64,000 nucleotides of DNA. Origin: a virus. The position numbers and the translations under genes were made by a program. Position 1 is the stretch's first letter, and every line of letters begins with the position of its first letter. Shown in pieces: positions 1 through 64,000 of this stretch. The notes beneath the pieces are model-generated. The model was not told where the DNA came from. It was given only the letters and a program-made list of their open reading frames with translations, and ran no database searches. The stretch spans positions 35,862-99,861 of IMG/VR virus record IMGVR_UViG_3300050821_016057; one strand, written 5' to 3'.

Positions 1-351
1 CGGACGGGCGACTGGTCGGGCGCGAACGGGCGCGACTACGTGGCGCTGTTCCAGATCCTGCACGAGCGGGTGTACGGGGTGCCGGCGAGCGAGCTGGACT
101 CGCACGGGTGCTTCTTCGCCGCCGGGATGGCCGCCCAGCTGGTGGACCGGCAGTTCGGGGGGGACCCGGGCGCGATGGTGCAGTACATGCGGTGGGTGTG
201 GGAGCGGGAGGTGGGCCGGGAGAAGTGGCGGCGCGAGAACCCCGACCAGTCGAGGGGCGGTAGGATTGGCTACCGGGCGCTGCTCACGGGCAGCTACTTC
301 CTGACCGACTACCGGATCGACGCGCAGCGCAGGAAGGCGAAGGGGCTGTGA
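1..351 (+). CDS. 5'-truncated hypothetical protein upstream of the helicase (possibly replication related)
   Basis: Frame open from base 1 to TGA 351; overlaps the next GTG. Confidence 0.6.
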   Translation, partial: RTGDWSGANGRDYVALFQILHERVYGVPASELDSHGCFFAAGMAAQLVDRQFGGDPGAMVQYMRWVWEREVGREKWRRENPDQSRGGRIGYRALLTGSYFLTDYRIDAQRRKAKGL

Positions 352-683
352 GCGGCGAGACGGTGGGCGAGATCGTGTCCCGGACGATCGAGAGCGGCGA
401 GACGGTGGGCGAGATCGTGGCCCAGATGGTCGAGGAAACGGCCGACCACGCGAGGATGCACCGGCACGCGGCCGGCCGGACCCGGTGGGTGATCGAGGAG
501 GTGTCGCCGGGCGGCAACGGTCGCGTCCTCTACGCGTACACGCGGGGCCGGTGGACCGCGCAGGACACCAAGCGGGTCGCCCGGGTGATGGGCCCGAGTG
601 GCGCGTTCACCCGCCGGCTGGCCACGCCCGGCGACGCCCGGTGCGCCCATACCGAGAACCGGAAGACCGAGGTGACCACGTGA
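348..683 (+). CDS. Hypothetical protein with duplicated SGETVGEIV motif
   Basis: GTGA coupling at both ends; ~28-nt direct repeat near 350 and 392. Confidence 0.6.
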   Translation: MSGETVGEIVSRTIESGETVGEIVAQMVEETADHARMHRHAAGRTRWVIEEVSPGGNGRVLYAYTRGRWTAQDTKRVARVMGPSGAFTRRLATPGDARCAHTENRKTEVTT

Positions 684-946
684 GGTTCAGCATCCGGAGG
701 CGGCACGGCCTGGCCAGCCTGGACGGGGTGTACGTGGGGCACACGGGCGGGACGTTCGAGGTGTTCGACCCGCCCTGGTGGCACGTGCGGAGGTGGTGGC
801 GGTGGTGGCGGTCCAAGCGGGCCAAGGGGGAGGTCGAGTTCAAGACGTTGCTGACGGCCGGGGGGGAGGTGGTGCGGGTGGTGCGGGTCTGGGAGGTGGT
901 GCCGGTCCCGCGCCGGAGGGTCGAGGACCAGTTCAGGATTCGCTGA
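680..946 (+). CDS. Hypothetical Trp/Arg-rich protein
   Basis: GTG 680 overlaps the previous stop. Confidence 0.55.
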   Translation: MRFSIRRRHGLASLDGVYVGHTGGTFEVFDPPWWHVRRWWRWWRSKRAKGEVEFKTLLTAGGEVVRVVRVWEVVPVPRRRVEDQFRIR

Positions 947-954
947 GGCGAGAC

Positions 955-2478
955 ATGCGCAAGAGGTCGGAGGAGGAGAAGGCAGAGGAGCGCCCGCGTT
1001 CGAAAGAAGCCGATATAATTCATGACATAATCAACGAGCAGGCGGTGATCGCCGCGGTGCTGGCCGACTGGGGCGGGGAGGCGGCGAAGCTGCTCGACAA
1101 GTACCAGCCGGACACGTTCCTGGCCGAGGAGCACCGGGCCGGGTGGGCGGCCCTCCAGGAGCTGCGCAGGCGCAAGCTCGAGTACGACCCGGCCGCGCTC
1201 GCCCGGTACGCGGGGCCCAAGTGCGACGTCGAGTACCTGGGCAAGCTTTCGGCGCTGCGGCCGGACGCGCTGGGGTCGGCCGACCTCGGGCACTTCGTGG
1301 ACGGGCTGCTCTGGGACAAGCAGCGGGCGAGCGCGGTCACGGGACCGATCAGCGCGCTGCTCGAGGCGGTCCGGGACCCGAGGGCCGACCAGGCCAGGGT
1401 GCGCGCGCTGGCCCGGCACGTCGGGGAGGCGTTCGAGGGCGGGACGGGCCGGGGCCGGTACCTGCACGACGGGGCCGAGCTGGTCAGGAGCCAGATGGGG
1501 GAGATCCGCAAGCGAGTGGCCGGCCACGCCACGTACAGCTACGGGATCGACGGGCTGGACACCAACCTGGAGACGGGCGAGCGGCGGATGCTCCCCGGTC
1601 CAGCGCCCGGACAGATCACCGTCTTCACCGCGGTCAGCGGAAGCGGGAAAACTACTGCGGCCGGCCGCGCCACCCTGGGGATCGCCCGGCAGAGGAAGCG
1701 GGTGCTCTACGGCGCGTACGAGATGGGCGGCGGGATGACGCTGGAGCTGCTGGCGTGCATGAGCCTCGGGTGGAGCCGGAGCCGGCTGATGAGCGGGCAG
1801 ACGCAGGACACGAGCGCGCCGGCCAAGACCCCGATGGGGGCGAGGGAGCAGATCGAGCTGGAGGAGCGGATGCACTCCATCACCCCGTGGGTGCGGTTCA
1901 TGCGCAACCCGTTCCGGCAGCGGGGGGTGCAGAAGCGGTCGAACGAGCGCAACCTCGACACCATCCAGGAGCAGATTGTGGACAGCGGGTGCGAGGTGTA
2001 CGTGGCCGACCTGTGGAAGCGGTGCCTGGTCGACGCCCGGCCGGAGGCCGAGGAGGACGCGCTCAACCAGCAGCAGGCGATGGCCGAGGAGACGCGCGTG
2101 CACTGCATCCTGCTCCAGCAGCAGCGACTGAAGGACGTCGAGCAGCGTCCCGACAAGCGGCCGACCCGCGAGGGGATCAAGGGGAGCAGCGCGTGGGTGG
2201 AGGTGGCGGACACGATCGTGGGCTGGCACCTGCCCAGCCTGTGGAAGAGCGTGTCGGCCGACACCATCGAGGGGTTCGTGCTCAAGCAGCGGTACGGGGT
2301 GTACCCGCAGGGGGTCGAGTTCGCGTGGTCGGCCGAGCACGGGTCGATCACGGGCGGGACCCCGATCGAGTACAAGCACTCGCAGGAGGAGTCGGGCGGG
2401 GTGTTCGGCGGGGAGTTCCGGTCGCCCGAGCTGGGCGGGGCGGGTGGCGGTCACGGCAAGGGAAGGCGGAGGAAGTGA
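955..2478 (+). CDS. dnaB: DnaB-like replicative helicase
   Basis: N-terminal EQAVIAAVL, Walker A AVSGSGKTT, HCILLQQQR, IKGSSAWVEVADTIV, KQRYG. Confidence 0.9.
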   Translation: MRKRSEEEKAEERPRSKEADIIHDIINEQAVIAAVLADWGGEAAKLLDKYQPDTFLAEEHRAGWAALQELRRRKLEYDPAALARYAGPKCDVEYLGKLSALRPDALGSADLGHFVDGLLWDKQRASAVTGPISALLEAVRDPRADQARVRALARHVGEAFEGGTGRGRYLHDGAELVRSQMGEIRKRVAGHATYSYGIDGLDTNLETGERRMLPGPAPGQITVFTAVSGSGKTTAAGRATLGIARQRKRVLYGAYEMGGGMTLELLACMSLGWSRSRLMSGQTQDTSAPAKTPMGAREQIELEERMHSITPWVRFMRNPFRQRGVQKRSNERNLDTIQEQIVDSGCEVYVADLWKRCLVDARPEAEEDALNQQQAMAEETRVHCILLQQQRLKDVEQRPDKRPTREGIKGSSAWVEVADTIVGWHLPSLWKSVSADTIEGFVLKQRYGVYPQGVEFAWSAEHGSITGGTPIEYKHSQEESGGVFGGEFRSPELGGAGGGHGKGRRRK

Positions 2479-2957
2479 TGGCGAAGTTGAAGGTTTTCAA
2501 GCTGGGCCCCAACGCGCTCCAGGGGTCGGGGAACCCCCCCTACGAGAAGGAGATGTGGGGGGCGTCGGTCGAGGGGGTGGCCCTGTGTTCCCACGGAGAC
2601 ACGGAGGACGACGCGGTTTGCCGGTTGGCCGAGGAGTTGGGCAATTGGGTGATAGGGCACCGGTCCCGCATCGTGGAGTTGGGTCAGAAACTTGGAGAAC
2701 CCCGAATGGTGTTCGAGGCCGAGGCCAAGAAGCGGGTGGAGCACTACGACAGTGGTTATTCGAGGGTCGAGGTAGACTTTCAGGGGGCTTCTGTAATTGA
2801 GGGACACCACGCGTTCATCGGTATCCAATTGGACGCGGCCGCCAGCCAGCTGGAGGAGCACCACTTCGTCCAGAAGCACGTGGTTCTGGAGGACGGCCGA
2901 ACAGTCGACTTCATCCGGAAGCGGTACCGGGTGACGCTGGAGGAGATCAAGGAGTGA
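2478..2957 (+). CDS. Hypothetical protein
   Basis: TGATG coupling; MAKLKVFKLG start. Confidence 0.65.
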   Translation: MAKLKVFKLGPNALQGSGNPPYEKEMWGASVEGVALCSHGDTEDDAVCRLAEELGNWVIGHRSRIVELGQKLGEPRMVFEAEAKKRVEHYDSGYSRVEVDFQGASVIEGHHAFIGIQLDAAASQLEEHHFVQKHVVLEDGRTVDFIRKRYRVTLEEIKE

Positions 2958-2961
2958 ATCA

Positions 2962-3435
2962 GTGAGGCGCCGGGTCACGCCGCCGAGGTCGCTGGCAGGC
3001 GGTTGGGTGGACCCGTCTAGTCTGCCCCGCGGGCCCAACGGGCGGGCGCTCTGCCGGCGGTGCCTGCAGGAGGTGCCGGTCGGCCGGAGGACGTTCTGCT
3101 CGGGCGCCCAGATGGTCACCCGGTGGGCCGGTTACGGGAAGCCGAGGGTGCTCGTCGCCCCGGGGAGCGGGTGCGTGCACGAGCACATGGTGCGGAGCAA
3201 CCCCGGGTACGCGCGCAAGTGCGTGCTGGCCCGGGACGGGGGGCGGTGCGCCGAGTGCCTGATGGTGGACCCATACTGGGAGATGGACCACGTCACCCCG
3301 GTCGCGGAGGGCGGGGGATCGTGCGGGCTCGAGAACCTGCGGACGCTCTGCCGAGTCCACCACCGGCTGGCGACCGCGGCACTAGCTAGGCGGAGGGCGG
3401 AGGCCCGAAAGGAGAACCCATGCTTATCCGGTTGA
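2962..3435 (+). CDS. HNH endonuclease
   Basis: RDGGRCAEC, EMDHVTPVAEGGG, NLRTLCRVHH. Confidence 0.9.
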   Translation: MRRRVTPPRSLAGGWVDPSSLPRGPNGRALCRRCLQEVPVGRRTFCSGAQMVTRWAGYGKPRVLVAPGSGCVHEHMVRSNPGYARKCVLARDGGRCAECLMVDPYWEMDHVTPVAEGGGSCGLENLRTLCRVHHRLATAALARRRAEARKENPCLSG

Positions 3436-3744
3436 CGCACCAATGAGGCCGACACGTACGCAACTGGCACTGATTCGTATCGGGGTGCGCCAGCCGGAGC
3501 GACTGCCGCCCGTATACGGTTCTGGCGGCGGTTTCGTCGTGGCTGACCCGCGAACGATTCGGGCGCTCGTAGAGCAGGGTCTAGCGTTCCAGAAGCCGCA
3601 CTTTTGTCGCGAGGACCTGAGCCAAGCGTGGCTGACTCGGGCAGCCTTTGCGCTTGTAGGGGCGCCTCCGCTGCCAGCCGACCGCGCTCATCCGTTCAAA
3701 TCAGGCGAGGTGTGGCCGTGAAGTGTATCAACCGGATAAGCATG
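3419..3744. mobile_element. Non-autonomous IS1595-type mini-element (MITE/MIC) with passenger ORF
   Basis: 22-bp terminal inverted repeats 3419-3440 and 3723-3744 (20/22 match); 8-bp direct repeat GGAGAACC at 3411-3418 and 3745-3752; lower GC. Confidence 0.85.
3443..3721 (+). CDS. Hypothetical passenger protein of the mini-element
   Basis: 92-aa ORF filling the space between the inverted repeats. Confidence 0.65.
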   Translation: MRPTRTQLALIRIGVRQPERLPPVYGSGGGFVVADPRTIRALVEQGLAFQKPHFCREDLSQAWLTRAAFALVGAPPLPADRAHPFKSGEVWP

Positions 3745-3788
3745 GGAGAACCGATGAAGCACTTGACCGAGCACGACGAGCGTAAACG

Positions 3789-4739
3789 TTGAGCCTCACC
3801 AAGCGGGCGCTCCAGAAGCTGGGGTTGGAGGTGGTGGACAAGGGGGCGGACCGGCGCTGCTACGGGATCTGCCCGTTCCACCAGGACCGCCACCCCACCA
3901 ACTGGTTTATCCGCCTCCGGGGGGAGCGGGCCGGGCAGCATCACTGCTTCGCGTGCAAGGCCAAGGGCGGGCTGCTCGACCTGATCGCGCACCGGCGTGG
4001 CTGCTCGCTCAAGGGGGCGAGGGAGTGGCTGGACCAGCTGCGCGGGGGGGAGGAGGTGGAGGGGGTGCGGCTGCCCGAGGACGAGATCCGGCTGGTCGTG
4101 TCAGGCGTGGGCACGAGGGCGTTCCAGCTGCCTCGGGAGGTCCGGTTCGGGTCGCTGGGCAGCTGGACCCAGACGGCGCGCCGGTACGCGGAGCGGCGGC
4201 ACTTGACCGAGGCCCAGGTGGCCGACTGGGGGATCGGCTACGCGACGTCGGGCCGGCTGGCCGGTAGGATCGTGATCCCGGTGCGGGACCGGGACGGGGT
4301 CGCGTGGAGCTACATGGCCCGGACGTTCGCCGACCACCAGGCCCGGTACTACTACCCGGCCGAGCGGGAGCGGGCCGACCTGGACGTGGTCTTCGGCGAG
4401 CAGTGGTGGCCGAGGGACGGTACGCTCAGGCGGGAGACGGTCGTGGTGGCCGAGGGGGCGCTGAACGCGCTGGCGGTGGAGCGGGCGGTCGGCGGGTGGG
4501 CGTCGGTGGCCGCGCTGGGGGGCTCGGACGTGCGCCCCATCCACGTGGGCAAGCTGGCCGCGTTCGGGACCGTGCTGGTGATGACCGACGACGACCGGGC
4601 GGGCGAGGGGGCGGCCGAGGAGCTGATGGTCGGGTTGGCCAGGCATACCCGGGTGGTGCGTGTTAGCCTGGGCGCCGGGATGGACGCGGACGACATGGAC
4701 CCGGCCGAGCTGGAGGTGAGGTTGTGCCGCTCAACCTAG
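3789..4739 (+). CDS. DnaG-like primase (CHC2 zinc finger + TOPRIM)
   Basis: CPFH...HCFAC; RIVIPVRD; AEGALNAL; DDDRAG; DADD. Confidence 0.9.
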   Translation: MSLTKRALQKLGLEVVDKGADRRCYGICPFHQDRHPTNWFIRLRGERAGQHHCFACKAKGGLLDLIAHRRGCSLKGAREWLDQLRGGEEVEGVRLPEDEIRLVVSGVGTRAFQLPREVRFGSLGSWTQTARRYAERRHLTEAQVADWGIGYATSGRLAGRIVIPVRDRDGVAWSYMARTFADHQARYYYPAERERADLDVVFGEQWWPRDGTLRRETVVVAEGALNALAVERAVGGWASVAALGGSDVRPIHVGKLAAFGTVLVMTDDDRAGEGAAEELMVGLARHTRVVRVSLGAGMDADDMDPAELEVRLCRST

Positions 4740-4948
4740 GCGGGCTCCCCCGCGAGGAGAGGCGGCGGCGGATCTTGGCCGCGCTGGAGGAGACAAGCGG
4801 GGTGGTCAGGCGGGCGGCCACCAACTTGGGGATCCACAACACGCTGATCTGCTACCACATCCGGGAGCTGGGGATGCGCGGCGAGGTGGAGCGGATCCGG
4901 AACCGGTGGAGGCGATTCCTGCTAACCGGGCGCGATGGCGCGGCATAA
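4724..4948 (+). CDS. Fis-like HTH protein
   Basis: ILAALEETSGVVRRAATNLGIHNTLICYHIRELG. Confidence 0.75.
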   Translation: MPLNLGGLPREERRRRILAALEETSGVVRRAATNLGIHNTLICYHIRELGMRGEVERIRNRWRRFLLTGRDGAA

Positions 4949-4949
4949 G
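4940..4949 (+). promoter_or_regulatory. GCGGCATAAG promoter-like motif
   Basis: Recurrent motif; upstream of ATG 4969. Confidence 0.7.
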
Positions 4950-4968
4950 GGTAGGGTGGAGAACGACG

Positions 4969-5262
4969 ATGGACATCCCCGAGCTCATCAGGACGGACCC
5001 GGAGGAGGCCCGGCGGGCGCTGCGCGAGGCGTTCCTGAAGTCGGGGGCTCTGCAGCGGGAGGCGGCCCTGCTATACCAGGTGGGGCCCTGGACGTTCTGC
5101 CGGTGGGTGGCGCAGCTGGGGTTGTCGGAGGAGTTCAAGCAGCTGACCATGCGGGCGAAGCGGGAGGGTTGGATCAGCCCGGTGGACCAGCGGGGCAAGC
5201 GGGGGCCGGACCGGCAGAAGCGGGCCCCGAGGACGAAGAGGAAGGGACGGAGGACGAGGTGA
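4969..5262 (+). CDS. HTH protein
   Basis: SGALQREAALLYQVGPWTFCRWVAQLGL; GGAG RBS. Confidence 0.7.
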   Translation: MDIPELIRTDPEEARRALREAFLKSGALQREAALLYQVGPWTFCRWVAQLGLSEEFKQLTMRAKREGWISPVDQRGKRGPDRQKRAPRTKRKGRRTR

Positions 5263-5789
5263 GCGCGGCGAGGAACCTGGAGCAGCTTTTCGCGGCGGCG
5301 AGCACGGCCAGCGCGAGCCTGATGGAGGGGCGGGACCTGGCGCGCCAGCACTCCGTCCGGGCGATCCGCGAGGTCGAGCGGCGCCTGCGTTCCGCCATCG
5401 CGGGCGACACGCTCCGCGGGATGAGCAACTTGTTCCCGGTGAGGGGGGCGATCGCCCAGCAGGCGGCGCGCGTGGTCGGCCGGGAGGGGGCGCACACCGA
5501 CTTCTTCGCCCAGGCGATGCGCAAGCTGGACGAGCCGGTGCCGTTCGGCCGGTCCGCGATGGTGCTGACCAAGGAGGGGGAGCTGATGGTTTTCGAGGTC
5601 GGGGAGCGGGGCGAGTTCTCGTCCCGGCCGGCCGAGGACGGCGAGCTGACCGCGCAGGACCTGGACGCGGTCCTGCACACCGTCCGGGCCGTGCTGGAGC
5701 GGCACGTCCAGCGGGCCGAGCGGACGGCCGCCAACTACGCGAGAATCTCCGGGATGGCCGCCCAGCTGGGCCGGCTGCTTGGCCCCTGA
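5259..5789 (+). CDS. Hypothetical protein
   Basis: GTGA coupling. Confidence 0.65.
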   Translation: MSAARNLEQLFAAASTASASLMEGRDLARQHSVRAIREVERRLRSAIAGDTLRGMSNLFPVRGAIAQQAARVVGREGAHTDFFAQAMRKLDEPVPFGRSAMVLTKEGELMVFEVGERGEFSSRPAEDGELTAQDLDAVLHTVRAVLERHVQRAERTAANYARISGMAAQLGRLLGP

Positions 5790-5790
5790 A

Positions 5791-5844
5791 GCCTGCCGCC
5801 CGCGTGCCCGATCTTCCCCCGGATCGGCAGCGGGCGGTGGGGCT
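5791..5844 (+). terminator. GC-rich hairpin after the replication operon
   Basis: TGCCGCCCGC...GATC / GATC...GCGGGCGGTG complementarity; no U-tract. Confidence 0.4.
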
Positions 5845-5862
5845 CCAGCGGCCGAGCGGGGA

Positions 5863-5880
5863 CCCAAACCCGGGTTTGGG
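5863..5880. repeat. 18-bp palindrome CCCAAACCCGGGTTTGGG copy 1
   Basis: Exact match; 30 bp upstream of a -35 box. Confidence 0.95.
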
Positions 5881-5900
5881 GAAAAAAGAACGAGGGGGTG

Positions 5901-5945
5901 ATAAAAAGACTTGCAGCCCAAGCGGGAAGGGTCCATAACAAGGTT
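5901..5945 (+). promoter_or_regulatory. Sigma70-type early promoter 1
   Basis: ATAAAAAGAC-TTGCAG-N17-CATAAC-AAGGTT; near-identical copy at 48243. Confidence 0.8.
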
Positions 5946-6068
5946 CGTAGGGCGGCGCTGAAAAGAGGGGCGCCACTCCACCACCTGATGGCATGCAGGT
6001 TCAGGATGGGGTACCCGTGAGGGCCCGGACGGTGCTTGTGACGCCCCTCTCTTCGACACCCTCGAACC
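5942..6068 (+). ncRNA. Structured 5' leader RNA (long stem with branched top)
   Basis: GGTTCG/CGAACC, AGGG/CCCT, GAAAAGAGGGGCG/CGCCCCTCTCTTC, CACC/GGTG; internal hairpins ACCTG/CAGGT and CCC-GTGA-GGG. Confidence 0.6.
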
Positions 6069-6102
6069 AACACCCGCGCTGAGGCGCAGAAAGAGGAACC
6101 CC

Positions 6103-7260
6103 ATGCTTCACCACCACGGACCCGCAGGCACCTACGACGTCGCAGCATCCGAGGCCGCCACGCGCGCCCGCTCGCTCATGGAGCAGAAGATCGAGACCGG
6201 CAAGCAGTCGGCCATCCAGCTGTACGAGCGCGTGCACGCCGCGGTCCCGGTCGACGCGATCGTCCGCGGGCGCGGGCTCGCGTTCCAGTACGGGGTCGGC
6301 CCCGAGGACATGCCGGTCAGCGTCTCGGCGGGCGGCAGCCCGATGGGCATCCACCGGCACGCGCTCCAGCAGATGGCCGGCAAGGCCGGCATCCCGGGCC
6401 AGTACCTGGCCGAGTTGGTCGGCGCCCCCGAGGGGTGGAAGCGCGAGCTGGCGGCCCGGACGCTCACCGACCACTTCACCCGCACGCAGGTCGTGCAGCG
6501 CGAGGACCTGTCCGGGTCCCGCCACCTGGTGCGGGCGGTCAACGGGGAGGTGCGCGGCTTCCTGAGCGACCGGTACCGCCGGCTGGACTCGCGCCCGCTG
6601 CTCGAGGCGTTCGCCGAGGGCTGCCGGGAGCTGGGCGCGGTGCCGGTCGAGGGGACGACCACGGACGTGCGCGTGGCCCTCAAGGCGTACCTGCCGATGG
6701 TGTTCGAGCCCGTCCCCAACGAGGTGATGTGCCTGGGGGTCGAGTGGAGCAACAGCGACTTCGGGGCGGGCAAGCACGCGCTCCGCGCGTTCATCTACCG
6801 GCTCTGGTGCGCGAACGGGGCGGTCATGGAGGACGCGATGAGCCAGGTGCACCTGGGCGGCCGGCTGGCCGACACGATCGAGTTCAGCGACCGGACCTAC
6901 GCGCTCGACACGCGCGCCTCGGTCAGCGCGCTCCGGGACGTGGTGGCGGGCACGCTCGGGCCGAAGTCGGTCAACACCCTACTGGCCACCATCCGGGCGG
7001 CCGACGAGAAGAAGGTCGAGTGGCGCTCGGTGAGCACGCTCCTCGGCAAGAAGCTCCTGAAGGAGGAGCTGAAGGCGGCCCGGGACGCGTTCGACAGCGA
7101 GGACGTGATCAACCTGCCGGCCGGCAAGTCGATCTGGCGGGTCAGCAACGCGATCAGCTGGATCGCGGGCAAGACCGAGGACCAGGACCGCAAGTTGGAG
7201 CTGCAGAGGCTGGCGGGCGCGGTCATCCACGGCAAGAGCGAGGAGGCGGTGGCGGCCTGA
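6103..7260 (+). CDS. DUF932-like phage protein
   Basis: LSDRYRRLD; WSNSDFGAG...RLWCANG; GAGG RBS. Confidence 0.75.
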   Translation: MLHHHGPAGTYDVAASEAATRARSLMEQKIETGKQSAIQLYERVHAAVPVDAIVRGRGLAFQYGVGPEDMPVSVSAGGSPMGIHRHALQQMAGKAGIPGQYLAELVGAPEGWKRELAARTLTDHFTRTQVVQREDLSGSRHLVRAVNGEVRGFLSDRYRRLDSRPLLEAFAEGCRELGAVPVEGTTTDVRVALKAYLPMVFEPVPNEVMCLGVEWSNSDFGAGKHALRAFIYRLWCANGAVMEDAMSQVHLGGRLADTIEFSDRTYALDTRASVSALRDVVAGTLGPKSVNTLLATIRAADEKKVEWRSVSTLLGKKLLKEELKAARDAFDSEDVINLPAGKSIWRVSNAISWIAGKTEDQDRKLELQRLAGAVIHGKSEEAVAA

Positions 7261-7279
7261 GTCGAGGGGGGTGGGAGAC

Positions 7280-7367
7280 CGCCCCCGCACCGCCTGATCG
7301 GCATCGCGCTCGCAACCCCTAGGCAGGGGCGGAGGGGCGCGCCGGGGTTCGACTCCCCGGGGGGCGA
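7280..7367 (+). ncRNA. tRNA-like RNA without a canonical anticodon arm
   Basis: 7-bp acceptor stem CGCCCCC/GGGGGCG + A; T-arm CGGGG-TTCGACT-CCCCG; GCC/GGC D-like stem. Confidence 0.6.
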
Positions 7368-7420
7368 CGAAGTTGCAGTGCGGGCGCTGAGGCGCCCGAG
7401 GTGAAGGACAACCGAGGACG

Positions 7421-8077
7421 GTGACCAGGATGGCGAGAGAGATCGAAGGGCCGGCGTTCCGCTTGAGGGACGGTCGGAGCACGTACGGCGAGTTCGCCCG
7501 GGAGACCCGGGAGCGCTGGGTGGCGATGGCCCGGTGGTTGATGCGGCGGTGGCGGGTGCCGGGTTGGGTGGACGTCGAGGACGTCGTCCAGGAGCTGATG
7601 ATCGGGGCGTGGCGGGGGTGCTTCGAGTACCAGGAGGGCCGGGGGACGAGGTCGCTGGGCGGGCACGTCGAGTACGTGGCCACCGACAAGGCGAAGAAGC
7701 GGATGCACAAGTGGCGGGGCGCGCTCCTGCACGGCAACCCGGACGCCGAGGACGGGCATATGGACGTCCCGTTCTGCGTGGTCGAGGACGGGGACGGTTG
7801 GGTGGACACGCTGTCGAACGTGCCGCCCGGGCAGGAGGACGCGCTGATGCGCCGGCAGAGCGGGCGGGCGGTGCTCCGGCAGTGCCAGTCGATCGAGGAG
7901 CTGCTGGTCGTGCAGGCGCTGGCCGAAACCGAGAGCTTCATCGGGTCGGCCGCCCTGATCTACGGGGACGAGGACTCGCGGCAGCTGCTCGAGCTTAGGA
8001 GCGAGGAGCACGCCGCGCAGGTGGTGGTGAGGACCGCGTACGCGGTGGTGGACAGGATTCAACTCGAGGCAGCATGA
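7421..8077 (+). CDS. Phage sigma70-family factor
   Basis: Region-2-like DVEDVVQELMIGAWRGCFEYQEGRG..SL..HVEYVA; region 4 degenerate; start may be ATG 7430. Confidence 0.75.
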   Translation: MTRMAREIEGPAFRLRDGRSTYGEFARETRERWVAMARWLMRRWRVPGWVDVEDVVQELMIGAWRGCFEYQEGRGTRSLGGHVEYVATDKAKKRMHKWRGALLHGNPDAEDGHMDVPFCVVEDGDGWVDTLSNVPPGQEDALMRRQSGRAVLRQCQSIEELLVVQALAETESFIGSAALIYGDEDSRQLLELRSEEHAAQVVVRTAYAVVDRIQLEAA

Positions 8078-9246
8078 GGGAGACGACCATGGAGACGAGC
8101 AAGCAGAAGACGAACGCGACGACGGGGATCATCTTGGCGATGCTGGACCGGCCCCGGATGCTGAAGGCCGCCAACGCGGCGGGGCTGATGACCGAGGGCA
8201 AGTCGGACGAGCAGCTGAGCGTGGCCCTCTTCGCCCACTACCTGAAGGGGGTGGGGAACGACTCGGCCAAGCTGGTCGAGTGCGACATGTGCCTGGGGCG
8301 CTCGCCCGAGGCGCTGGAGGGGTGCCCGTACTGCCTGGAGGACCCGGCGGCGGGCGCGAAGGGGTCGCCGAAGGCGGCCGAGACTGGTAAGGGTCAACAC
8401 CCCAAGGAGAAGGCGCACATGAACAAGACGACGACGAAGGAAGAGGCCCCGCAGAAGTCGCTGATGCTGGCCGGCGGCACCGGGCTGGCGACCGTCACCC
8501 CGATCGGCAAGGACTTGTCGAAGCTGACCGAGAAGACGCTCGACCACGCGGTTAAAGAGGTGCAGGTCGCCAAGGCGGAGGCGAGCGGCTCGATGTGGAA
8601 GCTGGGCGGGAAGATCGCCGCCATCTACGACGGGCAGCTCTGGAAGCTCCGCAGCGAGGACGGCAAGCCGCGCTACAAGACGCCGGACGCGTTCTGCGTG
8701 GCCGAGCTGGGGATGTCGGTCACCCACGCGTGGTCGCTGATGGACCTGCACAAGAAGTTCACCGAGGCCGAGGTGGCCAAGTTCGGGACCAGCAAGCTGG
8801 GCCTGCTCCTGCAGGCGCCCGAGGCGGCCCGCCCGGCCATCCGGGAGTCGATCGAGAAGGGGGCGACCAAGCAGGCGGTGGCCGCCGAGGTCAAGCGCGC
8901 CAACCAGGGCAAGGAGACGGTCCAGCGCCGGGACGGCAAGGAGCAGAAGAGTTCCGCCCCGACCCGCGCCAAGAACCGCGCTGAGGGCAAGAAGGAGAAG
9001 CCGGCCCTGAGGGCGGGCCGCGCCACCATCACGATCGCCAACATGACGGGTAGCCAGACGATCCCGATGTGGAAGAAGGCGAGCATGGTCGGGGACGACA
9101 AGAAGGAGTGGGTGCGCGCCAAGCGGATCGCGGACGTGCCGACCTGCCGGATGGAGCTGGCCAACGACGTCGTGCAGGACTTCACGCTGGTCGAGCACAC
9201 GGACGGCACGCTCAAGCTGAAGATCGTCACCGCGCGCGCCGAGTAG
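8074..9246 (+). CDS. Putative DNA-binding protein (Zn ribbon + HTH-like domain)
   Basis: CDMC...CPYC; WKLG..I..I....LWK...YKT...FC..ELGMS helix-turn-helix-like segment; Lys-rich. Confidence 0.55.
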   Translation: MRETTMETSKQKTNATTGIILAMLDRPRMLKAANAAGLMTEGKSDEQLSVALFAHYLKGVGNDSAKLVECDMCLGRSPEALEGCPYCLEDPAAGAKGSPKAAETGKGQHPKEKAHMNKTTTKEEAPQKSLMLAGGTGLATVTPIGKDLSKLTEKTLDHAVKEVQVAKAEASGSMWKLGGKIAAIYDGQLWKLRSEDGKPRYKTPDAFCVAELGMSVTHAWSLMDLHKKFTEAEVAKFGTSKLGLLLQAPEAARPAIRESIEKGATKQAVAAEVKRANQGKETVQRRDGKEQKSSAPTRAKNRAEGKKEKPALRAGRATITIANMTGSQTIPMWKKASMVGDDKKEWVRAKRIADVPTCRMELANDVVQDFTLVEHTDGTLKLKIVTARAE

Positions 9247-9248
9247 GA

Positions 9249-9266
9249 CCCAAACCCGGGTTTGGG
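9249..9266. repeat. 18-bp palindrome copy 2
   Basis: Exact match right after the stop codon. Confidence 0.95.
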
Positions 9267-9272
9267 GGGCGG

Positions 9273-9282
9273 GCGGCATAAG
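9273..9282 (+). promoter_or_regulatory. GCGGCATAAG motif upstream of the DNA polymerase
   Basis: Exact motif. Confidence 0.7.
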
Positions 9283-9286
9283 AGAA

Positions 9287-9323
9287 GGGCTCCACCCATT
9301 GGGGGTGGGGCCTTTTCTCGTTT
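9287..9323 (+). terminator. Intrinsic terminator of the early operon
   Basis: GGGCTCCACCC-loop-GGGTGGGGCCT followed by TTTCTCGTTT. Confidence 0.7.
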
Positions 9324-9340
9324 CGTGCGATGGAGCCCGG

Positions 9341-12300
9341 ATGGCGAAGGACAGGGAGTACGTGAACGCGTTCGTGGACGGGCAGGACCTGGTCCGGCTG
9401 TTCCGGGAGCCGGGCGGTCAGGTGATGGCGGTCCGGAAGCCGGCCGAGTGGAGCGGGTTCATCCGCAGGGACGAGGTGGCGCCCGAGCTGGTCCGGGAGC
9501 TGAGGACGAGCGCGGTCATCCGGGGGATCCGGGAGGAGGGCGCGCACCTGCGGCTGACGTGGACGAGCCCGGAGGTGCGCCGGCAGTATTGCACCCACCC
9601 CGAGTCGCCGCTCCAGAAGGGCGGGGTGACCGTCTACGAGGGGGACGTGGACCCGGTGCGCCGGCACTTCACCGACACCGAATCGAGGATCGCCCGGCCG
9701 CGCCGCTGCTACCTGGATATCGAGACCGACAGCCGGGTGCCGTTCAGCCGGAAGGAGGAGATGCGCCTGCTCAGCTGGGCGGTGGTCGACCACGACACGG
9801 GCGAGCGGTGGAGCGGGGTGCTGGGCGAGTGGAGCGACCGGTCGGAGCGGGAGCTGCTCAAGGGGATGTGGGCCGCGCTGGGGCCGTTCGACCAGGTGTG
9901 CGGGTGGTACCTGGACGGGTTCGACGCGCCGGTCGTCTTCGCTCGGTCGGCGCTCCACAAGCTGCCGACGGACGCGCGGCGGTGGCTGTGGTTGGACCAC
10001 CTGGAGGTGTTCCGGAAGATGAACCAGCACTCGGCCGAGTCTGGTGATGAGAAGCGGAGCATGCGCCTGGAGGACATCGGCCAGTCGGTGACCAAGCGGG
10101 GCAAGCTCAAGACCCCCGACTGGGTGGTGGCCCGGTTCGGGGACCGGAGCATGGGCGAGCTGTCCTACCAGCTCTGGGAGGCGGGGGGCGAGTTCCGGGA
10201 CCTGCTGGTCCGGTACAACGAGGAGGACACGGACCTGCTCCGGCTGATCGAGCTGGAGACCGGGTACCTGGACCTGTTCGGGACGCTCTGCGAGGCGTGC
10301 CGGCTGTTCGCCGACACCCGGAGCCTCAACCCGACCCAGCAGATGGACGGGTTCATGCTGCGCCTCGGGTCGCGGCGGGACTACCGGTTCCCGACCAAGC
10401 TGTTCAATAACGCGGGCGTGAAGTTCAAGGGCGCGTTCGTCATGCAGCCCACCGTGCTCGACAAGGGCTGGAGGGACGAGCACGGGATGCGGGACGGGAT
10501 CCTTCGCAACGTGCACGTGTGCGACTACTCGGCCATGTACCCGTCGATCATCCTGACTTGGAACATGAGCCCGGACACCAAGGTGTGGAGCGGGCCGGCC
10601 AACGGGCCGATCCCGGAGGGGATGTGCCGGGCGCCGCTCACCGGGATCTGCTTCCGGACCGGGGTGGAGGGGATCCTGCCCACCGCGATCAAGGAGATGC
10701 TCCGACTGCGGAAGTACTGGAACGACTTGAAGGCGAGCCTGCCGCCCGGGACGCCCGAGTGGCATGACGCCGACCGGAGGAGCACCGCCTACAAGGTGGC
10801 GGTGAACGCGTTCTACGGGGTGGTGGGGAGCCCGTTCAGCCGGTTCTTCGACAAGCAGATCGCCGAGTCGGTCACGCAGTGCGGGGTGTGGCTGCTGAAG
10901 CGGACCTTGCACGAGGCCGAGCAGCGCGGGTTCCAGGCCGTGTACGGGGACACCGACTCGGGTTTCGTGGCCGGGGTGGACCGGCTGGTGTTCGCCGAGT
11001 TCGTCCGGTGGTGCAACGACGAGCTGTACCCGGGGATGCTGGCCGGCCAGCAGTGCACCGAGAACCACGTCAAGCTCGCGTACGAGAAGGAGTTCGACCG
11101 GATCGTGTTCACGTCGGCCAAGAGATATTGTGGTAATTTCCGACATTATAAGTGGTCGACCACCTGCACGTGCGACGTGACCAAGAAGGGCAAGACCCAG
11201 CCGGGCGCGCTCGACGTCAAGACGATGACCTGCAAGGACTGCGGGACCCGGCACGACGTCCTGCCCCCGATCCGGAGCGAGCCGGAGATCAAGGGGATCG
11301 AGTACAAGCGGGGGGACGTGCTCAAGATGGCGGCCGACCTGCAGGCGGTGGCGATCGACATGCTGGTGGGGGGGCTGCAACGGTCGGAGTCGGGCGTGAC
11401 CGAGCGGATGGAGGACTACCACGGGGTGCTGAGCCGGATCCGGCAGCGCGTGCTCGAGCACCCGCTCGAGCTGGGGGACGTCAAGCTGTCCAAGGGGCTC
11501 AGCAAGCCGCTCAAGGAGTACGTGGCCAAGAAGAAGCAGGACGGGGAGGACGCGGGCCAGCCCCCGCACGTGGTGGTGGCCCACTTGCTGAAGCAGCGCG
11601 GGCAGGACGTGCAGCCCGGGACGCGCATCGACTACTTCGTGCAGGACGGGGCGGCGAGCCCGATGCGGGTGTTGCCGGCCGAGGACTGGAAGGGGGAGTG
11701 CGACCGGTACTACCTGTGGGAGTCGCTCGTGTACCCGCCGACCCAGCGGCTGCTGGAGGCGGCGTTCCCGGACCGGGGGTGGGACGAGTGGGCGAAGGTC
11801 CGCCCCAAGAAGCCGACGAGGGCCGAGCTGAAGGCGGCCGCCCAGCCCGACCTATTCGCGCCCAAACCCAAGGCCTCGGCGACCCCCGGGAGGGCTCTGG
11901 CGACCCGGAGGCGCCCTACCCCCCAGGTGGAGCTGCCGGAGGCTCCTAGGGTCATCCAGGCGCCAGCAGCGGGCCCGCCGGCTGCCGCCGATCGCCCCGT
12001 ACTGGCCGAGGTGCTGCCGGCTGAGTCGTTGCTGCCTACTGAGCGGGAGATGTTCCAGGCGCTGAGGGACGCGCCGATCCCGACCTTTCGGGAGCTGTAT
12101 CACCTACCGGAGCCGTACGTGCTCCGGGTGGACGAGGCGTCGCTGGGGGACAGCCCGGTCGCGTACGAGAGCATGCTGCTGTCGCTGCGGGCGGTCTTGC
12201 TCCGCCACCCTGGCGAGCATCCTTTGGACCTGGTTCTGCGCCTTCGGTCGGGCGCGGAGGCGGTGCTGTCGCTGCCCTACCGGGTTCGGGTGTCGCCCGT

Positions 12301-12403
12301 GCTGGAAGACGAGCTGTCTGGGTACCGGGCGCGGCATAAGGGTACTCATGAAGAAGCGGAGCGAGGTGGGAAAGGCGCTGGAGGGGGCTCAGAAGCTGGT
12401 TGA
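9341..12403 (+). CDS. polB: Family B DNA polymerase with C-terminal extension
   Basis: Exo LDIETD, GFDAP, YNEEDT; Pol DYSAMYPSII, KVAVNAFYG, YGDTDS, KRY. Confidence 0.95.
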   Translation: MAKDREYVNAFVDGQDLVRLFREPGGQVMAVRKPAEWSGFIRRDEVAPELVRELRTSAVIRGIREEGAHLRLTWTSPEVRRQYCTHPESPLQKGGVTVYEGDVDPVRRHFTDTESRIARPRRCYLDIETDSRVPFSRKEEMRLLSWAVVDHDTGERWSGVLGEWSDRSERELLKGMWAALGPFDQVCGWYLDGFDAPVVFARSALHKLPTDARRWLWLDHLEVFRKMNQHSAESGDEKRSMRLEDIGQSVTKRGKLKTPDWVVARFGDRSMGELSYQLWEAGGEFRDLLVRYNEEDTDLLRLIELETGYLDLFGTLCEACRLFADTRSLNPTQQMDGFMLRLGSRRDYRFPTKLFNNAGVKFKGAFVMQPTVLDKGWRDEHGMRDGILRNVHVCDYSAMYPSIILTWNMSPDTKVWSGPANGPIPEGMCRAPLTGICFRTGVEGILPTAIKEMLRLRKYWNDLKASLPPGTPEWHDADRRSTAYKVAVNAFYGVVGSPFSRFFDKQIAESVTQCGVWLLKRTLHEAEQRGFQAVYGDTDSGFVAGVDRLVFAEFVRWCNDELYPGMLAGQQCTENHVKLAYEKEFDRIVFTSAKRYCGNFRHYKWSTTCTCDVTKKGKTQPGALDVKTMTCKDCGTRHDVLPPIRSEPEIKGIEYKRGDVLKMAADLQAVAIDMLVGGLQRSESGVTERMEDYHGVLSRIRQRVLEHPLELGDVKLSKGLSKPLKEYVAKKKQDGEDAGQPPHVVVAHLLKQRGQDVQPGTRIDYFVQDGAASPMRVLPAEDWKGECDRYYLWESLVYPPTQRLLEAAFPDRGWDEWAKVRPKKPTRAELKAAAQPDLFAPKPKASATPGRALATRRRPTPQVELPEAPRVIQAPAAGPPAAADRPVLAEVLPAESLLPTEREMFQALRDAPIPTFRELYHLPEPYVLRVDEASLGDSPVAYESMLLSLRAVLLRHPGEHPLDLVLRLRSGAEAVLSLPYRVRVSPVLEDELSGYRARHKGTHEEAERGGKGAGGGSEAG
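12331..12340 (+). promoter_or_regulatory. GCGGCATAAG motif, leaderless ATG 12348
   Basis: 7 nt to ATG; no RBS. Confidence 0.7.
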
Positions 12404-12944
12404 GGAGACGTCGGGGGTGGTGGTGGACCGGAAGGTGGAGGCTAAGCAGCACCCGGTCGAGTTCCCGTCGGCCAACCGGGCCCGGGAGGTGCCGCTGGAG
12501 CCCCAGTTCGAGTGGGTGCTCGAGCAGGTGTTCGTCAAGGACATCCGGGGCGCGTACCAGCGGGTGATCGAGTTCGTGAACCGGAAGGGGGGGCGGACCA
12601 AGCTGGACGTGGACGAGGCCAACACACTGCTCAGGAAGGCGCACGACCTCCTGATGACGGCCAGGCGCGAGCGGTACCGTTGGGAGCTCGACAACAAGGT
12701 CGTGTTCGCGGCCTGCTACGAGCGGGCGGTGCTGGACCTGCAGCGCGAGAAGGCCTCGGGCGAGCGGTCCAAGCAGATCACGGACGCCGACACCGAGAAC
12801 CGGTTCGCGCTCATGTACCCGGACGAGTGGCGCCACCAGGAGCTGAAGAAGCGGGAGGTGAAGATCCTGGAGGAGTCGATGGCCAATCTCGTCCAGGTCA
12901 TGGAGCAGACGTGCAGGAACATGGGCTTGACGGTCAAGCCGTAG
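12348..12944 (+). CDS. Helical protein, possibly UvsY-like recombination mediator
   Basis: Coiled-coil character; lies between Pol and SSB/RecA; function is inference. Confidence 0.45.
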   Translation: MKKRSEVGKALEGAQKLVEETSGVVVDRKVEAKQHPVEFPSANRAREVPLEPQFEWVLEQVFVKDIRGAYQRVIEFVNRKGGRTKLDVDEANTLLRKAHDLLMTARRERYRWELDNKVVFAACYERAVLDLQREKASGERSKQITDADTENRFALMYPDEWRHQELKKREVKILEESMANLVQVMEQTCRNMGLTVKP

Positions 12945-12958
12945 GGCAAACGAAGGAA

Positions 12959-12976
12959 CCCAAACCCGGGTTTGGG
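12959..12976. repeat. 18-bp palindrome copy 3
   Basis: Exact match, intergenic. Confidence 0.95.
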
Positions 12977-12991
12977 AGAAAGACGACAGAC

Positions 12992-14419
12992 ATGGGTATC
13001 GACGATTTCCTCTCGCACCGGTCCAGCGACCGGGGCGCCTACCTGACCAAGTGGAAGGATGACGGGAAGGTGAACACGTGGATGCACTGCGAGCGGCTGC
13101 CGATGGCGGTGTGGCGGCACGGCGGCATCCCCAAGGTGGTGGTGCTGGAGGACAAGAAGACGGGCGAGTCGGTCCGGCACGTCTGGTCGGGCGAGTACGT
13201 GTGCCACGAGGACGAGAGCGTGCTCAAGAAGCAGTACAAGCTGAACCCGGACGGGTCGCGCGAGGTGCCGCCCGAGTACTGCCCGGACTGCCGGCTGGCC
13301 GACTACGCGCGGCGCCTGGTGGGGAGCGGGCGCAAGAGCTGGATGGACCCGCTGTTTGAGTGGGAGGCGGACGACCCCAAGGAGAACCTGACGCTCACGG
13401 CGGGCGGGATCTTCATGTCCAGGAAGGCGTTCGACGAGCTGGAGCTGGACGAGGACGACACGAAGGAGATGCGGAAGCGGGGCATCGTCATCAAGGACAT
13501 GTGGAAGCAGAACGTGTTCGCGAAGATGAGCTACCTGTTCTGCGTGGTGGATGACGCCCACCCGGAGTCGGGCGTCCAGAAGGCGTTCAATCCGCAGTCG
13601 CTCGGGGACGCGGTCAAGGACGTGATCGCGGACCGGAGGGAGTCGCTCGGCCTGGAGGAGGGGGACCCGACTCTCAACCCGTACTGCATCCAGTGGCAGT
13701 ACCGGGAGAAGGAGAAGAACTTCAAGGACAAGTACCACGCGCTCGTGATGGAGAAGATCAAGCTGACGAGCGCGGTCGAGCGGCTGATCACCGGGCCGGC
13801 CCCCGACATCTCGCGGGACACCCAGCCGTTCAACATCGTCGAGCACCGGGCGTTCCTGGAGGAGGCGGCGGCGGTCAAGCTGCCGTGGGACCAGATCTTC
13901 GACGTCAAGAAGCGGGTGGTCCGGGAGGCCGAGGAGGAGCCGCGCCCGCCTCGCGCGTCTAAGGCGAAGCCAAAGGAAGACGAGCCCGAGCCCCGGCCGT
14001 CCAAGCAGGTGAAGGGGAAGAAGCGGTCGCCTATCCCGGATGAGGACGATGAGAACGCGGTGGCGTGCGAGGCCCCGATGGAGAACGGGGAGGAGTGCGG
14101 CCGGCCTATGTGGGCGGACGACCTGGACTGCCCGCACTGCGGGGCCCACTACGACGAGTCGGGTAAGCTGATCGAGAAGGAGAAGCCGAGGGGCAAGCTT
14201 CGCAAGCGGAGCGAGGCGGCGGAACCCGAGGAGGAGAAGCCGGCTGCCAGGGCGTCCAAGAAGGCCAAGCCGGCGCCCGATCCCGAGCCGAGCAAGCCCA
14301 TGCGCGAGCCCGGGGACGACTCGGAGGAGGACGACGATCCGTTGCCTTTTGCTTGGTGTGAGGTCGGCCCCGGGGAACGTTGGAATGCGGAGCGGTTGCC
14401 GCGGTGGTTGCGCGGATGA
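12992..14419 (+). CDS. Putative ssDNA-binding protein (gp32-like)
   Basis: C...CPDC; context next to RecA; acidic tail DDSEEDDDPLPF. Confidence 0.6.
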   Translation: MGIDDFLSHRSSDRGAYLTKWKDDGKVNTWMHCERLPMAVWRHGGIPKVVVLEDKKTGESVRHVWSGEYVCHEDESVLKKQYKLNPDGSREVPPEYCPDCRLADYARRLVGSGRKSWMDPLFEWEADDPKENLTLTAGGIFMSRKAFDELELDEDDTKEMRKRGIVIKDMWKQNVFAKMSYLFCVVDDAHPESGVQKAFNPQSLGDAVKDVIADRRESLGLEEGDPTLNPYCIQWQYREKEKNFKDKYHALVMEKIKLTSAVERLITGPAPDISRDTQPFNIVEHRAFLEEAAAVKLPWDQIFDVKKRVVREAEEEPRPPRASKAKPKEDEPEPRPSKQVKGKKRSPIPDEDDENAVACEAPMENGEECGRPMWADDLDCPHCGAHYDESGKLIEKEKPRGKLRKRSEAAEPEEEKPAARASKKAKPAPDPEPSKPMREPGDDSEEDDDPLPFAWCEVGPGERWNAERLPRWLRG

Positions 14420-14462
14420 AGTGCTGTCCCGCGCACCACGGGCTCCACCATCGAAAGAAGTA

Positions 14463-14472
14463 GCGGCATAAG
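14463..14472 (+). promoter_or_regulatory. GCGGCATAAG motif upstream of recA
   Basis: Exact motif. Confidence 0.7.
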
Positions 14473-14495
14473 GGGCTGAACCGAGGGAGACGAGA

Positions 14496-15668
14496 ATGGC
14501 CAGGAAGCCGGTGCGGTCGAGCAAGAGGGGGGCGCGGGAGTTGACCGCGCTTCAGGAGGTCAGGCAGGCGTTCGCCGGGTTCCGCCCGGCGAGCGAGGTG
14601 CTGACCGAGGTCAGGGCCGTCCCGACTTGCTTCATCCAGGTCGACCACGCGCTCAAGGTCGGCGGCTGGCCGATCGAGCGGTTCACGCTCGTCCACGGCC
14701 CGAGCAACCACGGCAAGACCCTCTTCTGCGCCGGGCTGGTGATGTCGTTCCTGCGCCGCGGCGGGCAGGCGCTCTGGCTGGACGCGGAGCGGACCAGCCC
14801 GATCACGTGGTTTCGCACGCTGATGGGCGAGTGGGCGGACTCGGCCGACTTCCACGCGCAGCGGCCCGACACCTACGAGGGGGTGATCGCGGACGTGCGC
14901 AACTACCTGAACGCGGTCATCCGGCTGAAGCAGGAGGGGAAGATGGACCGGGACCGACCGGTCATCCTGGTGTGCGACAGCCTGAGGAAGCTGGTGCCCA
15001 AGAACATGATGAAGGAGATCCTGGAGGCCGAGAAGCAGGCGACCGAGTCCGGGATCAAGGGCGGTCAGGACCGGTCGGGACAGCTGCGGGCCAAGATGAA
15101 CGCGGCGTGGATGGACGAGCTGGTGCCGCTGCTCGAGAAGGCGGGCGGGGTGATGGTGGCGATCGCCAGGGAGATGCAGGACCCGGACGCCGACCCGATG
15201 AGCCGGAAGTGGGGGAACGACTACAAGATCGGCGGGGGCGGGGCGATCTACTTCGACAGCTCGGTGGTGGCCCGGGTCGAGCGGGCCTCGTTCGTCAGCC
15301 ACGGCGAGCAGAAGGACAAGCGGGTCTACGGGGAGCGCCACCGGGTGACGATCAAGAAGACCAAGGTGGCGGCCAAGGACGACAAGGTGCAGGTGGGGTA
15401 CTTCCACTCGAGCAACGGCAAGCTGGTGCCCGAGGGGTTCGACCGGGCCCGGGACGTGCTCGAGCTGGCGATCCGGTTCGGGATCGTCCGGCTGGCGGGC
15501 GCCAACTACTCGCATGCTGGGAGGAAGATCGCGTCGGGCGCGCACAACGCGGTCGTGCAGCTGACCGACAGCCCGGACTGGCTGGACGAGATCGAGGCGG
15601 AGGCGCGCGAGCAGCTGGGCGCGCACAAGCCGCCCGAGGAGAACGAAGTCACCGGGGAGGTGGAGTGA
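14496..15668 (+). CDS. recA: RecA/UvsX-like recombinase
   Basis: DHALKVGGWP, HGPSNHGKT, WLDAE, CDSL, GGGAIYFDSS, KKTKVA. Confidence 0.92.
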   Translation: MARKPVRSSKRGARELTALQEVRQAFAGFRPASEVLTEVRAVPTCFIQVDHALKVGGWPIERFTLVHGPSNHGKTLFCAGLVMSFLRRGGQALWLDAERTSPITWFRTLMGEWADSADFHAQRPDTYEGVIADVRNYLNAVIRLKQEGKMDRDRPVILVCDSLRKLVPKNMMKEILEAEKQATESGIKGGQDRSGQLRAKMNAAWMDELVPLLEKAGGVMVAIAREMQDPDADPMSRKWGNDYKIGGGGAIYFDSSVVARVERASFVSHGEQKDKRVYGERHRVTIKKTKVAAKDDKVQVGYFHSSNGKLVPEGFDRARDVLELAIRFGIVRLAGANYSHAGRKIASGAHNAVVQLTDSPDWLDEIEAEAREQLGAHKPPEENEVTGEVE

Positions 15669-16408
15669 TGAAGATGCTCCTCACCTCCGACTGGCACGCC
15701 GACGCCAAAACCCTGGGCAGGTCCAGGTTCGGGGACGTGGACCGGGCGGTCCGGCAGACCGTGGACGCGGCGATCGAGCGGCGGGTGGACTGCTGGTGCT
15801 TCCTGGGCGACCTCTGCGACCCGGACAGCGGGAGTGCGGCGTTCCGGTCGGTCGAGCTGGCGGTGAGCACGGCGATGGAGTTGAGCCGGGCCGGCATCAT
15901 CAACATCTGGGTGGCGGGTAACCACGACGTGATCGAGGACGGGTCGGGCGACACGACGCTGAGCCCGCTGCGCCCGCTTTACATGGAGGGGTCGTTCACC
16001 AAGCTGTTCGAGCGGCCCGGCCACCACATGCTCGCACCCGGCTACCCGGAAGGGGTGACCGTGCACGCGCTCCCCTACACGGCGACCAGCCACCCCTACA
16101 GCCCGGCCGGGGAGTTCGACGGGGTGGACCTGCGCAGGGGCAGGCACGTCGTGCTCGCCCACCTGATGGTCCGGGGGGTGGAGCCGGGCGAGGAGACGAA
16201 CGAGATGCCGCGGGGCCGGGACGTCGTGTTCCCGCGGGACCTGTTCCCGACCGACATGTCGTGCGTCCAACTGGCGAACGGGCACTACCACCGCCAGCAG
16301 GTCCACGAGGTGTCGGGGCGGCGGCCCGTCCTGATCCCGGGGGCGGCGGCCCGGTTCACGTTCGGGGAGGGGCAGAACCTACCCGGCTACATGATCGTGG
16401 AGGTCTGA
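15668..16408 (+). CDS. sbcD: SbcD/Mre11-like metallophosphoesterase nuclease
   Basis: TSDWH, LGDLCD, AGNHD, LAH, GHYH. Confidence 0.9.
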   Translation: MKMLLTSDWHADAKTLGRSRFGDVDRAVRQTVDAAIERRVDCWCFLGDLCDPDSGSAAFRSVELAVSTAMELSRAGIINIWVAGNHDVIEDGSGDTTLSPLRPLYMEGSFTKLFERPGHHMLAPGYPEGVTVHALPYTATSHPYSPAGEFDGVDLRRGRHVVLAHLMVRGVEPGEETNEMPRGRDVVFPRDLFPTDMSCVQLANGHYHRQQVHEVSGRRPVLIPGAAARFTFGEGQNLPGYMIVEV

Positions 16409-16409
16409 G

Positions 16410-16907
16410 GTGGCGAGGAAGAAGAAGGACTTGGGCCCGATAAAGATCCGGCCGTTCGGGGACTTGGTTATCGCAGCTGAAGTGCCGTTCCCAAACCCGG
16501 GTTTGGGGGCGAGAGTTCCCGCGTGGGGAGCGTTCGAGCTGGTGGGGTTTGACACCCCGCTCGCGCTGACGATCGGGAAGGACAGCGTGATGTGGGTCGA
16601 TTCCGAGTCGTGGCTGTCGACCCCCCCGAGTCTCGGTGGCGCGTACGTGAGGATCGACCCGCCCGCATGGGCGACCGACGAGCAGGTGGAGCGGGCCCGG
16701 TTCCTGGTCGCGCAGGCCGGGGCGTGCGCGGTGAGGGTGCTGCCCCGCCCCAGGGCGGCCCCGATGGTCCGGGAGGCCCGGGAGCCCGCCCGGGCCCGGG
16801 AGACCCTCAGGGAGGCCGTCCTGGCGGTCAGCGGGGGGGTGGCGTCGAGCGACCGGGCCGCGCTGGACCGGGTGGTCGAGGGAGTGCTGGGAAAGGTGGG
16901 TCTTTAA
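16410..16907 (+). CDS. Hypothetical protein, possibly the separated SbcD C-terminal domain
   Basis: Lies between sbcD and sbcC; GAYVRI motif. Confidence 0.55.
   Translation: MARKKKDLGPIKIRPFGDLVIAAEVPFPNPGLGARVPAWGAFELVGFDTPLALTIGKDSVMWVDSESWLSTPPSLGGAYVRIDPPAWATDEQVERARFLVAQAGACAVRVLPRPRAAPMVREAREPARARETLREAVLAVSGGVASSDRAALDRVVEGVLGKVGL
16490..16507. repeat. 18-bp palindrome copy 4 (intragenic)
   Basis: Exact match; encodes PNPGLG. Confidence 0.95.
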
Positions 16908-16908
16908 G

Positions 16909-18855
16909 GTGCATGTGTCGCTGCTGCGGTTCTCGAACTGGAAGTGCTTCGCGGGTGAGCAGGAGGTCCGGCTGAAGCCGCTCGCCTACTCGGTGGTGGC
17001 CCGCCGGGTCGGGGAGGAGGAGCGGTCGAACTGGGGCGGCAAGACCACGTTCCTCCGGGGCGTCCACTTCCTGCTGTTCGGCGAGCACGGGGAGGCGACC
17101 GAAGACGGGTGGATCACGCGCGGGGAGGACGCGGGCGAGGTGGCCGGGCAGCTGTCGGACGGGTCCAGGCAGCTGTTCGTCCAGCGGCAGAGACGGCGGG
17201 GCAAGAGCACACAGTTGTTGGTCCGCGAGCTGCCGGACGGTCCGCCCATGAAGGGGGACGAGGCGCAGCGGTTCCTGGACGGGTTGGTGGGGATGGGCCG
17301 GGAGGACTTCCAGGCCACCTGCTACTTCGAGCAGCGGCAGATGGCCCGGCTGGTGCTGGCCCGCCCGCAGGAGCGGATGGACGTGATCGCGGCGTGGATG
17401 CGCCTCGGGCAGCTGGTCGAGGGCGAGGAGCTGGTGCGCAAGGAGCTGGGGGACGCCAGCTACGCGCTGCTTACTGAGCGGTCACGGCTGCAGGACGAGG
17501 AGCGGAAGATCGCCAACCTGCTGGGAGAGCGGGACCGCACCCAGCTGGTCGGGGAGTCGGGGTTGGCGGACGTGGGGCTGCTCCGCGCGCGGGACGAGTA
17601 CGAGGAGGCGCTGCAGCGGGCGGAGGCGGGCCGGCTGGCGGCGGGCACGCGGGTCCGGGTGGAGAGCTACGAGCGGATCGCCCGGGAGGGGAGGGAGCTG
17701 GCCGAGCGGCTCAAGGGGATGGACCTCGAGCAGCTGGCCCGGGCCGAGCAGCAGATCGAGGGATTGGTCAGGGCGGCGGCGGCCGACCTGGGCTCGGCCA
17801 AGCAGGAGGCGACGGAGCGGCGCAGGGTCGCGCTCGGTCAGTTCGACGGCCGGTGCCCGGTCGCGGGGGTGACGTGCCCGGTCAAGGACGACATCAACAA
17901 CCAGGGGGTGCGGTCCAGGAAGGCGCTGGAGGTGGCGGCCCAGAACGTGGCCAGGGAGGAGGGCGCGTACAACGAGGTGGTGGCCCGGCTGACCCCGGCG
18001 AAGGCGGCCCACCAGGAGGCGCTGCGGCTCAAGGCGAGGATCGACACGCTGCGCGAGCAGATCGAGCCGTTCCACCGCGAGTACCGGAGGGCGAGGGAGC
18101 AGACGCCGGTCGACATGGAGGCGCTCAACCGGGAGGTGAGCGGTTGCCTCCAGCGGGTGTCCGAGGCCGAGCGGGTGGTGGGCGCGCTCCAGCGCGGGCT
18201 GGCCGAGCTGGACCGGGCGCTGGCCGAGCGGGAGCGACTGCGGGGCGTGGTGGCCGGGATGGAGGCGGCGTGCGCCACCCACCGGGAGGCCGCGCTGGTG
18301 TTCGGCAAGCAGGGGGCGCAGCGGAGGGTGGCCGAGCTGGCGCTGCGCGGCATCGAGGACGGGGCGAACGCGATGCTGCGCGAGTGCGGGATCGACCTGT
18401 CGGTGGAGGTCCGTTGGAGCCGGGAGGGGCAGGGGCTGGCCAAGGCGTGCGACGCGTGCGGGAGCCCGTTCCCGGCGAGCGCCCGGGTGAAGCGGTGCGA
18501 GCGGTGCGGGGCCGAGCGCGGCCAGCTGACCGTGAACCGGCTGGAGCTCGACTTGTCCGACCGGAGCGGGGCGGCCGAGGACCTGGCGGGCGCGGCCATC
18601 CAGCTGTCGGCCAGCGCGTGGCTGCGGGGCGAGCGGGCGAGCGGCTGGGGGACGGCGCTGCTGGACGAGCCTTTCGGCCAGTTGGACGCGGCGAACCGGC
18701 GGGCGTTCGCCACCCACCTGGCGGCGATGCTGCGGGGCCGGTACGGGTTCGAGCAGGCGCTGGTGGTCAGCCATACCGCCGACACCACCCACATGCTGCC
18801 CGGTCGAATCGAGATCACCAACGACGGGGGGCGCGCTACCGTCAGGGTGGCATGA
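16909..18855 (+). CDS. sbcC: SbcC/Rad50-like ATPase
   Basis: SNWGGKTT, FEQ Q-loop, coiled coil, RSGAAE signature, LLDEPFGQLD, VSH. Confidence 0.9.
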   Translation: MHVSLLRFSNWKCFAGEQEVRLKPLAYSVVARRVGEEERSNWGGKTTFLRGVHFLLFGEHGEATEDGWITRGEDAGEVAGQLSDGSRQLFVQRQRRRGKSTQLLVRELPDGPPMKGDEAQRFLDGLVGMGREDFQATCYFEQRQMARLVLARPQERMDVIAAWMRLGQLVEGEELVRKELGDASYALLTERSRLQDEERKIANLLGERDRTQLVGESGLADVGLLRARDEYEEALQRAEAGRLAAGTRVRVESYERIAREGRELAERLKGMDLEQLARAEQQIEGLVRAAAADLGSAKQEATERRRVALGQFDGRCPVAGVTCPVKDDINNQGVRSRKALEVAAQNVAREEGAYNEVVARLTPAKAAHQEALRLKARIDTLREQIEPFHREYRRAREQTPVDMEALNREVSGCLQRVSEAERVVGALQRGLAELDRALAERERLRGVVAGMEAACATHREAALVFGKQGAQRRVAELALRGIEDGANAMLRECGIDLSVEVRWSREGQGLAKACDACGSPFPASARVKRCERCGAERGQLTVNRLELDLSDRSGAAEDLAGAAIQLSASAWLRGERASGWGTALLDEPFGQLDAANRRAFATHLAAMLRGRYGFEQALVVSHTADTTHMLPGRIEITNDGGRATVRVA

Positions 18856-19079
18856 CCACCCACGACTGGTACGGGATCGCCGTCTACTGCGTGGTGTTCG
18901 TCGTGCACTTCTACTCGTGGGCGGACGGGGCCAAGAAGGGGTACCGGCTGGCGCTCAAGCACGTGGGCGACGAGCACGCGCGCGACCTGCGGGGCATGTT
19001 CCGGTGGGAGGTGCCCCGGACCCCCTGGGAGATCGTGGAGAAGTTGATGGCCGAAGACCTCGTGGACCGTGGGCGATGA
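18852..19079 (+). CDS. Small membrane protein
   Basis: N-terminal hydrophobic stretch; ATGA coupling. Confidence 0.6.
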   Translation: MTTHDWYGIAVYCVVFVVHFYSWADGAKKGYRLALKHVGDEHARDLRGMFRWEVPRTPWEIVEKLMAEDLVDRGR

Positions 19080-19686
19080 GTTCGACCCGGATTGCCCCGA
19101 GGACCGGGTGGACGGCGGCGCCTGGTACGGGTGGTGGGCGGTGAGGGGACCCAAACCCGGGTTTGGGGTCGGGCCGGCCGTGCTGGGCCTGGACCTGTCG
19201 CTGCGCGGGGCGGGGGCGGTGGTGCTGCCGGGCTGCTGGGACCCGTCCCGCCCCAACGCCGGGGTGGTGGCGCACCGGTTCACCGAGGAGGGTCGGCTGG
19301 AGGGGAGGGAGCGGCAGGCGGCGATCGTCCGGGGGGTGTGGCGGCTGGCCGTCCAGCAGGCGGTCAAGTGGGCGTTCGTGGAGGAGCACTCGTTCAGCAA
19401 GGGGCTGATGAAGCACGCGTACGCGCGGGCCGAGCTGGTGGGGGCGGTCAAGAACGACCTCTGGTCGCAGCTGGGGATCGAGGTCGTGCCCGTGGTGGCG
19501 AGCAGCGCGCGCAAGCTCCTGTTCGGCCCGCAGCGGCGGATGACTTCCCGTGAGTGGAAACAGTTCATCCAGGCCGGCTTCGGGGACATGGGGCTCGACC
19601 TGCCCGACGAGGACACCCGGGACGCGATGGTGGTGGCGAACGCGGGCCGGCACGTCCGCGGACTGGTCTGCCTGTCCGCGGGGTGA
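19069..19686 (+). CDS. RuvC-like Holliday junction resolvase
   Basis: VLGLDLS, FVEE, ARKLLFG, EDTRDA. Confidence 0.8.
   Translation: MGDEFDPDCPEDRVDGGAWYGWWAVRGPKPGFGVGPAVLGLDLSLRGAGAVVLPGCWDPSRPNAGVVAHRFTEEGRLEGRERQAAIVRGVWRLAVQQAVKWAFVEEHSFSKGLMKHAYARAELVGAVKNDLWSQLGIEVVPVVASSARKLLFGPQRRMTSREWKQFIQAGFGDMGLDLPDEDTRDAMVVANAGRHVRGLVCLSAG
19150..19167. repeat. 18-bp palindrome copy 5
   Basis: Exact match just before the RuvC core. Confidence 0.95.
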
Positions 19687-19741
19687 CGGGAGACTCGCGC
19701 GGGCGAGTTTGGTGACATAAGGTTCTTGCTGGAGGAACGCG

Positions 19742-20293
19742 ATGGCTAAGTCGGGACTGTCGATGTGGGCTGAGCGCGGTGGATACTCCGCCGAGGATCG
19801 TCGCGTCGGTTCCAGGATGCGCGCGGGCATCCAGCGGGAGGAGCGGGAGGCCGCCGCCAGGGACGCGTCCGGGGAGAAACCCAAGGAACCCACCCCGCAG
19901 GAGCGGGCGGATAAACACGCCGCGGAGTCCAACAGGCTGCGGGGCATCGCCGCGGCCAAGTTGGCCTCGGGCGGCAAATACGCGGAGGAGGACAGCGAGA
20001 ACGTGAACCGGCTGGCCCACGAGGAGAGGCAGAAGGCGGAGGCCTGGAAGTCAACGGTCGCGGCGAACAGCGCCAGCGAGAAGGCCCGCGACAGTGGCAC
20101 CCGGGACGACCACGCGAGCGCGGCGGCCGCGCACGACACCGCCAAGTCCCAGCACGCTCAGTTGAACACGACTGCGCCGGCCAGCGCGCAGCAGGAGAAG
20201 GTCCACAGGCAGGCGGCGGCCGAGCACCGCGCCAAGTCCGCGGGCGGGGACGACCACCCGCGGGACGACCACGGGCGGTTCGCCGCCAAGTAG
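19742..20293 (+). CDS. Ala/His-rich protein ending in HPRDDHGRF (possible virion-associated protein)
   Basis: GGAGG RBS; variant motif GTGACATAAG at 19712. Confidence 0.6.
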   Translation: MAKSGLSMWAERGGYSAEDRRVGSRMRAGIQREEREAAARDASGEKPKEPTPQERADKHAAESNRLRGIAAAKLASGGKYAEEDSENVNRLAHEERQKAEAWKSTVAANSASEKARDSGTRDDHASAAAAHDTAKSQHAQLNTTAPASAQQEKVHRQAAAEHRAKSAGGDDHPRDDHGRFAAK

Positions 20294-20329
20294 TCAAAGC
20301 GTGTTAGAGCTTGTGCCTCGGAGGCGCGA

Positions 20330-21763
20330 GTGAGGAAGACCAAGGCGGCGGTGCCCACCGGGCACGAGCGGGTGGAGAAGCCGTTCATCCGAAAGTTCAA
20401 CTCGGCGAACAGGAAGGCCCGCCCGGGCAAGCCGTCGCCCACCATGATCAGCAACGCGCCGGACACCGCCCCTCTCGTCCGAGAGGGGCCCATCGCGGGC
20501 GACGGCGCGTACGCGGGGCTGCTGTCGCGCGAGCTGCCCCGGGAGGCGCCCGCGGCCCGCGGGATGACGCTGGCCAGCTTCTTCTGCTGCGGGGGCGGGA
20601 TCGACCTGGGTTTCCGCTCGGCCGGCTTCCGGACCGCGTTCGCCAACGACATCCACCAGGCGGCGGCCGACACGTTCGCCGACAACCTGGGCCACCGGCC
20701 GCTCCTGCGGACAATCCGCGAGGTCGGCCCGGCCGACTACCCGGGGGGGCCGGTGGACGTGGTGACGGGCGGGTTCCCGTGCGTGACGTTCAGCATGGCG
20801 GGCCGGCGGGCCGGCGTGACCGACGACGAGAACGGCAAGCTGTACCTGGAGCTCTGCCGGGTCATCCGCGAGCTGAACCCCAGGTACTTCGTGGCCGAGA
20901 ACGTGAAGGGGATGCTGAGCGCGAACGGCGGGCAGGCGGTCAAGCTGGTGCTGGCCGCGTTCCTGCGACTCGGATACCGGACCCAATACGAGATGGTCAA
21001 CATGGCCGAGCACGGGGTGCCGCAGACGCGCGAGAGGGTGATCTTCGTCGGGGTGAGGGTCGACCAGTGGCGGGGCTCGTTCCTGTTCCCGCGGAGGACG
21101 CACCGGCTGCGGGACGACAGGCGCGCCAAGATGTGGCTGCCGGTGGCGAGGACGCTGGCGGAGGCGGTGGGCGACCTGGGCCCGCCCGGCGAGCGGCTAA
21201 GGGGGATGATGCACGCGGACGCGGCCGCCAAGGTGGGCAAAGTGGGGATCACCAACGGGTTCCAGAACAGCCGGCCTAGGAGCCCGGTGGACCCGTCTCA
21301 CTCGCAGACCAGCTCGGGGGCCAACGTGCTGATCGTGGACGCCAACCACGCGCGCAACGACGAGCCGGTCAGCGCCACCTACGCGATGAGCAAGCGGGTG
21401 GCCAGGCGTGGGCGACCGTCACCCACGCTCGTGAGCGAGGCCGCCAACGTGCAGCCCTTCATCAGGGACGGCCGCGACGTCGTCGCGGCGAGGAACCCCG
21501 ACTTCCACAACCCGCTGCGGGCGGCCAGCGGTCCGTCGCCGACCATGACCTCGGGCGGGCAGACCGAGGTGGTGGAGCGGTCGGGCGGGATGCGCAGGAT
21601 GACGGCCCGCGAGTGCGCGCGCGTGCAGAGTTTCCCGGACTGGTACGAGTTCGCGGGCAGCCAGGCCGACCAGTACAGGATCATCGGGAACGCCGTGCCC
21701 CCGCTCTACGCGAAGGCCCTGGCGCTGGCGCTCATCGAGTACGACGGAAGGGAAAAGGCGTGA
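20330..21763 (+). CDS. C5 cytosine DNA methyltransferase with several TRD-like repeats
   Basis: FCCGGG, GGFPC, ENVKG, PQTRERV, RECARVQSFPD, IGNAVPP. Confidence 0.93.
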   Translation: MRKTKAAVPTGHERVEKPFIRKFNSANRKARPGKPSPTMISNAPDTAPLVREGPIAGDGAYAGLLSRELPREAPAARGMTLASFFCCGGGIDLGFRSAGFRTAFANDIHQAAADTFADNLGHRPLLRTIREVGPADYPGGPVDVVTGGFPCVTFSMAGRRAGVTDDENGKLYLELCRVIRELNPRYFVAENVKGMLSANGGQAVKLVLAAFLRLGYRTQYEMVNMAEHGVPQTRERVIFVGVRVDQWRGSFLFPRRTHRLRDDRRAKMWLPVARTLAEAVGDLGPPGERLRGMMHADAAAKVGKVGITNGFQNSRPRSPVDPSHSQTSSGANVLIVDANHARNDEPVSATYAMSKRVARRGRPSPTLVSEAANVQPFIRDGRDVVAARNPDFHNPLRAASGPSPTMTSGGQTEVVERSGGMRRMTARECARVQSFPDWYEFAGSQADQYRIIGNAVPPLYAKALALALIEYDGREKA

Positions 21764-22551
21764 TGGCTACCAAGAAGGTGAGGCAGAAGGTGTCGGCGTC
21801 GAAGCCGGAGGGGCTCAAGGTGCCGGTCCCCCAGCAGGTCAAGCTGGCCGATCTGCAGTTCGCCCCCTACAACCCACGCAGCATCTCCCGGGAGGTGATG
21901 GGGGCGCTCAAGGCCAGCCTGCGGAAGCACGGGATGGTCCTGACGCTGGTGGTGCAGAAGCTGAGCGGGGCCCACGGGCCGATGGTGCTGATCGGCGGGC
22001 ACCAGCGGGTGCGGGCCATGCGGGAGCTCTGCGCGGCCGAGGGGTGGCCGGAGCCGGCCGAGGTGTCGGCGGTCGTGCTGGACGTGGGGGACGCGGAGGC
22101 CAAGCAGCTCAACGTGTCGCTCAACAACATCGAGGGGGAGTTCGACCCCTACAAGCTGGGCGAGATGTTCCGCGACATCCGCCCCGCCATGACCATGGAC
22201 GACGTGCTGGCCACCGGGTTCGCCCCGGTGGAGATCGACGAGATGATCAACCTGCTGGCGAGCCCGGACGACGCGGCGCGCCTGCTCGAGGAGAACATCG
22301 GCGACCTGGGCGGGTTCGGTTCCAGCATCACGCTGAGCATCGAGTTCGCGACCGTGGAGTCCAGGGACGAGGCCAAGTCGATTCTGAAGGCGGCCGCCCA
22401 GCACTCGGGCAAGAAGCCCGGGGACCTGATGCTCCGGGCGGTGAAGGCGTCGGACGTGCTCGGCAAGCTGGGCGGCCCGCGGCATAAGGGTGGGGATGGC
22501 AAGTCGAAGGCGAAGGGCGCCCCTAGGGCAGCAGCACCTCAGCGAGCGTAG
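21763..22551 (+). CDS. ParB/Srx N-terminal domain protein
   Basis: PYNPR, SLRKHG, IGGHQR, LNVSLNNIEGEFD. Confidence 0.85.
   Translation: MATKKVRQKVSASKPEGLKVPVPQQVKLADLQFAPYNPRSISREVMGALKASLRKHGMVLTLVVQKLSGAHGPMVLIGGHQRVRAMRELCAAEGWPEPAEVSAVVLDVGDAEAKQLNVSLNNIEGEFDPYKLGEMFRDIRPAMTMDDVLATGFAPVEIDEMINLLASPDDAARLLEENIGDLGGFGSSITLSIEFATVESRDEAKSILKAAAQHSGKKPGDLMLRAVKASDVLGKLGGPRHKGGDGKSKAKGAPRAAAPQRA
22479..22488 (+). promoter_or_regulatory. GCGGCATAAG motif, leaderless ATG 22496
   Basis: 7 nt to ATG. Confidence 0.7.
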
Positions 22552-23002
22552 CCGGCCCCGGGCGGTGCTGGTCGACGAGGACAACCCGTACTCAACGGAC
22601 CCGCGGTACGCCCTGTACCCGTACCCGGTCAACAGCGCGGGTCACCGCCTGCAGAGCAAGGTCATGGGCGCGTCGCTGTCCGACTATCTGGCCATGGGTC
22701 GGGAGAACCTCTGCCTGAGCAGGTGGTCGACGGCCGGCGCCAGGGATGGGGTGGCGCGCGTCGTCGGTGCGTACCACCCCGACGCGCCGCTGGTGCTGCT
22801 GGGGGTGAAGGTGGCGAGGGCGTTCGGGCTCCGCGGGGCGCCGTTCACGTGGGGGTGCCACCCCGTGCCCGCCGCGGGCGGCCCCGAGCGGAGGGTGGTG
22901 GTGTTCCTCCCGCACCCGAGCGGCAGGTGTCGGGCGTGGAACGACCCCGACTCCTACGAGTCGGCCAGGCGCGCCCTCAGGGGGGCCGGGGTGGTTGATT
23001 GA
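22496..23002 (+). CDS. Uracil-DNA glycosylase superfamily-like protein
   Basis: SAGHRL, VLLGVKVARAF, LPHPSGRCRAWN. Confidence 0.7.
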   Translation: MASRRRRAPLGQQHLSERSRPRAVLVDEDNPYSTDPRYALYPYPVNSAGHRLQSKVMGASLSDYLAMGRENLCLSRWSTAGARDGVARVVGAYHPDAPLVLLGVKVARAFGLRGAPFTWGCHPVPAAGGPERRVVVFLPHPSGRCRAWNDPDSYESARRALRGAGVVD

Positions 23003-24821
23003 CACCCTTCGGCAGGATGGTTCGCCGGCTGCTCGAGCGGGCGGCGGGGGCGCTGGACGACGGGCCGGAGGCGCCGGCCCGCCTGGGCGAGATGGTGATC
23101 GCGTACGCGAACAGCGCCCCGCACGCGACCCGGGCCGAGTGGATCGCGTACGCGATGGCGCACTCGGCCGAGTGCTACCGGTCCGGCTACCGGCGGGGGC
23201 GCGAGGAGGCGGAGCGGCCCGAGCTGGACCCGGACCGGGTGGCGGACGAGCTGGACCCGGACTGGCGGTGGTCGCCCGACATCCGGCTGGTCGGGGACGC
23301 GGGCGTGGTGGTGATGGAGGAGAACGACCAGGGGGAGCTTGAGAGGCGGGAGATAGACGGTTACCAGTCTTGGGTGCAGTGGCGGAACAGGAGGCGAGGA
23401 TGACTGACGAGCAGATGCCGGACACCGAACCGGAGTCGAAGTACCAGTGGGCGGAGGACCTGGCCGAGCAGAAGGCGTGGGTGCTTCACACGCCTTCCCG
23501 GGCGGTGTCCCGGGTCAAGGCGTTCTATGACGGGGTCGCGCGCGTGATGGTTTCGGAGATCAACCGGCTGCCCGTGAAGGGGCCGGTGGTCGAGCTGGAG
23601 GACGGGAACACGTTCGTGGCCGAGCAGCGGTGCTTCGTCGCCATGGAGCCGCGCGAGGTCGACTACTACCAGGCCGCGCAGAAGACGGTCGGGCTGGCCG
23701 CGAAGGCGGCGGCCGAGAACGCGGCCGCGCGCGGGATCCCGAAGACGACCGCGCTGATGCTGCTCGGGGTGGCGCTGCGCGCGACCGCCCGGGTGACCGA
23801 CGTGGTCTCGGCCGCACCCTCGACGATGCCCAGGGGGTCGTGATGGACCAGCAACCCACCCCACCGATCTCGACGTTGTCGGCGGCCGCCGCCCACAGCA
23901 CCGTGATCGCGATGGCCAACATGTACTCGGGGGTGATCGCCGACTACGAGCGGCAGCTGCAGATGATGCAGGCGATGGTCCGGGCCACCAAGGCGGGCGA
24001 GCAGGCGGCCGACCAGAAGATCAAGGAGCTGGAGGGGATCATGAGGGAAGGCCGGACGGCCAACTCGGCGCTGGTCGACCGGCTGAACGCCAGGGCGCCG
24101 GCCGGGATCCCGGACGCGCTGGCCAGCCGGCTGATGGCGCTCCTGCCCGCCGGGGAGACGGGGGTGCTGATCTGCTCGGACGAGGAGCTGGTCGAGCGGC
24201 TGGAGGCGCTGGTGCGCCCGCGGGTGGGGCACGGGGGATGAGGAGGCGCCGCGACATCCTGGTGGACGAGCCGCTGGCCGTGTCCCGGCTGCTCGACCCC
24301 GAGGAGGTGATCAAGCGGGACGGGCCCAAGGCGTCGGCGTGGCTGGTGGCCCGGTACCGCCGAAAGCTGCGCCGGGAGGGGGAGGCGCAGTTCCACATCG
24401 ACGTGAACGCCCGCACGCCGCCGTGGTTCATGGTGGCGGTCGAGTTCCTGAAGCGGCGGGTGGGCTGGCAGGTGGTGGTGCTCGAGCAAGCGGGCCGGCG
24501 CACCTACCGGGTAGTGTGGTTGGGCAAGGTGAGGTTCGGCAGGCAGAAGGAGGTCAGGCTATGGCGGAGGAACTGAGCGGTTGGCAGGAGTACGTGCCCC
24601 GGTACGCCGAGCACGTGAAGGGCCGGTACACGCGGGTGACGGTCGAGGACGGCAGGCGCCAACCCCAGCTCGTCGAGGCCCGGTGCGAGCGGTGCGGGGC
24701 CTGGTACCGGAACGAGTGCCGGCAGGGCAGGCCGCGCCAGCACGTGGCGCTGTTCGCCCGGCAGCACCTGCACCCGGCCGGGCTCCAGGACAAGCGGGCC
24801 AACTTGCCGGTGCCCAGGTGA
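22999..24821 (+). other. Run of five hypothetical CDS (22999-23403, 23400-23843, 23843-24241, 24238-24576, 24561-24821)
   Basis: Overlapping start/stop codons, GC3-biased codons. Confidence 0.6.
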
Positions 24822-25171
24822 GCGGCGAGGCGAAGAGGGTGCCGGTGGACTTCCGGTACGACGCCCTGAACCCGGCGTTCCTGAAGTGGATGGCGCGGAT
24901 CGGGTCCTACGCGGCCGACAAGTACGGCTCGTGGGAGCAGTACCGGGAGACCCGGCTGGTGGGCGAGAAGTCGCCCGTCAACCACATGTACGAGCACCTC
25001 CGGCAGTACCAGGTGGGCGAGCCGCACGACCACTTCGACGGGGACGTGCGCTGGCACCTGGTGGCCGTCGCGTACAACGCGATGATGGAGTTCTACTACT
25101 GCACCCGGTGGGGCCACCCCGAGCACCCGCTGGAGGTCCCAAACCCGGGTTTGGGAGACGGGGCGGCATAA
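24818..25171 (+). CDS. DUF5664-like dATP/dGTP diphosphohydrolase domain protein
   Basis: FRYDALNP, SYAADKYG, HL.QY..GE..D, HLVAVAYNAMM. Confidence 0.7.
   Translation: MSGEAKRVPVDFRYDALNPAFLKWMARIGSYAADKYGSWEQYRETRLVGEKSPVNHMYEHLRQYQVGEPHDHFDGDVRWHLVAVAYNAMMEFYYCTRWGHPEHPLEVPNPGLGDGAA
25138..25155. repeat. 18-bp palindrome copy 6
   Basis: Exact match at the gene 3' end. Confidence 0.95.
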
Positions 25172-25172
25172 G
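25163..25172 (+). promoter_or_regulatory. GCGGCATAAG motif
   Basis: Exact motif; GGAGG RBS and ATG 25191 follow. Confidence 0.7.
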
Positions 25173-25190
25173 GTCGTCGGAGGTGACGCG

Positions 25191-27512
25191 ATGGACCGAG
25201 ACGGGGCGAAGAAGAAGGAGGCGACGACCAAGTACCTGCGGGCCGTGTTCGGGCTGGAGTCGGCCGTGAAGGCGGCCGAGCTGCCGAGCAACCAGCACAA
25301 CCACCACGCTGAGCAGCTGGTGCGGGCGAGCCGGGAGCTGGTAGACATCCTGATCGCTGACCTGGAGAGGGAGCCTCGCCGATGAACGACGTGATGGTGG
25401 GAGGGGAGCGGCTGCCGACCGACCTGGGGTGGCTGGGGAGCCGGCGGCAGGTGGACGAATGGGTGACCCGGTACGCGCCGCACATGCTGGTCGAGTTCGG
25501 GAACGCGCTGAGGAAGTACGAGCTGGCCGGCCAGGTGATGGTGCCGATCGGCCTCCAGGTGAACGTGGAGGGGGAGTGGCGGTTGCTGGCCGTGGAGCTG
25601 CTGGGCGGGGGCGGCCGGGCGGTGGCCTCGTCGCAGCGCGCGATCAGGTTGCCCGAGTGAGCCGCCGGGACGACTGGACGCAGGCGCTCTGCGTGGCGCT
25701 CGTGAAGGACCGCGGTGTGACGGCCGCGGACGCGCTGCGCGTGCTCGAGCTGGCGGCCGCGCTGCCCGACGACAGCTTCCCCGAGATGACCGCGGCCGGG
25801 GTGGTGGCGTTCGTCCAGCACGGGCTGCGGGAGGGCGCGGCGCCCGGGTGGGTGGCGGAGGTCCGGGAGGGGGAGGCGCGGAACATCCGGGTGACGTCCA
25901 CCGGGACGGCGTCGTCGAACTGGACGCTGGCGGCCCGCCAGCTCTACGACGAGCTGCCCGAGGTGTTCCACCCGCTGTTCGTCGGCAATTCGATGGTCCG
26001 GTTGACCAGGGACGAGTGGGACGAGCTGGTGGCCTGGGTGCGCGGGGTGCCGGGCTGGCAGCAGGGCGATGCGCCCTTCATCGCGATCGCGGAGCGCAAG
26101 CCGTGAGGGACAGCTCGCTGGGCAAGCTGGTCAGGCTCTCGGAGAAGGAGGACCGGGACGCCGAGGACCTGGCGTTCGACCCGACCGTCAAGCGGCTCTG
26201 CGACCGGGACGGGTGCCAGAACGACGGCGAGCTGCGCCCCGTGCTGCTGCTCCAGCCGGGCCGCGACTACACGGGCAAGCCGATGAGGGTGCCGCTCGGC
26301 ATCGTGGTGTGCCCCACCCACGCGGAGCGGTCGCCCGACCGCTACATGAGCGACGAGATGTGGCAGGACATCGTCGGCGGGTTCAAGGCGCGGGACCTCG
26401 CCCCCCCGCACCGGTCGAGCACCCGGCTGGACTTCGACCCGCACCCCGGGTCGGTGGTGGCGGCGTCGGAGGGGGAGCGCTCGCCCGAGCGACTGGCCAT
26501 GGAGGCGACGGTCGACTACGTGGCCGGGGACGCGACGGTGTCGAACGCGCCGGCCGGGCTGACCCTGGAGGAGCGGAGGGTCGAGGTGCGCAGGCTGGGG
26601 CTCCAGCAGGCGGTGGAGAAGATGCGGCGGGTGATGCCCCGGGGCGGGTTCACGGTCGTGGACACGACGACCGACCAGGAGATCGACCAGGGGAAGTTCA
26701 AGTGCCGGGTCCAGTCGGAGACGGTGGGCGGGCCGGGCGTGATCGTCCCGGTGGCCCGCGGCAAGACCGACTGACGGGCCTGTGGTAGCTTCCCGGGCAT
26801 GGCGCGAGTCTGCCCTGCTAGCCGAACCGTCCCGGGCGAGTGCTGGTGCGCCAGGCACCGGAGCGGGGACGCGGTCGAGGACCGCCACCGGCAGCAGGTC
26901 GGGGAGGCCCGTTGGGAGTTCAAGGGCGGGGAGGCGCTCCACGTGTTCGTATCGTCCAAGCAGGGCGGGGAGGTCAGCCTGTGCAACCTCCGGCAGGCCG
27001 CGCCCGAGGAGGCGGCCCTGCGCCGCCGGCAGGGGCACCCGGACCCGACCGACCGCTGCCTGCAGTGCCGCCGGACCCTGACCAGCCGGGTGCCCAACGC
27101 CCGGATGCGCCGGTACCTGGCGGAGGCGGCCAGCCGCCCCCAGGAGCGGTCGGGGGTGAGGATGAGGACGATCGGGCGGTCGGGGGTCGGCTAGCCCTTC
27201 CTGGGGTGACGTCGCGGCGGCATAAGGGGTCCCATGGGAAGGCGAGAGAGGAGGCAGGCGACCGCGCTGGCCCGGAAGCACCCGGACCGGTTCGAGGCCC
27301 GGCAGTTCCGGTCGACGTGCTGGGCGTGCGGGCGGTTCAGGACCTTGTTCGCGGAGGGCGGGCAGATCCGGCTCAGGAACGACTGCGCGTGCCTGCCCGA
27401 GGGGGGGCGGGACGGGACCTGCCCGACGTGCGACGTCGTGGGGGGCCACGCGCACCTCTGCCCCAAGGTGGCCAAACCCAAGGGAGACGCAGGTGGACCT
27501 TCGGGAGGGTGA
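25191..27512 (+). other. Run of hypothetical CDS (25191-25385, 25382-25660, 25657-26106, 26103-26774, 26799-27194, 27234-27512), several Cys-rich
   Basis: Coupled starts/stops or leaderless starts. Confidence 0.6.
27217..27226 (+). promoter_or_regulatory. GCGGCATAAG motif, leaderless ATG 27234
   Basis: 7 nt to ATG. Confidence 0.7.
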
Positions 27513-27515
27513 GGA

Positions 27516-27533
27516 CCCAAACCCGGGTTTGGG
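27516..27533. repeat. 18-bp palindrome copy 7 (extends to 24 bp, GGA...TCC)
   Basis: Exact match. Confidence 0.95.
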
Positions 27534-27542
27534 TCCCGGGTG

Positions 27543-27552
27543 GCGGCATAAT
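27543..27552 (+). promoter_or_regulatory. GCGGCATAAT motif variant upstream of UvrD
   Basis: 1 mismatch to consensus. Confidence 0.65.
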
Positions 27553-27585
27553 GTGGGCGGGGCTGAGGCCCCGGAGGAGACCGAG

Positions 27586-29223
27586 ATGGGCGAATACGTG
27601 CCGAACGAGGAGCAGCAGGCGGTCCACGACGACGTGGAGTCGGGCGAGGGCAACACGGTGGTGAGCGCGCGGGCCGGGGTGGGCAAGACCGCCACGATCA
27701 AGAGCGCGCTCCACCTGGTGGACACCGACCGGGAGTCGACCATCCTGGTGGCGTTTAGCTCGGACATACAAGTGGCGCTCTCGAGGGGACTGCCGCCGAA
27801 GGTGGAGTGCCGGACCCTGCACTCACTCGGGCTGGGCGCCTGCTACAAGGCGTTCGGGGGCTCGTTCAAGGGGGTGGACAAGGAGCGGGGGCTTCGGATC
27901 GCCCGGGAGGTGAGCGGGGCCGACCAGAGCCAGCGGGGGCGCGACTACGCGTGGTCGCTCAAGGAGGTGGTGTCGAGGTGCAAGGCCACCCTGTCCCGGA
28001 CGCCCGGCGACGTGGACGACGTGATCCGGCTGATGCTGCCCGACCACCCCGAGGACCCGTCCTGGGTGATGCAGTGCGCGACGTGCGACCGGCAGGAGCC
28101 GATGGTCAACGACGCGTACGCGCCGACGCCGGGTAGGGAAGTACTTCCCTACCCGGCGCCGTGCGGGCACGCGGGCTGTAAGGGGAGGATGTTCCGCGTG
28201 TGGCACGACCCCAGGCCGAAGTTCATCGAGCACGTGCTGGCGTGCCTGGAGCGGTCCACGTACGACATGCACCCGGCGGACGTGCCGGGCGAGCCGGAGG
28301 AGCGCGGGTTCCCGAGGTCGGCCGACTTCGATGACATGTGCTGGTTGCCGGTCGCAATGGGGTTGAAGATGAAGAAGTACACGAGGGTGTTCGTGGACGA
28401 GGCGCAGGACTTATCCAGTGGTCAGGTTCAATTGGTGATGGGGAGCCTGGCGAGGGGTGGGCGCATCTTCGCGGTTGGGGATCCTTTTCAGGGCATTTTC
28501 GCGTTCCGCGGCGCCGGCCGAGGGGTGCTCGAGCGGATGAAGCAAGAGATCCATGCCAAGGAGCTGAAGATGACCACCACGTACCGGTGCGGCCGGGCGA
28601 TCGTCCGGGAGGCGCAGAAGCTGGTGCCCGACTTCCAGGCGGCGCCCGGGCAGCACGAGGGGGAGGTGGAGGACTGGGTGCCGCCGGCCCGGATGGCCAG
28701 GGAGGCGAGGGCGGGCGACTTCATCCTGAGTCGGACCAACGCGCCGCTGATGCGCCTCTGCCTGGGCTTCCTGCGCGAGGGGCGGCGGGCCAACATCAAG
28801 GGGCGGGACATCGGCAAGAAGCTGTCCGCGCTGGTGCGCCGGTCGAAGGCCGAGACGGTCGAGCGGCTGGACGCTTGGGTGGCCGGGTGGGCGGCCAAGG
28901 AGTCGGAGCGGCTCCTGGCGAAGGGGGAGAGCGACGCGATCGTCCAGGACACGCGTGCGTGCCTGCAGGTGCTGATGGAGGGGATGGTGACCGTCGAGGT
29001 GGTCCAGCAGCAGATCGAGCGGATGTTCTCGGACGACGACGACCTGCAGCGGATCACGCTGTCGACCACCCACCGGGCCAAGGGGCTGGAGCGCGACCGG
29101 GTGTGGCTGCTCCGGGACACGTACATGCGTTTCAACCAGGGGGACGAGCAAGAGCGCAACTTGCTCTACGTCGGCATCACGAGGGCGATCCACAACCTCT
29201 ACCTGGTGCGGGGGGCGGCGTGA
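27586..29223 (+). CDS. UvrD/Rep-like SF1 helicase
   Basis: ARAGVGKT, VDEAQD, VGDPFQGIFAFRGA, TYRC, STTHRAKGLE, LYVGITRA. Confidence 0.93.
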   Translation: MGEYVPNEEQQAVHDDVESGEGNTVVSARAGVGKTATIKSALHLVDTDRESTILVAFSSDIQVALSRGLPPKVECRTLHSLGLGACYKAFGGSFKGVDKERGLRIAREVSGADQSQRGRDYAWSLKEVVSRCKATLSRTPGDVDDVIRLMLPDHPEDPSWVMQCATCDRQEPMVNDAYAPTPGREVLPYPAPCGHAGCKGRMFRVWHDPRPKFIEHVLACLERSTYDMHPADVPGEPEERGFPRSADFDDMCWLPVAMGLKMKKYTRVFVDEAQDLSSGQVQLVMGSLARGGRIFAVGDPFQGIFAFRGAGRGVLERMKQEIHAKELKMTTTYRCGRAIVREAQKLVPDFQAAPGQHEGEVEDWVPPARMAREARAGDFILSRTNAPLMRLCLGFLREGRRANIKGRDIGKKLSALVRRSKAETVERLDAWVAGWAAKESERLLAKGESDAIVQDTRACLQVLMEGMVTVEVVQQQIERMFSDDDDLQRITLSTTHRAKGLERDRVWLLRDTYMRFNQGDEQERNLLYVGITRAIHNLYLVRGAA

Positions 29224-29537
29224 TGCAGGACTTCAAGAAACCGCTGTCGGGCTCGGTCCAGCTGGGCGAGTTCAAGCTGAAGTTGCCGGAGATCAAGCTG
29301 CCGGACCCGCACGAGGCGGCCCGGCTGGCCGGGATGAAGGACGCGGACCTCGAGAAGTTGGAGGAGGAAGAGGAGGAGCGGGCCAAGGAGGAGGAGCAGA
29401 AGGAGGAGAAGACCGAGGAGGAGGTGCAGCAGGCGGCCGAGGCCCGGGCGGAGGCGCGGCGGCGGCGCAGGTGCATCTGCTTCTGCGGCGCGAGCGAGTG
29501 CCGGATCGGCCCGTTCACGAAGGTGGTGGACGAGTGA
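29223..29537 (+). CDS. Hypothetical Glu-rich protein with Cys-rich C-terminus
   Basis: TGATG coupling; CICFCGASEC. Confidence 0.6.
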   Translation: MQDFKKPLSGSVQLGEFKLKLPEIKLPDPHEAARLAGMKDADLEKLEEEEEERAKEEEQKEEKTEEEVQQAAEARAEARRRRRCICFCGASECRIGPFTKVVDE

Positions 29538-32089
29538 CGGCTGGCAAGATGAAGGGCGACTCGTTCGAGGGGGGCAACCCGTTCGAGGGGGGCAACCCGT
29601 ACGAGGCCGAGGCCCGGGCCACGATGGAGCGACTGCAGCTGCTGGCCGAGGCGGCGGGGCGCGGTCCCGCGAGCAAGCGGTGGGACCAGTTCAAGGAGGT
29701 GCTGCGGGCGGTCTTGTTCGCGATGAGCATCCCGGAGGCCGACCCGCCCACCCAATACGATGACCGGTTTGAGAACCTTCAGCAGGTGCTCCGGGAGGTC
29801 TACGGGGCGCAGTCGAGGGTGCCCTCGGCCGAGCTGAGCCGGGCGCTGGACGAGATCCGGTCCGAGCGACGGTCGATCGACCGGAACAACTTGGTGGTGG
29901 GGGCGGACGAGCCGATGCGGGTCGGCGCGCGGGTCGACGTCACCAAGCTCGCGATGGAGTATCTGAGCAGCATGACGGTGAGCGCGATGGACGCGCTCCA
30001 ACTCCAGCAGCCGCTGGGTCCCAATTTGAGCGGGATTTTGAGCGGGATGGAGAAGATAATGGGCGAGACGGTGAAGAGGCTCGACGCCAAGGTGGTCAGG
30101 CTGTTCGTGGACGGGCAGGAGGTGCCGATCACCGAGCAGGACATCGACATGTCGTTCGTCCGGGCGTCGCTGGGGGCGGGCGGGGGGATGAGTGTGCTCG
30201 ACCCGGAGAAGATGCTGAGCGAGATGACCCGGCAGTACGGGCTGCCGGCCGCGCAGGCGTTCAAGAAGTACTGCGCGGGCACGCTCCGGGGGGCGATCGT
30301 CCCCACCACCGCGCCGGTCGGTGACCCGCGCGACCAGCAGAAGATGCTGGAGCTGCAGGTGCAGGTGAGCAACCTGAAGGGCTCGGTGATCGAGGAGAGC
30401 CGGAATCGGCAGGACGCGCAGGAGAAGCTGCAGGCCGCGCAGGAGAAGCTGCAGGCCGCGCAGGAGAAGCTGCAGGAGTACGTCGCGGTGGTGACCCAGC
30501 TGCGCGCCAGCCCGCAGCCGCATGCGACGGTGCTGTCGGTCGGCCGGGAGACCGTGACCATCAACAGCGGGGGGCGGACGGTCGAGGTGGGGGTGCCGAA
30601 GTCGCTGAATGGTGCGGAGCCGCCCAAGCTGAGGGTCGGGGACGAGGTGGTGGTGCTGGCCGACACCCTGCAGATCATGGGGGTGGCCGAGACCCTGCGG
30701 GCCGGCCCGGTGCTGCCCGTGACGCGCGTGCTGGACGGGGGGACGTGCGAGGTCGACCAGCTGGGCCAGCAGCGCACGGTCGTGTTCGGGGAGGAGGTGG
30801 TGGGCCGGGTGGAGGAGGGGGACCGGGTGGTGCTCGACTTCTCGGCCAGCGTGGTGATCAGCAACCTGGGCAAGCCGGCGGACCAGAACGTGATGGGGGA
30901 GGCGACGGGCGTCTGCTGGGACGACATCGGCGGGCTCGAGCGGGCGAAGGTGGAGCTGCGCGAGGCCCTGGAGGCGCCGGTCCTGCACGCGGACCGGCTT
31001 TCCCGTTACGGCAAGCGGCCCAGCAAGGGGGCGCTGCTGTACGGCGGGCCCGGCCTGGGCAAGACCCTGCTGGCGAAGGCGGCCGCGACCGCGCTGGCCG
31101 AGCTGCACGCCCGGCAGGAGACGAGGTGCGCGCACTGCGGGGCCGACATGCTCGACCTGGTGGTCGAGATGGCCGAGGACCCGGAGAAGCCCAAGTCGAA
31201 GTGCGGGGAGCGGCGCACCCCGGACGGGTCGACCGAGCACGAGTGGGAGAAGGTGAGGGTGCCGACGCTGGGTGGGTTCTTCTCCGTGAAGGGGCCGGAG
31301 CTGCTGGATAAGTTCGTCGGCCAGACCGAGGCGAGCGTGCGCCGGTTGTTCGCCCAGGCGCGCGCGTACAAGAAGCGCACCGGCTACCCGGCGCTGATCT
31401 GCATCGACGAGGCCGAGGCCGTCCTGGGGCCGCGCGGGGGCGGGCAGAACACGACCCGCGGCTTCCTCAGCCAGACGGTGGTGCCGCAGTTCCTCAGCGA
31501 GATGGACGGGATGGAGGACTCGGGGGCGTTCGTGCTCCTGCTGACCAACCGACCGGCCAGCATCGACAGCGCGATCATCCGGGACGGGAGGATCGGCCGG
31601 AGGATCCGGGTGGGCCGGCCCACCGGCGAAGAGGCGGAGGCGATCGCGCGCCTGCACCTGCGGGGCAAGCCGCTGGCGTGCGGGCACGAGCACGCGGCCT
31701 CGTTCCTGGTCGGGGAGCTGTACGACCCCGGGCACGTCCTCTACCGGGTCCGGAGGCGGTCCTCGGTCGGGGCCGGGCAGGCGCTCACGCTGGGCCACAT
31801 GGCGAGCGGGGCGATGATCGCCGGGGTGGTGGACCGGGCGACGTCGGCGGCGATGCGGAGGTCGCTCGAGGACGAGGCGGCGGCCGAGCTGCTGGCGGGC
31901 GTGCGGGACGCGGAGGAGCGGGCGCGGGTCACGCTGGCCGACATCCGGGACGCGGTCCGCCAGGTGCTGGACGAGTCCCGGGACGTCAACCACGAGCAGG
32001 AGATCGCCGAGTTCACGGACGGGTGGGAGGACGAGGTGGTGGGGGTGACGCGCGAGCGGGCCCGGCACGCGGACGCGCGGGCGTCGTAG
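29534..32089 (+). CDS. ARC/Mpa-like (proteasomal-type) AAA+ ATPase
   Basis: Coiled coil + two OB-like segments; WDDIGGL, GGPGLGKTLLAKA, VKGPELLDKFVG, IDEAE, TVVPQFLSEMDG, TNRP, SGAMI..VVDRA. Confidence 0.85.
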   Translation: MTAGKMKGDSFEGGNPFEGGNPYEAEARATMERLQLLAEAAGRGPASKRWDQFKEVLRAVLFAMSIPEADPPTQYDDRFENLQQVLREVYGAQSRVPSAELSRALDEIRSERRSIDRNNLVVGADEPMRVGARVDVTKLAMEYLSSMTVSAMDALQLQQPLGPNLSGILSGMEKIMGETVKRLDAKVVRLFVDGQEVPITEQDIDMSFVRASLGAGGGMSVLDPEKMLSEMTRQYGLPAAQAFKKYCAGTLRGAIVPTTAPVGDPRDQQKMLELQVQVSNLKGSVIEESRNRQDAQEKLQAAQEKLQAAQEKLQEYVAVVTQLRASPQPHATVLSVGRETVTINSGGRTVEVGVPKSLNGAEPPKLRVGDEVVVLADTLQIMGVAETLRAGPVLPVTRVLDGGTCEVDQLGQQRTVVFGEEVVGRVEEGDRVVLDFSASVVISNLGKPADQNVMGEATGVCWDDIGGLERAKVELREALEAPVLHADRLSRYGKRPSKGALLYGGPGLGKTLLAKAAATALAELHARQETRCAHCGADMLDLVVEMAEDPEKPKSKCGERRTPDGSTEHEWEKVRVPTLGGFFSVKGPELLDKFVGQTEASVRRLFAQARAYKKRTGYPALICIDEAEAVLGPRGGGQNTTRGFLSQTVVPQFLSEMDGMEDSGAFVLLLTNRPASIDSAIIRDGRIGRRIRVGRPTGEEAEAIARLHLRGKPLACGHEHAASFLVGELYDPGHVLYRVRRRSSVGAGQALTLGHMASGAMIAGVVDRATSAAMRRSLEDEAAAELLAGVRDAEERARVTLADIRDAVRQVLDESRDVNHEQEIAEFTDGWEDEVVGVTRERARHADARAS
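30418..30477 (+). repeat. 21-nt in-frame tandem repeat (QEKLQAA, ~3 units)
   Basis: GCAGGAGAAGCTGCAGGCCGC units. Confidence 0.85.
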
Positions 32090-32091
32090 GA

Positions 32092-32109
32092 CCCAAACCC
32101 GGGTTTGGG
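32092..32109. repeat. 18-bp palindrome copy 8
   Basis: Exact match after the stop codon. Confidence 0.95.
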
Positions 32110-32303
32110 TGGCGGGAGGTGAAGGTGGGATACCGGGCAAAGTGCAGTCGGCGCAGGTGGTTGAATGAATTGGTCTGCGTGGCGATCGGTGGCGGTGGGA
32201 GGCTTGCCCGCTCGATGGAGGATGGGTTGTACGTTCCTCGGTGGTTCTGGTTGAGTCTGGCCCGGAAGAAGCGCCCGCCCCGAGCGGCGGGTCTGGAGGC
32301 GCG

Positions 32304-32555
32304 ATGGTGACCTTGAGGGAGATGGCCAAGATGGAGCGCGGCAATGCTTGCGCGATGATTAGGGTGGTGATGACGGGGGGTCGGCTGCGTTACGCCAGGA
32401 AGGCGCTCGGCCTCACCCAGGTGCGGCTGGGGGAGCTGCTCGGGTACGCGGGCGAGACCGTGTCCAGGTGGGAGAACGACCAGGCCGAAGTACCACCGGT
32501 GGTCAGACTGGCGATGATCGGGCTCCTGACCTACCCGCCCCTGGGCGCGGCATAA
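32304..32555 (+). CDS. XRE-family HTH regulator
   Basis: LRYARKALGLTQVRLGELLGYAGETVSRWEN. Confidence 0.85.
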   Translation: MVTLREMAKMERGNACAMIRVVMTGGRLRYARKALGLTQVRLGELLGYAGETVSRWENDQAEVPPVVRLAMIGLLTYPPLGAA

Positions 32556-32556
32556 G
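32547..32556 (+). promoter_or_regulatory. GCGGCATAAG motif upstream of thyX
   Basis: Exact motif. Confidence 0.7.
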
Positions 32557-32573
32557 GGGTCTGGAGGCCGACG

Positions 32574-33452
32574 ATGGGATACGACGCGAAGATAGTTGCC
32601 GACTCGGTGGGGCCGAACGGGGCCCGGGTGACCACGTTCGAGCTGACGATGCCGCGCATCGTGCTGGCCGAGCACAACACGCACCGGATGTTCTCCCGCA
32701 ACGCGGCGAGCAGCCGGGCCATCCCGGTCGAGAAGCTGCTCGGGCGGGTCGAGGAGGACCCGATGCTGCCCGCGTTCTGGGGCAAGAACCAGTCGGGCAT
32801 GCAGGCCGCGGAGGAGCTTCAGGGTGACGAGCGGGAGGACGCGTGCCACCTTTGGCTCGTGGGGCGGGACCGGGCGCTGGACCTGGCTAGGACTCTGGCG
32901 AAGATCGGCCTGCACAAGCAGATCGCCAACCGGGTGGTGGAACCGTGGATGTTCACCACCGTGGTCTGCACCGCCACCGAGTGGGACAACGCGTGGGCGC
33001 TGCGCGTCGACCCGATGGCCCAGCCCGAGTACGAGCGGACGATGCGGATGGCGTACGACGCCTACCGGGCGAGTGAGCCCCGCGTTCTCGCGATGGGTGA
33101 GTGGCACCTCCCGTACGTGTCGTTCGACGACGAGATCGGGAAGTGGAACGAGCGAGAACTATGCATGATTAGCGCGGGTAGGTGCGCGGCCGTTACGTAC
33201 TTGAACCAGGGGCAGGCGGACGCGGTCGGGGACCTAGCCCGGGCGGCTAAGATTTTGAAGAGCGGGCACATGAGCCCGTTCGAACACCAGTGTCGAGCGA
33301 TGACGGAAAGTGAGTGGAACCGGTATGCACGTGAAGCGGCAGAGGCGTGGGTGGCCGACAGGGTGCCGGTCGGCAACATCTGGGGGTTCCACCAGTTCCG
33401 CAAGGAGCTGGCGAACGAGCACAACTACCAGCTGATCAAGGGGGCGCGGTGA
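32574..33452 (+). CDS. thyX: FAD-dependent thymidylate synthase
   Basis: EHNTHRMFSRNAASSRAIP, HKQIANR, AQPE, HMSPFEHQ. Confidence 0.9.
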   Translation: MGYDAKIVADSVGPNGARVTTFELTMPRIVLAEHNTHRMFSRNAASSRAIPVEKLLGRVEEDPMLPAFWGKNQSGMQAAEELQGDEREDACHLWLVGRDRALDLARTLAKIGLHKQIANRVVEPWMFTTVVCTATEWDNAWALRVDPMAQPEYERTMRMAYDAYRASEPRVLAMGEWHLPYVSFDDEIGKWNERELCMISAGRCAAVTYLNQGQADAVGDLARAAKILKSGHMSPFEHQCRAMTESEWNRYAREAAEAWVADRVPVGNIWGFHQFRKELANEHNYQLIKGAR

Positions 33453-34310
33453 CGGACCCGCTGCTCGACCTGCCCGGGTGCCAGCCCCCGCCCGCGGTGC
33501 GCGAGTGGGAGGCCGAGGGGTGGACGGCGCACGCCTGCTGGTGGGAGCCGGACGGGCTGCGCGGGCACGCGCTGCTCGAGCGGGGCGGGCAGTGGGCGGT
33601 GGGTCGTTGGCTGCCCGGGTGGAGGAGCGTGGCCCGGATGAGCGAGCGGGACTGCCGGGAGCACCTGCGCGGGCAGGAGCCGGCGCTTGTGCCTCAGCCG
33701 TGAAGTTGTTGAGCAAGGCGGAGGTGTACGGGCTGGAGGACGGTGAGCTTTGCCGGGTGTTGATGATGTTTCAAGCGAGCCCGGCCGCCGCAAGCATCCT
33801 CGCCACCCCGTGGGAGCGCCGGTTCGCCGAGGGGGTGGCCGATTATTACGTGCGCAAGGGCGGGCTGACTTGGCAACAGCGGAGGGCTGCCCGAGGTATC
33901 GTCTGCAAGTTCGTGGAAGAGCAGGCCCGCCGGGCCGAGGTGCAGGTTCCGGTGTGCGCCCCCGAGAAGGTCACGCGACGTGATTCAGATCACGAGGACG
34001 ATTGAAGGAGGTCGAGATGGGCGGCAAGGGATCGGGCAGGAGGAAGGTGGCCGGGCTGTCGGAGGCGCGCGAGCAGTTCATCGGGACGCTGGACCGGCTG
34101 TCGGACGCGGCGGTCGGCTGGGTGGTCGCCCAGAGGAGCGCGCAGTCCCTCTCCACCAACCCCGCCGAGATCTCGCTCAAGAGGGCGGCGGCCGAGCACG
34201 CGGGGGCGAGGAGGGCGTTGGAGCGCCTGACGGGCGAGCGGGACCGGGAGCTGAAGGCGATCTTCGAGGGACCCGGCTACCAGGTGTCGGAGCCACCGCT
34301 CAAGCCGTGA
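33449..34310 (+). other. Three hypothetical CDS (33449-33703, 33700-34005, 34017-34310)
   Basis: Coupled starts/stops; GGAGG RBS. Confidence 0.55.
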
Positions 34311-34681
34311 AGGCCGCGGTCGCGCTGATCCGCCGGGGGCCGAAGGTGCTGGTCTGCTGGAACCGGTCGGTGCCGGGCGGGGGTTGGAGCTTGCCGGGCG
34401 GCAAGGTGGAGCCGGGCGAGCAGATCCAGGACGCGCTCTCCCGGGAGCTGATGGAGGAGGTGGGGCTCCGGGTGGCGAGGGCCGAGCTCATCTACCACGC
34501 GCCCGGCAGCGTCGACCCGACGTGCGAGGTGTTCTGCTTCGCCGTGCAGGCGGACGGGGCCCCGCGGGCGGTGGAGGAGGGGTGCCCGATCGATTGGATG
34601 TCGCTGGACCGGCTGATCGAGGGCTCGCCGTTTGGCCCCTACTACGCGGGGATGCTACACCACCTGGAGGGGTACCGATGA
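34307..34681 (+). CDS. Nudix hydrolase
   Basis: Nudix box GGKVEPGEQIQDALSRELMEEVGL. Confidence 0.9.
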   Translation: MKAAVALIRRGPKVLVCWNRSVPGGGWSLPGGKVEPGEQIQDALSRELMEEVGLRVARAELIYHAPGSVDPTCEVFCFAVQADGAPRAVEEGCPIDWMSLDRLIEGSPFGPYYAGMLHHLEGYR

Positions 34682-34746
34682 CGACCAGCCGAGTGGATCA
34701 CGGACATCGGAGCAACACAGTAACCTACATCCAAAGGAGAAACGTC

Positions 34747-35019
34747 ATGAGCTGGAGCATTTCAACCGCAAGCAAGAACAAGGAAGAGACCCTCAAGGAG
34801 ATCCGCTCGCAAGCCGTTACCGCGAGCGCGAACTACAAGCCTGGCACGCCGGAGGGCGACGACATCGTGGCCGCCGTGGCGCGGGTCGAGGCGCTCGTCG
34901 CCGCTCTCGTATCGTCCGACAACGTCAATGTCTCTGTCTCTGCGTACGGGTCTCACTCGAGGACGGACGCCGGGATCACCAACGCGAGCTTCAGTGTGAG
35001 CGTCGGCGTCGCGAGCTGA
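34747..35019 (+). CDS. Hypothetical protein (lower GC)
   Basis: AAGGAG RBS. Confidence 0.65.
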   Translation: MSWSISTASKNKEETLKEIRSQAVTASANYKPGTPEGDDIVAAVARVEALVAALVSSDNVNVSVSAYGSHSRTDAGITNASFSVSVGVAS

Positions 35020-35127
35020 CAGTGACCCTCCGCCTCCTCCCCGCCCTCATATTTGAGGTTTGCACCTGATGGCGGAGGTGCTGAGGGGGGCGGGTGAGGA
35101 GGTGGCTTGGGGGGCGCCCGCGTTCAA

Positions 35128-35385
35128 GTGAGCAAGTCGAGGCGGGCCAGGAACCGGCAGCGCGAGTGGTGGGCGAGGCACCGGGAGTGGGAGAGGTGGA
35201 AGAGGCGCCCGGTGGTCGCGCCGCCCGACCCCGGGCCGGTCGAGGACGGGCAACCCTGGTGACCCTGGTGGGTGTGGCTGGTCGTCGTCCCGCTGGTCCC
35301 GCTGGTCCCGCCGCTGCTCGTCGCGGCGTGGGCTTGGTGGGCGACCAGGAGGGTGAGGAGATGGCTGACGCGCGAAGGCGGGTAG
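35128..35385 (+). pseudogene. Trp-rich membrane protein gene interrupted by in-frame TGA
   Basis: 9-bp tandem duplication ACCCTGGTG (35253-35270) creates TGA at 35260. Confidence 0.5.
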
Positions 35386-35407
35386 TCGAATAGATCGCGC
35401 GGGCGCT

Positions 35408-35437
35408 TTGACCGGGCGGCCGGCTGCTTGGTACAAG
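35408..35437 (+). promoter_or_regulatory. Promoter TTGACC-N18-TACAAG with extended -10; leaderless ATG 35445
   Basis: 7 nt from -10 to ATG. Confidence 0.55.
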
Positions 35438-35444
35438 TGGGGGT

Positions 35445-36065
35445 ATGGCGCCAGGTAAGAAACAGGCCGCGCGGGCAAAAGCGCTGGCCAAAGCGGGCTT
35501 GAAACCAGCCACCCGGTCACCGTCCCGGGTGGGTGGTGGTGGCAGCGGGGTGGTGTGGTCGAGAACCGAGACCGAGGAGCAGCTGCAGGCAGTCGAGCAG
35601 CTGCTGCGGTCGATGGTGAGCCCGCGGGACATCGAGCAGGTCCTGCGGAAGAAGTTCGGCCCGGTCGGCCGCATCCGGACGATGCGCCTGATCGCGCGCA
35701 CGTACGAGCGCTGGCGGGAAGACGACAAGAACGCGGTCCCGCACCAGAAGGCCGCGCAGTCGCGCCGCATCGCCCAGTACCTGCAGCAGGCCCGGGGGGT
35801 GTTCGAGAACGGCCGGTGGACGGTCAAGCCGGACTGGAAGGCGGTCGCGATGTTCGAGAACATCCTGGCGGACGTGCAGGGGACGCGCGCCCCCATCGAG
35901 GTGAACGTGGACGCGCGGGTCAGCCAGTCGCTCCAGGCGATCATCGCGAGCATGACGCCCGAGCAGATGGCCGAGCGGCTGGCGGTGGTGCGCCAGCGGC
36001 GCGAGCTGGCCGAGCAGGCCAGGCGACCGCCCGAGCCACCCGAGCCGCCGGTCACCGTCCAGTGA
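35445..36065 (+). CDS. Putative terminase small subunit
   Basis: Helical, basic N-terminus; GTRAPIEVNVD; upstream of TerL. Confidence 0.6.
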   Translation: MAPGKKQAARAKALAKAGLKPATRSPSRVGGGGSGVVWSRTETEEQLQAVEQLLRSMVSPRDIEQVLRKKFGPVGRIRTMRLIARTYERWREDDKNAVPHQKAAQSRRIAQYLQQARGVFENGRWTVKPDWKAVAMFENILADVQGTRAPIEVNVDARVSQSLQAIIASMTPEQMAERLAVVRQRRELAEQARRPPEPPEPPVTVQ

Positions 36066-36807
36066 CCCACTGCTCGCACCGGCAGAACCCGATCGCGTGC
36101 CTGGAGTGCTGGAAGGCGTGCCCGGTCGGGCCCGACCCCAGGCCGGAGGCCCAGACGGGCACGCAGGTCGCGCACGCGCCGTGCGGCTGCCGGCTGAGCG
36201 TGAGCTACTCGACCGGCGAGGTGATCAGCTGGCACCCGTGCCAGGCCGGGCACGACCCGCCCGAGCGGGACGGCAGGAGCCGGGCGCCCCGGGAGCGGGT
36301 CACCGCCCAGCGGTTCTGGGCCTCGGTGCGCGACCTGCCCAGCCTGGTGCTCCACTCGCTGGCCGAGCGGGCCGAGTGCGACGACGAGCGGTGCCGGGAG
36401 GCGGCCCGGCGGGTCGACCGGGCCCGGGCCCGGCGGGGACCCAAACCCGGGTTTGGGAGGGAGGGGTGAGCGGGGCGGCCGAAGGAGCCCGCGTGCTGGC
36501 GGGGGAGGTCCGTGGCCTGCTGGAGCAGCTATGTTCCCAACCCCACTGGGCGAGGGTGACGATTCTCAGGTTGCTGGAGACCGTCGAGTCGATGGCCGCG
36601 AAGGACGAAGGAGTGATGATGGAGATTGAGGACGCGAACGGTAAGCCGAGGTCTCGGGAGGATATCGAGGCGGCGCTCAAATACGTGGTTGCCGAGATGA
36701 TCGTCAACCCTATGAGGATGGGTGCCAGTGACACTGGGCCGGCCGTCCTCCACTACATGGTGATCCGGGAGCTGCTCTTGGCCGAGTTGGGTAGAAGGTC
36801 CGAGTGA
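36062..36807 (+). other. Two hypothetical CDS (36062-36469, 36466-36807)
   Basis: GTGA coupling. Confidence 0.55.
36440..36457. repeat. 18-bp palindrome copy 9
   Basis: Exact match at the gene 3' end. Confidence 0.95.
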
Positions 36808-38624
36808 TGGCGCAGCGGGAGTGGTTGGCGGACGAGACGCGGGTCCCGAGCGTGGGTGGCACCGCGTCGTGCACGGCCGAGGAGCAGCTGGACCTGGTGG
36901 ACGACCTGCTGCTGCGGGCGGCGGACGCCCGGGAGGACTTCCTGACATTCTTCGAGTTCGTGATGCGGGAGGAGATCACGAGCCGGCCGGTTAAGGCGGC
37001 CCCGCACCAGCGAGTGATCCTCAAGTTCGTCCAGGACCACGACCGGTGCGTGCTCATGCTGCCGGTCGGTCACTCGAAGAGCTTCGTGTTGGTCGCGTAC
37101 ACGCTCTGGAGCCTGGGTCGGAACCCGAGCCTCCGGGGCGCGATCGTCTCGGCCACGCAGGGGCAGGCCGAGAAGATGGTCCGGATGGTGCGCGACTACA
37201 TCGAGAGCTCGATGGAGCTGCACCTGGTGTTCCCGGGGCTGTCTCGGAGCCCCCGGTCGGGCGACCACTGGACGCAGACCGAGCTGGTGGTCGCCCGACC
37301 GGCCGGCATCCGCGACCCGTCGCTGATCGCGTTCGGGATGGACGGGGCGATCGGCGGCAGCCGGCTCAACTGGGTGATCGTCGACGACATGCTGAACGCC
37401 GAGAACACGCGCACCAAGGAGGCGCGCGAGAAGGTCGGCAAGTGGATCAAGACGTCGGTCGAGGACCGGATGGACCCGACGATGAGCAAGTTCGTGTTCA
37501 GCAACACGCCCTGGCACCCCGACGACCTGGTGATGCGGACGATCAAGGCGGGCTGGGCGACGCTGAAGATGAACGCGCGCGGGTTGATCTGGGTCCGGGA
37601 CGACGTCGAGCGCGTGCTGGCTTGGGAGCGGGAGAACGAGCGGCGGGCCGCCCTGGGCGAGTACGGGCTGGACTTCGAGCCGTGGGACTCGGACGAGCTG
37701 GTGCCGGCGGTCGAGTTGGACAAACCGAAGATGAACCCGGTCGACCTGGCCGCCACCCCGCTCGTGCTGGCCGCGCACGCGGGCGTGCCCGACGCCGAGA
37801 GGACGCTCTGGTCGGACCGGATCAACCACGTGCAGCTGGAGGCGATCCGTCGCCGGTCCGGCAACGCGCAGGCGTTCAACCAGTCGTACATGTGCGAGTG
37901 CATCCCGGAGACCAGCTGGTGCAAGGAGGAGTGGATCGAGGCGAGCAAGAGCTTGGCGCGCGAGCTTGGCCACCTCGGGATGACGAGCGCGTACCAGCAG
38001 GCGTACGTGAGCGCGATCGCGCGCAAGCTCGCCCGGCAGATGGGGTTCCCGCTGGACGGGCTGGGCGGGCCCTACCCGTGCTTCACCGGGCTCGACCCGG
38101 CGTTCACCAAGGAGGACAAGGGGGACGACAGCGCGTTCTTCACGTACTGCGCGCTGCCGACCGGGCACCGGCTGATCCTCGACATCGAGATCGGCAAGTG
38201 GGACGTGCCCACGCTGGTCGAGATGCTGATCAGGAAGTGGCGGGCGTTCAACTCGATCCTGACCGTCGAGAACAACGGGGCCCAGCGGGCGATCCGGCAG
38301 GTGGCGCTGCGCAAGCAGGTCACGCTGCCCGTGAAGGCGCTGGAGACGGGGCGGAACAAGAGCCACCCCGAGTACGGGATCGCGAGCGTGTTTGCCGAGG
38401 TGGAGAACGGGGCGTGGCTGATCCCCAACGACAAGTTCGGCCAGGTGCACCCGCACGTGCAGACCTGGGTCGACGGGCTGATGTTCTACCAGCCGAGTGC
38501 GCACACCGCGGACGCCCTGATGGCGATGTGGTTCGCGCGCGAGCAGGCCCGGAAGCTGGGCATGCTGGGGGGCGGGCAGAACGGGGCCGACCTGGCGGGC
38601 CTGGGCGGGTTCAACGACCGGTAG
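36807..38624 (+). CDS. terL: Terminase large subunit
   Basis: HQ motif, LPVGHSKS, IGGSRLNWVIVDD, NTPWHPDDL, GLDPA, VENNG, HTADALMA. Confidence 0.9.
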   Translation: MAQREWLADETRVPSVGGTASCTAEEQLDLVDDLLLRAADAREDFLTFFEFVMREEITSRPVKAAPHQRVILKFVQDHDRCVLMLPVGHSKSFVLVAYTLWSLGRNPSLRGAIVSATQGQAEKMVRMVRDYIESSMELHLVFPGLSRSPRSGDHWTQTELVVARPAGIRDPSLIAFGMDGAIGGSRLNWVIVDDMLNAENTRTKEAREKVGKWIKTSVEDRMDPTMSKFVFSNTPWHPDDLVMRTIKAGWATLKMNARGLIWVRDDVERVLAWERENERRAALGEYGLDFEPWDSDELVPAVELDKPKMNPVDLAATPLVLAAHAGVPDAERTLWSDRINHVQLEAIRRRSGNAQAFNQSYMCECIPETSWCKEEWIEASKSLARELGHLGMTSAYQQAYVSAIARKLARQMGFPLDGLGGPYPCFTGLDPAFTKEDKGDDSAFFTYCALPTGHRLILDIEIGKWDVPTLVEMLIRKWRAFNSILTVENNGAQRAIRQVALRKQVTLPVKALETGRNKSHPEYGIASVFAEVENGAWLIPNDKFGQVHPHVQTWVDGLMFYQPSAHTADALMAMWFAREQARKLGMLGGGQNGADLAGLGGFNDR

Positions 38625-38625
38625 G

Positions 38626-38635
38626 GCGGCATAAG
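38626..38635 (+). promoter_or_regulatory. GCGGCATAAG motif, leaderless ATG 38642
   Basis: 6 nt to ATG. Confidence 0.7.
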
Positions 38636-38641
38636 GTGTCC

Positions 38642-39432
38642 ATGACCGAGCTGGAGGACCTGAAGGTGGTGATGAGCGAGCGGGCGCTGGTCATGCTGGC
38701 GGCCGATCGGCGGCGGTGGCTGGCCGGGCGGGAGCTGGAGCGGGCCGACCTGGTCGTGGACGCGTACCCGTCCGGCTACCTGGTCCTCAAGGACCGGAGC
38801 CGGCCGTTCCCGTACATGCTGCGGGGCGCGCTGAAGGACGACGCGCTGGTCCAATACATCGTCCAGGGGGCGCGCCGGGTCCTGAAGGGGGCCGGCCCCG
38901 CCCCGGGTAGCATCTTCTCCGGCTCCTCGGTGACGAACGCGCGCGTCCTGACCGTCTATTACCGGGTGGCGTTCGCGTACGCGCCCGAGACCGAGTTCGC
39001 GGGCATCCGGGACGCGCCGGCCAGCGAGTGGGTGCACGACCACGAGAAGGTGCGGGAGTTCCTCCGGATGTCGCGGGGCGCCAAGTGAGCTGGGGCGAGG
39101 TGGTGGTGCTGAGCACCGGCATCGTCACCTGGGGGGTGGTGGCGGTGTTCCGCGGGGCGCTCAAGTTCGCGCAGGACCACCGGGCCCGCGAGGGGCGGCG
39201 CGCGCCCGAAGAGAGGTTCGAGAACCTGCCCGACGAGGACCCGCGGAGGGTGCGGCTGGCCAAGCTGATAGACGAGTGGCAGAAGGCCGAGATGGACCTG
39301 GCGCTGAGCTTCGACAACACGCCGTCCGGCGAGCTCAGGAACGCGCTGCGGTTCCGATTGGACGAGGTGCGGGAGACGCTGAAGGTGCTGCGGGATAAGC
39401 GGGACAACCCGGCCATGGGCCGCGAGTCCTGA
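38642..39432 (+). other. Two hypothetical CDS (38642-39088; 39085-39432 with N-terminal TM segment)
   Basis: Leaderless start and GTGA coupling. Confidence 0.6.
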
Positions 39433-39434
39433 AG

Positions 39435-39444
39435 GCGGCATAAG
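39435..39444 (+). promoter_or_regulatory. GCGGCATAAG motif, leaderless ATG 39453
   Basis: 8 nt to ATG. Confidence 0.7.
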
Positions 39445-39452
39445 GGGCCACA

Positions 39453-40166
39453 ATGGACGACGAGGCGCTGCGGAGGATGAAGAACAGGCACGTGGCCAAG
39501 GTCGACATCGCGGTCGTGCTGGGCCGGCTGGACGCGGGGGACCGGCTGCCCGTGATGCGCGAGCTGCTGGTGGAGATGGAGAAGGGGGTTGTTCGGATCG
39601 AGGCGCCGCGGGGGCCCGCCACCAGGAAGGGGGGCGGGATCGGGGAGGTGCTGCCGCTGATCGTGGGGGCGGGTCGGCCGATCGGTGCCGAGGAGATCCG
39701 GAGGACGTCCGGCCTGCACCTCGACACGGTGCGATCCTACCTGAGCAAGCTGACCAGCCAGGGCCTGATCGCCCGCGTCAGTCACGGGCTGTACCAGTCG
39801 CTCCCAAACCCGGGTTTGGGGGGCCGACCGTCGGGGCAGGACCCCGCCGAGGCCCCGCCGCCCGCCGACGTTGGCCCAGGACGCGCCCCGGGAGCCGCCC
39901 CCGCCCAACCCCCAACCCGGGAGTGGGGGAACGTCCTGGGGGCGGCCCGGCTGGTTAGCGGGTCGGCGGTGGATGAGGCGTTGCCCGACCTCGGCAACAT
40001 CGAGCTCACCAAGCTCCTCAACGACGCGGCGCTCGTGCGCGACTTCCGGGATGTGCCGGTAGGCGAGGTGCCTGGCGGGTGGAAGGCGCCCGAGCCGGTC
40101 GTCTACGAGCCGGGCAAGCCGCTCCCCAAGGAAGCCAAGGACCCGCGGCCAGGGGGGAAGTGGTGA
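39453..40166 (+). CDS. Winged-helix DNA-binding protein
   Basis: PIGAEEIRRTSGLHLDTVRSYLSKLTSQGLIARVSHGLY. Confidence 0.75.
   Translation: MDDEALRRMKNRHVAKVDIAVVLGRLDAGDRLPVMRELLVEMEKGVVRIEAPRGPATRKGGGIGEVLPLIVGAGRPIGAEEIRRTSGLHLDTVRSYLSKLTSQGLIARVSHGLYQSLPNPGLGGRPSGQDPAEAPPPADVGPGRAPGAAPAQPPTREWGNVLGAARLVSGSAVDEALPDLGNIELTKLLNDAALVRDFRDVPVGEVPGGWKAPEPVVYEPGKPLPKEAKDPRPGGKW
39803..39820. repeat. 18-bp palindrome copy 10 (intragenic, just after the wHTH)
   Basis: Exact match. Confidence 0.95.
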
Positions 40167-40665
40167 GCGAGGAGCTGACCTATGACCCGAGCGTCGACAT
40201 CACGGCGGGGGAGATCCGCGCCATGGGGTGGCCGGTGCCCGAGGACATCCCCGACTGCGCGCACACCCCGAGGAGCTCGCTCCGGTGGAAGAGCGGCGGG
40301 GCCAAGATGGACGAGAGCGACCCCGGGAAGATCGTTTTCAGCCTGGGGCTGGAGTTCACGATGCCGTTCCAATGGATATCGATCACCGCGACGATCGACG
40401 ACAACGCGACGATCGACGAGGTGGTCGAGTGAGTACCCAGCGCGAGCAGGCCAGGCGCGCCCTGCAGGCGCTGAGGAGCGTGGTGCCGGTCGTGGAGAGC
40501 CAGGCGGCGCTGCTCACCGGCGCGCTCGAGGACGCGAGCCCGTCGTTCGCCGAGTGGGACGGGAGCCTGTCGGCGGACGAGTACCGGGCGCTCACCGACA
40601 TCGAGGACGCGGTGCGGGCGCTCGGGAAGGTGATCGACCGGTACGTGCGCGACTTCCCGAAGTGA

Positions 40666-40675
40666 GCGGCATAAG
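40666..40675 (+). promoter_or_regulatory. GCGGCATAAG motif, leaderless ATG 40682
   Basis: 6 nt to ATG. Confidence 0.7.
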
Positions 40676-41050
40676 GGGGGCATGAGCGATCGGGAGAACG
40701 TTTACGCGACCGGGGCCCGGCCCCAAGACCTGCGCACATTCACCAACGAGGAGCTGGAGCGGATGCTACCCGAGGCCGGGCTGAGCAACCCGTACCCGCT
40801 GGAGTGGATCGAGGAGGAGCTTCGGCTTCGCGCCCAGCGGGTGTCCCGGTGAGGGCGGGGGAGCTGAGGTGGCCCACCTGGGCGGTGGCCACGTGGGGGG
40901 CGTTCTGCGCGCTGACCGGGATGCTGGTCGAGCGGTCGCTGAAGACGCCCACCCACGCCATCTGGTGCCCGGAGCCGGCGTGCCCGCCCCCGCCGAGCGC
41001 CAGCCAGGCGTTCGACCTGAGCGGTGGGCGGGACTGGCGGGGCCGGTAGG

Positions 41051-41068
41051 CCCAAACCCGGGTTTGGG
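41051..41068. repeat. 18-bp palindrome copy 11
   Basis: Exact match. Confidence 0.95.
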
Positions 41069-41071
41069 TGG

Positions 41072-41081
41072 GCGGTATAAG
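41072..41081 (+). promoter_or_regulatory. GCGGTATAAG motif variant, leaderless ATG 41089
   Basis: 7 nt to ATG. Confidence 0.7.
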
Positions 41082-41447
41082 GGCGGGCATGGACATTCTC
41101 ACGCAGGACGACATGGACGCGCGCATCTCCTCGGCCCGGCCGCTCTCGGCGACGGGACCCCGCCCGCTACCGCCGGCGACCCCGAGCCCCGAGGGCCTCT
41201 GGAACATCGAGTGCCCGTGGGAGCCGGGCACGTTCGTATCGGTCATGTGGGCCCGGCTGTACGCGGCGCAGCTGCTCCAGCGGGTGGCGGAGTCGGAGAA
41301 GCGGAACTTGCAGCGGGAGTTCAAGCGCGAGCAGGAGCGGAACAAGGAGACCACCCACCAGTACACCACGGTCTCCGACGAGTGTTTCGTCCTGCGGGGC
41401 GAGGTGGCCGCGCTGAAGAGGCGCCTCCAAAACAAGCGGGCGAAGCG

Positions 41448-42062
41448 ATGAGCGCCACCACCAGGAAGCGGGCTGACGGTAGCGAGTACGCCCGGGAGGC
41501 TGAGGACTACTACCGGACGCCCGCCTGGGCGGTCCGGGTCATCCACCCGTACTTGCCGCCGGACAGCGACAACCTCAGCGTTCTTGACGCGGGTGCGGGT
41601 GACGGGGCGATCGCGGACGCGCTCCCGTACGGACTGCGGACGCTTTGCTCGGAGCAGAACGCCCACAAGCGGGAGGCGCTGTGCGAGAAGGGTTACAACC
41701 TCGTCGGTTGGGAGGGGGAGGCTGATTTCTTCAGCACGTGTACGTGCTTCGACCTCGTCGTCATGAACCCACCCTACGCGCAGGCGATGGAGTTTGTCCG
41801 GCACGCCATCAAGATCACCGAGGAGGAGAACGGGATGGTGGCGGCGCTGCTCAGGCTCCCGTGGCTGGCCAGTCAGGTGCGAGCCTCGTTCCACCGGGCG
41901 CATCCGGCACAAGTGCTGGTGCTACCTCGTCGCCCGAGCTTCACCAAGGACGGTAAGACCGACGCGACCGACTACGCGTGGTTCTGCTGGGGGAACAACT
42001 CGGGGGCTCGGCGACCCACCTTGGCTGGCACGTGGGAGATCCTCGAAGTGGAGGGCAAGTGA
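41448..42062 (+). CDS. Small N6-adenine (amino) DNA methyltransferase
   Basis: DYYRTP, LDAGAGDG, MNPPY, RRPSF...TD..DYAWF.W. Confidence 0.85.
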   Translation: MSATTRKRADGSEYAREAEDYYRTPAWAVRVIHPYLPPDSDNLSVLDAGAGDGAIADALPYGLRTLCSEQNAHKREALCEKGYNLVGWEGEADFFSTCTCFDLVVMNPPYAQAMEFVRHAIKITEEENGMVAALLRLPWLASQVRASFHRAHPAQVLVLPRRPSFTKDGKTDATDYAWFCWGNNSGARRPTLAGTWEILEVEGK

Positions 42063-42778
42063 GCAACGATAACGATTGCGAACCGGATTGTTGGGAACCG
42101 GGGTTTCAGGTCCTAGAACCCGGGAACCACTGCGGACCGCCAAACATGTGGGCTGTCATGGAGGCCGAGTGCGCGGAGGTCTGCTACGCACACAACAAGA
42201 AGGCCGCGCAAGCCATCGCGGACGCGCTCAACCGAGAGTGGGACGACGAGGAGAAGCACCCGTGATGCCCGATGAGAAGTTCTGGCCGGTCGTCCTGGCG
42301 ATCGCGGTGGCGGTCGGGTTTGGCGGGTGGTGGTGCGCCGCCTACTCGGAATGCGACCGGCGCGGCGGGGCGTTCGTCGACGCGGTGTACACCTACGAGT
42401 GCGTGGAACGGCGATGATTGTACGGATCCCGAAGGACCTGGAGGAGTGGATCAAGAAGGTGCAGCGGGACATGCAGGAGCGGTGCTGCATGACCGAGCCG
42501 CTGCCCGTCGCGTACCTGGCGGTCGAGATGCTCCGGCGCGGGCTGGCTGACATGGAGAAGCTGTCGCGATGATCATCAAGCTGACAGCGCCGGCCGCGCC
42601 CGGCGGGCACATCTGGATGAACATCCGCTTCATCGCGATGGTGGAGCGCGACCATGGGAACGGGTCGGAGGGGTCGATCGTGACGATGGCCTCGGGCCAG
42701 GGGGTGGTCGTCCGAGAGAGGGTCGAGGAGGTGCTGGCCAAGGTGCCGCCGGCCGGTCACCACGTGCCCGGCGGGTGA
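42059..42778 (+). other. Four small hypothetical CDS (42059-42265, 42265-42417, 42414-42572, 42569-42778)
   Basis: Coupled starts/stops. Confidence 0.55.
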
Positions 42779-42866
42779 CGGGCTGCCCGAAGTAGCGCGT
42801 CGGTCGGGAGCGCGTGTACCTTGGGCGGGCGCCGGACGACCGGCCTCCACCCGAAGGGAACCGACC

Positions 42867-43511
42867 ATGACGACGCAAGTGCTCCTCGCCACCACCACCA
42901 TCACCTACCAGGGTCAGGCGCTCGTCGTGCAGGCGGGCGAGAACGTGTCCGACACGTCCATCCAGGCCGAGCTGACCGCGGCGGGCGCGACGTTCGCCCC
43001 GACCGGCGACGCCAACGTGGCGGCCGCCCAGCTGGTCGTGCAGAAGCTGCGCAGCCACGGGGCGAACGAGCAGACGTGCACCAACGTGATGGCGGCGGCG
43101 GCCGCCCAGACCGCGTACGCGGCGGCGCCCGTGCACGTGACGATCGACATCCCGCTGGCGACCATCCAGGCGCAGACGAGCGGCACCGCGTTCAACGTGG
43201 GGTCGGCGCTGCCCGCGAACGCCAAGCTGCTCTCGGCGGACATCAACGTGCTGACCGCGCTGTCGGGCGGCAGCGCCGCGTCGGCGGTCGCCACCCTGCA
43301 GGGCGGGTCGGACAGCGCGGGGAGCATCATCGCCTCGACCACCGTGTTCACCGGGGCGGCCACCCCGATTGCGACGCCGGGCAGCAACCCGTACACGGCG
43401 CGCGGCGGGCAGCAGCTCAAGATGACCATCACCGGGGACGGCACGCACGCGCTGTCCACGCTGACGGCCGGCCACCTGAGCGTCGACGTGGTCTACAGCG
43501 TCCTCGCCTGA
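42867..43511 (+). CDS. Putative virion structural/decoration protein
   Basis: Ala/Thr/Gly-rich; N-terminal domain paralogous to 54463-55146. Confidence 0.6.
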   Translation: MTTQVLLATTTITYQGQALVVQAGENVSDTSIQAELTAAGATFAPTGDANVAAAQLVVQKLRSHGANEQTCTNVMAAAAAQTAYAAAPVHVTIDIPLATIQAQTSGTAFNVGSALPANAKLLSADINVLTALSGGSAASAVATLQGGSDSAGSIIASTTVFTGAATPIATPGSNPYTARGGQQLKMTITGDGTHALSTLTAGHLSVDVVYSVLA

Positions 43512-43513
43512 GC

Positions 43514-43523
43514 GCGGCATAAG
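43514..43523 (+). promoter_or_regulatory. GCGGCATAAG motif
   Basis: Exact motif after the stop codon. Confidence 0.7.
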
Positions 43524-43561
43524 GGTCCTCGGGTGGCGAGCGGCCGCCCGAGGAGGACGCG

Positions 43562-44228
43562 ATGCCGAGAGCGAACGGTTTGACCGTGGGGAGCCTGAGG
43601 GCGCTGATCAAGGACGTGAGGGACGACACGGTCGTGCTGGTGCCGGCGCCCGACCACTCGTACGAGCGGGCCACCGCGAGTCTCCGCGAGGTGGCGCACG
43701 AGGGGACCAACCGGTACGCGGAGGTGGACCCGGCGGGCGGGCCGGTGTCGGTGACCGCGCTGGTGATCTCGTGAACGCGTGGCTGACGGTCGGGCAGCTC
43801 CGGGAGGCGCTGACCCGGCTGGGCACGGCGGACGTGCCGGACGACGCGCTCGTGGTGACGGACGACGGCGGGGGGTTGCTGGACGTGCGGGTGGGGGTGG
43901 AGGTGGTGGTGGTGGTGGAGGCGGCGAGGTTGTGCGACGCGACCGTGCTGGTGCCGTGCAACGGTTCGGTGGACGTGCCGGCGGGCAGCCGGGTCGTGAA
44001 GGTGCTGGTGATCCGGTGAACATCAAGCAGGTGCTGGGTCGGTTGGTGCAGCTCCGGTACGAGGGGGTGCCGGAGGACGCGGAGGTGGTGATCGAGACGG
44101 TCCGCGGTTCCGAGACGGTTGCCGAGGTCAACGCGACCTGTAGGCACGACAAGAAGCGGCTCACCGTGGTCGTCCAGTCCAGGGAGCTGATCGACGACCT
44201 GGGGCGGCCGAGGAAGGTGATTCGATGA
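43562..44228 (+). other. Three related small CDS (43562-43774, 43771-44019, 44016-44228)
   Basis: Shared LTVG.LR..L....vpDDa.V pattern. Confidence 0.6.
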
Positions 44229-44818
44229 CGACGGTGGCGTGGGACGGCAAGACGCTGGCGACGGACAGCCAGGGGACGACCGAGGCCGGGTTCAAGTCCC
44301 GGATGACCAAGTTGTTCGTGAGCGCGGACAAGAAGCGGGCGTTCGCGGGAACGGGGAGCCGGGCCGAGATCCACGAGCTTCAGGACTGGCTGATCCGGAT
44401 GAACCGCGACTCCGACAACCGTCCCACCCTAACGGATGACGCCACCCACGGGATCTACGTGGACGAGTACGGGGCGTACTACGTGGAGGGCAAGCGTCCG
44501 GTGCTGATCCCGGTCGAGGACACGGTGACCGGGGTGGGGTCCGGGCGCAACATGGCCATCGCGGCGTTGAGGTGCGGGAGGACGGCCGAGCAGGCGGTAT
44601 TGTTGGCCGAGGAGTTCGACGCGTGGTCGTCGGGTCCCGTGCAGACCTGGGAGGCGCCCGAGAGCGAGGTATTCGGGCCCATCAAAGTCGAGACCAAACC
44701 GGCCCCCGACCCCGACACGGGCGAGCACGACCCGTGGTGCGCCGAGTTCGACCCGACGGCGGGCCCGATCGAGTACCGGGACCTCCAGGCGATCGAGGAC
44801 GCGGGGTGGGTCCGATGA
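44225..44818 (+). CDS. Ntn-hydrolase, proteasome beta/HslV-like peptidase
   Basis: M-T1 start TTVAWDGKTLATDSQ, conserved K, FAGTG, GSG..A.AA...G.TA.QAV..A...D..SSG. Confidence 0.8.
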   Translation: MTTVAWDGKTLATDSQGTTEAGFKSRMTKLFVSADKKRAFAGTGSRAEIHELQDWLIRMNRDSDNRPTLTDDATHGIYVDEYGAYYVEGKRPVLIPVEDTVTGVGSGRNMAIAALRCGRTAEQAVLLAEEFDAWSSGPVQTWEAPESEVFGPIKVETKPAPDPDTGEHDPWCAEFDPTAGPIEYRDLQAIEDAGWVR

Positions 44819-45395
44819 TCGACATCACTTACCGCGGGGCGGCGTTCGAGCAGGCCTACCGGGACCTGGAGGATAGGATCAAGTTCAACCACCACAACGC
44901 CGCCATGCACGCGCGGAGTGGCGACCTGGAGGGGCAGCTCGAGTCGGCGAGGAGCATGGCGCGCGCGGAGGCGTACGAGCTGGCGCTGTGGAACCTGAAG
45001 CGAATCGCGAAGGAGCACGGGTTCGGCTAGCCTGCCAGGCATGGCCCTGGACCCGTGCAGCACCGCCCAGCTCGTCGCGTGGCTGACCGAGCGGGCCGAC
45101 GACCGGCAGTTCGTCCTGGAGAGCGCGGACACGTTCTGGAGGCTGGCGCCCGGCAGGTTCCCGGCCGCGCTGTCGCTGGCCCCGGCGGCGGGCGAGCGGG
45201 CGCTGATGGTCGCGTACGCGATGCTCTACCGCCGGCAGACGTTCCGGGGCTGCATGGTGGTGGGGCGCGCCTACCTGACGATCGCGCAGGGGCTGCTCGC
45301 CCAGGACGCGCGGTTCCAGGTCCAGCTGTACGACCTGCGCAACCCCGTGACCCCGTACACGCCGGGCGGCCGCGGGGTGGTGGGCGGCCCGTGAG

Positions 45396-45413
45396 CCCAA
45401 ACCCGGGTTTGGG
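45396..45413. repeat. 18-bp palindrome copy 12
   Basis: Exact match. Confidence 0.95.
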
Positions 45414-45416
45414 TGG

Positions 45417-45426
45417 GCGGCATAAG
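45417..45426 (+). promoter_or_regulatory. GCGGCATAAG motif, leaderless ATG 45433
   Basis: 6 nt to ATG. Confidence 0.7.
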
Positions 45427-46684
45427 GGGGGGATGGTGATCTTCTGGACGGGCGTGGGGGTGGGGACGGTGTCGACGCTGCTGGTGGGGCTGTTCCTGTC
45501 GGCGGCCAGGGGGGCGTGGGCGGACCGGCCGAGCCGGCGGTCCCTGACCTACCGGGGTAAGCTGTGGGAAGACCGAGGAGACGACCGATGAACGGACTAT
45601 GCGAGCACAACCAGAACCCTAGGACGTGCCTGACCTGCTTCCGGAAGCCGAAGGTGAACCAGCAGCAGGCCCAGGCCCCCCAGCAGGGGCCGGACGTGCC
45701 CAGGAACGCGCTGGGGGCGCCGGTCGTGCGCGGGTACGGGGCCAAGCCGCCCCTGCGCACCGGGGACCGCACGGGGAGCAATGTCGGCCAGCCCGGCAAG
45801 AGCCAGCCCGAAGTCTCGGAGGCCGAGCGGGAGGCGTACCGGTACCCGCAGGGACGCCCCGCGTTCCAGCCTGGCGCGCTCGTCACCCAGCCGGTCGCGC
45901 ACACGACCGAGAGCCCGGGCACGTACGACCGGGACGGGCTGTGGCAGCCGGCCGAGAAGCCGCAGCTGATGGACCAGCTGCCCAGCCACCCGAAAGCGCC
46001 CCCTCCCCGATGAAACAGCCCCGGTATCACGTGCACGGTGCCGCTTATCACTTTGAACTTCTGCCGTACGAGGCTCGGGAGTTGAACGAGGATGGCACCA
46101 CTTCAAGGGAGCTGCCTTCGGCCAAGTTCAGTACCCCTAAGCAGATCGGGGCGATGGTGGCGGCGCTGGTCGAGCAGGCGCACGTCTCGCAGGTGCTGTT
46201 CACTCGGCATGGTTGCTGGGCTTACGTGGGTGTCCCAGACGACCCAGAGATGACGGTTCGGGACCACCTGAGGGCGCTCCAGAAGGTGGTCACCGACGCG
46301 TGGGAGGCGGCCAAGTAGTGATGCCCGCGGTCGTGACCCGGCGAATGATGCCGCCGTGGGAGCTGTTCAAGGCGCACCTGAGGCGGGCCAGCCGCCCCCA
46401 CCTGGAGCGGCTGGCGGCCTGGCTGGGGATGCGGGACGCCCCCGCGTGGAGCGACCGGGCGCTGGTCAGGCGGGTGCGCCGGGTGACCCGGAGGGACCAG
46501 CGGCCCAGGCGAGTCATCCAGGAGCGCCACCTCAGGGAGGCCAGGCCCGAGGACCTGCGGCGGCTGGCCGACTACCTGGGGATCAGCGCTGCCGGGTGGA
46601 GCCCCGAGTCGATCGTGCAGCTCACGTGGGAGAAGGTGGACGCGCGCGCCGGTCAGGATAACGTGGGTCCGGAGGAGCAAGACG

Positions 46685-46936
46685 ATGGCTGACTACCAGA
46701 AGGCGTGCAGCGCGGCCGACGCCGCGACCGAGAAGGCGAACGGGAGCAAGCAGAAGGGCGACCACGACGCGGCCGCCAGGGCGCACCGGGCGGCTGCCAG
46801 CGCGCTGTTCGCCTCGGGCAAGCCCGACGAGGCCAAGACGCACTCGGCCAAGGCGAAGGCGCACGCCGCGAAGGGCGGGGGGTCGGCGCCGGGCGCGGGC
46901 CTGGCCGCCTGGGCGAAGAAGGGCAAGAAGAAGTAG
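46685..46936 (+). CDS. Small Ala/Lys/His-rich protein (GLAAWA motif)
   Basis: GGAGG RBS; similar to 19742. Confidence 0.65.
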   Translation: MADYQKACSAADAATEKANGSKQKGDHDAAARAHRAAASALFASGKPDEAKTHSAKAKAHAAKGGGSAPGAGLAAWAKKGKKK

Positions 46937-46946
46937 GCTTCCCGTC

Positions 46947-47426
46947 ATGGGCGAGTTCAACGAGGACGAGCACCCGCGCGACGCCGGCCGGTTCACCGCG
47001 AAGGGCGGTGGGCAGCACGTGCGGGGGGCCGAGCGGGCCGCGTCCCTGAAGGTCCAGGCGGGCGAGCACCGCGAGCAGGCGGGCAAGCTGCGGTCGGCCG
47101 CCCGGGCGCACCGGGAGGCGGCCAAGAAGGCCACCGACCCGGCCCAGCGGGGCGAGCACCAGGCGCGGGCCAACCAACATGACGAGCGGGCGGCCCGGCA
47201 CGAGCAGGAGGCGGCCCGGCACGAGGGGGCGGCATCCGCGCACGGCCGGCCGAGCGCGTCCCGGGAGCCGCGGGAGCGCCGGGAGCGGGGCGAGAAGGGG
47301 GAGAAGGGCGAGGGGTTGGCCCGGTGGGCGGCCGAGAAGCTGGAGGGGGCCAAGGAGGGGGTGGAGCGGGCTGGCGAGCGGGTGAACGCCCTGGAGGAGG
47401 AACAGCTGAGGGAGGGGGGCCGGTGA
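46947..47426 (+). CDS. Ala/His-rich protein with EHPRDAGRF motif
   Basis: Motifs shared with 19742. Confidence 0.65.
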   Translation: MGEFNEDEHPRDAGRFTAKGGGQHVRGAERAASLKVQAGEHREQAGKLRSAARAHREAAKKATDPAQRGEHQARANQHDERAARHEQEAARHEGAASAHGRPSASREPRERRERGEKGEKGEGLARWAAEKLEGAKEGVERAGERVNALEEEQLREGGR

Positions 47427-47911
47427 GCAACGGGCTGTCGGAGTGGAGCGGGAGGAGGGGCCCGGACGTCAGGCAGGCGATGATCCGGTTGGAGTCGCTC
47501 CCGCAGGCCCGGCACGGGGTGAGGCCGCCTCCCCCGCTGGTCGTGGACCAGAAGGACCGGTACCACCAGGCGTGCGCGCGGGCCGGCAACGGCGGGCACC
47601 TGTCGCCCGAGATCAAGCGGGCGCCGATCGAGGTCGTGCAGCTGGACGGGGTGCACACCATCCAGGGCTCGGTCAACCCGACCCGTGTGCTCCAGTACCT
47701 GCGCGACCCCGAGCTGACCCCGCGCGACGCGGTGGGGCCGCACGGCGGGCCGGTCGGCTACCCGATCGTCGTCCGGGCCGGCGGCATCCGGTGGCTGCAC
47801 GACGGGCACCACCGGGTGGTGGCCAACCTGCTCCGGGGCGAGCGGTCCATCCGGGCCCGGTACCTGGACCTGGACGCCCGCACCCCAAACCCGGGTTTGG
47901 GAGTCCGATGA
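47423..47911 (+). CDS. ParB/Srx-like domain protein
   Basis: PIVVR...LHDGHHRVVA. Confidence 0.65.
   Translation: MSNGLSEWSGRRGPDVRQAMIRLESLPQARHGVRPPPPLVVDQKDRYHQACARAGNGGHLSPEIKRAPIEVVQLDGVHTIQGSVNPTRVLQYLRDPELTPRDAVGPHGGPVGYPIVVRAGGIRWLHDGHHRVVANLLRGERSIRARYLDLDARTPNPGLGVR
47884..47901. repeat. 18-bp palindrome copy 13
   Basis: Exact match at the gene 3' end. Confidence 0.95.
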
Positions 47912-48144
47912 AGGACGACATCCGCCCCCGCGGGACCGTACAAGTCCAGTGCCACAAGTGCACCTGGCACTTCTGGGTGGGCGCTCTTGATGCGCGCTTG
48001 CCTGATGGACCCTTCGAGTGCGACTCGTGTGAGAAGGGCCTCGTGTTCCACGCCCAATGCTTGGACTGCAAGGCGAAGGCAGCCGCGGGGCTCATCCCCG
48101 GGGGACCGGACAGCAAGTGCGCCTGTGAGGAGAAAGCGTCATGA
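47908..48144 (+). CDS. Small Cys-rich protein
   Basis: CHKC, CDSC, CLDC. Confidence 0.55.
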   Translation: MKDDIRPRGTVQVQCHKCTWHFWVGALDARLPDGPFECDSCEKGLVFHAQCLDCKAKAAAGLIPGGPDSKCACEEKAS

Positions 48145-48183
48145 CCCAGCCTACAACCAGCTACACCACAACCGAGTGGCAGC

Positions 48184-48213
48184 CGAAACCAAGCCAGGAC
48201 GGCCGGTAGGTGG
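48184..48213 (+). repeat. 30-bp inverted repeat, left arm
   Basis: Exact reverse complement of 49529-49558. Confidence 0.9.
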
Positions 48214-48215
48214 AC

Positions 48216-48233
48216 CCCAAACCCGGGTTTGGG
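48216..48233. repeat. 18-bp palindrome copy 14
   Basis: Exact match; 19 bp upstream of a -35 box. Confidence 0.95.
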
Positions 48234-48242
48234 GGCCGGCGG

Positions 48243-48287
48243 ATAAAAAGACTTGCACAACCGACTCGAGTAGGGGATAACAAGGTT
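48243..48287 (+). promoter_or_regulatory. Sigma70-type early promoter 2
   Basis: ATAAAAAGAC-TTGCAC-N17-GATAAC-AAGGTT. Confidence 0.8.
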
Positions 48288-48318
48288 GCGGCGCTGAGGC
48301 GCCCGGGAGGATGTCCAG

Positions 48319-48540
48319 ATGACCGGTGGGGAAGTGCGCGAGGAGTTGAACGGTTGCCGTAACCTGCTGACGACGGCGATCCGCATCTACGGGGAACCGG
48401 GGTTCGAGGAGCACGTGCAGGAGGCGGCGACCCGCCTCCAGGAGCTGCTCCGCCACATCCGGGCCGAGCAGGCCGCCGTCAACGCGGCGGGTGCGGCCGG
48501 GGCCATCGAGGCGCTGGACCGGATCGGGGGTGGGAGGTGA
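48319..48540 (+). CDS. Hypothetical protein
   Basis: GGAGG RBS. Confidence 0.65.
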   Translation: MTGGEVREELNGCRNLLTTAIRIYGEPGFEEHVQEAATRLQELLRHIRAEQAAVNAAGAAGAIEALDRIGGGR

Positions 48541-49127
48541 GCGGCTACGAGGCGGCACCCGCCACCCTGCTGCTCGCCACCCACTGCTGCGCGTGCGGCC
48601 GCCCGCTCGTGGACGCCGACTCGGTCGAGGCCGGGATGGGACCGGACTGCCGCGCGAAGCACGGGTACGGGGTCCCGCAGGGGGAGCCCGACTTCTCGGC
48701 CGCCATGCGGGCGCTGGCCGCGCTGGAGCCGGACGGGGTGCCGGTCGCGTGGACGGTCGAGCTGGGGGCGCGCGAGCTGGCCAACAAGCTGGTCCACCGG
48801 GTGGCGACCAACCGGGACGACCTGGCGGGCCGGACCGCGCTCTGCATCGCGGTCAGCTGCCTGGGGTTCACGACCCTGGCGGGCCGGCTGCTCAGCCGGT
48901 CCAACGGGGTGACGGTCACCGAGGAGGGGGGGATGCTGACCGTGCGGGCGCCGTTCAACCCAACCTTCAACGAGGCGGTCCGGCGGGTGCCTGGGCAGCG
49001 TTGGGTGGCGGAGGCGAAGGCGCGCCGGGTCCCGGCGACCAGCCGCCGGCAGCTCTGGGAGGCGCTCAAGGCCAGCTTCCCGGCCGGCACCCCGGTGGTG
49101 GGCTCGCGAGGGGCGGTGTCGCTGTGA
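48537..49127 (+). CDS. DUF6011-like Zn-finger protein with HARP-like C-terminal domain
   Basis: CACGRPLVDADSVEAGMGPDC; PFNPTFNEAVRRVPGQRW. Confidence 0.6.
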   Translation: MSGYEAAPATLLLATHCCACGRPLVDADSVEAGMGPDCRAKHGYGVPQGEPDFSAAMRALAALEPDGVPVAWTVELGARELANKLVHRVATNRDDLAGRTALCIAVSCLGFTTLAGRLLSRSNGVTVTEEGGMLTVRAPFNPTFNEAVRRVPGQRWVAEAKARRVPATSRRQLWEALKASFPAGTPVVGSRGAVSL

Positions 49128-49701
49128 GCGACAAGGAGCTGGCCCGGCAGGAGCTGCTGAAGTGCGTGACCCTGCTCAGGTCGAAGGAGCTGAGCGCCGA
49201 CGTCCTGGACACGTTCCTGGACGCGGTGGCCGAGTACCTGGAGGCCGACGCGCCGCCCGCCCGGGTGTCGTCGTGATCACCCTGTACGCGGCCGTGGACG
49301 TGGCGGCCGGGCGGGTGTGGGGGATCGGGACGTGCGAGTACCGGGCCGCCCTGGACGCGGCCGAGCAGATGGACGGGCACCGGTCGTCCCCGCCGCCGCT
49401 CGAGTTCTTCGTCGTCACGGTCGCGGAGGCCCGGGCGATCGCCGGGGGGTCGGTCCACTGGCCCCGCCGCCTGCCGACGTTGACCCGGGGCGCGCCCGCC
49501 GCCCCCGGCCCACCCGAGGGGCAGCTGCCCACCTACCGGCCGTCCTGGCTTGGTTTCGCGCCGGCCTCGTGCGGGCCGATGACCCTGCCGCAGGTGCTGG
49601 AGCGGTGCGGGGAGCACGGGGTGGACGCGGAGCTGTACGACGAGCGCGGGGAGCTGGTCGGGCACGCGCGGGCGAACGGCGACTGGAGGATGGGCTCGTG
49701 A
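49124..49701 (+). other. Two hypothetical CDS (49124-49276, 49273-49701)
   Basis: GTGA coupling. Confidence 0.55.
49529..49558 (-). repeat. 30-bp inverted repeat, right arm
   Basis: Inside CDS 49273-49701. Confidence 0.9.
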
Positions 49702-50423
49702 GGGTGAAGATGGACGACCGGGAGATCCCGCTGGAGCCCGGCGAGGTGTCGGCCAGGGCCCCCGGGTTCGCGTGCCCGCACTGCGGGGGGGAGTTGGTCG
49801 TCCAGGGGAGGAACACGCGGGACAGCCAGGACGACCGCGCGCTCGAGGCCGACGCCTACACGGCGTGCTGCGGGCAGGTCGGCATGGCAGCTCAAGTTAC
49901 CCTTCTGAAAAGTCGGTGGCAGTTGTCCAGTAGTTCGGACCGTCGAGCGCTGGATGTGGTCGACGGTACGGGGCCACATGAGGGACTCGGGCCGCACTAC
50001 TCTCGGCGCACGCCGGGCTCCAAGACGTTCACGGGCGTGGGTCGAGAAATCGTCCTCGTGACCGACGACGGCAAAGCCGTGTGGGCATGCATCTACCAGC
50101 GCACACCGTCCGCTCGCGGTACGGGTGGTAGCCGCGGGCGCACCGGCATCGCGGACGCAAAGCCTCGTTACCTCTGGCGAAACATGATGTTTCGCAACCT
50201 TGGCGCAGGCCTGAGCTCGTGGTTGATCCAAGACGCGACCGAGGAGACTTACCGCCAGTGGATCGCCCGCTATGGCGCTCTGCCGCCGGAGAGACTCCGA
50301 ACCGAGATCGGCGTGAAGTCGGTCCAGTCGAAGAACCCCGGATACTGCTACGAGCGGGCAGGATGGGAGCGCGGAGAGACTCGCAACGGAAAGCTCTTCT
50401 ACTGGGCACCGGAGAGGGCCTGA
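49698..50423 (+). CDS. Chimeric ORF: Zn-ribbon N-terminus fused to a lower-GC Mom/GNAT-like protein (from ~49884)
   Basis: HYSRR.PG, FRNLG..LSS.LI, NPGYCY..AGW; family call is from memory. Confidence 0.5.
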   Translation: MRVKMDDREIPLEPGEVSARAPGFACPHCGGELVVQGRNTRDSQDDRALEADAYTACCGQVGMAAQVTLLKSRWQLSSSSDRRALDVVDGTGPHEGLGPHYSRRTPGSKTFTGVGREIVLVTDDGKAVWACIYQRTPSARGTGGSRGRTGIADAKPRYLWRNMMFRNLGAGLSSWLIQDATEETYRQWIARYGALPPERLRTEIGVKSVQSKNPGYCYERAGWERGETRNGKLFYWAPERA

Positions 50424-50426
50424 GCC

Positions 50427-50549
50427 ATGACTACCGATCTCCCCTTCCCGAAGAGCCTCCCCGACTTTCAGCGCCTCTTCCCGGATGACACGATCTTCGG
50501 CCTGCGCGAGGACCGGGCGGTCCTGCAAGGTCGGTGCAGGGTCTACTAG
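50427..50549 (+). pseudogene. IS1595-family transposase N-terminal remnant
   Basis: MTTDLPFPKSLPDFQRLFPDD, followed by unrelated high-GC codons. Confidence 0.6.
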
Positions 50550-50589
50550 GAAGTCGCGCGCCACCCGCCCCTGGCTTATCTTCGGGGGC

Positions 50590-52485
50590 ATGAGCACCCC
50601 CGTCATCGTCGTCCCCACCACGTTCGACATGTGGACGGCCGCCCGGGCGGCCCGCTCCTGCGGGCACCCGCCCCCCCAGCGGCTGGTCGAGCCGCTCCGG
50701 TTCTTCCGCGGCGACACCGCGCAGGTGCCGTTCCAGGTGGTGAACGCGCTCAACGGCGGGCCGCTGAACGTGTCCGGCTGGACGTTCTGGCTGACGGCCA
50801 AGTACGCGGTCCCCAACCCGGACGCGCGCGCGCCGGTGGCGATCGACAACATCGCGGGCGGGCGGGGCGGGGTGACGGTCCTGGACGCGCCGACCGGGAT
50901 GGTGGTGGGGGTGATCCCGGCGCTGGCCACGCGCGGGTTCGCGGACGGGCCGACCGCGCTCGAGTACGACGTCCAGGGGCAGGACGGCTCCGGGGTGGTG
51001 ACCACGCTCCAGCGGGGGGTGATGGTGTTCGAGCCCGACGTGACCCGGGCGGTCGCGCCCGAGCCCTACACCCCCCCGCCGTGCCCGACCCCCTACCAGC
51101 CGCCGTGCCCGCCCGCGCCCCCGAGGTTCCGGCCGATCAGCCAGGTGACCTGGTGGGTGGACCCGGTGGGCGGCAACGACCTGGCGGACGGGCTGACGAG
51201 CCGCACCCCGATCAAGACGTGGACGAGCAAGCCGGACGGGACCCCGGGCTGCTACGTGAGCCGGACCGGCCCCGACCCGTTCATCAACCAGCCGGTCAAC
51301 TACTACCTGATGGGCGACCTGCCGGTGACCGACCAGATGTCGCTGCTGGGCGTGATGGGGCCGGGCGGGCAGGTCCTGGTGCACGGGGTGCCGGGCGTGA
51401 AGCGGACTGGCACGCTCGGGACGGTGATGCAGCGCGACCCGTCCACCAACACGCGCGACCAGCTGACCGACGCCAACGGGGCGGTCGACTGGACGGGGGA
51501 CGTGGGGCTGCTGGTGGAGGTGCAGGCGTCGACCGTGCGCTCGTTCGAGGGGCAGAGCGTGTCGGGCCCGACCAGGGGGTGGATCGCGAAGGCCGAGCTG
51601 GGGCCCAACCTGGCCGACATGTCGGTCATGTGCTCGAGCGCGTACACGCCGTTCACCCCGTACCAGGGCCCGCTGCCAGGCCCGTTCGAGGCGGGCGACA
51701 GCTACTCGGTGCTGGTCCTGCCCAAGGTGTACAACCTCGTCGTGGACCCGAGGCTCGGCCTGAACAACGTGTCGGGCCCCAACTTCGCCGAGCTGGTCGA
51801 CTTCCAGGGGAGCTCGACCGCCGGGTTCCAGGTCATGAGCGCCATCCAGGACTGGGCGTTCAGCGACTGCAACACCAACTTCCTGTTCGCGCAGGGCGGG
51901 TACTTCTGGGACTGCCAGTTCACGAGCGGGTTCGTCTGGGAGATGCAGGTCACGACGACGTTCGGGCTCGTCCCGGCCGGTGGGTTCTGCCTGTCGGACG
52001 GCGGCGTGCTCTTCACCTACGGGCTGATGCTCCAGGGGCCGGGCACGCAGATCTCGTGCGACGGCGCGGGCGGCAACGGCGAGCTGGCGTGGATCCAGAA
52101 CCACCACCAGAGCTACGGGCTGGGCATCTACGACTGCGACACCCCGCTCATCCTCGGGGCCGGCTCGATGCTGGGGTGCGAGGCCTCCCTGTACGGGACG
52201 GGCATCACCACGTGCGTGATCAACCTCGCCCAGGGAGGGGCGGTCTACGACGCGGACGCGTACACGATCGGCCGGCCGTACTGCGTGGCCACCGGGGCCC
52301 CGAGCGACATCATCATCAACAACCAGACCTCGCTGCCGGCGATGGACCCGACCACGTACGCGCTGACGGGCCTGCGCGCGCTCACGTTCGCCAACCTGTT
52401 CAGGACCGTGGTGGCGGGGGGGTTCGAGGGGGTGGCGTTCGACCCCCGGAGCCCGGGCACCCGGTACGAGTTCGCCCACCCGTAG
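50590..52485 (+). CDS. Tail spike/fibre protein with BppU-like N-terminal domain
   Basis: RGDT..F.V, YDVQ...TL..G...EPDVT; Pro linker; WVDPVGGNDLADGL...PIKT. Confidence 0.7.
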   Translation: MSTPVIVVPTTFDMWTAARAARSCGHPPPQRLVEPLRFFRGDTAQVPFQVVNALNGGPLNVSGWTFWLTAKYAVPNPDARAPVAIDNIAGGRGGVTVLDAPTGMVVGVIPALATRGFADGPTALEYDVQGQDGSGVVTTLQRGVMVFEPDVTRAVAPEPYTPPPCPTPYQPPCPPAPPRFRPISQVTWWVDPVGGNDLADGLTSRTPIKTWTSKPDGTPGCYVSRTGPDPFINQPVNYYLMGDLPVTDQMSLLGVMGPGGQVLVHGVPGVKRTGTLGTVMQRDPSTNTRDQLTDANGAVDWTGDVGLLVEVQASTVRSFEGQSVSGPTRGWIAKAELGPNLADMSVMCSSAYTPFTPYQGPLPGPFEAGDSYSVLVLPKVYNLVVDPRLGLNNVSGPNFAELVDFQGSSTAGFQVMSAIQDWAFSDCNTNFLFAQGGYFWDCQFTSGFVWEMQVTTTFGLVPAGGFCLSDGGVLFTYGLMLQGPGTQISCDGAGGNGELAWIQNHHQSYGLGIYDCDTPLILGAGSMLGCEASLYGTGITTCVINLAQGGAVYDADAYTIGRPYCVATGAPSDIIINNQTSLPAMDPTTYALTGLRALTFANLFRTVVAGGFEGVAFDPRSPGTRYEFAHP

Positions 52486-52520
52486 TGGACGGTCGCCCGG
52501 GGGGCCGTTAGCCTCCCAGC

Positions 52521-53282
52521 ATGACCACCCCCACCACGCTCTCCAACTCAGGCGGCCGCCAACTCTCCTTCGTGCTCTGCGACCAGTCCACGCTCGCGGA
52601 CGCGTCGCACGGGGGGCCACTCACCCCGGCCGTCCTCCAGACGATCTGCGACGCGGTGAGCGAGCAGATGAACGGCGAGTTCCGGACCGAGTGGGGGGGC
52701 ACGTACAGCTTCCGGGTCGGGAAGGGCGACGCCAGCGACGTGCAACCCAACGAGGTCGCGTGCGTCATCAAGGACTCGCTAAAAGAAGCGCCGGGCGCGG
52801 CCGCCTACCACACCACCCTGCCCAACGGCGCACCGGTCTGCTACTTCGCCCGCGAGGACTACACGAGCCACCTGGACGGCTCGGAGTCGCTCTGCAACGA
52901 CGTCAGCCACGAGTGCTGCGAGACCGCGGGCGACCCCGGGGGCAACCGGTGGTCCGACCAGGCCAGCGGGCAGTCCGAGAAGGCGCTGGAGACGTGCGAC
53001 CAGGTGCAGAACAGCAACTACCGGGCGTGCAACGGGGCCACGGTCAGCAACTGGCTGCTCCAGTCGGCGTTCGACCCGGGCGCGGCCGGCCCGTGGGACT
53101 ACCTGAAGGTGATGACCAGCCAGGACGACTACAGCCAGGGCTACATGATCACCCGGGTGGTCGACCAGCAGGCGGCCGACCAGCAGCCGGGCTCGAGGGG
53201 TCGGAGGATCGTCGTGCTGGGCGCGCCCCGCCCCAGGCAGAAGAACGCCCACCACTCGCGCGCGGGCCGGCGTCTCGCGTGA
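52521..53282 (+). CDS. Zincin-like putative metalloprotease (HExxE)
   Basis: AAYH, SHECCETAGDP, ETCDQVQ, VSNW. Confidence 0.55.
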   Translation: MTTPTTLSNSGGRQLSFVLCDQSTLADASHGGPLTPAVLQTICDAVSEQMNGEFRTEWGGTYSFRVGKGDASDVQPNEVACVIKDSLKEAPGAAAYHTTLPNGAPVCYFAREDYTSHLDGSESLCNDVSHECCETAGDPGGNRWSDQASGQSEKALETCDQVQNSNYRACNGATVSNWLLQSAFDPGAAGPWDYLKVMTSQDDYSQGYMITRVVDQQAADQQPGSRGRRIVVLGAPRPRQKNAHHSRAGRRLA

Positions 53283-53563
53283 GCACCTACCGGGTCCTCG
53301 TGCTGGCGCTCGCGCTGACCGGGCTGGGTGTGTGCCTGGTGCTCGGGATGACGACGTGCCTGACCGGGTGCTCGAAAGGCACCCACCTGGCGCCGGTCGA
53401 CCAGCAGCTCGTGGTCGGGGCCATGCGGGCCAACGCGTTCGGGGTGACCCGGCTCGACGGGGGCAGCCCGTCGGCCAACCGGGCGCTCGACCGGAGCAGC
53501 TGCGGCAACTTGACCATCGTGATGAGGCACGCCGGTGCGGACGCGGGGCTGCAGTGCCCCTGA
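53279..53563 (+). CDS. Small lipoprotein (possibly lysis related)
   Basis: Hydrophobic N-terminus + LTGC lipobox. Confidence 0.5.
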   Translation: MSTYRVLVLALALTGLGVCLVLGMTTCLTGCSKGTHLAPVDQQLVVGAMRANAFGVTRLDGGSPSANRALDRSSCGNLTIVMRHAGADAGLQCP

Positions 53564-53826
53564 GCGAGCAGGTGGACGAGGACGCGATGGTGATGCTGGT
53601 CCAGGCGGGCCCGCTCCAGACCCCGCAGGGGGTGGCGGACTTCCTGGACGGGACCGACGAGGAGCGGGCGCTCATCATCAGCAACTGCCAGCTGCAGGGG
53701 GTGGCGCCGACCTCGTCCAGCTGGGACCAGTTCCTGGCCGTGATGGGGGCGGTCCTGAGCGTGGCCGGGGCGGTCACGGGCATCACCAGCGCGATCACGG
53801 GCGCGTACGCGCTGAAGTCGCTATGA
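53554..53826 (+). CDS. Small membrane protein (holin candidate)
   Basis: C-terminal hydrophobic segment; directly before the muramidase. Confidence 0.4.
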   Translation: MPLSEQVDEDAMVMLVQAGPLQTPQGVADFLDGTDEERALIISNCQLQGVAPTSSSWDQFLAVMGAVLSVAGAVTGITSAITGAYALKSL

Positions 53827-54422
53827 GGGCCGCGACCGCCACCGTGGGCGCGAGGGTGGTGGACTGCGTGACCCTGCTGACCAACGGGGTGGCGACCGCA
53901 ATGAGCGACTCCGGGGTGGACGGGGCGTTCCAATACTTGGGCAGCGTGACCCCGACCAGCCTGGCCGGGCTGATGGTGGCCGGGCTGGCGTTCATGCCGG
54001 TCACGTACGCGGACCGGTTCGACGGGGCGTCGACGGTGGCGGAGCTGCGCGTGCTGTCGATCCCGCGCGGGGTGACGGTCTGGCTGGACGTCGAGGGGGT
54101 GACGGGCGTCTCGTCGGTCAGCCTGATCCAGCAGATCAACGACTGGGCGCAGGCCGTGCTCGCCGCCGGCTGGGAGCCCGGGCTGTACGTGGGCGCCGGC
54201 TCGGTCCTGACGAGCGCGGAGCTGTACCAGCTGAAGGTGGTCCGGTACTGGCACGGCATGAGCCGCGTGGTGGACCGGAACGGGGAGGTGGCCGAGCCGA
54301 TGTGCGGGTGGTGCTGCCACCAGCTGTTCGACACCCAGCAGCTGGCCGGGGTGCCGGTCGACTACAACTTCGTCCAGAAGGACTGGAGCGGGCGCCTGCC
54401 CACCTGGGCGGTGGCCGGCTGA
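53823..54422 (+). CDS. DUF1906/GH25-like peptidoglycan hydrolase (endolysin candidate)
   Basis: GVDGAFQYL, TVWLDVEG, GWEPGLYVG, VDYN. Confidence 0.75.
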   Translation: MRAATATVGARVVDCVTLLTNGVATAMSDSGVDGAFQYLGSVTPTSLAGLMVAGLAFMPVTYADRFDGASTVAELRVLSIPRGVTVWLDVEGVTGVSSVSLIQQINDWAQAVLAAGWEPGLYVGAGSVLTSAELYQLKVVRYWHGMSRVVDRNGEVAEPMCGWCCHQLFDTQQLAGVPVDYNFVQKDWSGRLPTWAVAG

Positions 54423-54462
54423 CTTACTCGCCGGGCGGTCGGGTTGTGTGTACGGTTCGGGG

Positions 54463-55146
54463 ATGTCCGCACTCATCCTGATCAACACGACGACCGTCAT
54501 GGTCAGCGGCGCCTCGAGCAAGCGGTTCCCTGGCGAGACCGTGACCGACCCGGCCCTCCAGTCGACGATCGCCGCCTCGGGCGGGCAGCTGGTCGCGCCG
54601 AGCGCGGGGCTGACGGCGGCGGCCGCCCTGGCGACCAAGCTGCGCACGCAGGGGGCGGACGAGACCCAGCTGCTCTCGGTGATGCTGGCCGCCTACACGG
54701 CCTACGTGGCCACGCTGGCGGCGGCCGAGACGGCGGCCGCGGTCGCGTACGTGGACGGGGCGCCCGCGTTCGGGTCGACCAACGTCCAGGGGGCGCTGGA
54801 CGCGGTCAAGGCCGACCTGACCGCCATCGACAGCTCGGTCACGACGATCGAGGGGGACATCACGGCCATCGACGCCAACATCGCCGCCCTGCCCACCTTC
54901 CAGAGCGGGGGCGGGACGCTGACCTCGGGGGCCAGCGGGAACATCGCCGCCACCATCACCGCGTCCTCCCGGATCGTCGTCACCCGCACGGCCGTCAACG
55001 CGTCGACCGCGCTGGGCGAGCTGGCGGTGACGAACAAGAGCGTGGGGGCGCCCGGCCACTTCGTGGTGGACGCGCTCACCCCGGCCACGCCCGGCACCCC
55101 GCTGGCGTCGGACGTGTCGTCGTTCGACTGGGTGGTCATGGACTGA
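54463..55146 (+). CDS. Putative virion fibre/decoration protein
   Basis: STNVQGALD fibre motif, short coiled coil, ITASSRIVVT. Confidence 0.65.
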   Translation: MSALILINTTTVMVSGASSKRFPGETVTDPALQSTIAASGGQLVAPSAGLTAAAALATKLRTQGADETQLLSVMLAAYTAYVATLAAAETAAAVAYVDGAPAFGSTNVQGALDAVKADLTAIDSSVTTIEGDITAIDANIAALPTFQSGGGTLTSGASGNIAATITASSRIVVTRTAVNASTALGELAVTNKSVGAPGHFVVDALTPATPGTPLASDVSSFDWVVMD

Positions 55147-55149
55147 GGA

Positions 55150-55167
55150 CCCAAACCCGGGTTTGGG
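55150..55167. repeat. 18-bp palindrome copy 15
   Basis: Exact match. Confidence 0.95.
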
Positions 55168-55208
55168 AGGATTGTGGACAGGGGCCGGGCCGCGCGTAGG
55201 CTGAGCCC

Positions 55209-55813
55209 ATGAAGACCAGCCACTCGAGCCTCGGGCCGATCCCCTGCCACGGGTGCCAGGAGTTCACCCCCGTCTCGACCAAGTTCGGGGTCCCGATCGC
55301 CTGCAAGTGCGGGGTCCAGCACTCGGCCGTCGAGGTGATCGTGGCGTCGGGCGAGGACCTGCCCAAGCCGCCGGCCGAGCTGACCGAGGCGGACGTGGCC
55401 AAGATGTCGCCGGCCGAGATCCTGCGCCGGCTCCACATGGGCGGCAGCGCGGCGTTCGCGGCGGGGATCAAGTGACCCAGCCGGCGGGCCGCATCGTCGA
55501 GATGGCGGTGAACATGAACCCGACCGGGTTCCTGAAGACCGTCCTGGACGAGACCAAGGAGCGGGTGTTGGCCCACGGGGCCGTCCACCCGGACCGGCCG
55601 CGCATCGGCACGGGCGCGATCGAGCTAAGGGTCGCGAAGGCGCCACCCCACATGGGGATGCCGCAGGGCTGGTACTGCTGGGGGGTGGTGGAGAACTACC
55701 CGTCCGGCCACCAGGAGATCCTGATCGGCGGGGGCAAGCCCACGGTCGTTGAGGCGTCGGTCGAGGGTTCGGCCGCGCTCGAGTCACTCCTGAACACGAG
55801 AGGTGGTCGCTAA
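55209..55813 (+). other. Two hypothetical CDS (55209-55475, 55472-55813)
   Basis: Leaderless start and coupling. Confidence 0.55.
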
Positions 55814-56238
55814 TGGCTTCGGGCAAAGCGCAGTACTGGTCGTGGCGGCTGCTCAACATGCTGAACGGGGCGACCGGCACGATCGCCACCCCGCTCTTCC
55901 TGGCGCTCTACACGGTCGCGCCCACGCTCACGACGGCGGGGACGGAGGTCACGAACGCGGGCTCGTACGCGTCCTTCTCGATCACCGGCAACACCACCAA
56001 CTGGCCCACCATCTCGTCGGGCTCGACGATGTCGAGCGGGACGATCTTCTTCGGGGTGACGGCGGCCACCGCCGACTGGAGCAGCGCGGCCAACATCGTG
56101 GCGGCGGCGCTCAAGGACAGCGGCACCAACGGGGCGGGCAACCAGTACTACTTCGGCGCGCTCACCGAGGCGAAGCCGGTGCTCAACGGCGACACGCCGA
56201 GCTTCGCGGTCGGAGCGGTCACGATCCAGGAGTTGTAA
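55813..56238 (+). CDS. Phage tail-associated protein
   Basis: LALYT..PT...GTEV...SYA, ATADW, GALT..K.V..GDT.SF..GA.TI. Confidence 0.75.
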   Translation: MASGKAQYWSWRLLNMLNGATGTIATPLFLALYTVAPTLTTAGTEVTNAGSYASFSITGNTTNWPTISSGSTMSSGTIFFGVTAATADWSSAANIVAAALKDSGTNGAGNQYYFGALTEAKPVLNGDTPSFAVGAVTIQEL

Positions 56239-56241
56239 GCC

Positions 56242-56595
56242 GTGTCCGGCCTCAAGTACGTCGACCGGGTGCAGGAGACGTCCTCGACGTCGGGCACCAG
56301 CGACTTCGTGCTGGCGGGCGCGGTCACCGGCTACCAGGCGTTCTCGAGCGCGTTCGTGACCGGCGAGCAGGCCTACTACTCGGCCAACGACGGCACCAAC
56401 TGGGAGGTGGGGCTGGGCACGTACACGCTCGGTACCACCACGCTGGCTCGAACGCAGGTCCTCTCCTCGAGCGCGGGAGGGACCACCAAGGCCAGCTTCT
56501 CCGGCACGGTCAAGATCTGGGTCGACATGCCGGCCGAGGTCATCGCGGATCGGGCCATGACGACCGCGTTCGCAAGTCACGTCGTCCCGCAGTGA
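56242..56595 (+). CDS. Tail fibre-associated protein
   Basis: DRVQETSSTSGT, GYQAF, WEVGLGTY, LARTQVLSSS. Confidence 0.7.
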   Translation: MSGLKYVDRVQETSSTSGTSDFVLAGAVTGYQAFSSAFVTGEQAYYSANDGTNWEVGLGTYTLGTTTLARTQVLSSSAGGTTKASFSGTVKIWVDMPAEVIADRAMTTAFASHVVPQ

Positions 56596-56604
56596 GGTCA
56601 CCCC

Positions 56605-57054
56605 ATGAGTGGTAACGCGCAGCCGCAATTCACTCGGAACGGGAACGTCCAGAGCGTCGCCGTCACGGCGGCTAATACCTCCTCGGAGGGCGGCGGGACG
56701 ATCGGCACGAACATCTTCCAGGCGTTCTTGGCCGACGCGACCAACGGGTCGTTCGTCGACTTCCTCCGGTTCATGCCGACAGCCAGCGCGACGACGACGA
56801 CGACGGCCACGATCGGCCGTGTCTTCGTGTCCTCGCAGTCGGGCACTTCGGCGACGACATCGGCGAACACGTGGTGCATCGGGGAGGTCGTTCTCCCGGC
56901 AGTGTCGGCCGACAGTTCGAGTGCGGCGCTTTCCCCCATCGACTTCCCGCTCGGGTTTCGGCTGCCCGCCGGCTATACGATCCTGGTCACCAACTACGTG
57001 ATCCCGCAGACGAACACGCAGTGGCAGTGCACGGTGTTCGGCGGTGACTATTAG
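56605..57054 (+). CDS. Putative tail structural protein
   Basis: Thr/Ser-rich beta protein ending GGDY. Confidence 0.6.
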   Translation: MSGNAQPQFTRNGNVQSVAVTAANTSSEGGGTIGTNIFQAFLADATNGSFVDFLRFMPTASATTTTTATIGRVFVSSQSGTSATTSANTWCIGEVVLPAVSADSSSAALSPIDFPLGFRLPAGYTILVTNYVIPQTNTQWQCTVFGGDY

Positions 57055-57057
57055 GTT

Positions 57058-58041
57058 ATGCCCGATCCGCTGCTAGGCGCGCTTGGGTTCGCCCCCCGAC
57101 GAGCGAAGGAGCTCACTCTCCTTGGTTCGGTCGGGGCGGGCAACACCATCCAGGGATGGGCGGTCCCGAAGAACGCCTCCATGGTGTTCATGCTCTGCAT
57201 CGGCGGAGGCGGAGGTGGTGGTGGTGGTTTCTCCGCCGCCAGCGGGTCGGCCAAGGCCGGCGGCGCGGGGGGCGGTCCCGGGGCGACTTGCCGGATGATG
57301 ATCCCGGCGTACTTTCTCCCGAAGCAGCTCTACCTGTGGGCCGGGAACGGGGGGGTCGGTGGTTCGGGCAGCGGCGTGGCGGGTGTCGGCGGCACGCACT
57401 CGTTCATCCAGGACACGGGCGGGACGACCGCGGTCAACGGCACGGAGGATCTGATCATCTGCTCGGGGATCAACGTGGCCGGGGGCGGTGGGGCCGGCAC
57501 CGCTTCCTCGAGCACCGGTGGGGTTGCCGAGACCGTGTTCTCGACGGCGGCGTCGACCGTGTACGCGGGGGTCGGCATCTGGCTCGCGCACGCCGGGCAG
57601 TCTGCGGGTATCGCCGGCAACATCACGGGCACGCCCGGCGGCGTCACGTGGGGGGCGCAGGGGAGCAGCAACCCGAGCATCTGCACGGCCGGCGGCGCGG
57701 GGGGCGGGGCGACGGCCTCTAACGCGGCATTTTCTGGGAGCCAGGTATCGCTATTTCAGAACGGGTCGAGCGGCGGCTATACCGCGACGGGGGGCGCGGG
57801 GGTGGCGGGCGGCCCGGGTGGCAACGCGCAAGGCGGTGGGTTTAGGATGGGCGGCCGGACCGGCTTGGGAGGGTGGTGCTTCGGGGGCGGCTCCGGCGGT
57901 GGAGCGTGCGCGACGGCGGGCACGGGCGGTAGCGGGGGCAACGGCGGGCCGGGTTGCGGCGGAGGCGGCGGAGGAGCGGGCGTCACCGGGGGCGCGGGCG
58001 GTAACGGTGGGCCGGGCCTGATCTACATCGCGTGGTGGTAG
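57058..58041 (+). CDS. Glycine-rich tail fibre protein
   Basis: W..P......CIGGGGGGG ... GGNGGPGLIYIAWW. Confidence 0.75.
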   Translation: MPDPLLGALGFAPRRAKELTLLGSVGAGNTIQGWAVPKNASMVFMLCIGGGGGGGGGFSAASGSAKAGGAGGGPGATCRMMIPAYFLPKQLYLWAGNGGVGGSGSGVAGVGGTHSFIQDTGGTTAVNGTEDLIICSGINVAGGGGAGTASSSTGGVAETVFSTAASTVYAGVGIWLAHAGQSAGIAGNITGTPGGVTWGAQGSSNPSICTAGGAGGGATASNAAFSGSQVSLFQNGSSGGYTATGGAGVAGGPGGNAQGGGFRMGGRTGLGGWCFGGGSGGGACATAGTGGSGGNGGPGCGGGGGGAGVTGGAGGNGGPGLIYIAWW

Positions 58042-58044
58042 TCG

Positions 58045-59787
58045 ATGCCCCTCGGGCTAGGACCCATCTCCAACTCCCCGATCGCCGGTCTCTCTGGAGG
58101 AGACCACGGCGGCGCGTTCTACGCAGTCATCGTGGGTGGCGCCACGCTCGTGGAGCTGATGGCGGTCCAGCGCGCGCTCGCCTCGGCGGTGGCCGGGCAA
58201 GCGACGGTCGGCGTGTCGATGAGGGTGAAGCGCGCCCTCGCGACCTCGGTGGCGGGGCAAGCCGCCGTTGCCGACACGATGAGCGTCAAGCGGGCGCTCG
58301 CTGACGCGGTCGTCGGGCAGGCCGCGGTGTCGGCGGCGTTCACGGCCAAGCGCCCGCTGGCCGCGGCGGTGGTCGGGCAGGCGACGGTGGCCGACACGAT
58401 GCGGGTCGCGCGGCCGCTGTCGGCGGCGGTGCACGGGGCGGCGGCGGTCACCGACGCGATTTTGGTCAAGCGTGGGATGGTCGACGCCGTCCTGGGGTCC
58501 TCGGTGGTGGTGGACGCGTTCAACTTGAAGCGCGCGCTGGCCGAAGCGGCGGTCGGCCAGGCGGGTGTGGTGGTCAACTTCACGGCCAAGCGGCCGCTGG
58601 CCGCGGCGGTCGCCGGGGGCGCGGTCGTCTCCGACGCGATGGCGGTCAAGCGGGTGATGTCGGTGCCGACCATCGCCGGGGCGGCCACCTTGTCCCCGGT
58701 GCCCATGCAGGTGAGGCGGGCGCTCCTCGAAGCGGTGTCGGGCGCGGCCACCCTGTCCCCGATGCCCGTGCGGGTCAGGCGCGCTCTCGCGCTGGCGGCG
58801 GTCGGGGACGCCGCGGTGTCGGCCGCCTGGACGGCCGACCGACTGCTGTCGGCGGTGGTGCTGGGTCGGGCGGCGGTCGCGGACCAGATGGCGGTGCGCC
58901 GGTCGGCGTCCTCCTCGGTCTCGGGGCAGGCCGCGGTGTCGGCGGCGCTCGGCCGGAAGGTCGCGCTCGTCCTGACGGTCGACTCGTTCGCCGTCTTCCT
59001 GGCCGCGATGGACGTGTCGGGCGGTGGGGGCGGGACGGTCGTGTTCGAGATGGACGCGTCGGGCGCGGCCGCGCTCGACCTGGTCGGGGAGGTCCGGCGC
59101 TCGATGGTCGCCCACCAGCAGGGCGCCGCGACGGCGACGATGGGCTGGGGGATGCGGCGGGCGCTGCGGGCGGCGCTGATCGGGGACGCGGTGGTGGGCG
59201 CGCAGCTGGGGGCCGGGCGGCCCCTGTCCGCCTCGGTGGCCGGCCACTCCACGCTGGTCGGGCTGCTGTCGAGGCGCCGGCCGGTCGCGCTCGTCACCGG
59301 GGGCTCGTCCTCGCTCGAGTTCGAGCTGGGGCGGTCCCGGCGGGTGGCCGCGGGGGTGTCGGGGGAGGCGGCCGTCCGGGCCGTCCTGGAGCTGTCCAGG
59401 GGGCTCGGCGCCGGCCTGGTGGGCGAGTCCTCGGTGGGGGCGGCGGTCGCCGTCGCCAAGGGGCTGCGGGCCGGGCTGGTGGGCGGGTCGACCCTGGAGG
59501 CGCTGCTCACCCGGTCGACGCCGTTCCGGGTCGCGATCCTGGCGGGCGGGTCGCTGGAGGCGTTGCTCACGTTCGCGATCCTCGGGGCCGCCGGGTCGGC
59601 GGTGGAGAGCCAGGCCGCGGCCGGTGCCGCGGTGAGCCCCGGCGGCCCCCAGGGCGCGTCCCTGGCCGCCGCCCAGGCCACCGGTGGGTCGTCGCTCGCG
59701 GGCGCGCCCGGGGGCAACGTCGTTGTGGTGGTGGGGCTGGTCGGCGGTATGCTGGTCGTGCCGGTGCCCACCGGGAGGACCCAATGA
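58045..59787 (+). CDS. Ala/Val-rich repeat protein (~20-aa repeats), probable fibre shaft
   Basis: Recurring KR(A/P)L..AV.G.A.V units; LGLGPISNSPIA N-terminus. Confidence 0.7.
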   Translation: MPLGLGPISNSPIAGLSGGDHGGAFYAVIVGGATLVELMAVQRALASAVAGQATVGVSMRVKRALATSVAGQAAVADTMSVKRALADAVVGQAAVSAAFTAKRPLAAAVVGQATVADTMRVARPLSAAVHGAAAVTDAILVKRGMVDAVLGSSVVVDAFNLKRALAEAAVGQAGVVVNFTAKRPLAAAVAGGAVVSDAMAVKRVMSVPTIAGAATLSPVPMQVRRALLEAVSGAATLSPMPVRVRRALALAAVGDAAVSAAWTADRLLSAVVLGRAAVADQMAVRRSASSSVSGQAAVSAALGRKVALVLTVDSFAVFLAAMDVSGGGGGTVVFEMDASGAAALDLVGEVRRSMVAHQQGAATATMGWGMRRALRAALIGDAVVGAQLGAGRPLSASVAGHSTLVGLLSRRRPVALVTGGSSSLEFELGRSRRVAAGVSGEAAVRAVLELSRGLGAGLVGESSVGAAVAVAKGLRAGLVGGSTLEALLTRSTPFRVAILAGGSLEALLTFAILGAAGSAVESQAAAGAAVSPGGPQGASLAAAQATGGSSLAGAPGGNVVVVVGLVGGMLVVPVPTGRTQ

Positions 59788-60173
59788 CCCAGAGCGCGTG
59801 CCAGCCGACCGGCAAGTCGATCTTCAGGATGACGCGGGGCGACACCCGGACGTTCACGCTGACGGTGGTGCTGGCCGGGCAGCGGGTGAACCTGACGGGC
59901 TGCAAGCTCGCCTGGGTGGCCAACAGCTACCACCCGGACGACAACTCGCGGATCACCCACTCGACCGACGACGGCGGGGTGGTGATCTCTTCCGGGCAGA
60001 GCCCCGCGTCCCCGACGACCGGGCAGGCCACGCTGGCGCTCCACCCGCCCGACACCAACCAGTTCGCCAACGAGTGGATCCGGTTCAAGACCAACTGGGT
60101 GCTGACCGACCCGTCGGGCAACGTGACGACGATCGACCGCAACGAAGAGATCCACATGGCGCCGAACGTCTAG
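59784..60173 (+). CDS. BppU-like baseplate/adaptor domain protein
   Basis: MTRGDTRTFTLTV...VNLTG; similar to the N-terminus of 50590. Confidence 0.65.
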   Translation: MTQSACQPTGKSIFRMTRGDTRTFTLTVVLAGQRVNLTGCKLAWVANSYHPDDNSRITHSTDDGGVVISSGQSPASPTTGQATLALHPPDTNQFANEWIRFKTNWVLTDPSGNVTTIDRNEEIHMAPNV

Positions 60174-60193
60174 CTGGTCGTTCGGGCGACTCC

Positions 60194-60203
60194 GCGGCAT
60201 AAG
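60194..60203 (+). promoter_or_regulatory. GCGGCATAAG motif
   Basis: Exact motif; GGAGG RBS and ATG 60224 follow. Confidence 0.7.
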
Positions 60204-60223
60204 GGCCGCCGGAGGAAACGGCC

Positions 60224-60679
60224 ATGCCTCACCTGATGATTCTCTACCTCGTCGGCTTCGTGCGGGCGTGGTGGCCCGGGATCCACGGCGCCCAGGAGCG
60301 CGACATGTGGTCGGTCGCGGCCGAGGTGGCCGCGCTCCCCACCACGGCGGGCAAGAAGCTCCGGCTGATGAACATCGCCGCCATGGAGAGCGGGTTCCGC
60401 CGGGACGCCAGGGGCAAGCTGGGGGAGTGCGGGGCCTGGCAGGTCATGCCCCCCTACCGGAGCTGCGGGGCCGACGAGGCGCTGCGCCGGATGGACGGGC
60501 AGGGGATGGTCGCGTACGTGGGGTGCAGGCGCGCCGAGGACGTGGTGGAGGTCCGGGGGGCGCGGGTCACGTGCGCCCAGATGGTCGCCAACCGGGTGGA
60601 CCGGGCCGACACCTACCGGATGGCGTTCGACCCGCCGGACGAGCCGGCCCCCGACCCCGGCCTGCTGGCCGGCCGGTGA
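60224..60679 (+). CDS. Lytic transglycosylase (SLT-like)
   Basis: IAAMESGF...A.G..GE.G.WQVM; hydrophobic N-terminus. Confidence 0.7.
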   Translation: MPHLMILYLVGFVRAWWPGIHGAQERDMWSVAAEVAALPTTAGKKLRLMNIAAMESGFRRDARGKLGECGAWQVMPPYRSCGADEALRRMDGQGMVAYVGCRRAEDVVEVRGARVTCAQMVANRVDRADTYRMAFDPPDEPAPDPGLLAGR

Positions 60680-60681
60680 GA

Positions 60682-60699
60682 CCCAAACCCGGGTTTGGG
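60682..60699. repeat. 18-bp palindrome copy 16
   Basis: Exact match after the stop codon. Confidence 0.95.
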
Positions 60700-60732
60700 T
60701 GGTAGGGTTGCCGCTGGAGGCGAGGCGCGCAC

Positions 60733-61744
60733 ATGGACCTGATCGTCGTTGAGGACCCGAAGGGCGAGTACTACGAGGGCTCGCTGGTGACCGAGCAGAG
60801 GGCCGCCCAGCTGAGGGCGCGCGGGGTGGCGATGCTGCCCGTGGACCCTCAGCTGTTCAAGCTGTCGGGGGCGGGCGGGTACTTCAAGCGCTCGTGGGGG
60901 GCGGGCTGGCCGCTCGACACCCCCTACCCGGTGATGGCCGCGAAGATGATCCTCTACTGCGACCAGACCCACCTGCAGCTCCACTGGCTGGCCCGGCTGG
61001 CCCCGCAGGAGGACGGCAAGAACCTGGGGGCCGCGCACGGGGCGCTGCGCCTGGCGGCCGACACCGGCCAGCGGGCCAACAACATGAAGCTCACCCCGGT
61101 CGGGATGCCGGTCGACGTGCGCCTGCTGGGCGAGCCGGACGAGCGGGGCGGGTGGACGGTGGGCGGGCTGTCCCGGATCGCCACCCCGGGGGACGGGCAC
61201 TACGGGCTGGCCCTCTACGGGAACGCGCCCGGCCTCACGCTGTTGTGGGCAGCGGTCACCAACACCAAGTAGAGTCGGTGCTATGAAATTCCCCGCGTCG
61301 TTCACCAGGTGGGTTGGTACCGCTCCCGCGGGGGGCAAGGCGCTCGGCACGGCCGACGCCACGCTGCCCACCGGGCGGGCCTCGGCCGAGCTGGACAACT
61401 GCCTGTTCGCCAAGTTCTCGAACATCAACGGGTGGCCGGTCCAGCGGATCGCGGTCACGTACGCGGGGCCGGCGCTCGCGCCCACCGTGACGGCCCGGAT
61501 GTGGTTCTACGAGGACTCGACCGGGCAGTGGTACAAGGTCGGGGCCGACGTGATGATGGCGCCCAGCACGGTCTCGTTCTTCGACGTGATCGCCATCCTG
61601 GAGATGTCCAACACGCTCGCCCAGCTGGACCAGGCGACCTCCGGGAGCGTGGCCCAGTTCCTCCAGGTCGACCTGCCGGGCGGCTCGCCGGCCGACGGCG
61701 CCTACGTGTTCGCGATGGCCCCCGATCTGACCAGCCAGGCCTGA
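60733..61744 (+). other. Two hypothetical CDS (60733-61272, 61283-61744), likely structural
   Basis: Intact ORFs in the tail region. Confidence 0.6.
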
Positions 61745-61793
61745 AGAAACGGGAGACTGGACCGTGGGGGGGTAGCCAGCCCATCATCCGCGG

Positions 61794-63128
61794 ATGGGCG
61801 ACTCGGCGATCAACTTCACCCAGGGGGTGAGCACGGGCGGTCCCGGGGTCGCGCTGATCGGCGTGGACGGGACGCTGGTCGTGGTCTCGAACGGCGACGA
61901 CAGCAACATCGTTAACTGGAAGTTCACGGTGGTCGACGTCGGGTTCGGGAGCGCGGTCTCGCAGGGGGTGGTGCAGAACGGGGGCACCCCCACCTGGTCG
62001 TTCACGCCGGACGTGAGCGGCAGCTACGTGGTCGACCTGGTCACGACCGACAACCAGGGGAACCTGTTCGAGGACCGGCGGGTGTTCGCCGTGCTGGAGA
62101 CGAACGGGCTGCTCATCCCCAGCTTCACGGCCGACGCGGGCTCGCTCAACTTCTCCGGGCAGACCAAGGGGTGGAGCCCGTACCTGAACGCGTGGCTGAA
62201 GCTGGTCCTCTCGGGCGGCAGCGGCACGGTCACGTCGGTCACGGGCACGCTCCCCGTCTCCAGCACGGGCGGCTCCACCCCGGTGATCTCGATCCGGGCC
62301 GCCGCTGCCGGGTTGAGCGGCTCGATGAGCGGGGGCGACTACAACTTCCTCCACTCGCTGTTCCACTACTACGGGCAGCCGGTCCGGTTGAACTTCAGCA
62401 ACACCGGCCAGACGCTCACCCCGGCGGTCAGCGACCAGATGATCAACTGGTTCCTGATCGACGACACGAGCGGGGCGACCGCGTTCGACATGAGCGCGGC
62501 CAACATGCCGGCCGCGTTCCAGGACGGGGCGATCTGGATCCTCCAGGACGACGCCCCCGGGGGCTCGTGGGGGGTGGAGGGGCCGCCCGTCCTGTCGAGC
62601 ACTGACGGGACGCTGTTCCAGGTGCCGGGCACGCCCGACAAGACCTCGACCACGATCACGTGCCCGCCCCTGAACGGCGGGGTGATCGCGCTCGGGTGGG
62701 ACCTCACCAGCACGACGTGGCGCGTCCTCTGGATGTCGGCGGCGGGCAGCCTGACCGTGTCGGTGCCCGGGCCGGCGGCGGGCGTGACCGGCAACCTGCT
62801 GATGGTGCCGGCCCCGCTGGGCCGGAGCGCCACCTACGAGGTCACGGCGACCATGCGGGTCACCTCGACGACGGGCGGCTCGGAGGCGGTGGGCGACACG
62901 TACATGAGCCACGGGGTGTTCACGTGGAAGAACCTCGGGGGCACGCAGTCGGCGGTCCCCAACCAGGCCGGGCAGCCGACCAATAACATCGACACCAACC
63001 TGAACGGCGACCCCACGGCCGGCTTCACCCAGGTGTCGAGCGGGATCGGCTACCAGCTGCCCGCCACGCTGGACGCGTCGACCGTCGTTGAGGTGACCAT
63101 CAGCTACGCGCCCAAGGGGACCACATGA
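61794..63128 (+). CDS. Tail fibre-like protein with PKD/Ig-like domain
   Basis: WSFTPDVSGSYVVDLVTTD; GTVTSVTGTLPVSSTGGSTPVISI..A...SGSMS..D fibre motif. Confidence 0.7.
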   Translation: MGDSAINFTQGVSTGGPGVALIGVDGTLVVVSNGDDSNIVNWKFTVVDVGFGSAVSQGVVQNGGTPTWSFTPDVSGSYVVDLVTTDNQGNLFEDRRVFAVLETNGLLIPSFTADAGSLNFSGQTKGWSPYLNAWLKLVLSGGSGTVTSVTGTLPVSSTGGSTPVISIRAAAAGLSGSMSGGDYNFLHSLFHYYGQPVRLNFSNTGQTLTPAVSDQMINWFLIDDTSGATAFDMSAANMPAAFQDGAIWILQDDAPGGSWGVEGPPVLSSTDGTLFQVPGTPDKTSTTITCPPLNGGVIALGWDLTSTTWRVLWMSAAGSLTVSVPGPAAGVTGNLLMVPAPLGRSATYEVTATMRVTSTTGGSEAVGDTYMSHGVFTWKNLGGTQSAVPNQAGQPTNNIDTNLNGDPTAGFTQVSSGIGYQLPATLDASTVVEVTISYAPKGTT

Positions 63129-64000
63129 GGAAGCTGTTCCTGCTGCTGACGACGCTGCTGGTGGTCGGGTGCCACCGGGCGGCCCCCGAGGTCCTGTCGC
63201 GGGCCGGATCGCCCGCCGTGCTGGCGGCCGGGTTCCCGGCGAGCGTGCCGCTGTCGAGCCTCCAGCAGGGCGGCGCGTCCTCGGCCGACGTGCTGGCGTG
63301 GAACGGGTCCGCGTGGGCCCCGACGGCGGGCGGCACCTTCACGGCGGGCGGCGACCTCTCGGGCACCAGCTCGAGCCAGACGGTGGTCGCGCTCAAGGGC
63401 GGGGTGTGGGCGATCACGACGGGCGGGCCGGGGCTGATCGGCGCCTACCAAAGTGCTGGAGCGTTCGTCACACAGGGGATCCCCACTTCCGACCTGGCCA
63501 CTCAGACGTTCTCGGTCGCCGCGATGTCGGCCTATGCGGGCGCTACAGTCAACACGACGGGCGGTGAGCTCGACCTCTACGGAGGACCAGGGTCAACCAG
63601 CAACGGCACGAGTGGCGATGTTTCGCTCATCGTTAGCCCGCCGAGTGGAAGTGGTTCCGAGGCGTTTGTGACTGTTGATCGAACGAAAGGAACGCATCTT
63701 CTTTGGTTCGGCCCATACCCCTCTGGGGGTGGGTCTACGCTTGGCGCCATTTATTTCGCTGGGAACAACCCTGTCTCCACTCCGAATAACTACGGTTTCT
63801 TGGGCGGGGCCTCTTATTCAATCTTGAACGCGCCGGCTTCGGGGACCGCGTATATGGCGGTCGGAAATTCGTTACTAGTTGCACTGACCACTGCCTCATT
63901 TGCTGTCTCATCTGCGAACGTCACCAACCTGACCAGCACGGGCAACGGCATCTACACGGCCCAGCTCTCGGTCCAGACCACCACCGCGACGCCCAACAGC
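63125..64000 (+). CDS. 3'-truncated tail fibre-like protein with lipoprotein-type signal
   Basis: MRKLFLLLTTLLVVGC; VLAWNGSAWAP; AGGDLSGT...TVVALKG; frame open to the window end (not in ORF track). Confidence 0.7.
   Translation, partial: MRKLFLLLTTLLVVGCHRAAPEVLSRAGSPAVLAAGFPASVPLSSLQQGGASSADVLAWNGSAWAPTAGGTFTAGGDLSGTSSSQTVVALKGGVWAITTGGPGLIGAYQSAGAFVTQGIPTSDLATQTFSVAAMSAYAGATVNTTGGELDLYGGPGSTSNGTSGDVSLIVSPPSGSGSEAFVTVDRTKGTHLLWFGPYPSGGGSTLGAIYFAGNNPVSTPNNYGFLGGASYSILNAPASGTAYMAVGNSLLVALTTASFAVSSANVTNLTSTGNGIYTAQLSVQTTTATPNS

Follow-up and report, generated by a model that had tools for sequence, protein, structure and literature searches.

A genome-wide array of an invariant 18-bp palindrome in an uncultured phage, with a putatively ParB/KorB-like phage protein as candidate reader

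Genome-wide arrays of invariant palindromes have been reported in phages, namely those of Cluster O, but have never been explained. The Cluster O mycobacteriophages (Corndog) carry 17-bp dyad repeats in more than 30 dispersed copies per genome, with a 7-3-7 layout and a variable A/T spacer, TGTTCGGNNNCCGAACA, common to all five members (PMC4351075). Their function is unexplained; a dimeric protein has been suggested, and a promoter-linked role was doubted (PMC4351075). About a dozen dispersed palindromic operators (OB) on the IncP-1 plasmid RK2 are bound by KorB, a dimeric ParB-type HTH protein (PMC11790492). KorB represses promoters near and far, its N-terminal CTPase clamps and slides, and KorA locks it (PMC11790492; PDB 1r71, 8qa8). 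The PeSLs of T4-type phages are terminator-promoter composites of several tens of bases, located in hyperplastic regions (PMC2839356, PMC4122927).

The stoperators of L5 (Cluster A) are many near-identical sites across a phage genome; they are asymmetric and oriented, and belong to a temperate phage with an immunity repressor. Phage phiC31, with its conserved inverted repeats, offers another case of dispersed repressor sites. The sites parS and NBS are 14-16-bp palindromes with the centres CACGTG and CCCGGG, and thus with a central C|G step. Specificity in the ParB/Noc family switches through few residues.

The window analyzed here, 64 kb in length, is the right-hand part of a 99,861-bp IMG/VR virus record. 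The phage is uncultured, comes from soil and looks lytic, with a 100-kb genome. It is a myovirus with T4-like replication and recombination genes, encoding UvsX-like and SbcC-like proteins among others, and no close relative was found in 50,697 phage records by megablast of 20 kb or tblastn of PolB. Its genome resembles those of Cluster O in that inverted-repeat arms are invariant, copies number in the tens, and most lie at gene boundaries and some in coding sequence; the Cluster O repeats are host-free. It differs from them in that the palindrome has no spacer, its centre is invariant, and the sequence changes from one distant relative to the next. No protein shared with Cluster O was detected (tblastn of the candidate binder described below, 50,697 phage records). 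The original prediction of a new system was overstated as to kind, given the published Cluster O array (PMC4351075); what is new is the private palindrome in each full-length relative. As with KorB and OB, many palindromic sites are spread evenly over one replicon, here 26 copies in 99.9 kb. Like the PeSLs, the array consists of phage-specific repeats at gene boundaries, is combined with promoters and belongs to a myovirus whose replication and recombination genes are T4-like, but the palindrome is isolated and sharp-edged, lacks a U-tract, stands at variable distances from promoters and is evenly spread. The analogy to L5 stoperators, drawn originally, extends to the number of near-identical sites but no further, as the palindromes here are perfect and a search for a tyrosine integrase found none.

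Copies, positions and spacing of the palindrome

The exact 18-mer occurs 26 times in the record. The window holds 16 of these copies, for which every start given in the original prediction was correct, compared to 0.07 copies expected in shuffled sequence. Variants with one or two mismatches are absent from the whole 99,861-bp record, and sub-words such as AACCCGGGTT are confined to the 26 copies. The one near-copy is a site with three mismatches at 39910. The copies in the window are listed below without strand.

5863..5880: copy 1, intergenic, 74 nt past the stop at 5789; the A-tract/TTGCAG of the sigma70-like promoter P1 begins at 5904; spanned by an independent Logan contig
9249..9266: copy 2, 2 nt past the stop of the candidate binder gene; GCGGCATAA at 9273; PolB from 9299
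12959..12976: copy 3, 14 nt past the stop at 12944, next ATG 15 nt downstream; spanned by an independent Logan contig
16490..16507: copy 4, ambiguous, within ORF 16410-16907 only with the longest start
19150..19167: copy 5, probably 12 nt before a start of the GVG type (GTG, then VLGLDLS...), within ORF 19069-19686 only with the longest start; spanned by an independent Logan contig
25138..25155: copy 6, in the C-terminal tail of a CDS (ending in EVPNPGLGDGAA, stop 25171); GCGGCATAA at 25163
27516..27533: copy 7, 3 nt past a stop; GCGGCATAA at 27543, then a UvrD-like helicase gene
32092..32109: copy 8, 2 nt past the stop (32089) of an AAA-ATPase gene
36440..36457: copy 9, in the C-terminal tail of a CDS (ending in GPKPGFGREG, stop 36469); large terminase gene from 36804
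39803..39820: copy 10, inside ORF 39453-40166, in a Pro/Gly linker after weak winged-helix matches
39910..39927: degenerate copy with three mismatches, in the same ORF as copy 10, the sole near-copy in the window
41051..41068: copy 11, 1 nt past a stop; GCGGTATAA at 41072, then a leaderless ATG
45396..45413: copy 12, 1 nt past the stop at 45394; GCGGCATAA at 45417
47884..47901: copy 13, in the C-terminal tail of a CDS (ending in RTPNPGLGVR, stop 47911)
48216..48233: copy 14, 6 nt past a stop and 9 nt upstream of the A-tract/TTGCAC of the sigma70-like promoter P2 (48246)
55150..55167: copy 15, 3 nt past the stop at 55146; TAGGCT, a -10-like motif, at 55197
60682..60699: copy 16, 2 nt past the stop at 60679; next gene from 60733

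The statement that most copies lie just after stop codons holds for about 10 of the 16, which are found 1-14 nt past the stop of a high-GC3 frame. Six copies had been placed inside coding sequences. Four of them are indeed there, three in the last 10-12 codons (25138, 36440 and 47884) and one internally in a Pro/Gly linker (39803), while the true start probably lies downstream of the copies at 16490 and 19150. PNPGLG and PKPGFG were confirmed as peptide readings. Copies in coding sequence are thus confined to C-terminal tails or linkers, and the placement at gene boundaries could merely reflect that an invariant 18-mer does not fit inside most proteins.

Comparison with random placement, a check proposed originally, revealed that the 26 copies are spaced more evenly than by chance, with a coefficient of variation (CV) of 0.52 versus 0.95 under uniform placement (p = 0.0004). 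A null of gene boundaries with room for a site gave an expected CV of 0.84 for this genome (p = 0.0007). In ten genomes, this one and its relatives, the CV was about 0.5 throughout, and it was significantly below random in nine.

The original prediction had named a host REP or IS end and an assembly or adapter artefact as ways in which it could fail. A host REP/MITE-like repeat would be expected in many chromosomal copies. We found the 18-mer on four contigs (three genomes), with one copy each, in a prokaryotic set of 185,579 species genomes, outside of which the true host may lie, and we did not find it in other IMG/VR contigs. The sites 5863, 12959 and 19150 are crossed without differences by independent Logan contigs. 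These come from two runs on soil metagenomes, each of a different study, and one of the runs may be the source sample. Both explanations were rejected on these grounds.

Palindrome arrays in related phages

Every full-length relative (PolB 40-50% identical) carries its own perfect palindrome of 14-26 bp in 7-30 copies. Own perfect palindromes, of 14-28 bp, were found in ten full genomes and at least eight further loci altogether; TGGAACTCGAGTTCCA and CCGCAACACGTGTTGCGG are examples. The central C|G step is common to every array motif, compared to 39.6% of background palindromes, and one relative (L099) has an array motif with an asymmetric centre. Gene junctions with sites are partly shared among several genomes, with the motif differing. 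These arrays support the core of the original prediction, namely that the copies are sites of a dimeric phage protein, with the DNA itself under selection. The array is ancestral to a large clade but has been rewritten in each lineage; about 20 sites have evolved in concert, and this requires a reader that evolves with them. Two accessory proposals did not survive the comparison: pairing of GGG arms or G-quadruplexes, since the palindromes of the relatives have no G-runs, and a methylation switch, since the C5 methylase of the window has a match in one of nine relatives, at 28% identity.

The conserved block is sharply bounded, and the flanks outside it are complementary no more than expected, one genome excepted. 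As complementarity is not enriched beyond the block, it is sequence rather than pairing that is constrained. An extended hairpin formed by compensatory flanks was rejected; nothing was found beyond flank pairs 4-5 in one relative. An intrinsic terminator was rejected as well, with hairpins of -4 to -19 kcal/mol and a T-run within 16 nt at 3 of 190 sites, none of them among the 26 of this genome. In relative G001, a canonical terminator follows within about 10 nt of the palindrome, so that the palindrome is not the terminator there.

The copies might instead act as RNA, as an mRNA hairpin read by a sequence-specific phage or host factor for processing, for 5' or 3' stabilization, or for factor-dependent termination or attenuation. 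Stop codons precede many sites by 1-6 nt, and because nearly all genes are on one strand in every genome compared, every site is transcribed in a single sense. In relative G003, 14 of the 29 sites abut a Shine-Dalgarno sequence. Four sites follow a GCGGCAT(T/A)A -10 motif at a distance of 5-8 nt and would therefore form the 5' end of the transcript. A polar flank variant in G001, present on one side at 9 of 20 sites and on the other at none, is not predicted by a symmetric dimer site. However, the hairpins of several genomes are weak (-4.2 kcal/mol in G001 and -5.8 kcal/mol in G002), T-runs are as rare as given above, and the stem has no compensatory extension. The would-be loop (central 4 nt) varies no more than the stem does, and the G001 variants are A.C mismatches on the mRNA strand rather than G.U pairs. 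Moreover, at genome positions 22198 and 32877 sites precede divergent promoters on both strands. We consider an element acting as RNA unlikely.

Even less probable, in our view, is that the copies are PeSL-like points of recombination and module shuffling, or entry sites for SbcCD or a recombinase, with no dedicated binder. Palindromes of 18 bp are short for cruciforms or SbcCD action, and recombination depends on identity, not on palindromy, a conserved C|G centre, a well-defined edge or regular spacing. The conserved structural module and the variable regions have similar site densities. It is true that this phage encodes UvsX-like and SbcC-like proteins and that many sites of the relatives lie among non-conserved genes. 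Short identical repeats at boundaries can mediate indels, as PeSLs do (PMC2839356, PMC4122927), and the Cluster O repeats flank indels (PMC4351075).

The product of 8074-9246 as candidate binder

The explanation we prefer, with our confidence evenly balanced, is that the 18-mers are duplex-DNA sites of a homodimeric phage protein, with the product of 8074-9246 as the candidate. Its gene overlaps that of a sigma factor:

7421..8077, + strand: phage sigma factor (Sigma70_r2), start-stop overlap with the candidate binder gene
8074..9246, + strand: candidate binder, 390 aa, conserved across the clade, no Pfam/PHROG family; SAP-like helices, a CxxC...CPxC zinc ribbon, a disordered linker of ~55 aa, a helical HTH domain (about 150-280) and a C-terminal beta domain

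The gene order sigma-binder-PolB is kept in about 20 relatives. A member of the binder family is present in nine of nine genomes and in 21 of 23 close-clade loci, most of them with arrays, and none of 19 distant loci without the binder has a repeated palindrome; this co-occurrence counts as one event at the level of the clade, with phylogeny and GC content as confounders. The family comprises more than 2,000 representative clusters, strong homologues of the binder number ~800, and tblastn found no homologue among the 50,697 phage records. Pfam and PHROGs searches of about 40 proteins assigned no family to the binder or to several other conserved small proteins. In sequence-profile searches against PDB chains the zinc ribbon was the sole match, with neither ParB nor KorB, and the ParB_N CTPase domain is absent from all 18 family members searched.

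Two independent structure models were obtained, with pLDDT values of 69 and 82. The top structural neighbor was the DNA-binding domain of a ParB-parS complex (6s6h; Z 8.8 and 7.1), with Spo0J (1vz0; Z 8.0 and 6.2) and the KorB-operator complex (1r71; Z 6.3 and 5.6; rmsd 2.7-3.1 over 92-106 of 114 residues) also matching, all at Z values (5.6-8.8) that are below the safe level of the tool for helical domains and alongside which Raf1 chaperones score. In a protein atlas, residues 169-286 are nearest to a DUF3102/plasmid-partition cluster; a literature search on DUF3102 function gave nothing functional. Homodimer prediction yielded a symmetric complex with a score of 0.76, a mark reached by 20 of 30 solved same-chain pairs and 1 of 23 single chains, versus 0.00 for the best control. 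Contacts were at least 85% alike between runs, and the partner pLDDT was at least 74. No other clade-wide protein combines a ParB/KorB-like HTH with a predicted symmetric dimer, and this one was among the candidates named originally, which also supports the core of the original prediction.

The helical domain thus aligns to the DNA-binding domain of KorB, in structure models and at moderate Z, but where KorB carries its N-terminal CTPase domain there are a SAP-like domain and a zinc ribbon in the candidate, no equivalent of KorA or IncC was identified, and the replicon is a lytic-looking phage, not a plasmid. Likewise, the best structural neighbors come from ParB-parS and Noc-NBS (6s6h, 6y93, 1vz0), a likeness in structure and not in sequence profile, whereas the CTPase is missing and the 26 sites are dispersed rather than clustered near an origin. 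Partition of the parS type, as once suggested, does not fit a genome in which a PF01656 search found no ParA.

Across 18 pairs, similarity of the palindromes correlated with overall similarity of the proteins (r = 0.28, p = 0.0065; Mantel/partial Mantel). The correlation with the 12-residue putative recognition helix was r = 0.00 in a centre-anchored, ungapped comparison of low power, so that no specific helix-site covariation was detected.

This last result would also suit duplex-DNA sites read by another protein, such as a poorly conserved small HTH protein, a host factor or the ParB_N CTP clamp encoded at 21613-22551, a possibility that we regard as rather unlikely. ParB_N proteins occur in 8 of 10 genomes, and even spacing fits a model of loading sites. 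ParB_N is, however, absent (E ≤ 0.01) from G002 with 24 sites and G005 with 19 sites, both rated 100% complete, which makes it unlikely that the sites are ParB_N targets and leaves the ParB-like candidates 21763 and 47423 of the original prediction unsupported; that no ParA was found also speaks against a clamp. The winged-helix protein 39453 and the small HTH genes, also named as binders, have no homologues in the relatives. A host factor fails unless the hosts differ as much as the motif, which changes from phage to phage.

Promoter neighbors and possible function

As predicted, the copies at 5863 and 48216 precede sigma70-like promoters, and five copies (9249, 25138, 27516, 41051 and 45396) lie 3-9 nt before GCGG(C/T)ATAA motifs. 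The association with GCGGCAT promoters was significant against random genome positions but not within intergenic regions of at least 40 nt (odds ratio 2.4, p = 0.17). A transcriptional role therefore has the standing of a proposal.

According to the explanation by a homodimeric binder, the site and protein system would be ancestral to a large uncultured phage clade. Site and protein would have drifted together, leaving each phage with a private palindrome. The binder would be an early gene product, made from the sigma70-like promoter P1 along with the phage sigma factor. Its beta domain may serve dimerization, and its ParB/KorB-type HTH may read the palindrome with no CTPase domain involved. 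It would occupy one site per ~4 kb at gene boundaries, and occupied sites may modulate transcription genome-wide through promoter-proximal repression, as roadblocks, or by insulating co-directional units. In function, this would resemble KorB at the OB operators of RK2.

It is also conceivable, though improbable, that the palindromes are enhancer-like recruitment sites for the phage transcription machinery, spread over the genome. The binder, anchored to a palindrome by its ParB-type DNA-binding domain and co-translated with sigma, would reach out by its flexible linker, and the SAP/zinc-ribbon module would deliver or activate sigma-RNA polymerase at -10-only promoters (GCGGCATAAGG, TAGGCT), with no fixed distance or direction. 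Such a mechanism would account for the ~4-kb spacing, the location of sites ahead of promoters of both strands and the invariant pairing of the sigma and binder genes. The 'mobile enhancer' gp45-gp33-gp55 of T4 would be its functional analogue.

The candidate reader is thus probably a ParB/KorB-like domain protein that lacks a CTPase and whose gene shares a conserved operon with that of a phage sigma factor. Natural specificity variants, in the form of more than 15 site-protein pairs, are available for swaps. If binding by the homodimer is confirmed, the arrays would represent a widespread phage system of private, orthogonal protein-DNA pairs, possibly useful as synthetic-biology parts, and would show how a lytic phage organizes its transcription or chromosome at the ~4-kb scale.

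The palindrome was also considered as a -35 element of the phage sigma factor and rejected, as its spacing from the -10 motif is not fixed (7 to 15 nt).

The palindrome array in the phage genome

A pattern search of the window recovered all 16 exact copies of the palindrome CCCAAACCCGGGTTTGGG listed in the original prediction, starting at 5863, 9249, 12959, 16490, 19150, 25138, 27516, 32092, 36440, 39803, 41051, 45396, 47884, 48216, 55150 and 60682. The sole near-copy in the window, at 39910, carries three mismatches, and shuffled sequence yielded 0.07 matches to the 18-mer. The window corresponds to bases 35,862-99,861 of a 99,861-bp IMG/VR virus record, which is rated complete, has 70% G+C and carries nearly all genes on the plus strand. 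A sustained, strong G>C skew was observed on the coding strand (window 1-64000; mostly about +0.1 to +0.19), declining toward the right end. The full record contains 26 exact copies and none with one or two mismatches, and sub-words as short as AACCCGGGTT are confined to these 26. The 18-mer was not found in any other IMG/VR contig. Among 185,579 prokaryote species, each represented by one genome, it was confined to four contigs of three genomes, with one copy on each, and host repeats such as REP elements were rejected on this basis. Independently assembled contigs from two soil-metagenome runs (two studies) spanned sites 5863, 12959 and 19150 without any difference, which argues against an assembly artefact. 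From the exact copy numbers, the phage-only distribution and the independent contigs, we conclude that the array is real, phage-specific and far above chance.

Of the 16 copies in the window, about ten follow the end of a high-GC3 frame (at least 0.9) at a distance of 1-14 nt from its stop, consistent with the predicted preference for positions just after stops. Six copies had been assigned to coding sequences, with PNPGLG and PKPGFG as encoded peptides. The peptides are correct, and four of the assignments hold, whereas two depend on the choice of the longest start.

Window copies assigned to coding sequences
25138, 36440, 47884: within the final 10-12 codons of a gene
39803: in a Pro/Gly linker inside ORF 39453-40166
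16490, 19150: within an ORF only with the longest start chosen

ORF 39453-40166, the only one holding an internal copy, gave weak GntR/AbiEi winged-helix matches; it also contains the genome's only degenerate copy, 107 nt downstream of 39803.

The gene-boundary position is weak evidence for a transcriptional role, because an invariant 18-mer hardly fits inside a protein and because a compact genome offers free room only between a stop and whichever promoter or ribosome-binding site follows. More informative is the spacing. The coefficient of variation of the inter-site distance was 0.52, compared with 0.95 for random positions (p=0.0004) and 0.84 when positions were drawn from the 54 gene boundaries that could accommodate a site (p=0.0007). 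The copies are thus more evenly spaced than expected by chance, suggesting that a site acts over the few kb around it.

Private palindromes in the relatives

No close deposited phage was found for this genome. A search with the family-B polymerase (PolB) identified 43 IMG/VR loci, from which nine full relatives were taken (88-100 kb, several with terminal repeats, PolB 40-50% identical). Each carries one perfect palindrome array with a sequence private to that genome.

Palindromes of the nine full relatives
G001: GGAACCCGGGTTC(C), 20 copies
G002: TGGAACTCGAGTTCCA, 24 copies
G003: CCGCAACACGTGTTGCGG, 29-30 copies
G004: CCGCACGGCGCCGTGCGG, 26 copies
G005: CCGACATCGATGTCGG, 19 copies
G006: ACGGATGATCGATCATCCGT, 17 copies
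G007: TGAACATCGATGTTCA, 7 copies
G008: TCGAAAAGCGCTTTTCGA, 13 copies
G010: TTTAGACAGATCGATCTGTCTAAA, 8 copies

At least eight additional motifs came from shorter loci and metagenome contigs, including one quasi-palindrome with an asymmetric centre. Genes point along one strand in every genome compared, and spacing is more even than chance in nine of the ten. Several orthologous gene junctions hold a site in four to eight genomes despite the differing motif. C|G occupies the dyad in every motif, compared with 39.6% of the other palindromes of at least 10 bp in the same genomes. Every base of the site is invariant, centre included, and the conserved block is sharply bounded: complementary flanks outside it occur at the expected frequency, save at two positions in one genome. 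The array is thus an ancestral trait of the clade, and in each lineage its spelling has been exchanged across the whole set of sites. Such concerted respelling demands a reader that recognises the sequence specifically and evolves along with it; that the repeats instead serve recombination is highly improbable.

Three relatives showed individual features. In G001 (loci L012-L016), the base beside GAACCCGGGTTC on its transcriptionally upstream side is G at ten and A at nine of the 20 sites, and the mirror base on the downstream side is C at all of them. This flank variant is polar (9/20 sites on one side, 0 on the other), which a symmetric site does not predict. G004 (loci L069-L073) contains two copies of a ~60-bp repeat, at oriented positions 24978 and 50878, in each of which the palindrome forms part of a longer, 30-bp stem with an A-tract on one side and a T-tract on the other; nowhere else does the site resemble a bidirectional intrinsic terminator. 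G008 (loci L089-L093) carries a strand-specific repeat, CTCGCCGCACTC (25 copies), whose core CGCCGCACTC occurs 31 times and never on the opposite strand; it resembles a coding repeat of tandem or periodic type.

A candidate reader encoded next to the sigma factor

Approximately 35 genes are common to all ten genomes. Those with recognisable function encode the portal, major head and baseplate proteins, helicases, DnaB, a DnaG-type primase, PolB, UvsX-like and SbcC-like proteins and the large terminase. Among the clade-wide proteins, the 390-aa product of window 8074-9246, already one of the predicted candidates, is alone in having the features of a sequence-specific DNA binder. The start of its gene overlaps the stop of the phage sigma-factor gene (Sigma70_r2; window 7421-8077), and the order sigma-binder-PolB is conserved in ~20 relatives. 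Both genes lie downstream of P1, a sigma70-like promoter near window 5904, and the block is bracketed by a palindrome on either side, as had been noticed.

No Pfam or PHROG family matched the candidate; members of its family gave zinc-ribbon matches, one SAP match, weak DUF3102 matches and nothing else. A profile search of 1.84 billion representatives returned 2,089 relatives, 804 of them full-length at E<=1e-30. The family is large and unnamed. Among 23 close-clade PolB-related loci, 21 encode the binder; 14 of these contain a repeated perfect palindrome of at least 14 bp, and in at least four more the repeated palindromes are shorter or imperfect. None of 19 more distant, binder-less PolB-related loci had a repeated palindrome. 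This co-occurrence of binder and arrays is one clade-level event rather than several independent ones. One binder-positive locus of 49% G+C (L099, IMGVR_UViG_3300015610_000633) has four copies of ACGTCTA-ACCGGG-TAGACGT, whose arms form a perfect inverted repeat around an asymmetric centre and which occur in both orientations.

AlphaFold models were obtained from 8 sequences (pLDDT 69) and 140 sequences (pLDDT 82, domains >95). Both predict N-terminal helices with a CxxC...CPxC zinc ribbon, a disordered linker of ~55 residues, a helical domain (~150-280) and then a beta domain. The helical domain of both models was compared with ~48,000 PDB representatives.

Structural matches of the helical domain (Z for the 8-sequence / 140-sequence model)
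6s6h, ParB DNA-binding domain on parS: 8.8 / 7.1
1vz0, Spo0J: 8.0 / 6.2
1r71, KorB DNA-binding domain on operator: 6.3 / 5.6 (rmsd 2.7-3.1, 92-106 of 114 residues)
8qa8, KorB: 5.6 / 5.8
SopB, P1 ParB, StbA (various chains): about 4

Foldseek placed ParB chains at or near top rank with weak E-values, and a protein atlas placed residues 169-286 closest to a DUF3102/plasmid-partition cluster. The ParB/KorB Z values are moderate, with Raf1 chaperones scoring alongside, and sequence-profile searches of the binder did not reach ParB or KorB. The predicted fold is likely a ParB/KorB-type helix-turn-helix domain. The conservation pattern (invariant E211, L-G-M-S/T, three variable residues, A-Y, one variable residue, L-M-D) fits a helix-turn-helix. 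Two copies of residues 150-390 were predicted as a symmetric dimer with a score of 0.76, compared with 0.00 for the best control; 20 of 30 proteins solved as one-chain pairs reached that mark, as did 1 of 23 solved as single chains. Agreement between runs was at least 85% of contacts, with a partner pLDDT of at least 74. These predictions support dimerisation, short of proof.

A direct covariation test across 18 protein-site pairs gave no sign of specificity: palindrome distance did not correlate with that of the putative recognition helix (12 residues; r=0.00) and correlated with that of the remaining domain (r=0.28, p=0.0065). The pairing of 'QHAxR' with ACATCGATGT in two genomes and of 'TPxNAY' with CGAAAA(G/C)C is suggestive and may reflect kinship only. 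Another protein could bind the palindromes, including the ParB_N proteins that had been proposed. ParB_N-domain proteins occur in eight of the ten genomes and are missing from two complete ones with 24 and 19 sites; we consider a different binder unlikely.

Promoter motifs and possible mode of action

Promoter-like motifs frequently follow the copies at variable distance.

Promoter-like features
Window 9273, 25163, 27543, 41072, 45417, plus strand: GCGG(C/T)ATAAGG (13 others on the plus strand of the genome)
Window 5904-5960 and 48246-48300; genome 32868 (minus strand): sigma70-like promoters
Genome 1810-35268 (upstream of the window); window 46934, 55197, plus strand: TAGGCT(CC)

GCGG(C/T)ATAAGG occurs 18 times on the plus and twice on the minus strand, often 7 nt ahead of a leaderless ATG; it is a -10-only promoter-like motif, probably read by the phage sigma factor. 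Five window palindromes indeed lie 3-9 nt upstream of it. A strand bias of GCGGCAT was also seen in G002, G003, G005, G006 and G007. The -10-like TAGGCT(CC), with ten plus-strand copies mainly within the structural module and sometimes 7 nt before a leaderless ATG, is possibly a separate late promoter class. The three near-identical sigma70-like promoters (A-tract ATAAAAAGAC, TTGCA(C/G), 17-nt spacer, (C/G)ATAAC or CATAGG) are probably early promoters for host RNA polymerase. All three, including the minus-strand one, have a palindrome 5-22 nt upstream; the original prediction had named two such cases. Downstream of two of these promoters lies a shared GGCGC-GAGGCGCC hairpin, followed by GGGAGGA and ATG. 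Within intergenic regions of at least 40 nt, the association between palindromes and promoter motifs was not significant (OR 2.4, p=0.17).

As RNA, the palindromes form hairpins of only -4 to -19 kcal/mol; the value is -8.1 in this genome, and two GC-rich relatives reach -4.2 and -5.8. T-runs were found after 3 of 190 sites and after none of the 26 in this genome, and one relative has a canonical terminator within about 10 nt downstream of a palindrome. Intrinsic terminators were therefore rejected, and membership of the terminator/PeSL class fails on the U-tract. In the relatives, the sites take up various positions relative to -10 motifs (upstream, overlapping or just downstream), so that steric control by a DNA-bound protein fits better than a terminator or 5' stabiliser alone. 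A hairpin recognised at the RNA level by a specific factor is quite unlikely.

We give about even chances to the following reading: a homodimer of a phage protein, most likely that of 8074-9246, recognises the palindromes as duplex DNA; it is made early with the phage sigma factor and modulates transcription. The reader would sit at one site per ~4 kb, and its most likely action, throughout the co-directional genome, would be repression close to promoters, roadblocking or insulation, similar to KorB at OB (PMC11790492) but without a CTPase clamp. KorB/OB on RK2 is the nearest understood system in function; membership of the KorB/ParB family fails, as the candidate has no CTPase domain and no ParA/KorA partners were identified in the phage. 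The partners that define partition and immunity models are missing: neither a ParA-type ATPase nor a tyrosine integrase was found in this genome. This disfavours the parS-like and stoperator analogies drawn originally, the latter failing also on the symmetry of the sites. Among published arrays, the 17-bp dyad repeat of Cluster O mycobacteriophages (34 copies, invariant arms, absent from the host) comes closest; it has been suggested to bind a dimeric protein and has no assigned role (PMC4351075). A genome-wide palindrome array is not new as a kind. New here are the demonstrated clade-wide concerted turnover of the array sequence and a specific, widespread, CTPase-less candidate reader tied to a phage sigma factor.

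Two further suggestions were not borne out. Inter-site G-quadruplex pairing was rejected as a general feature because the relatives' motifs contain no G-runs, and for the C5 methylase of the window, relevant to a methylation-sensitive switch, one of the nine relatives gave a match (28% identity) and the other eight none. The methylase gene (477 aa) and the ParB_N-domain ORF that follows it (312 aa) overlap, at window 20330-22551.
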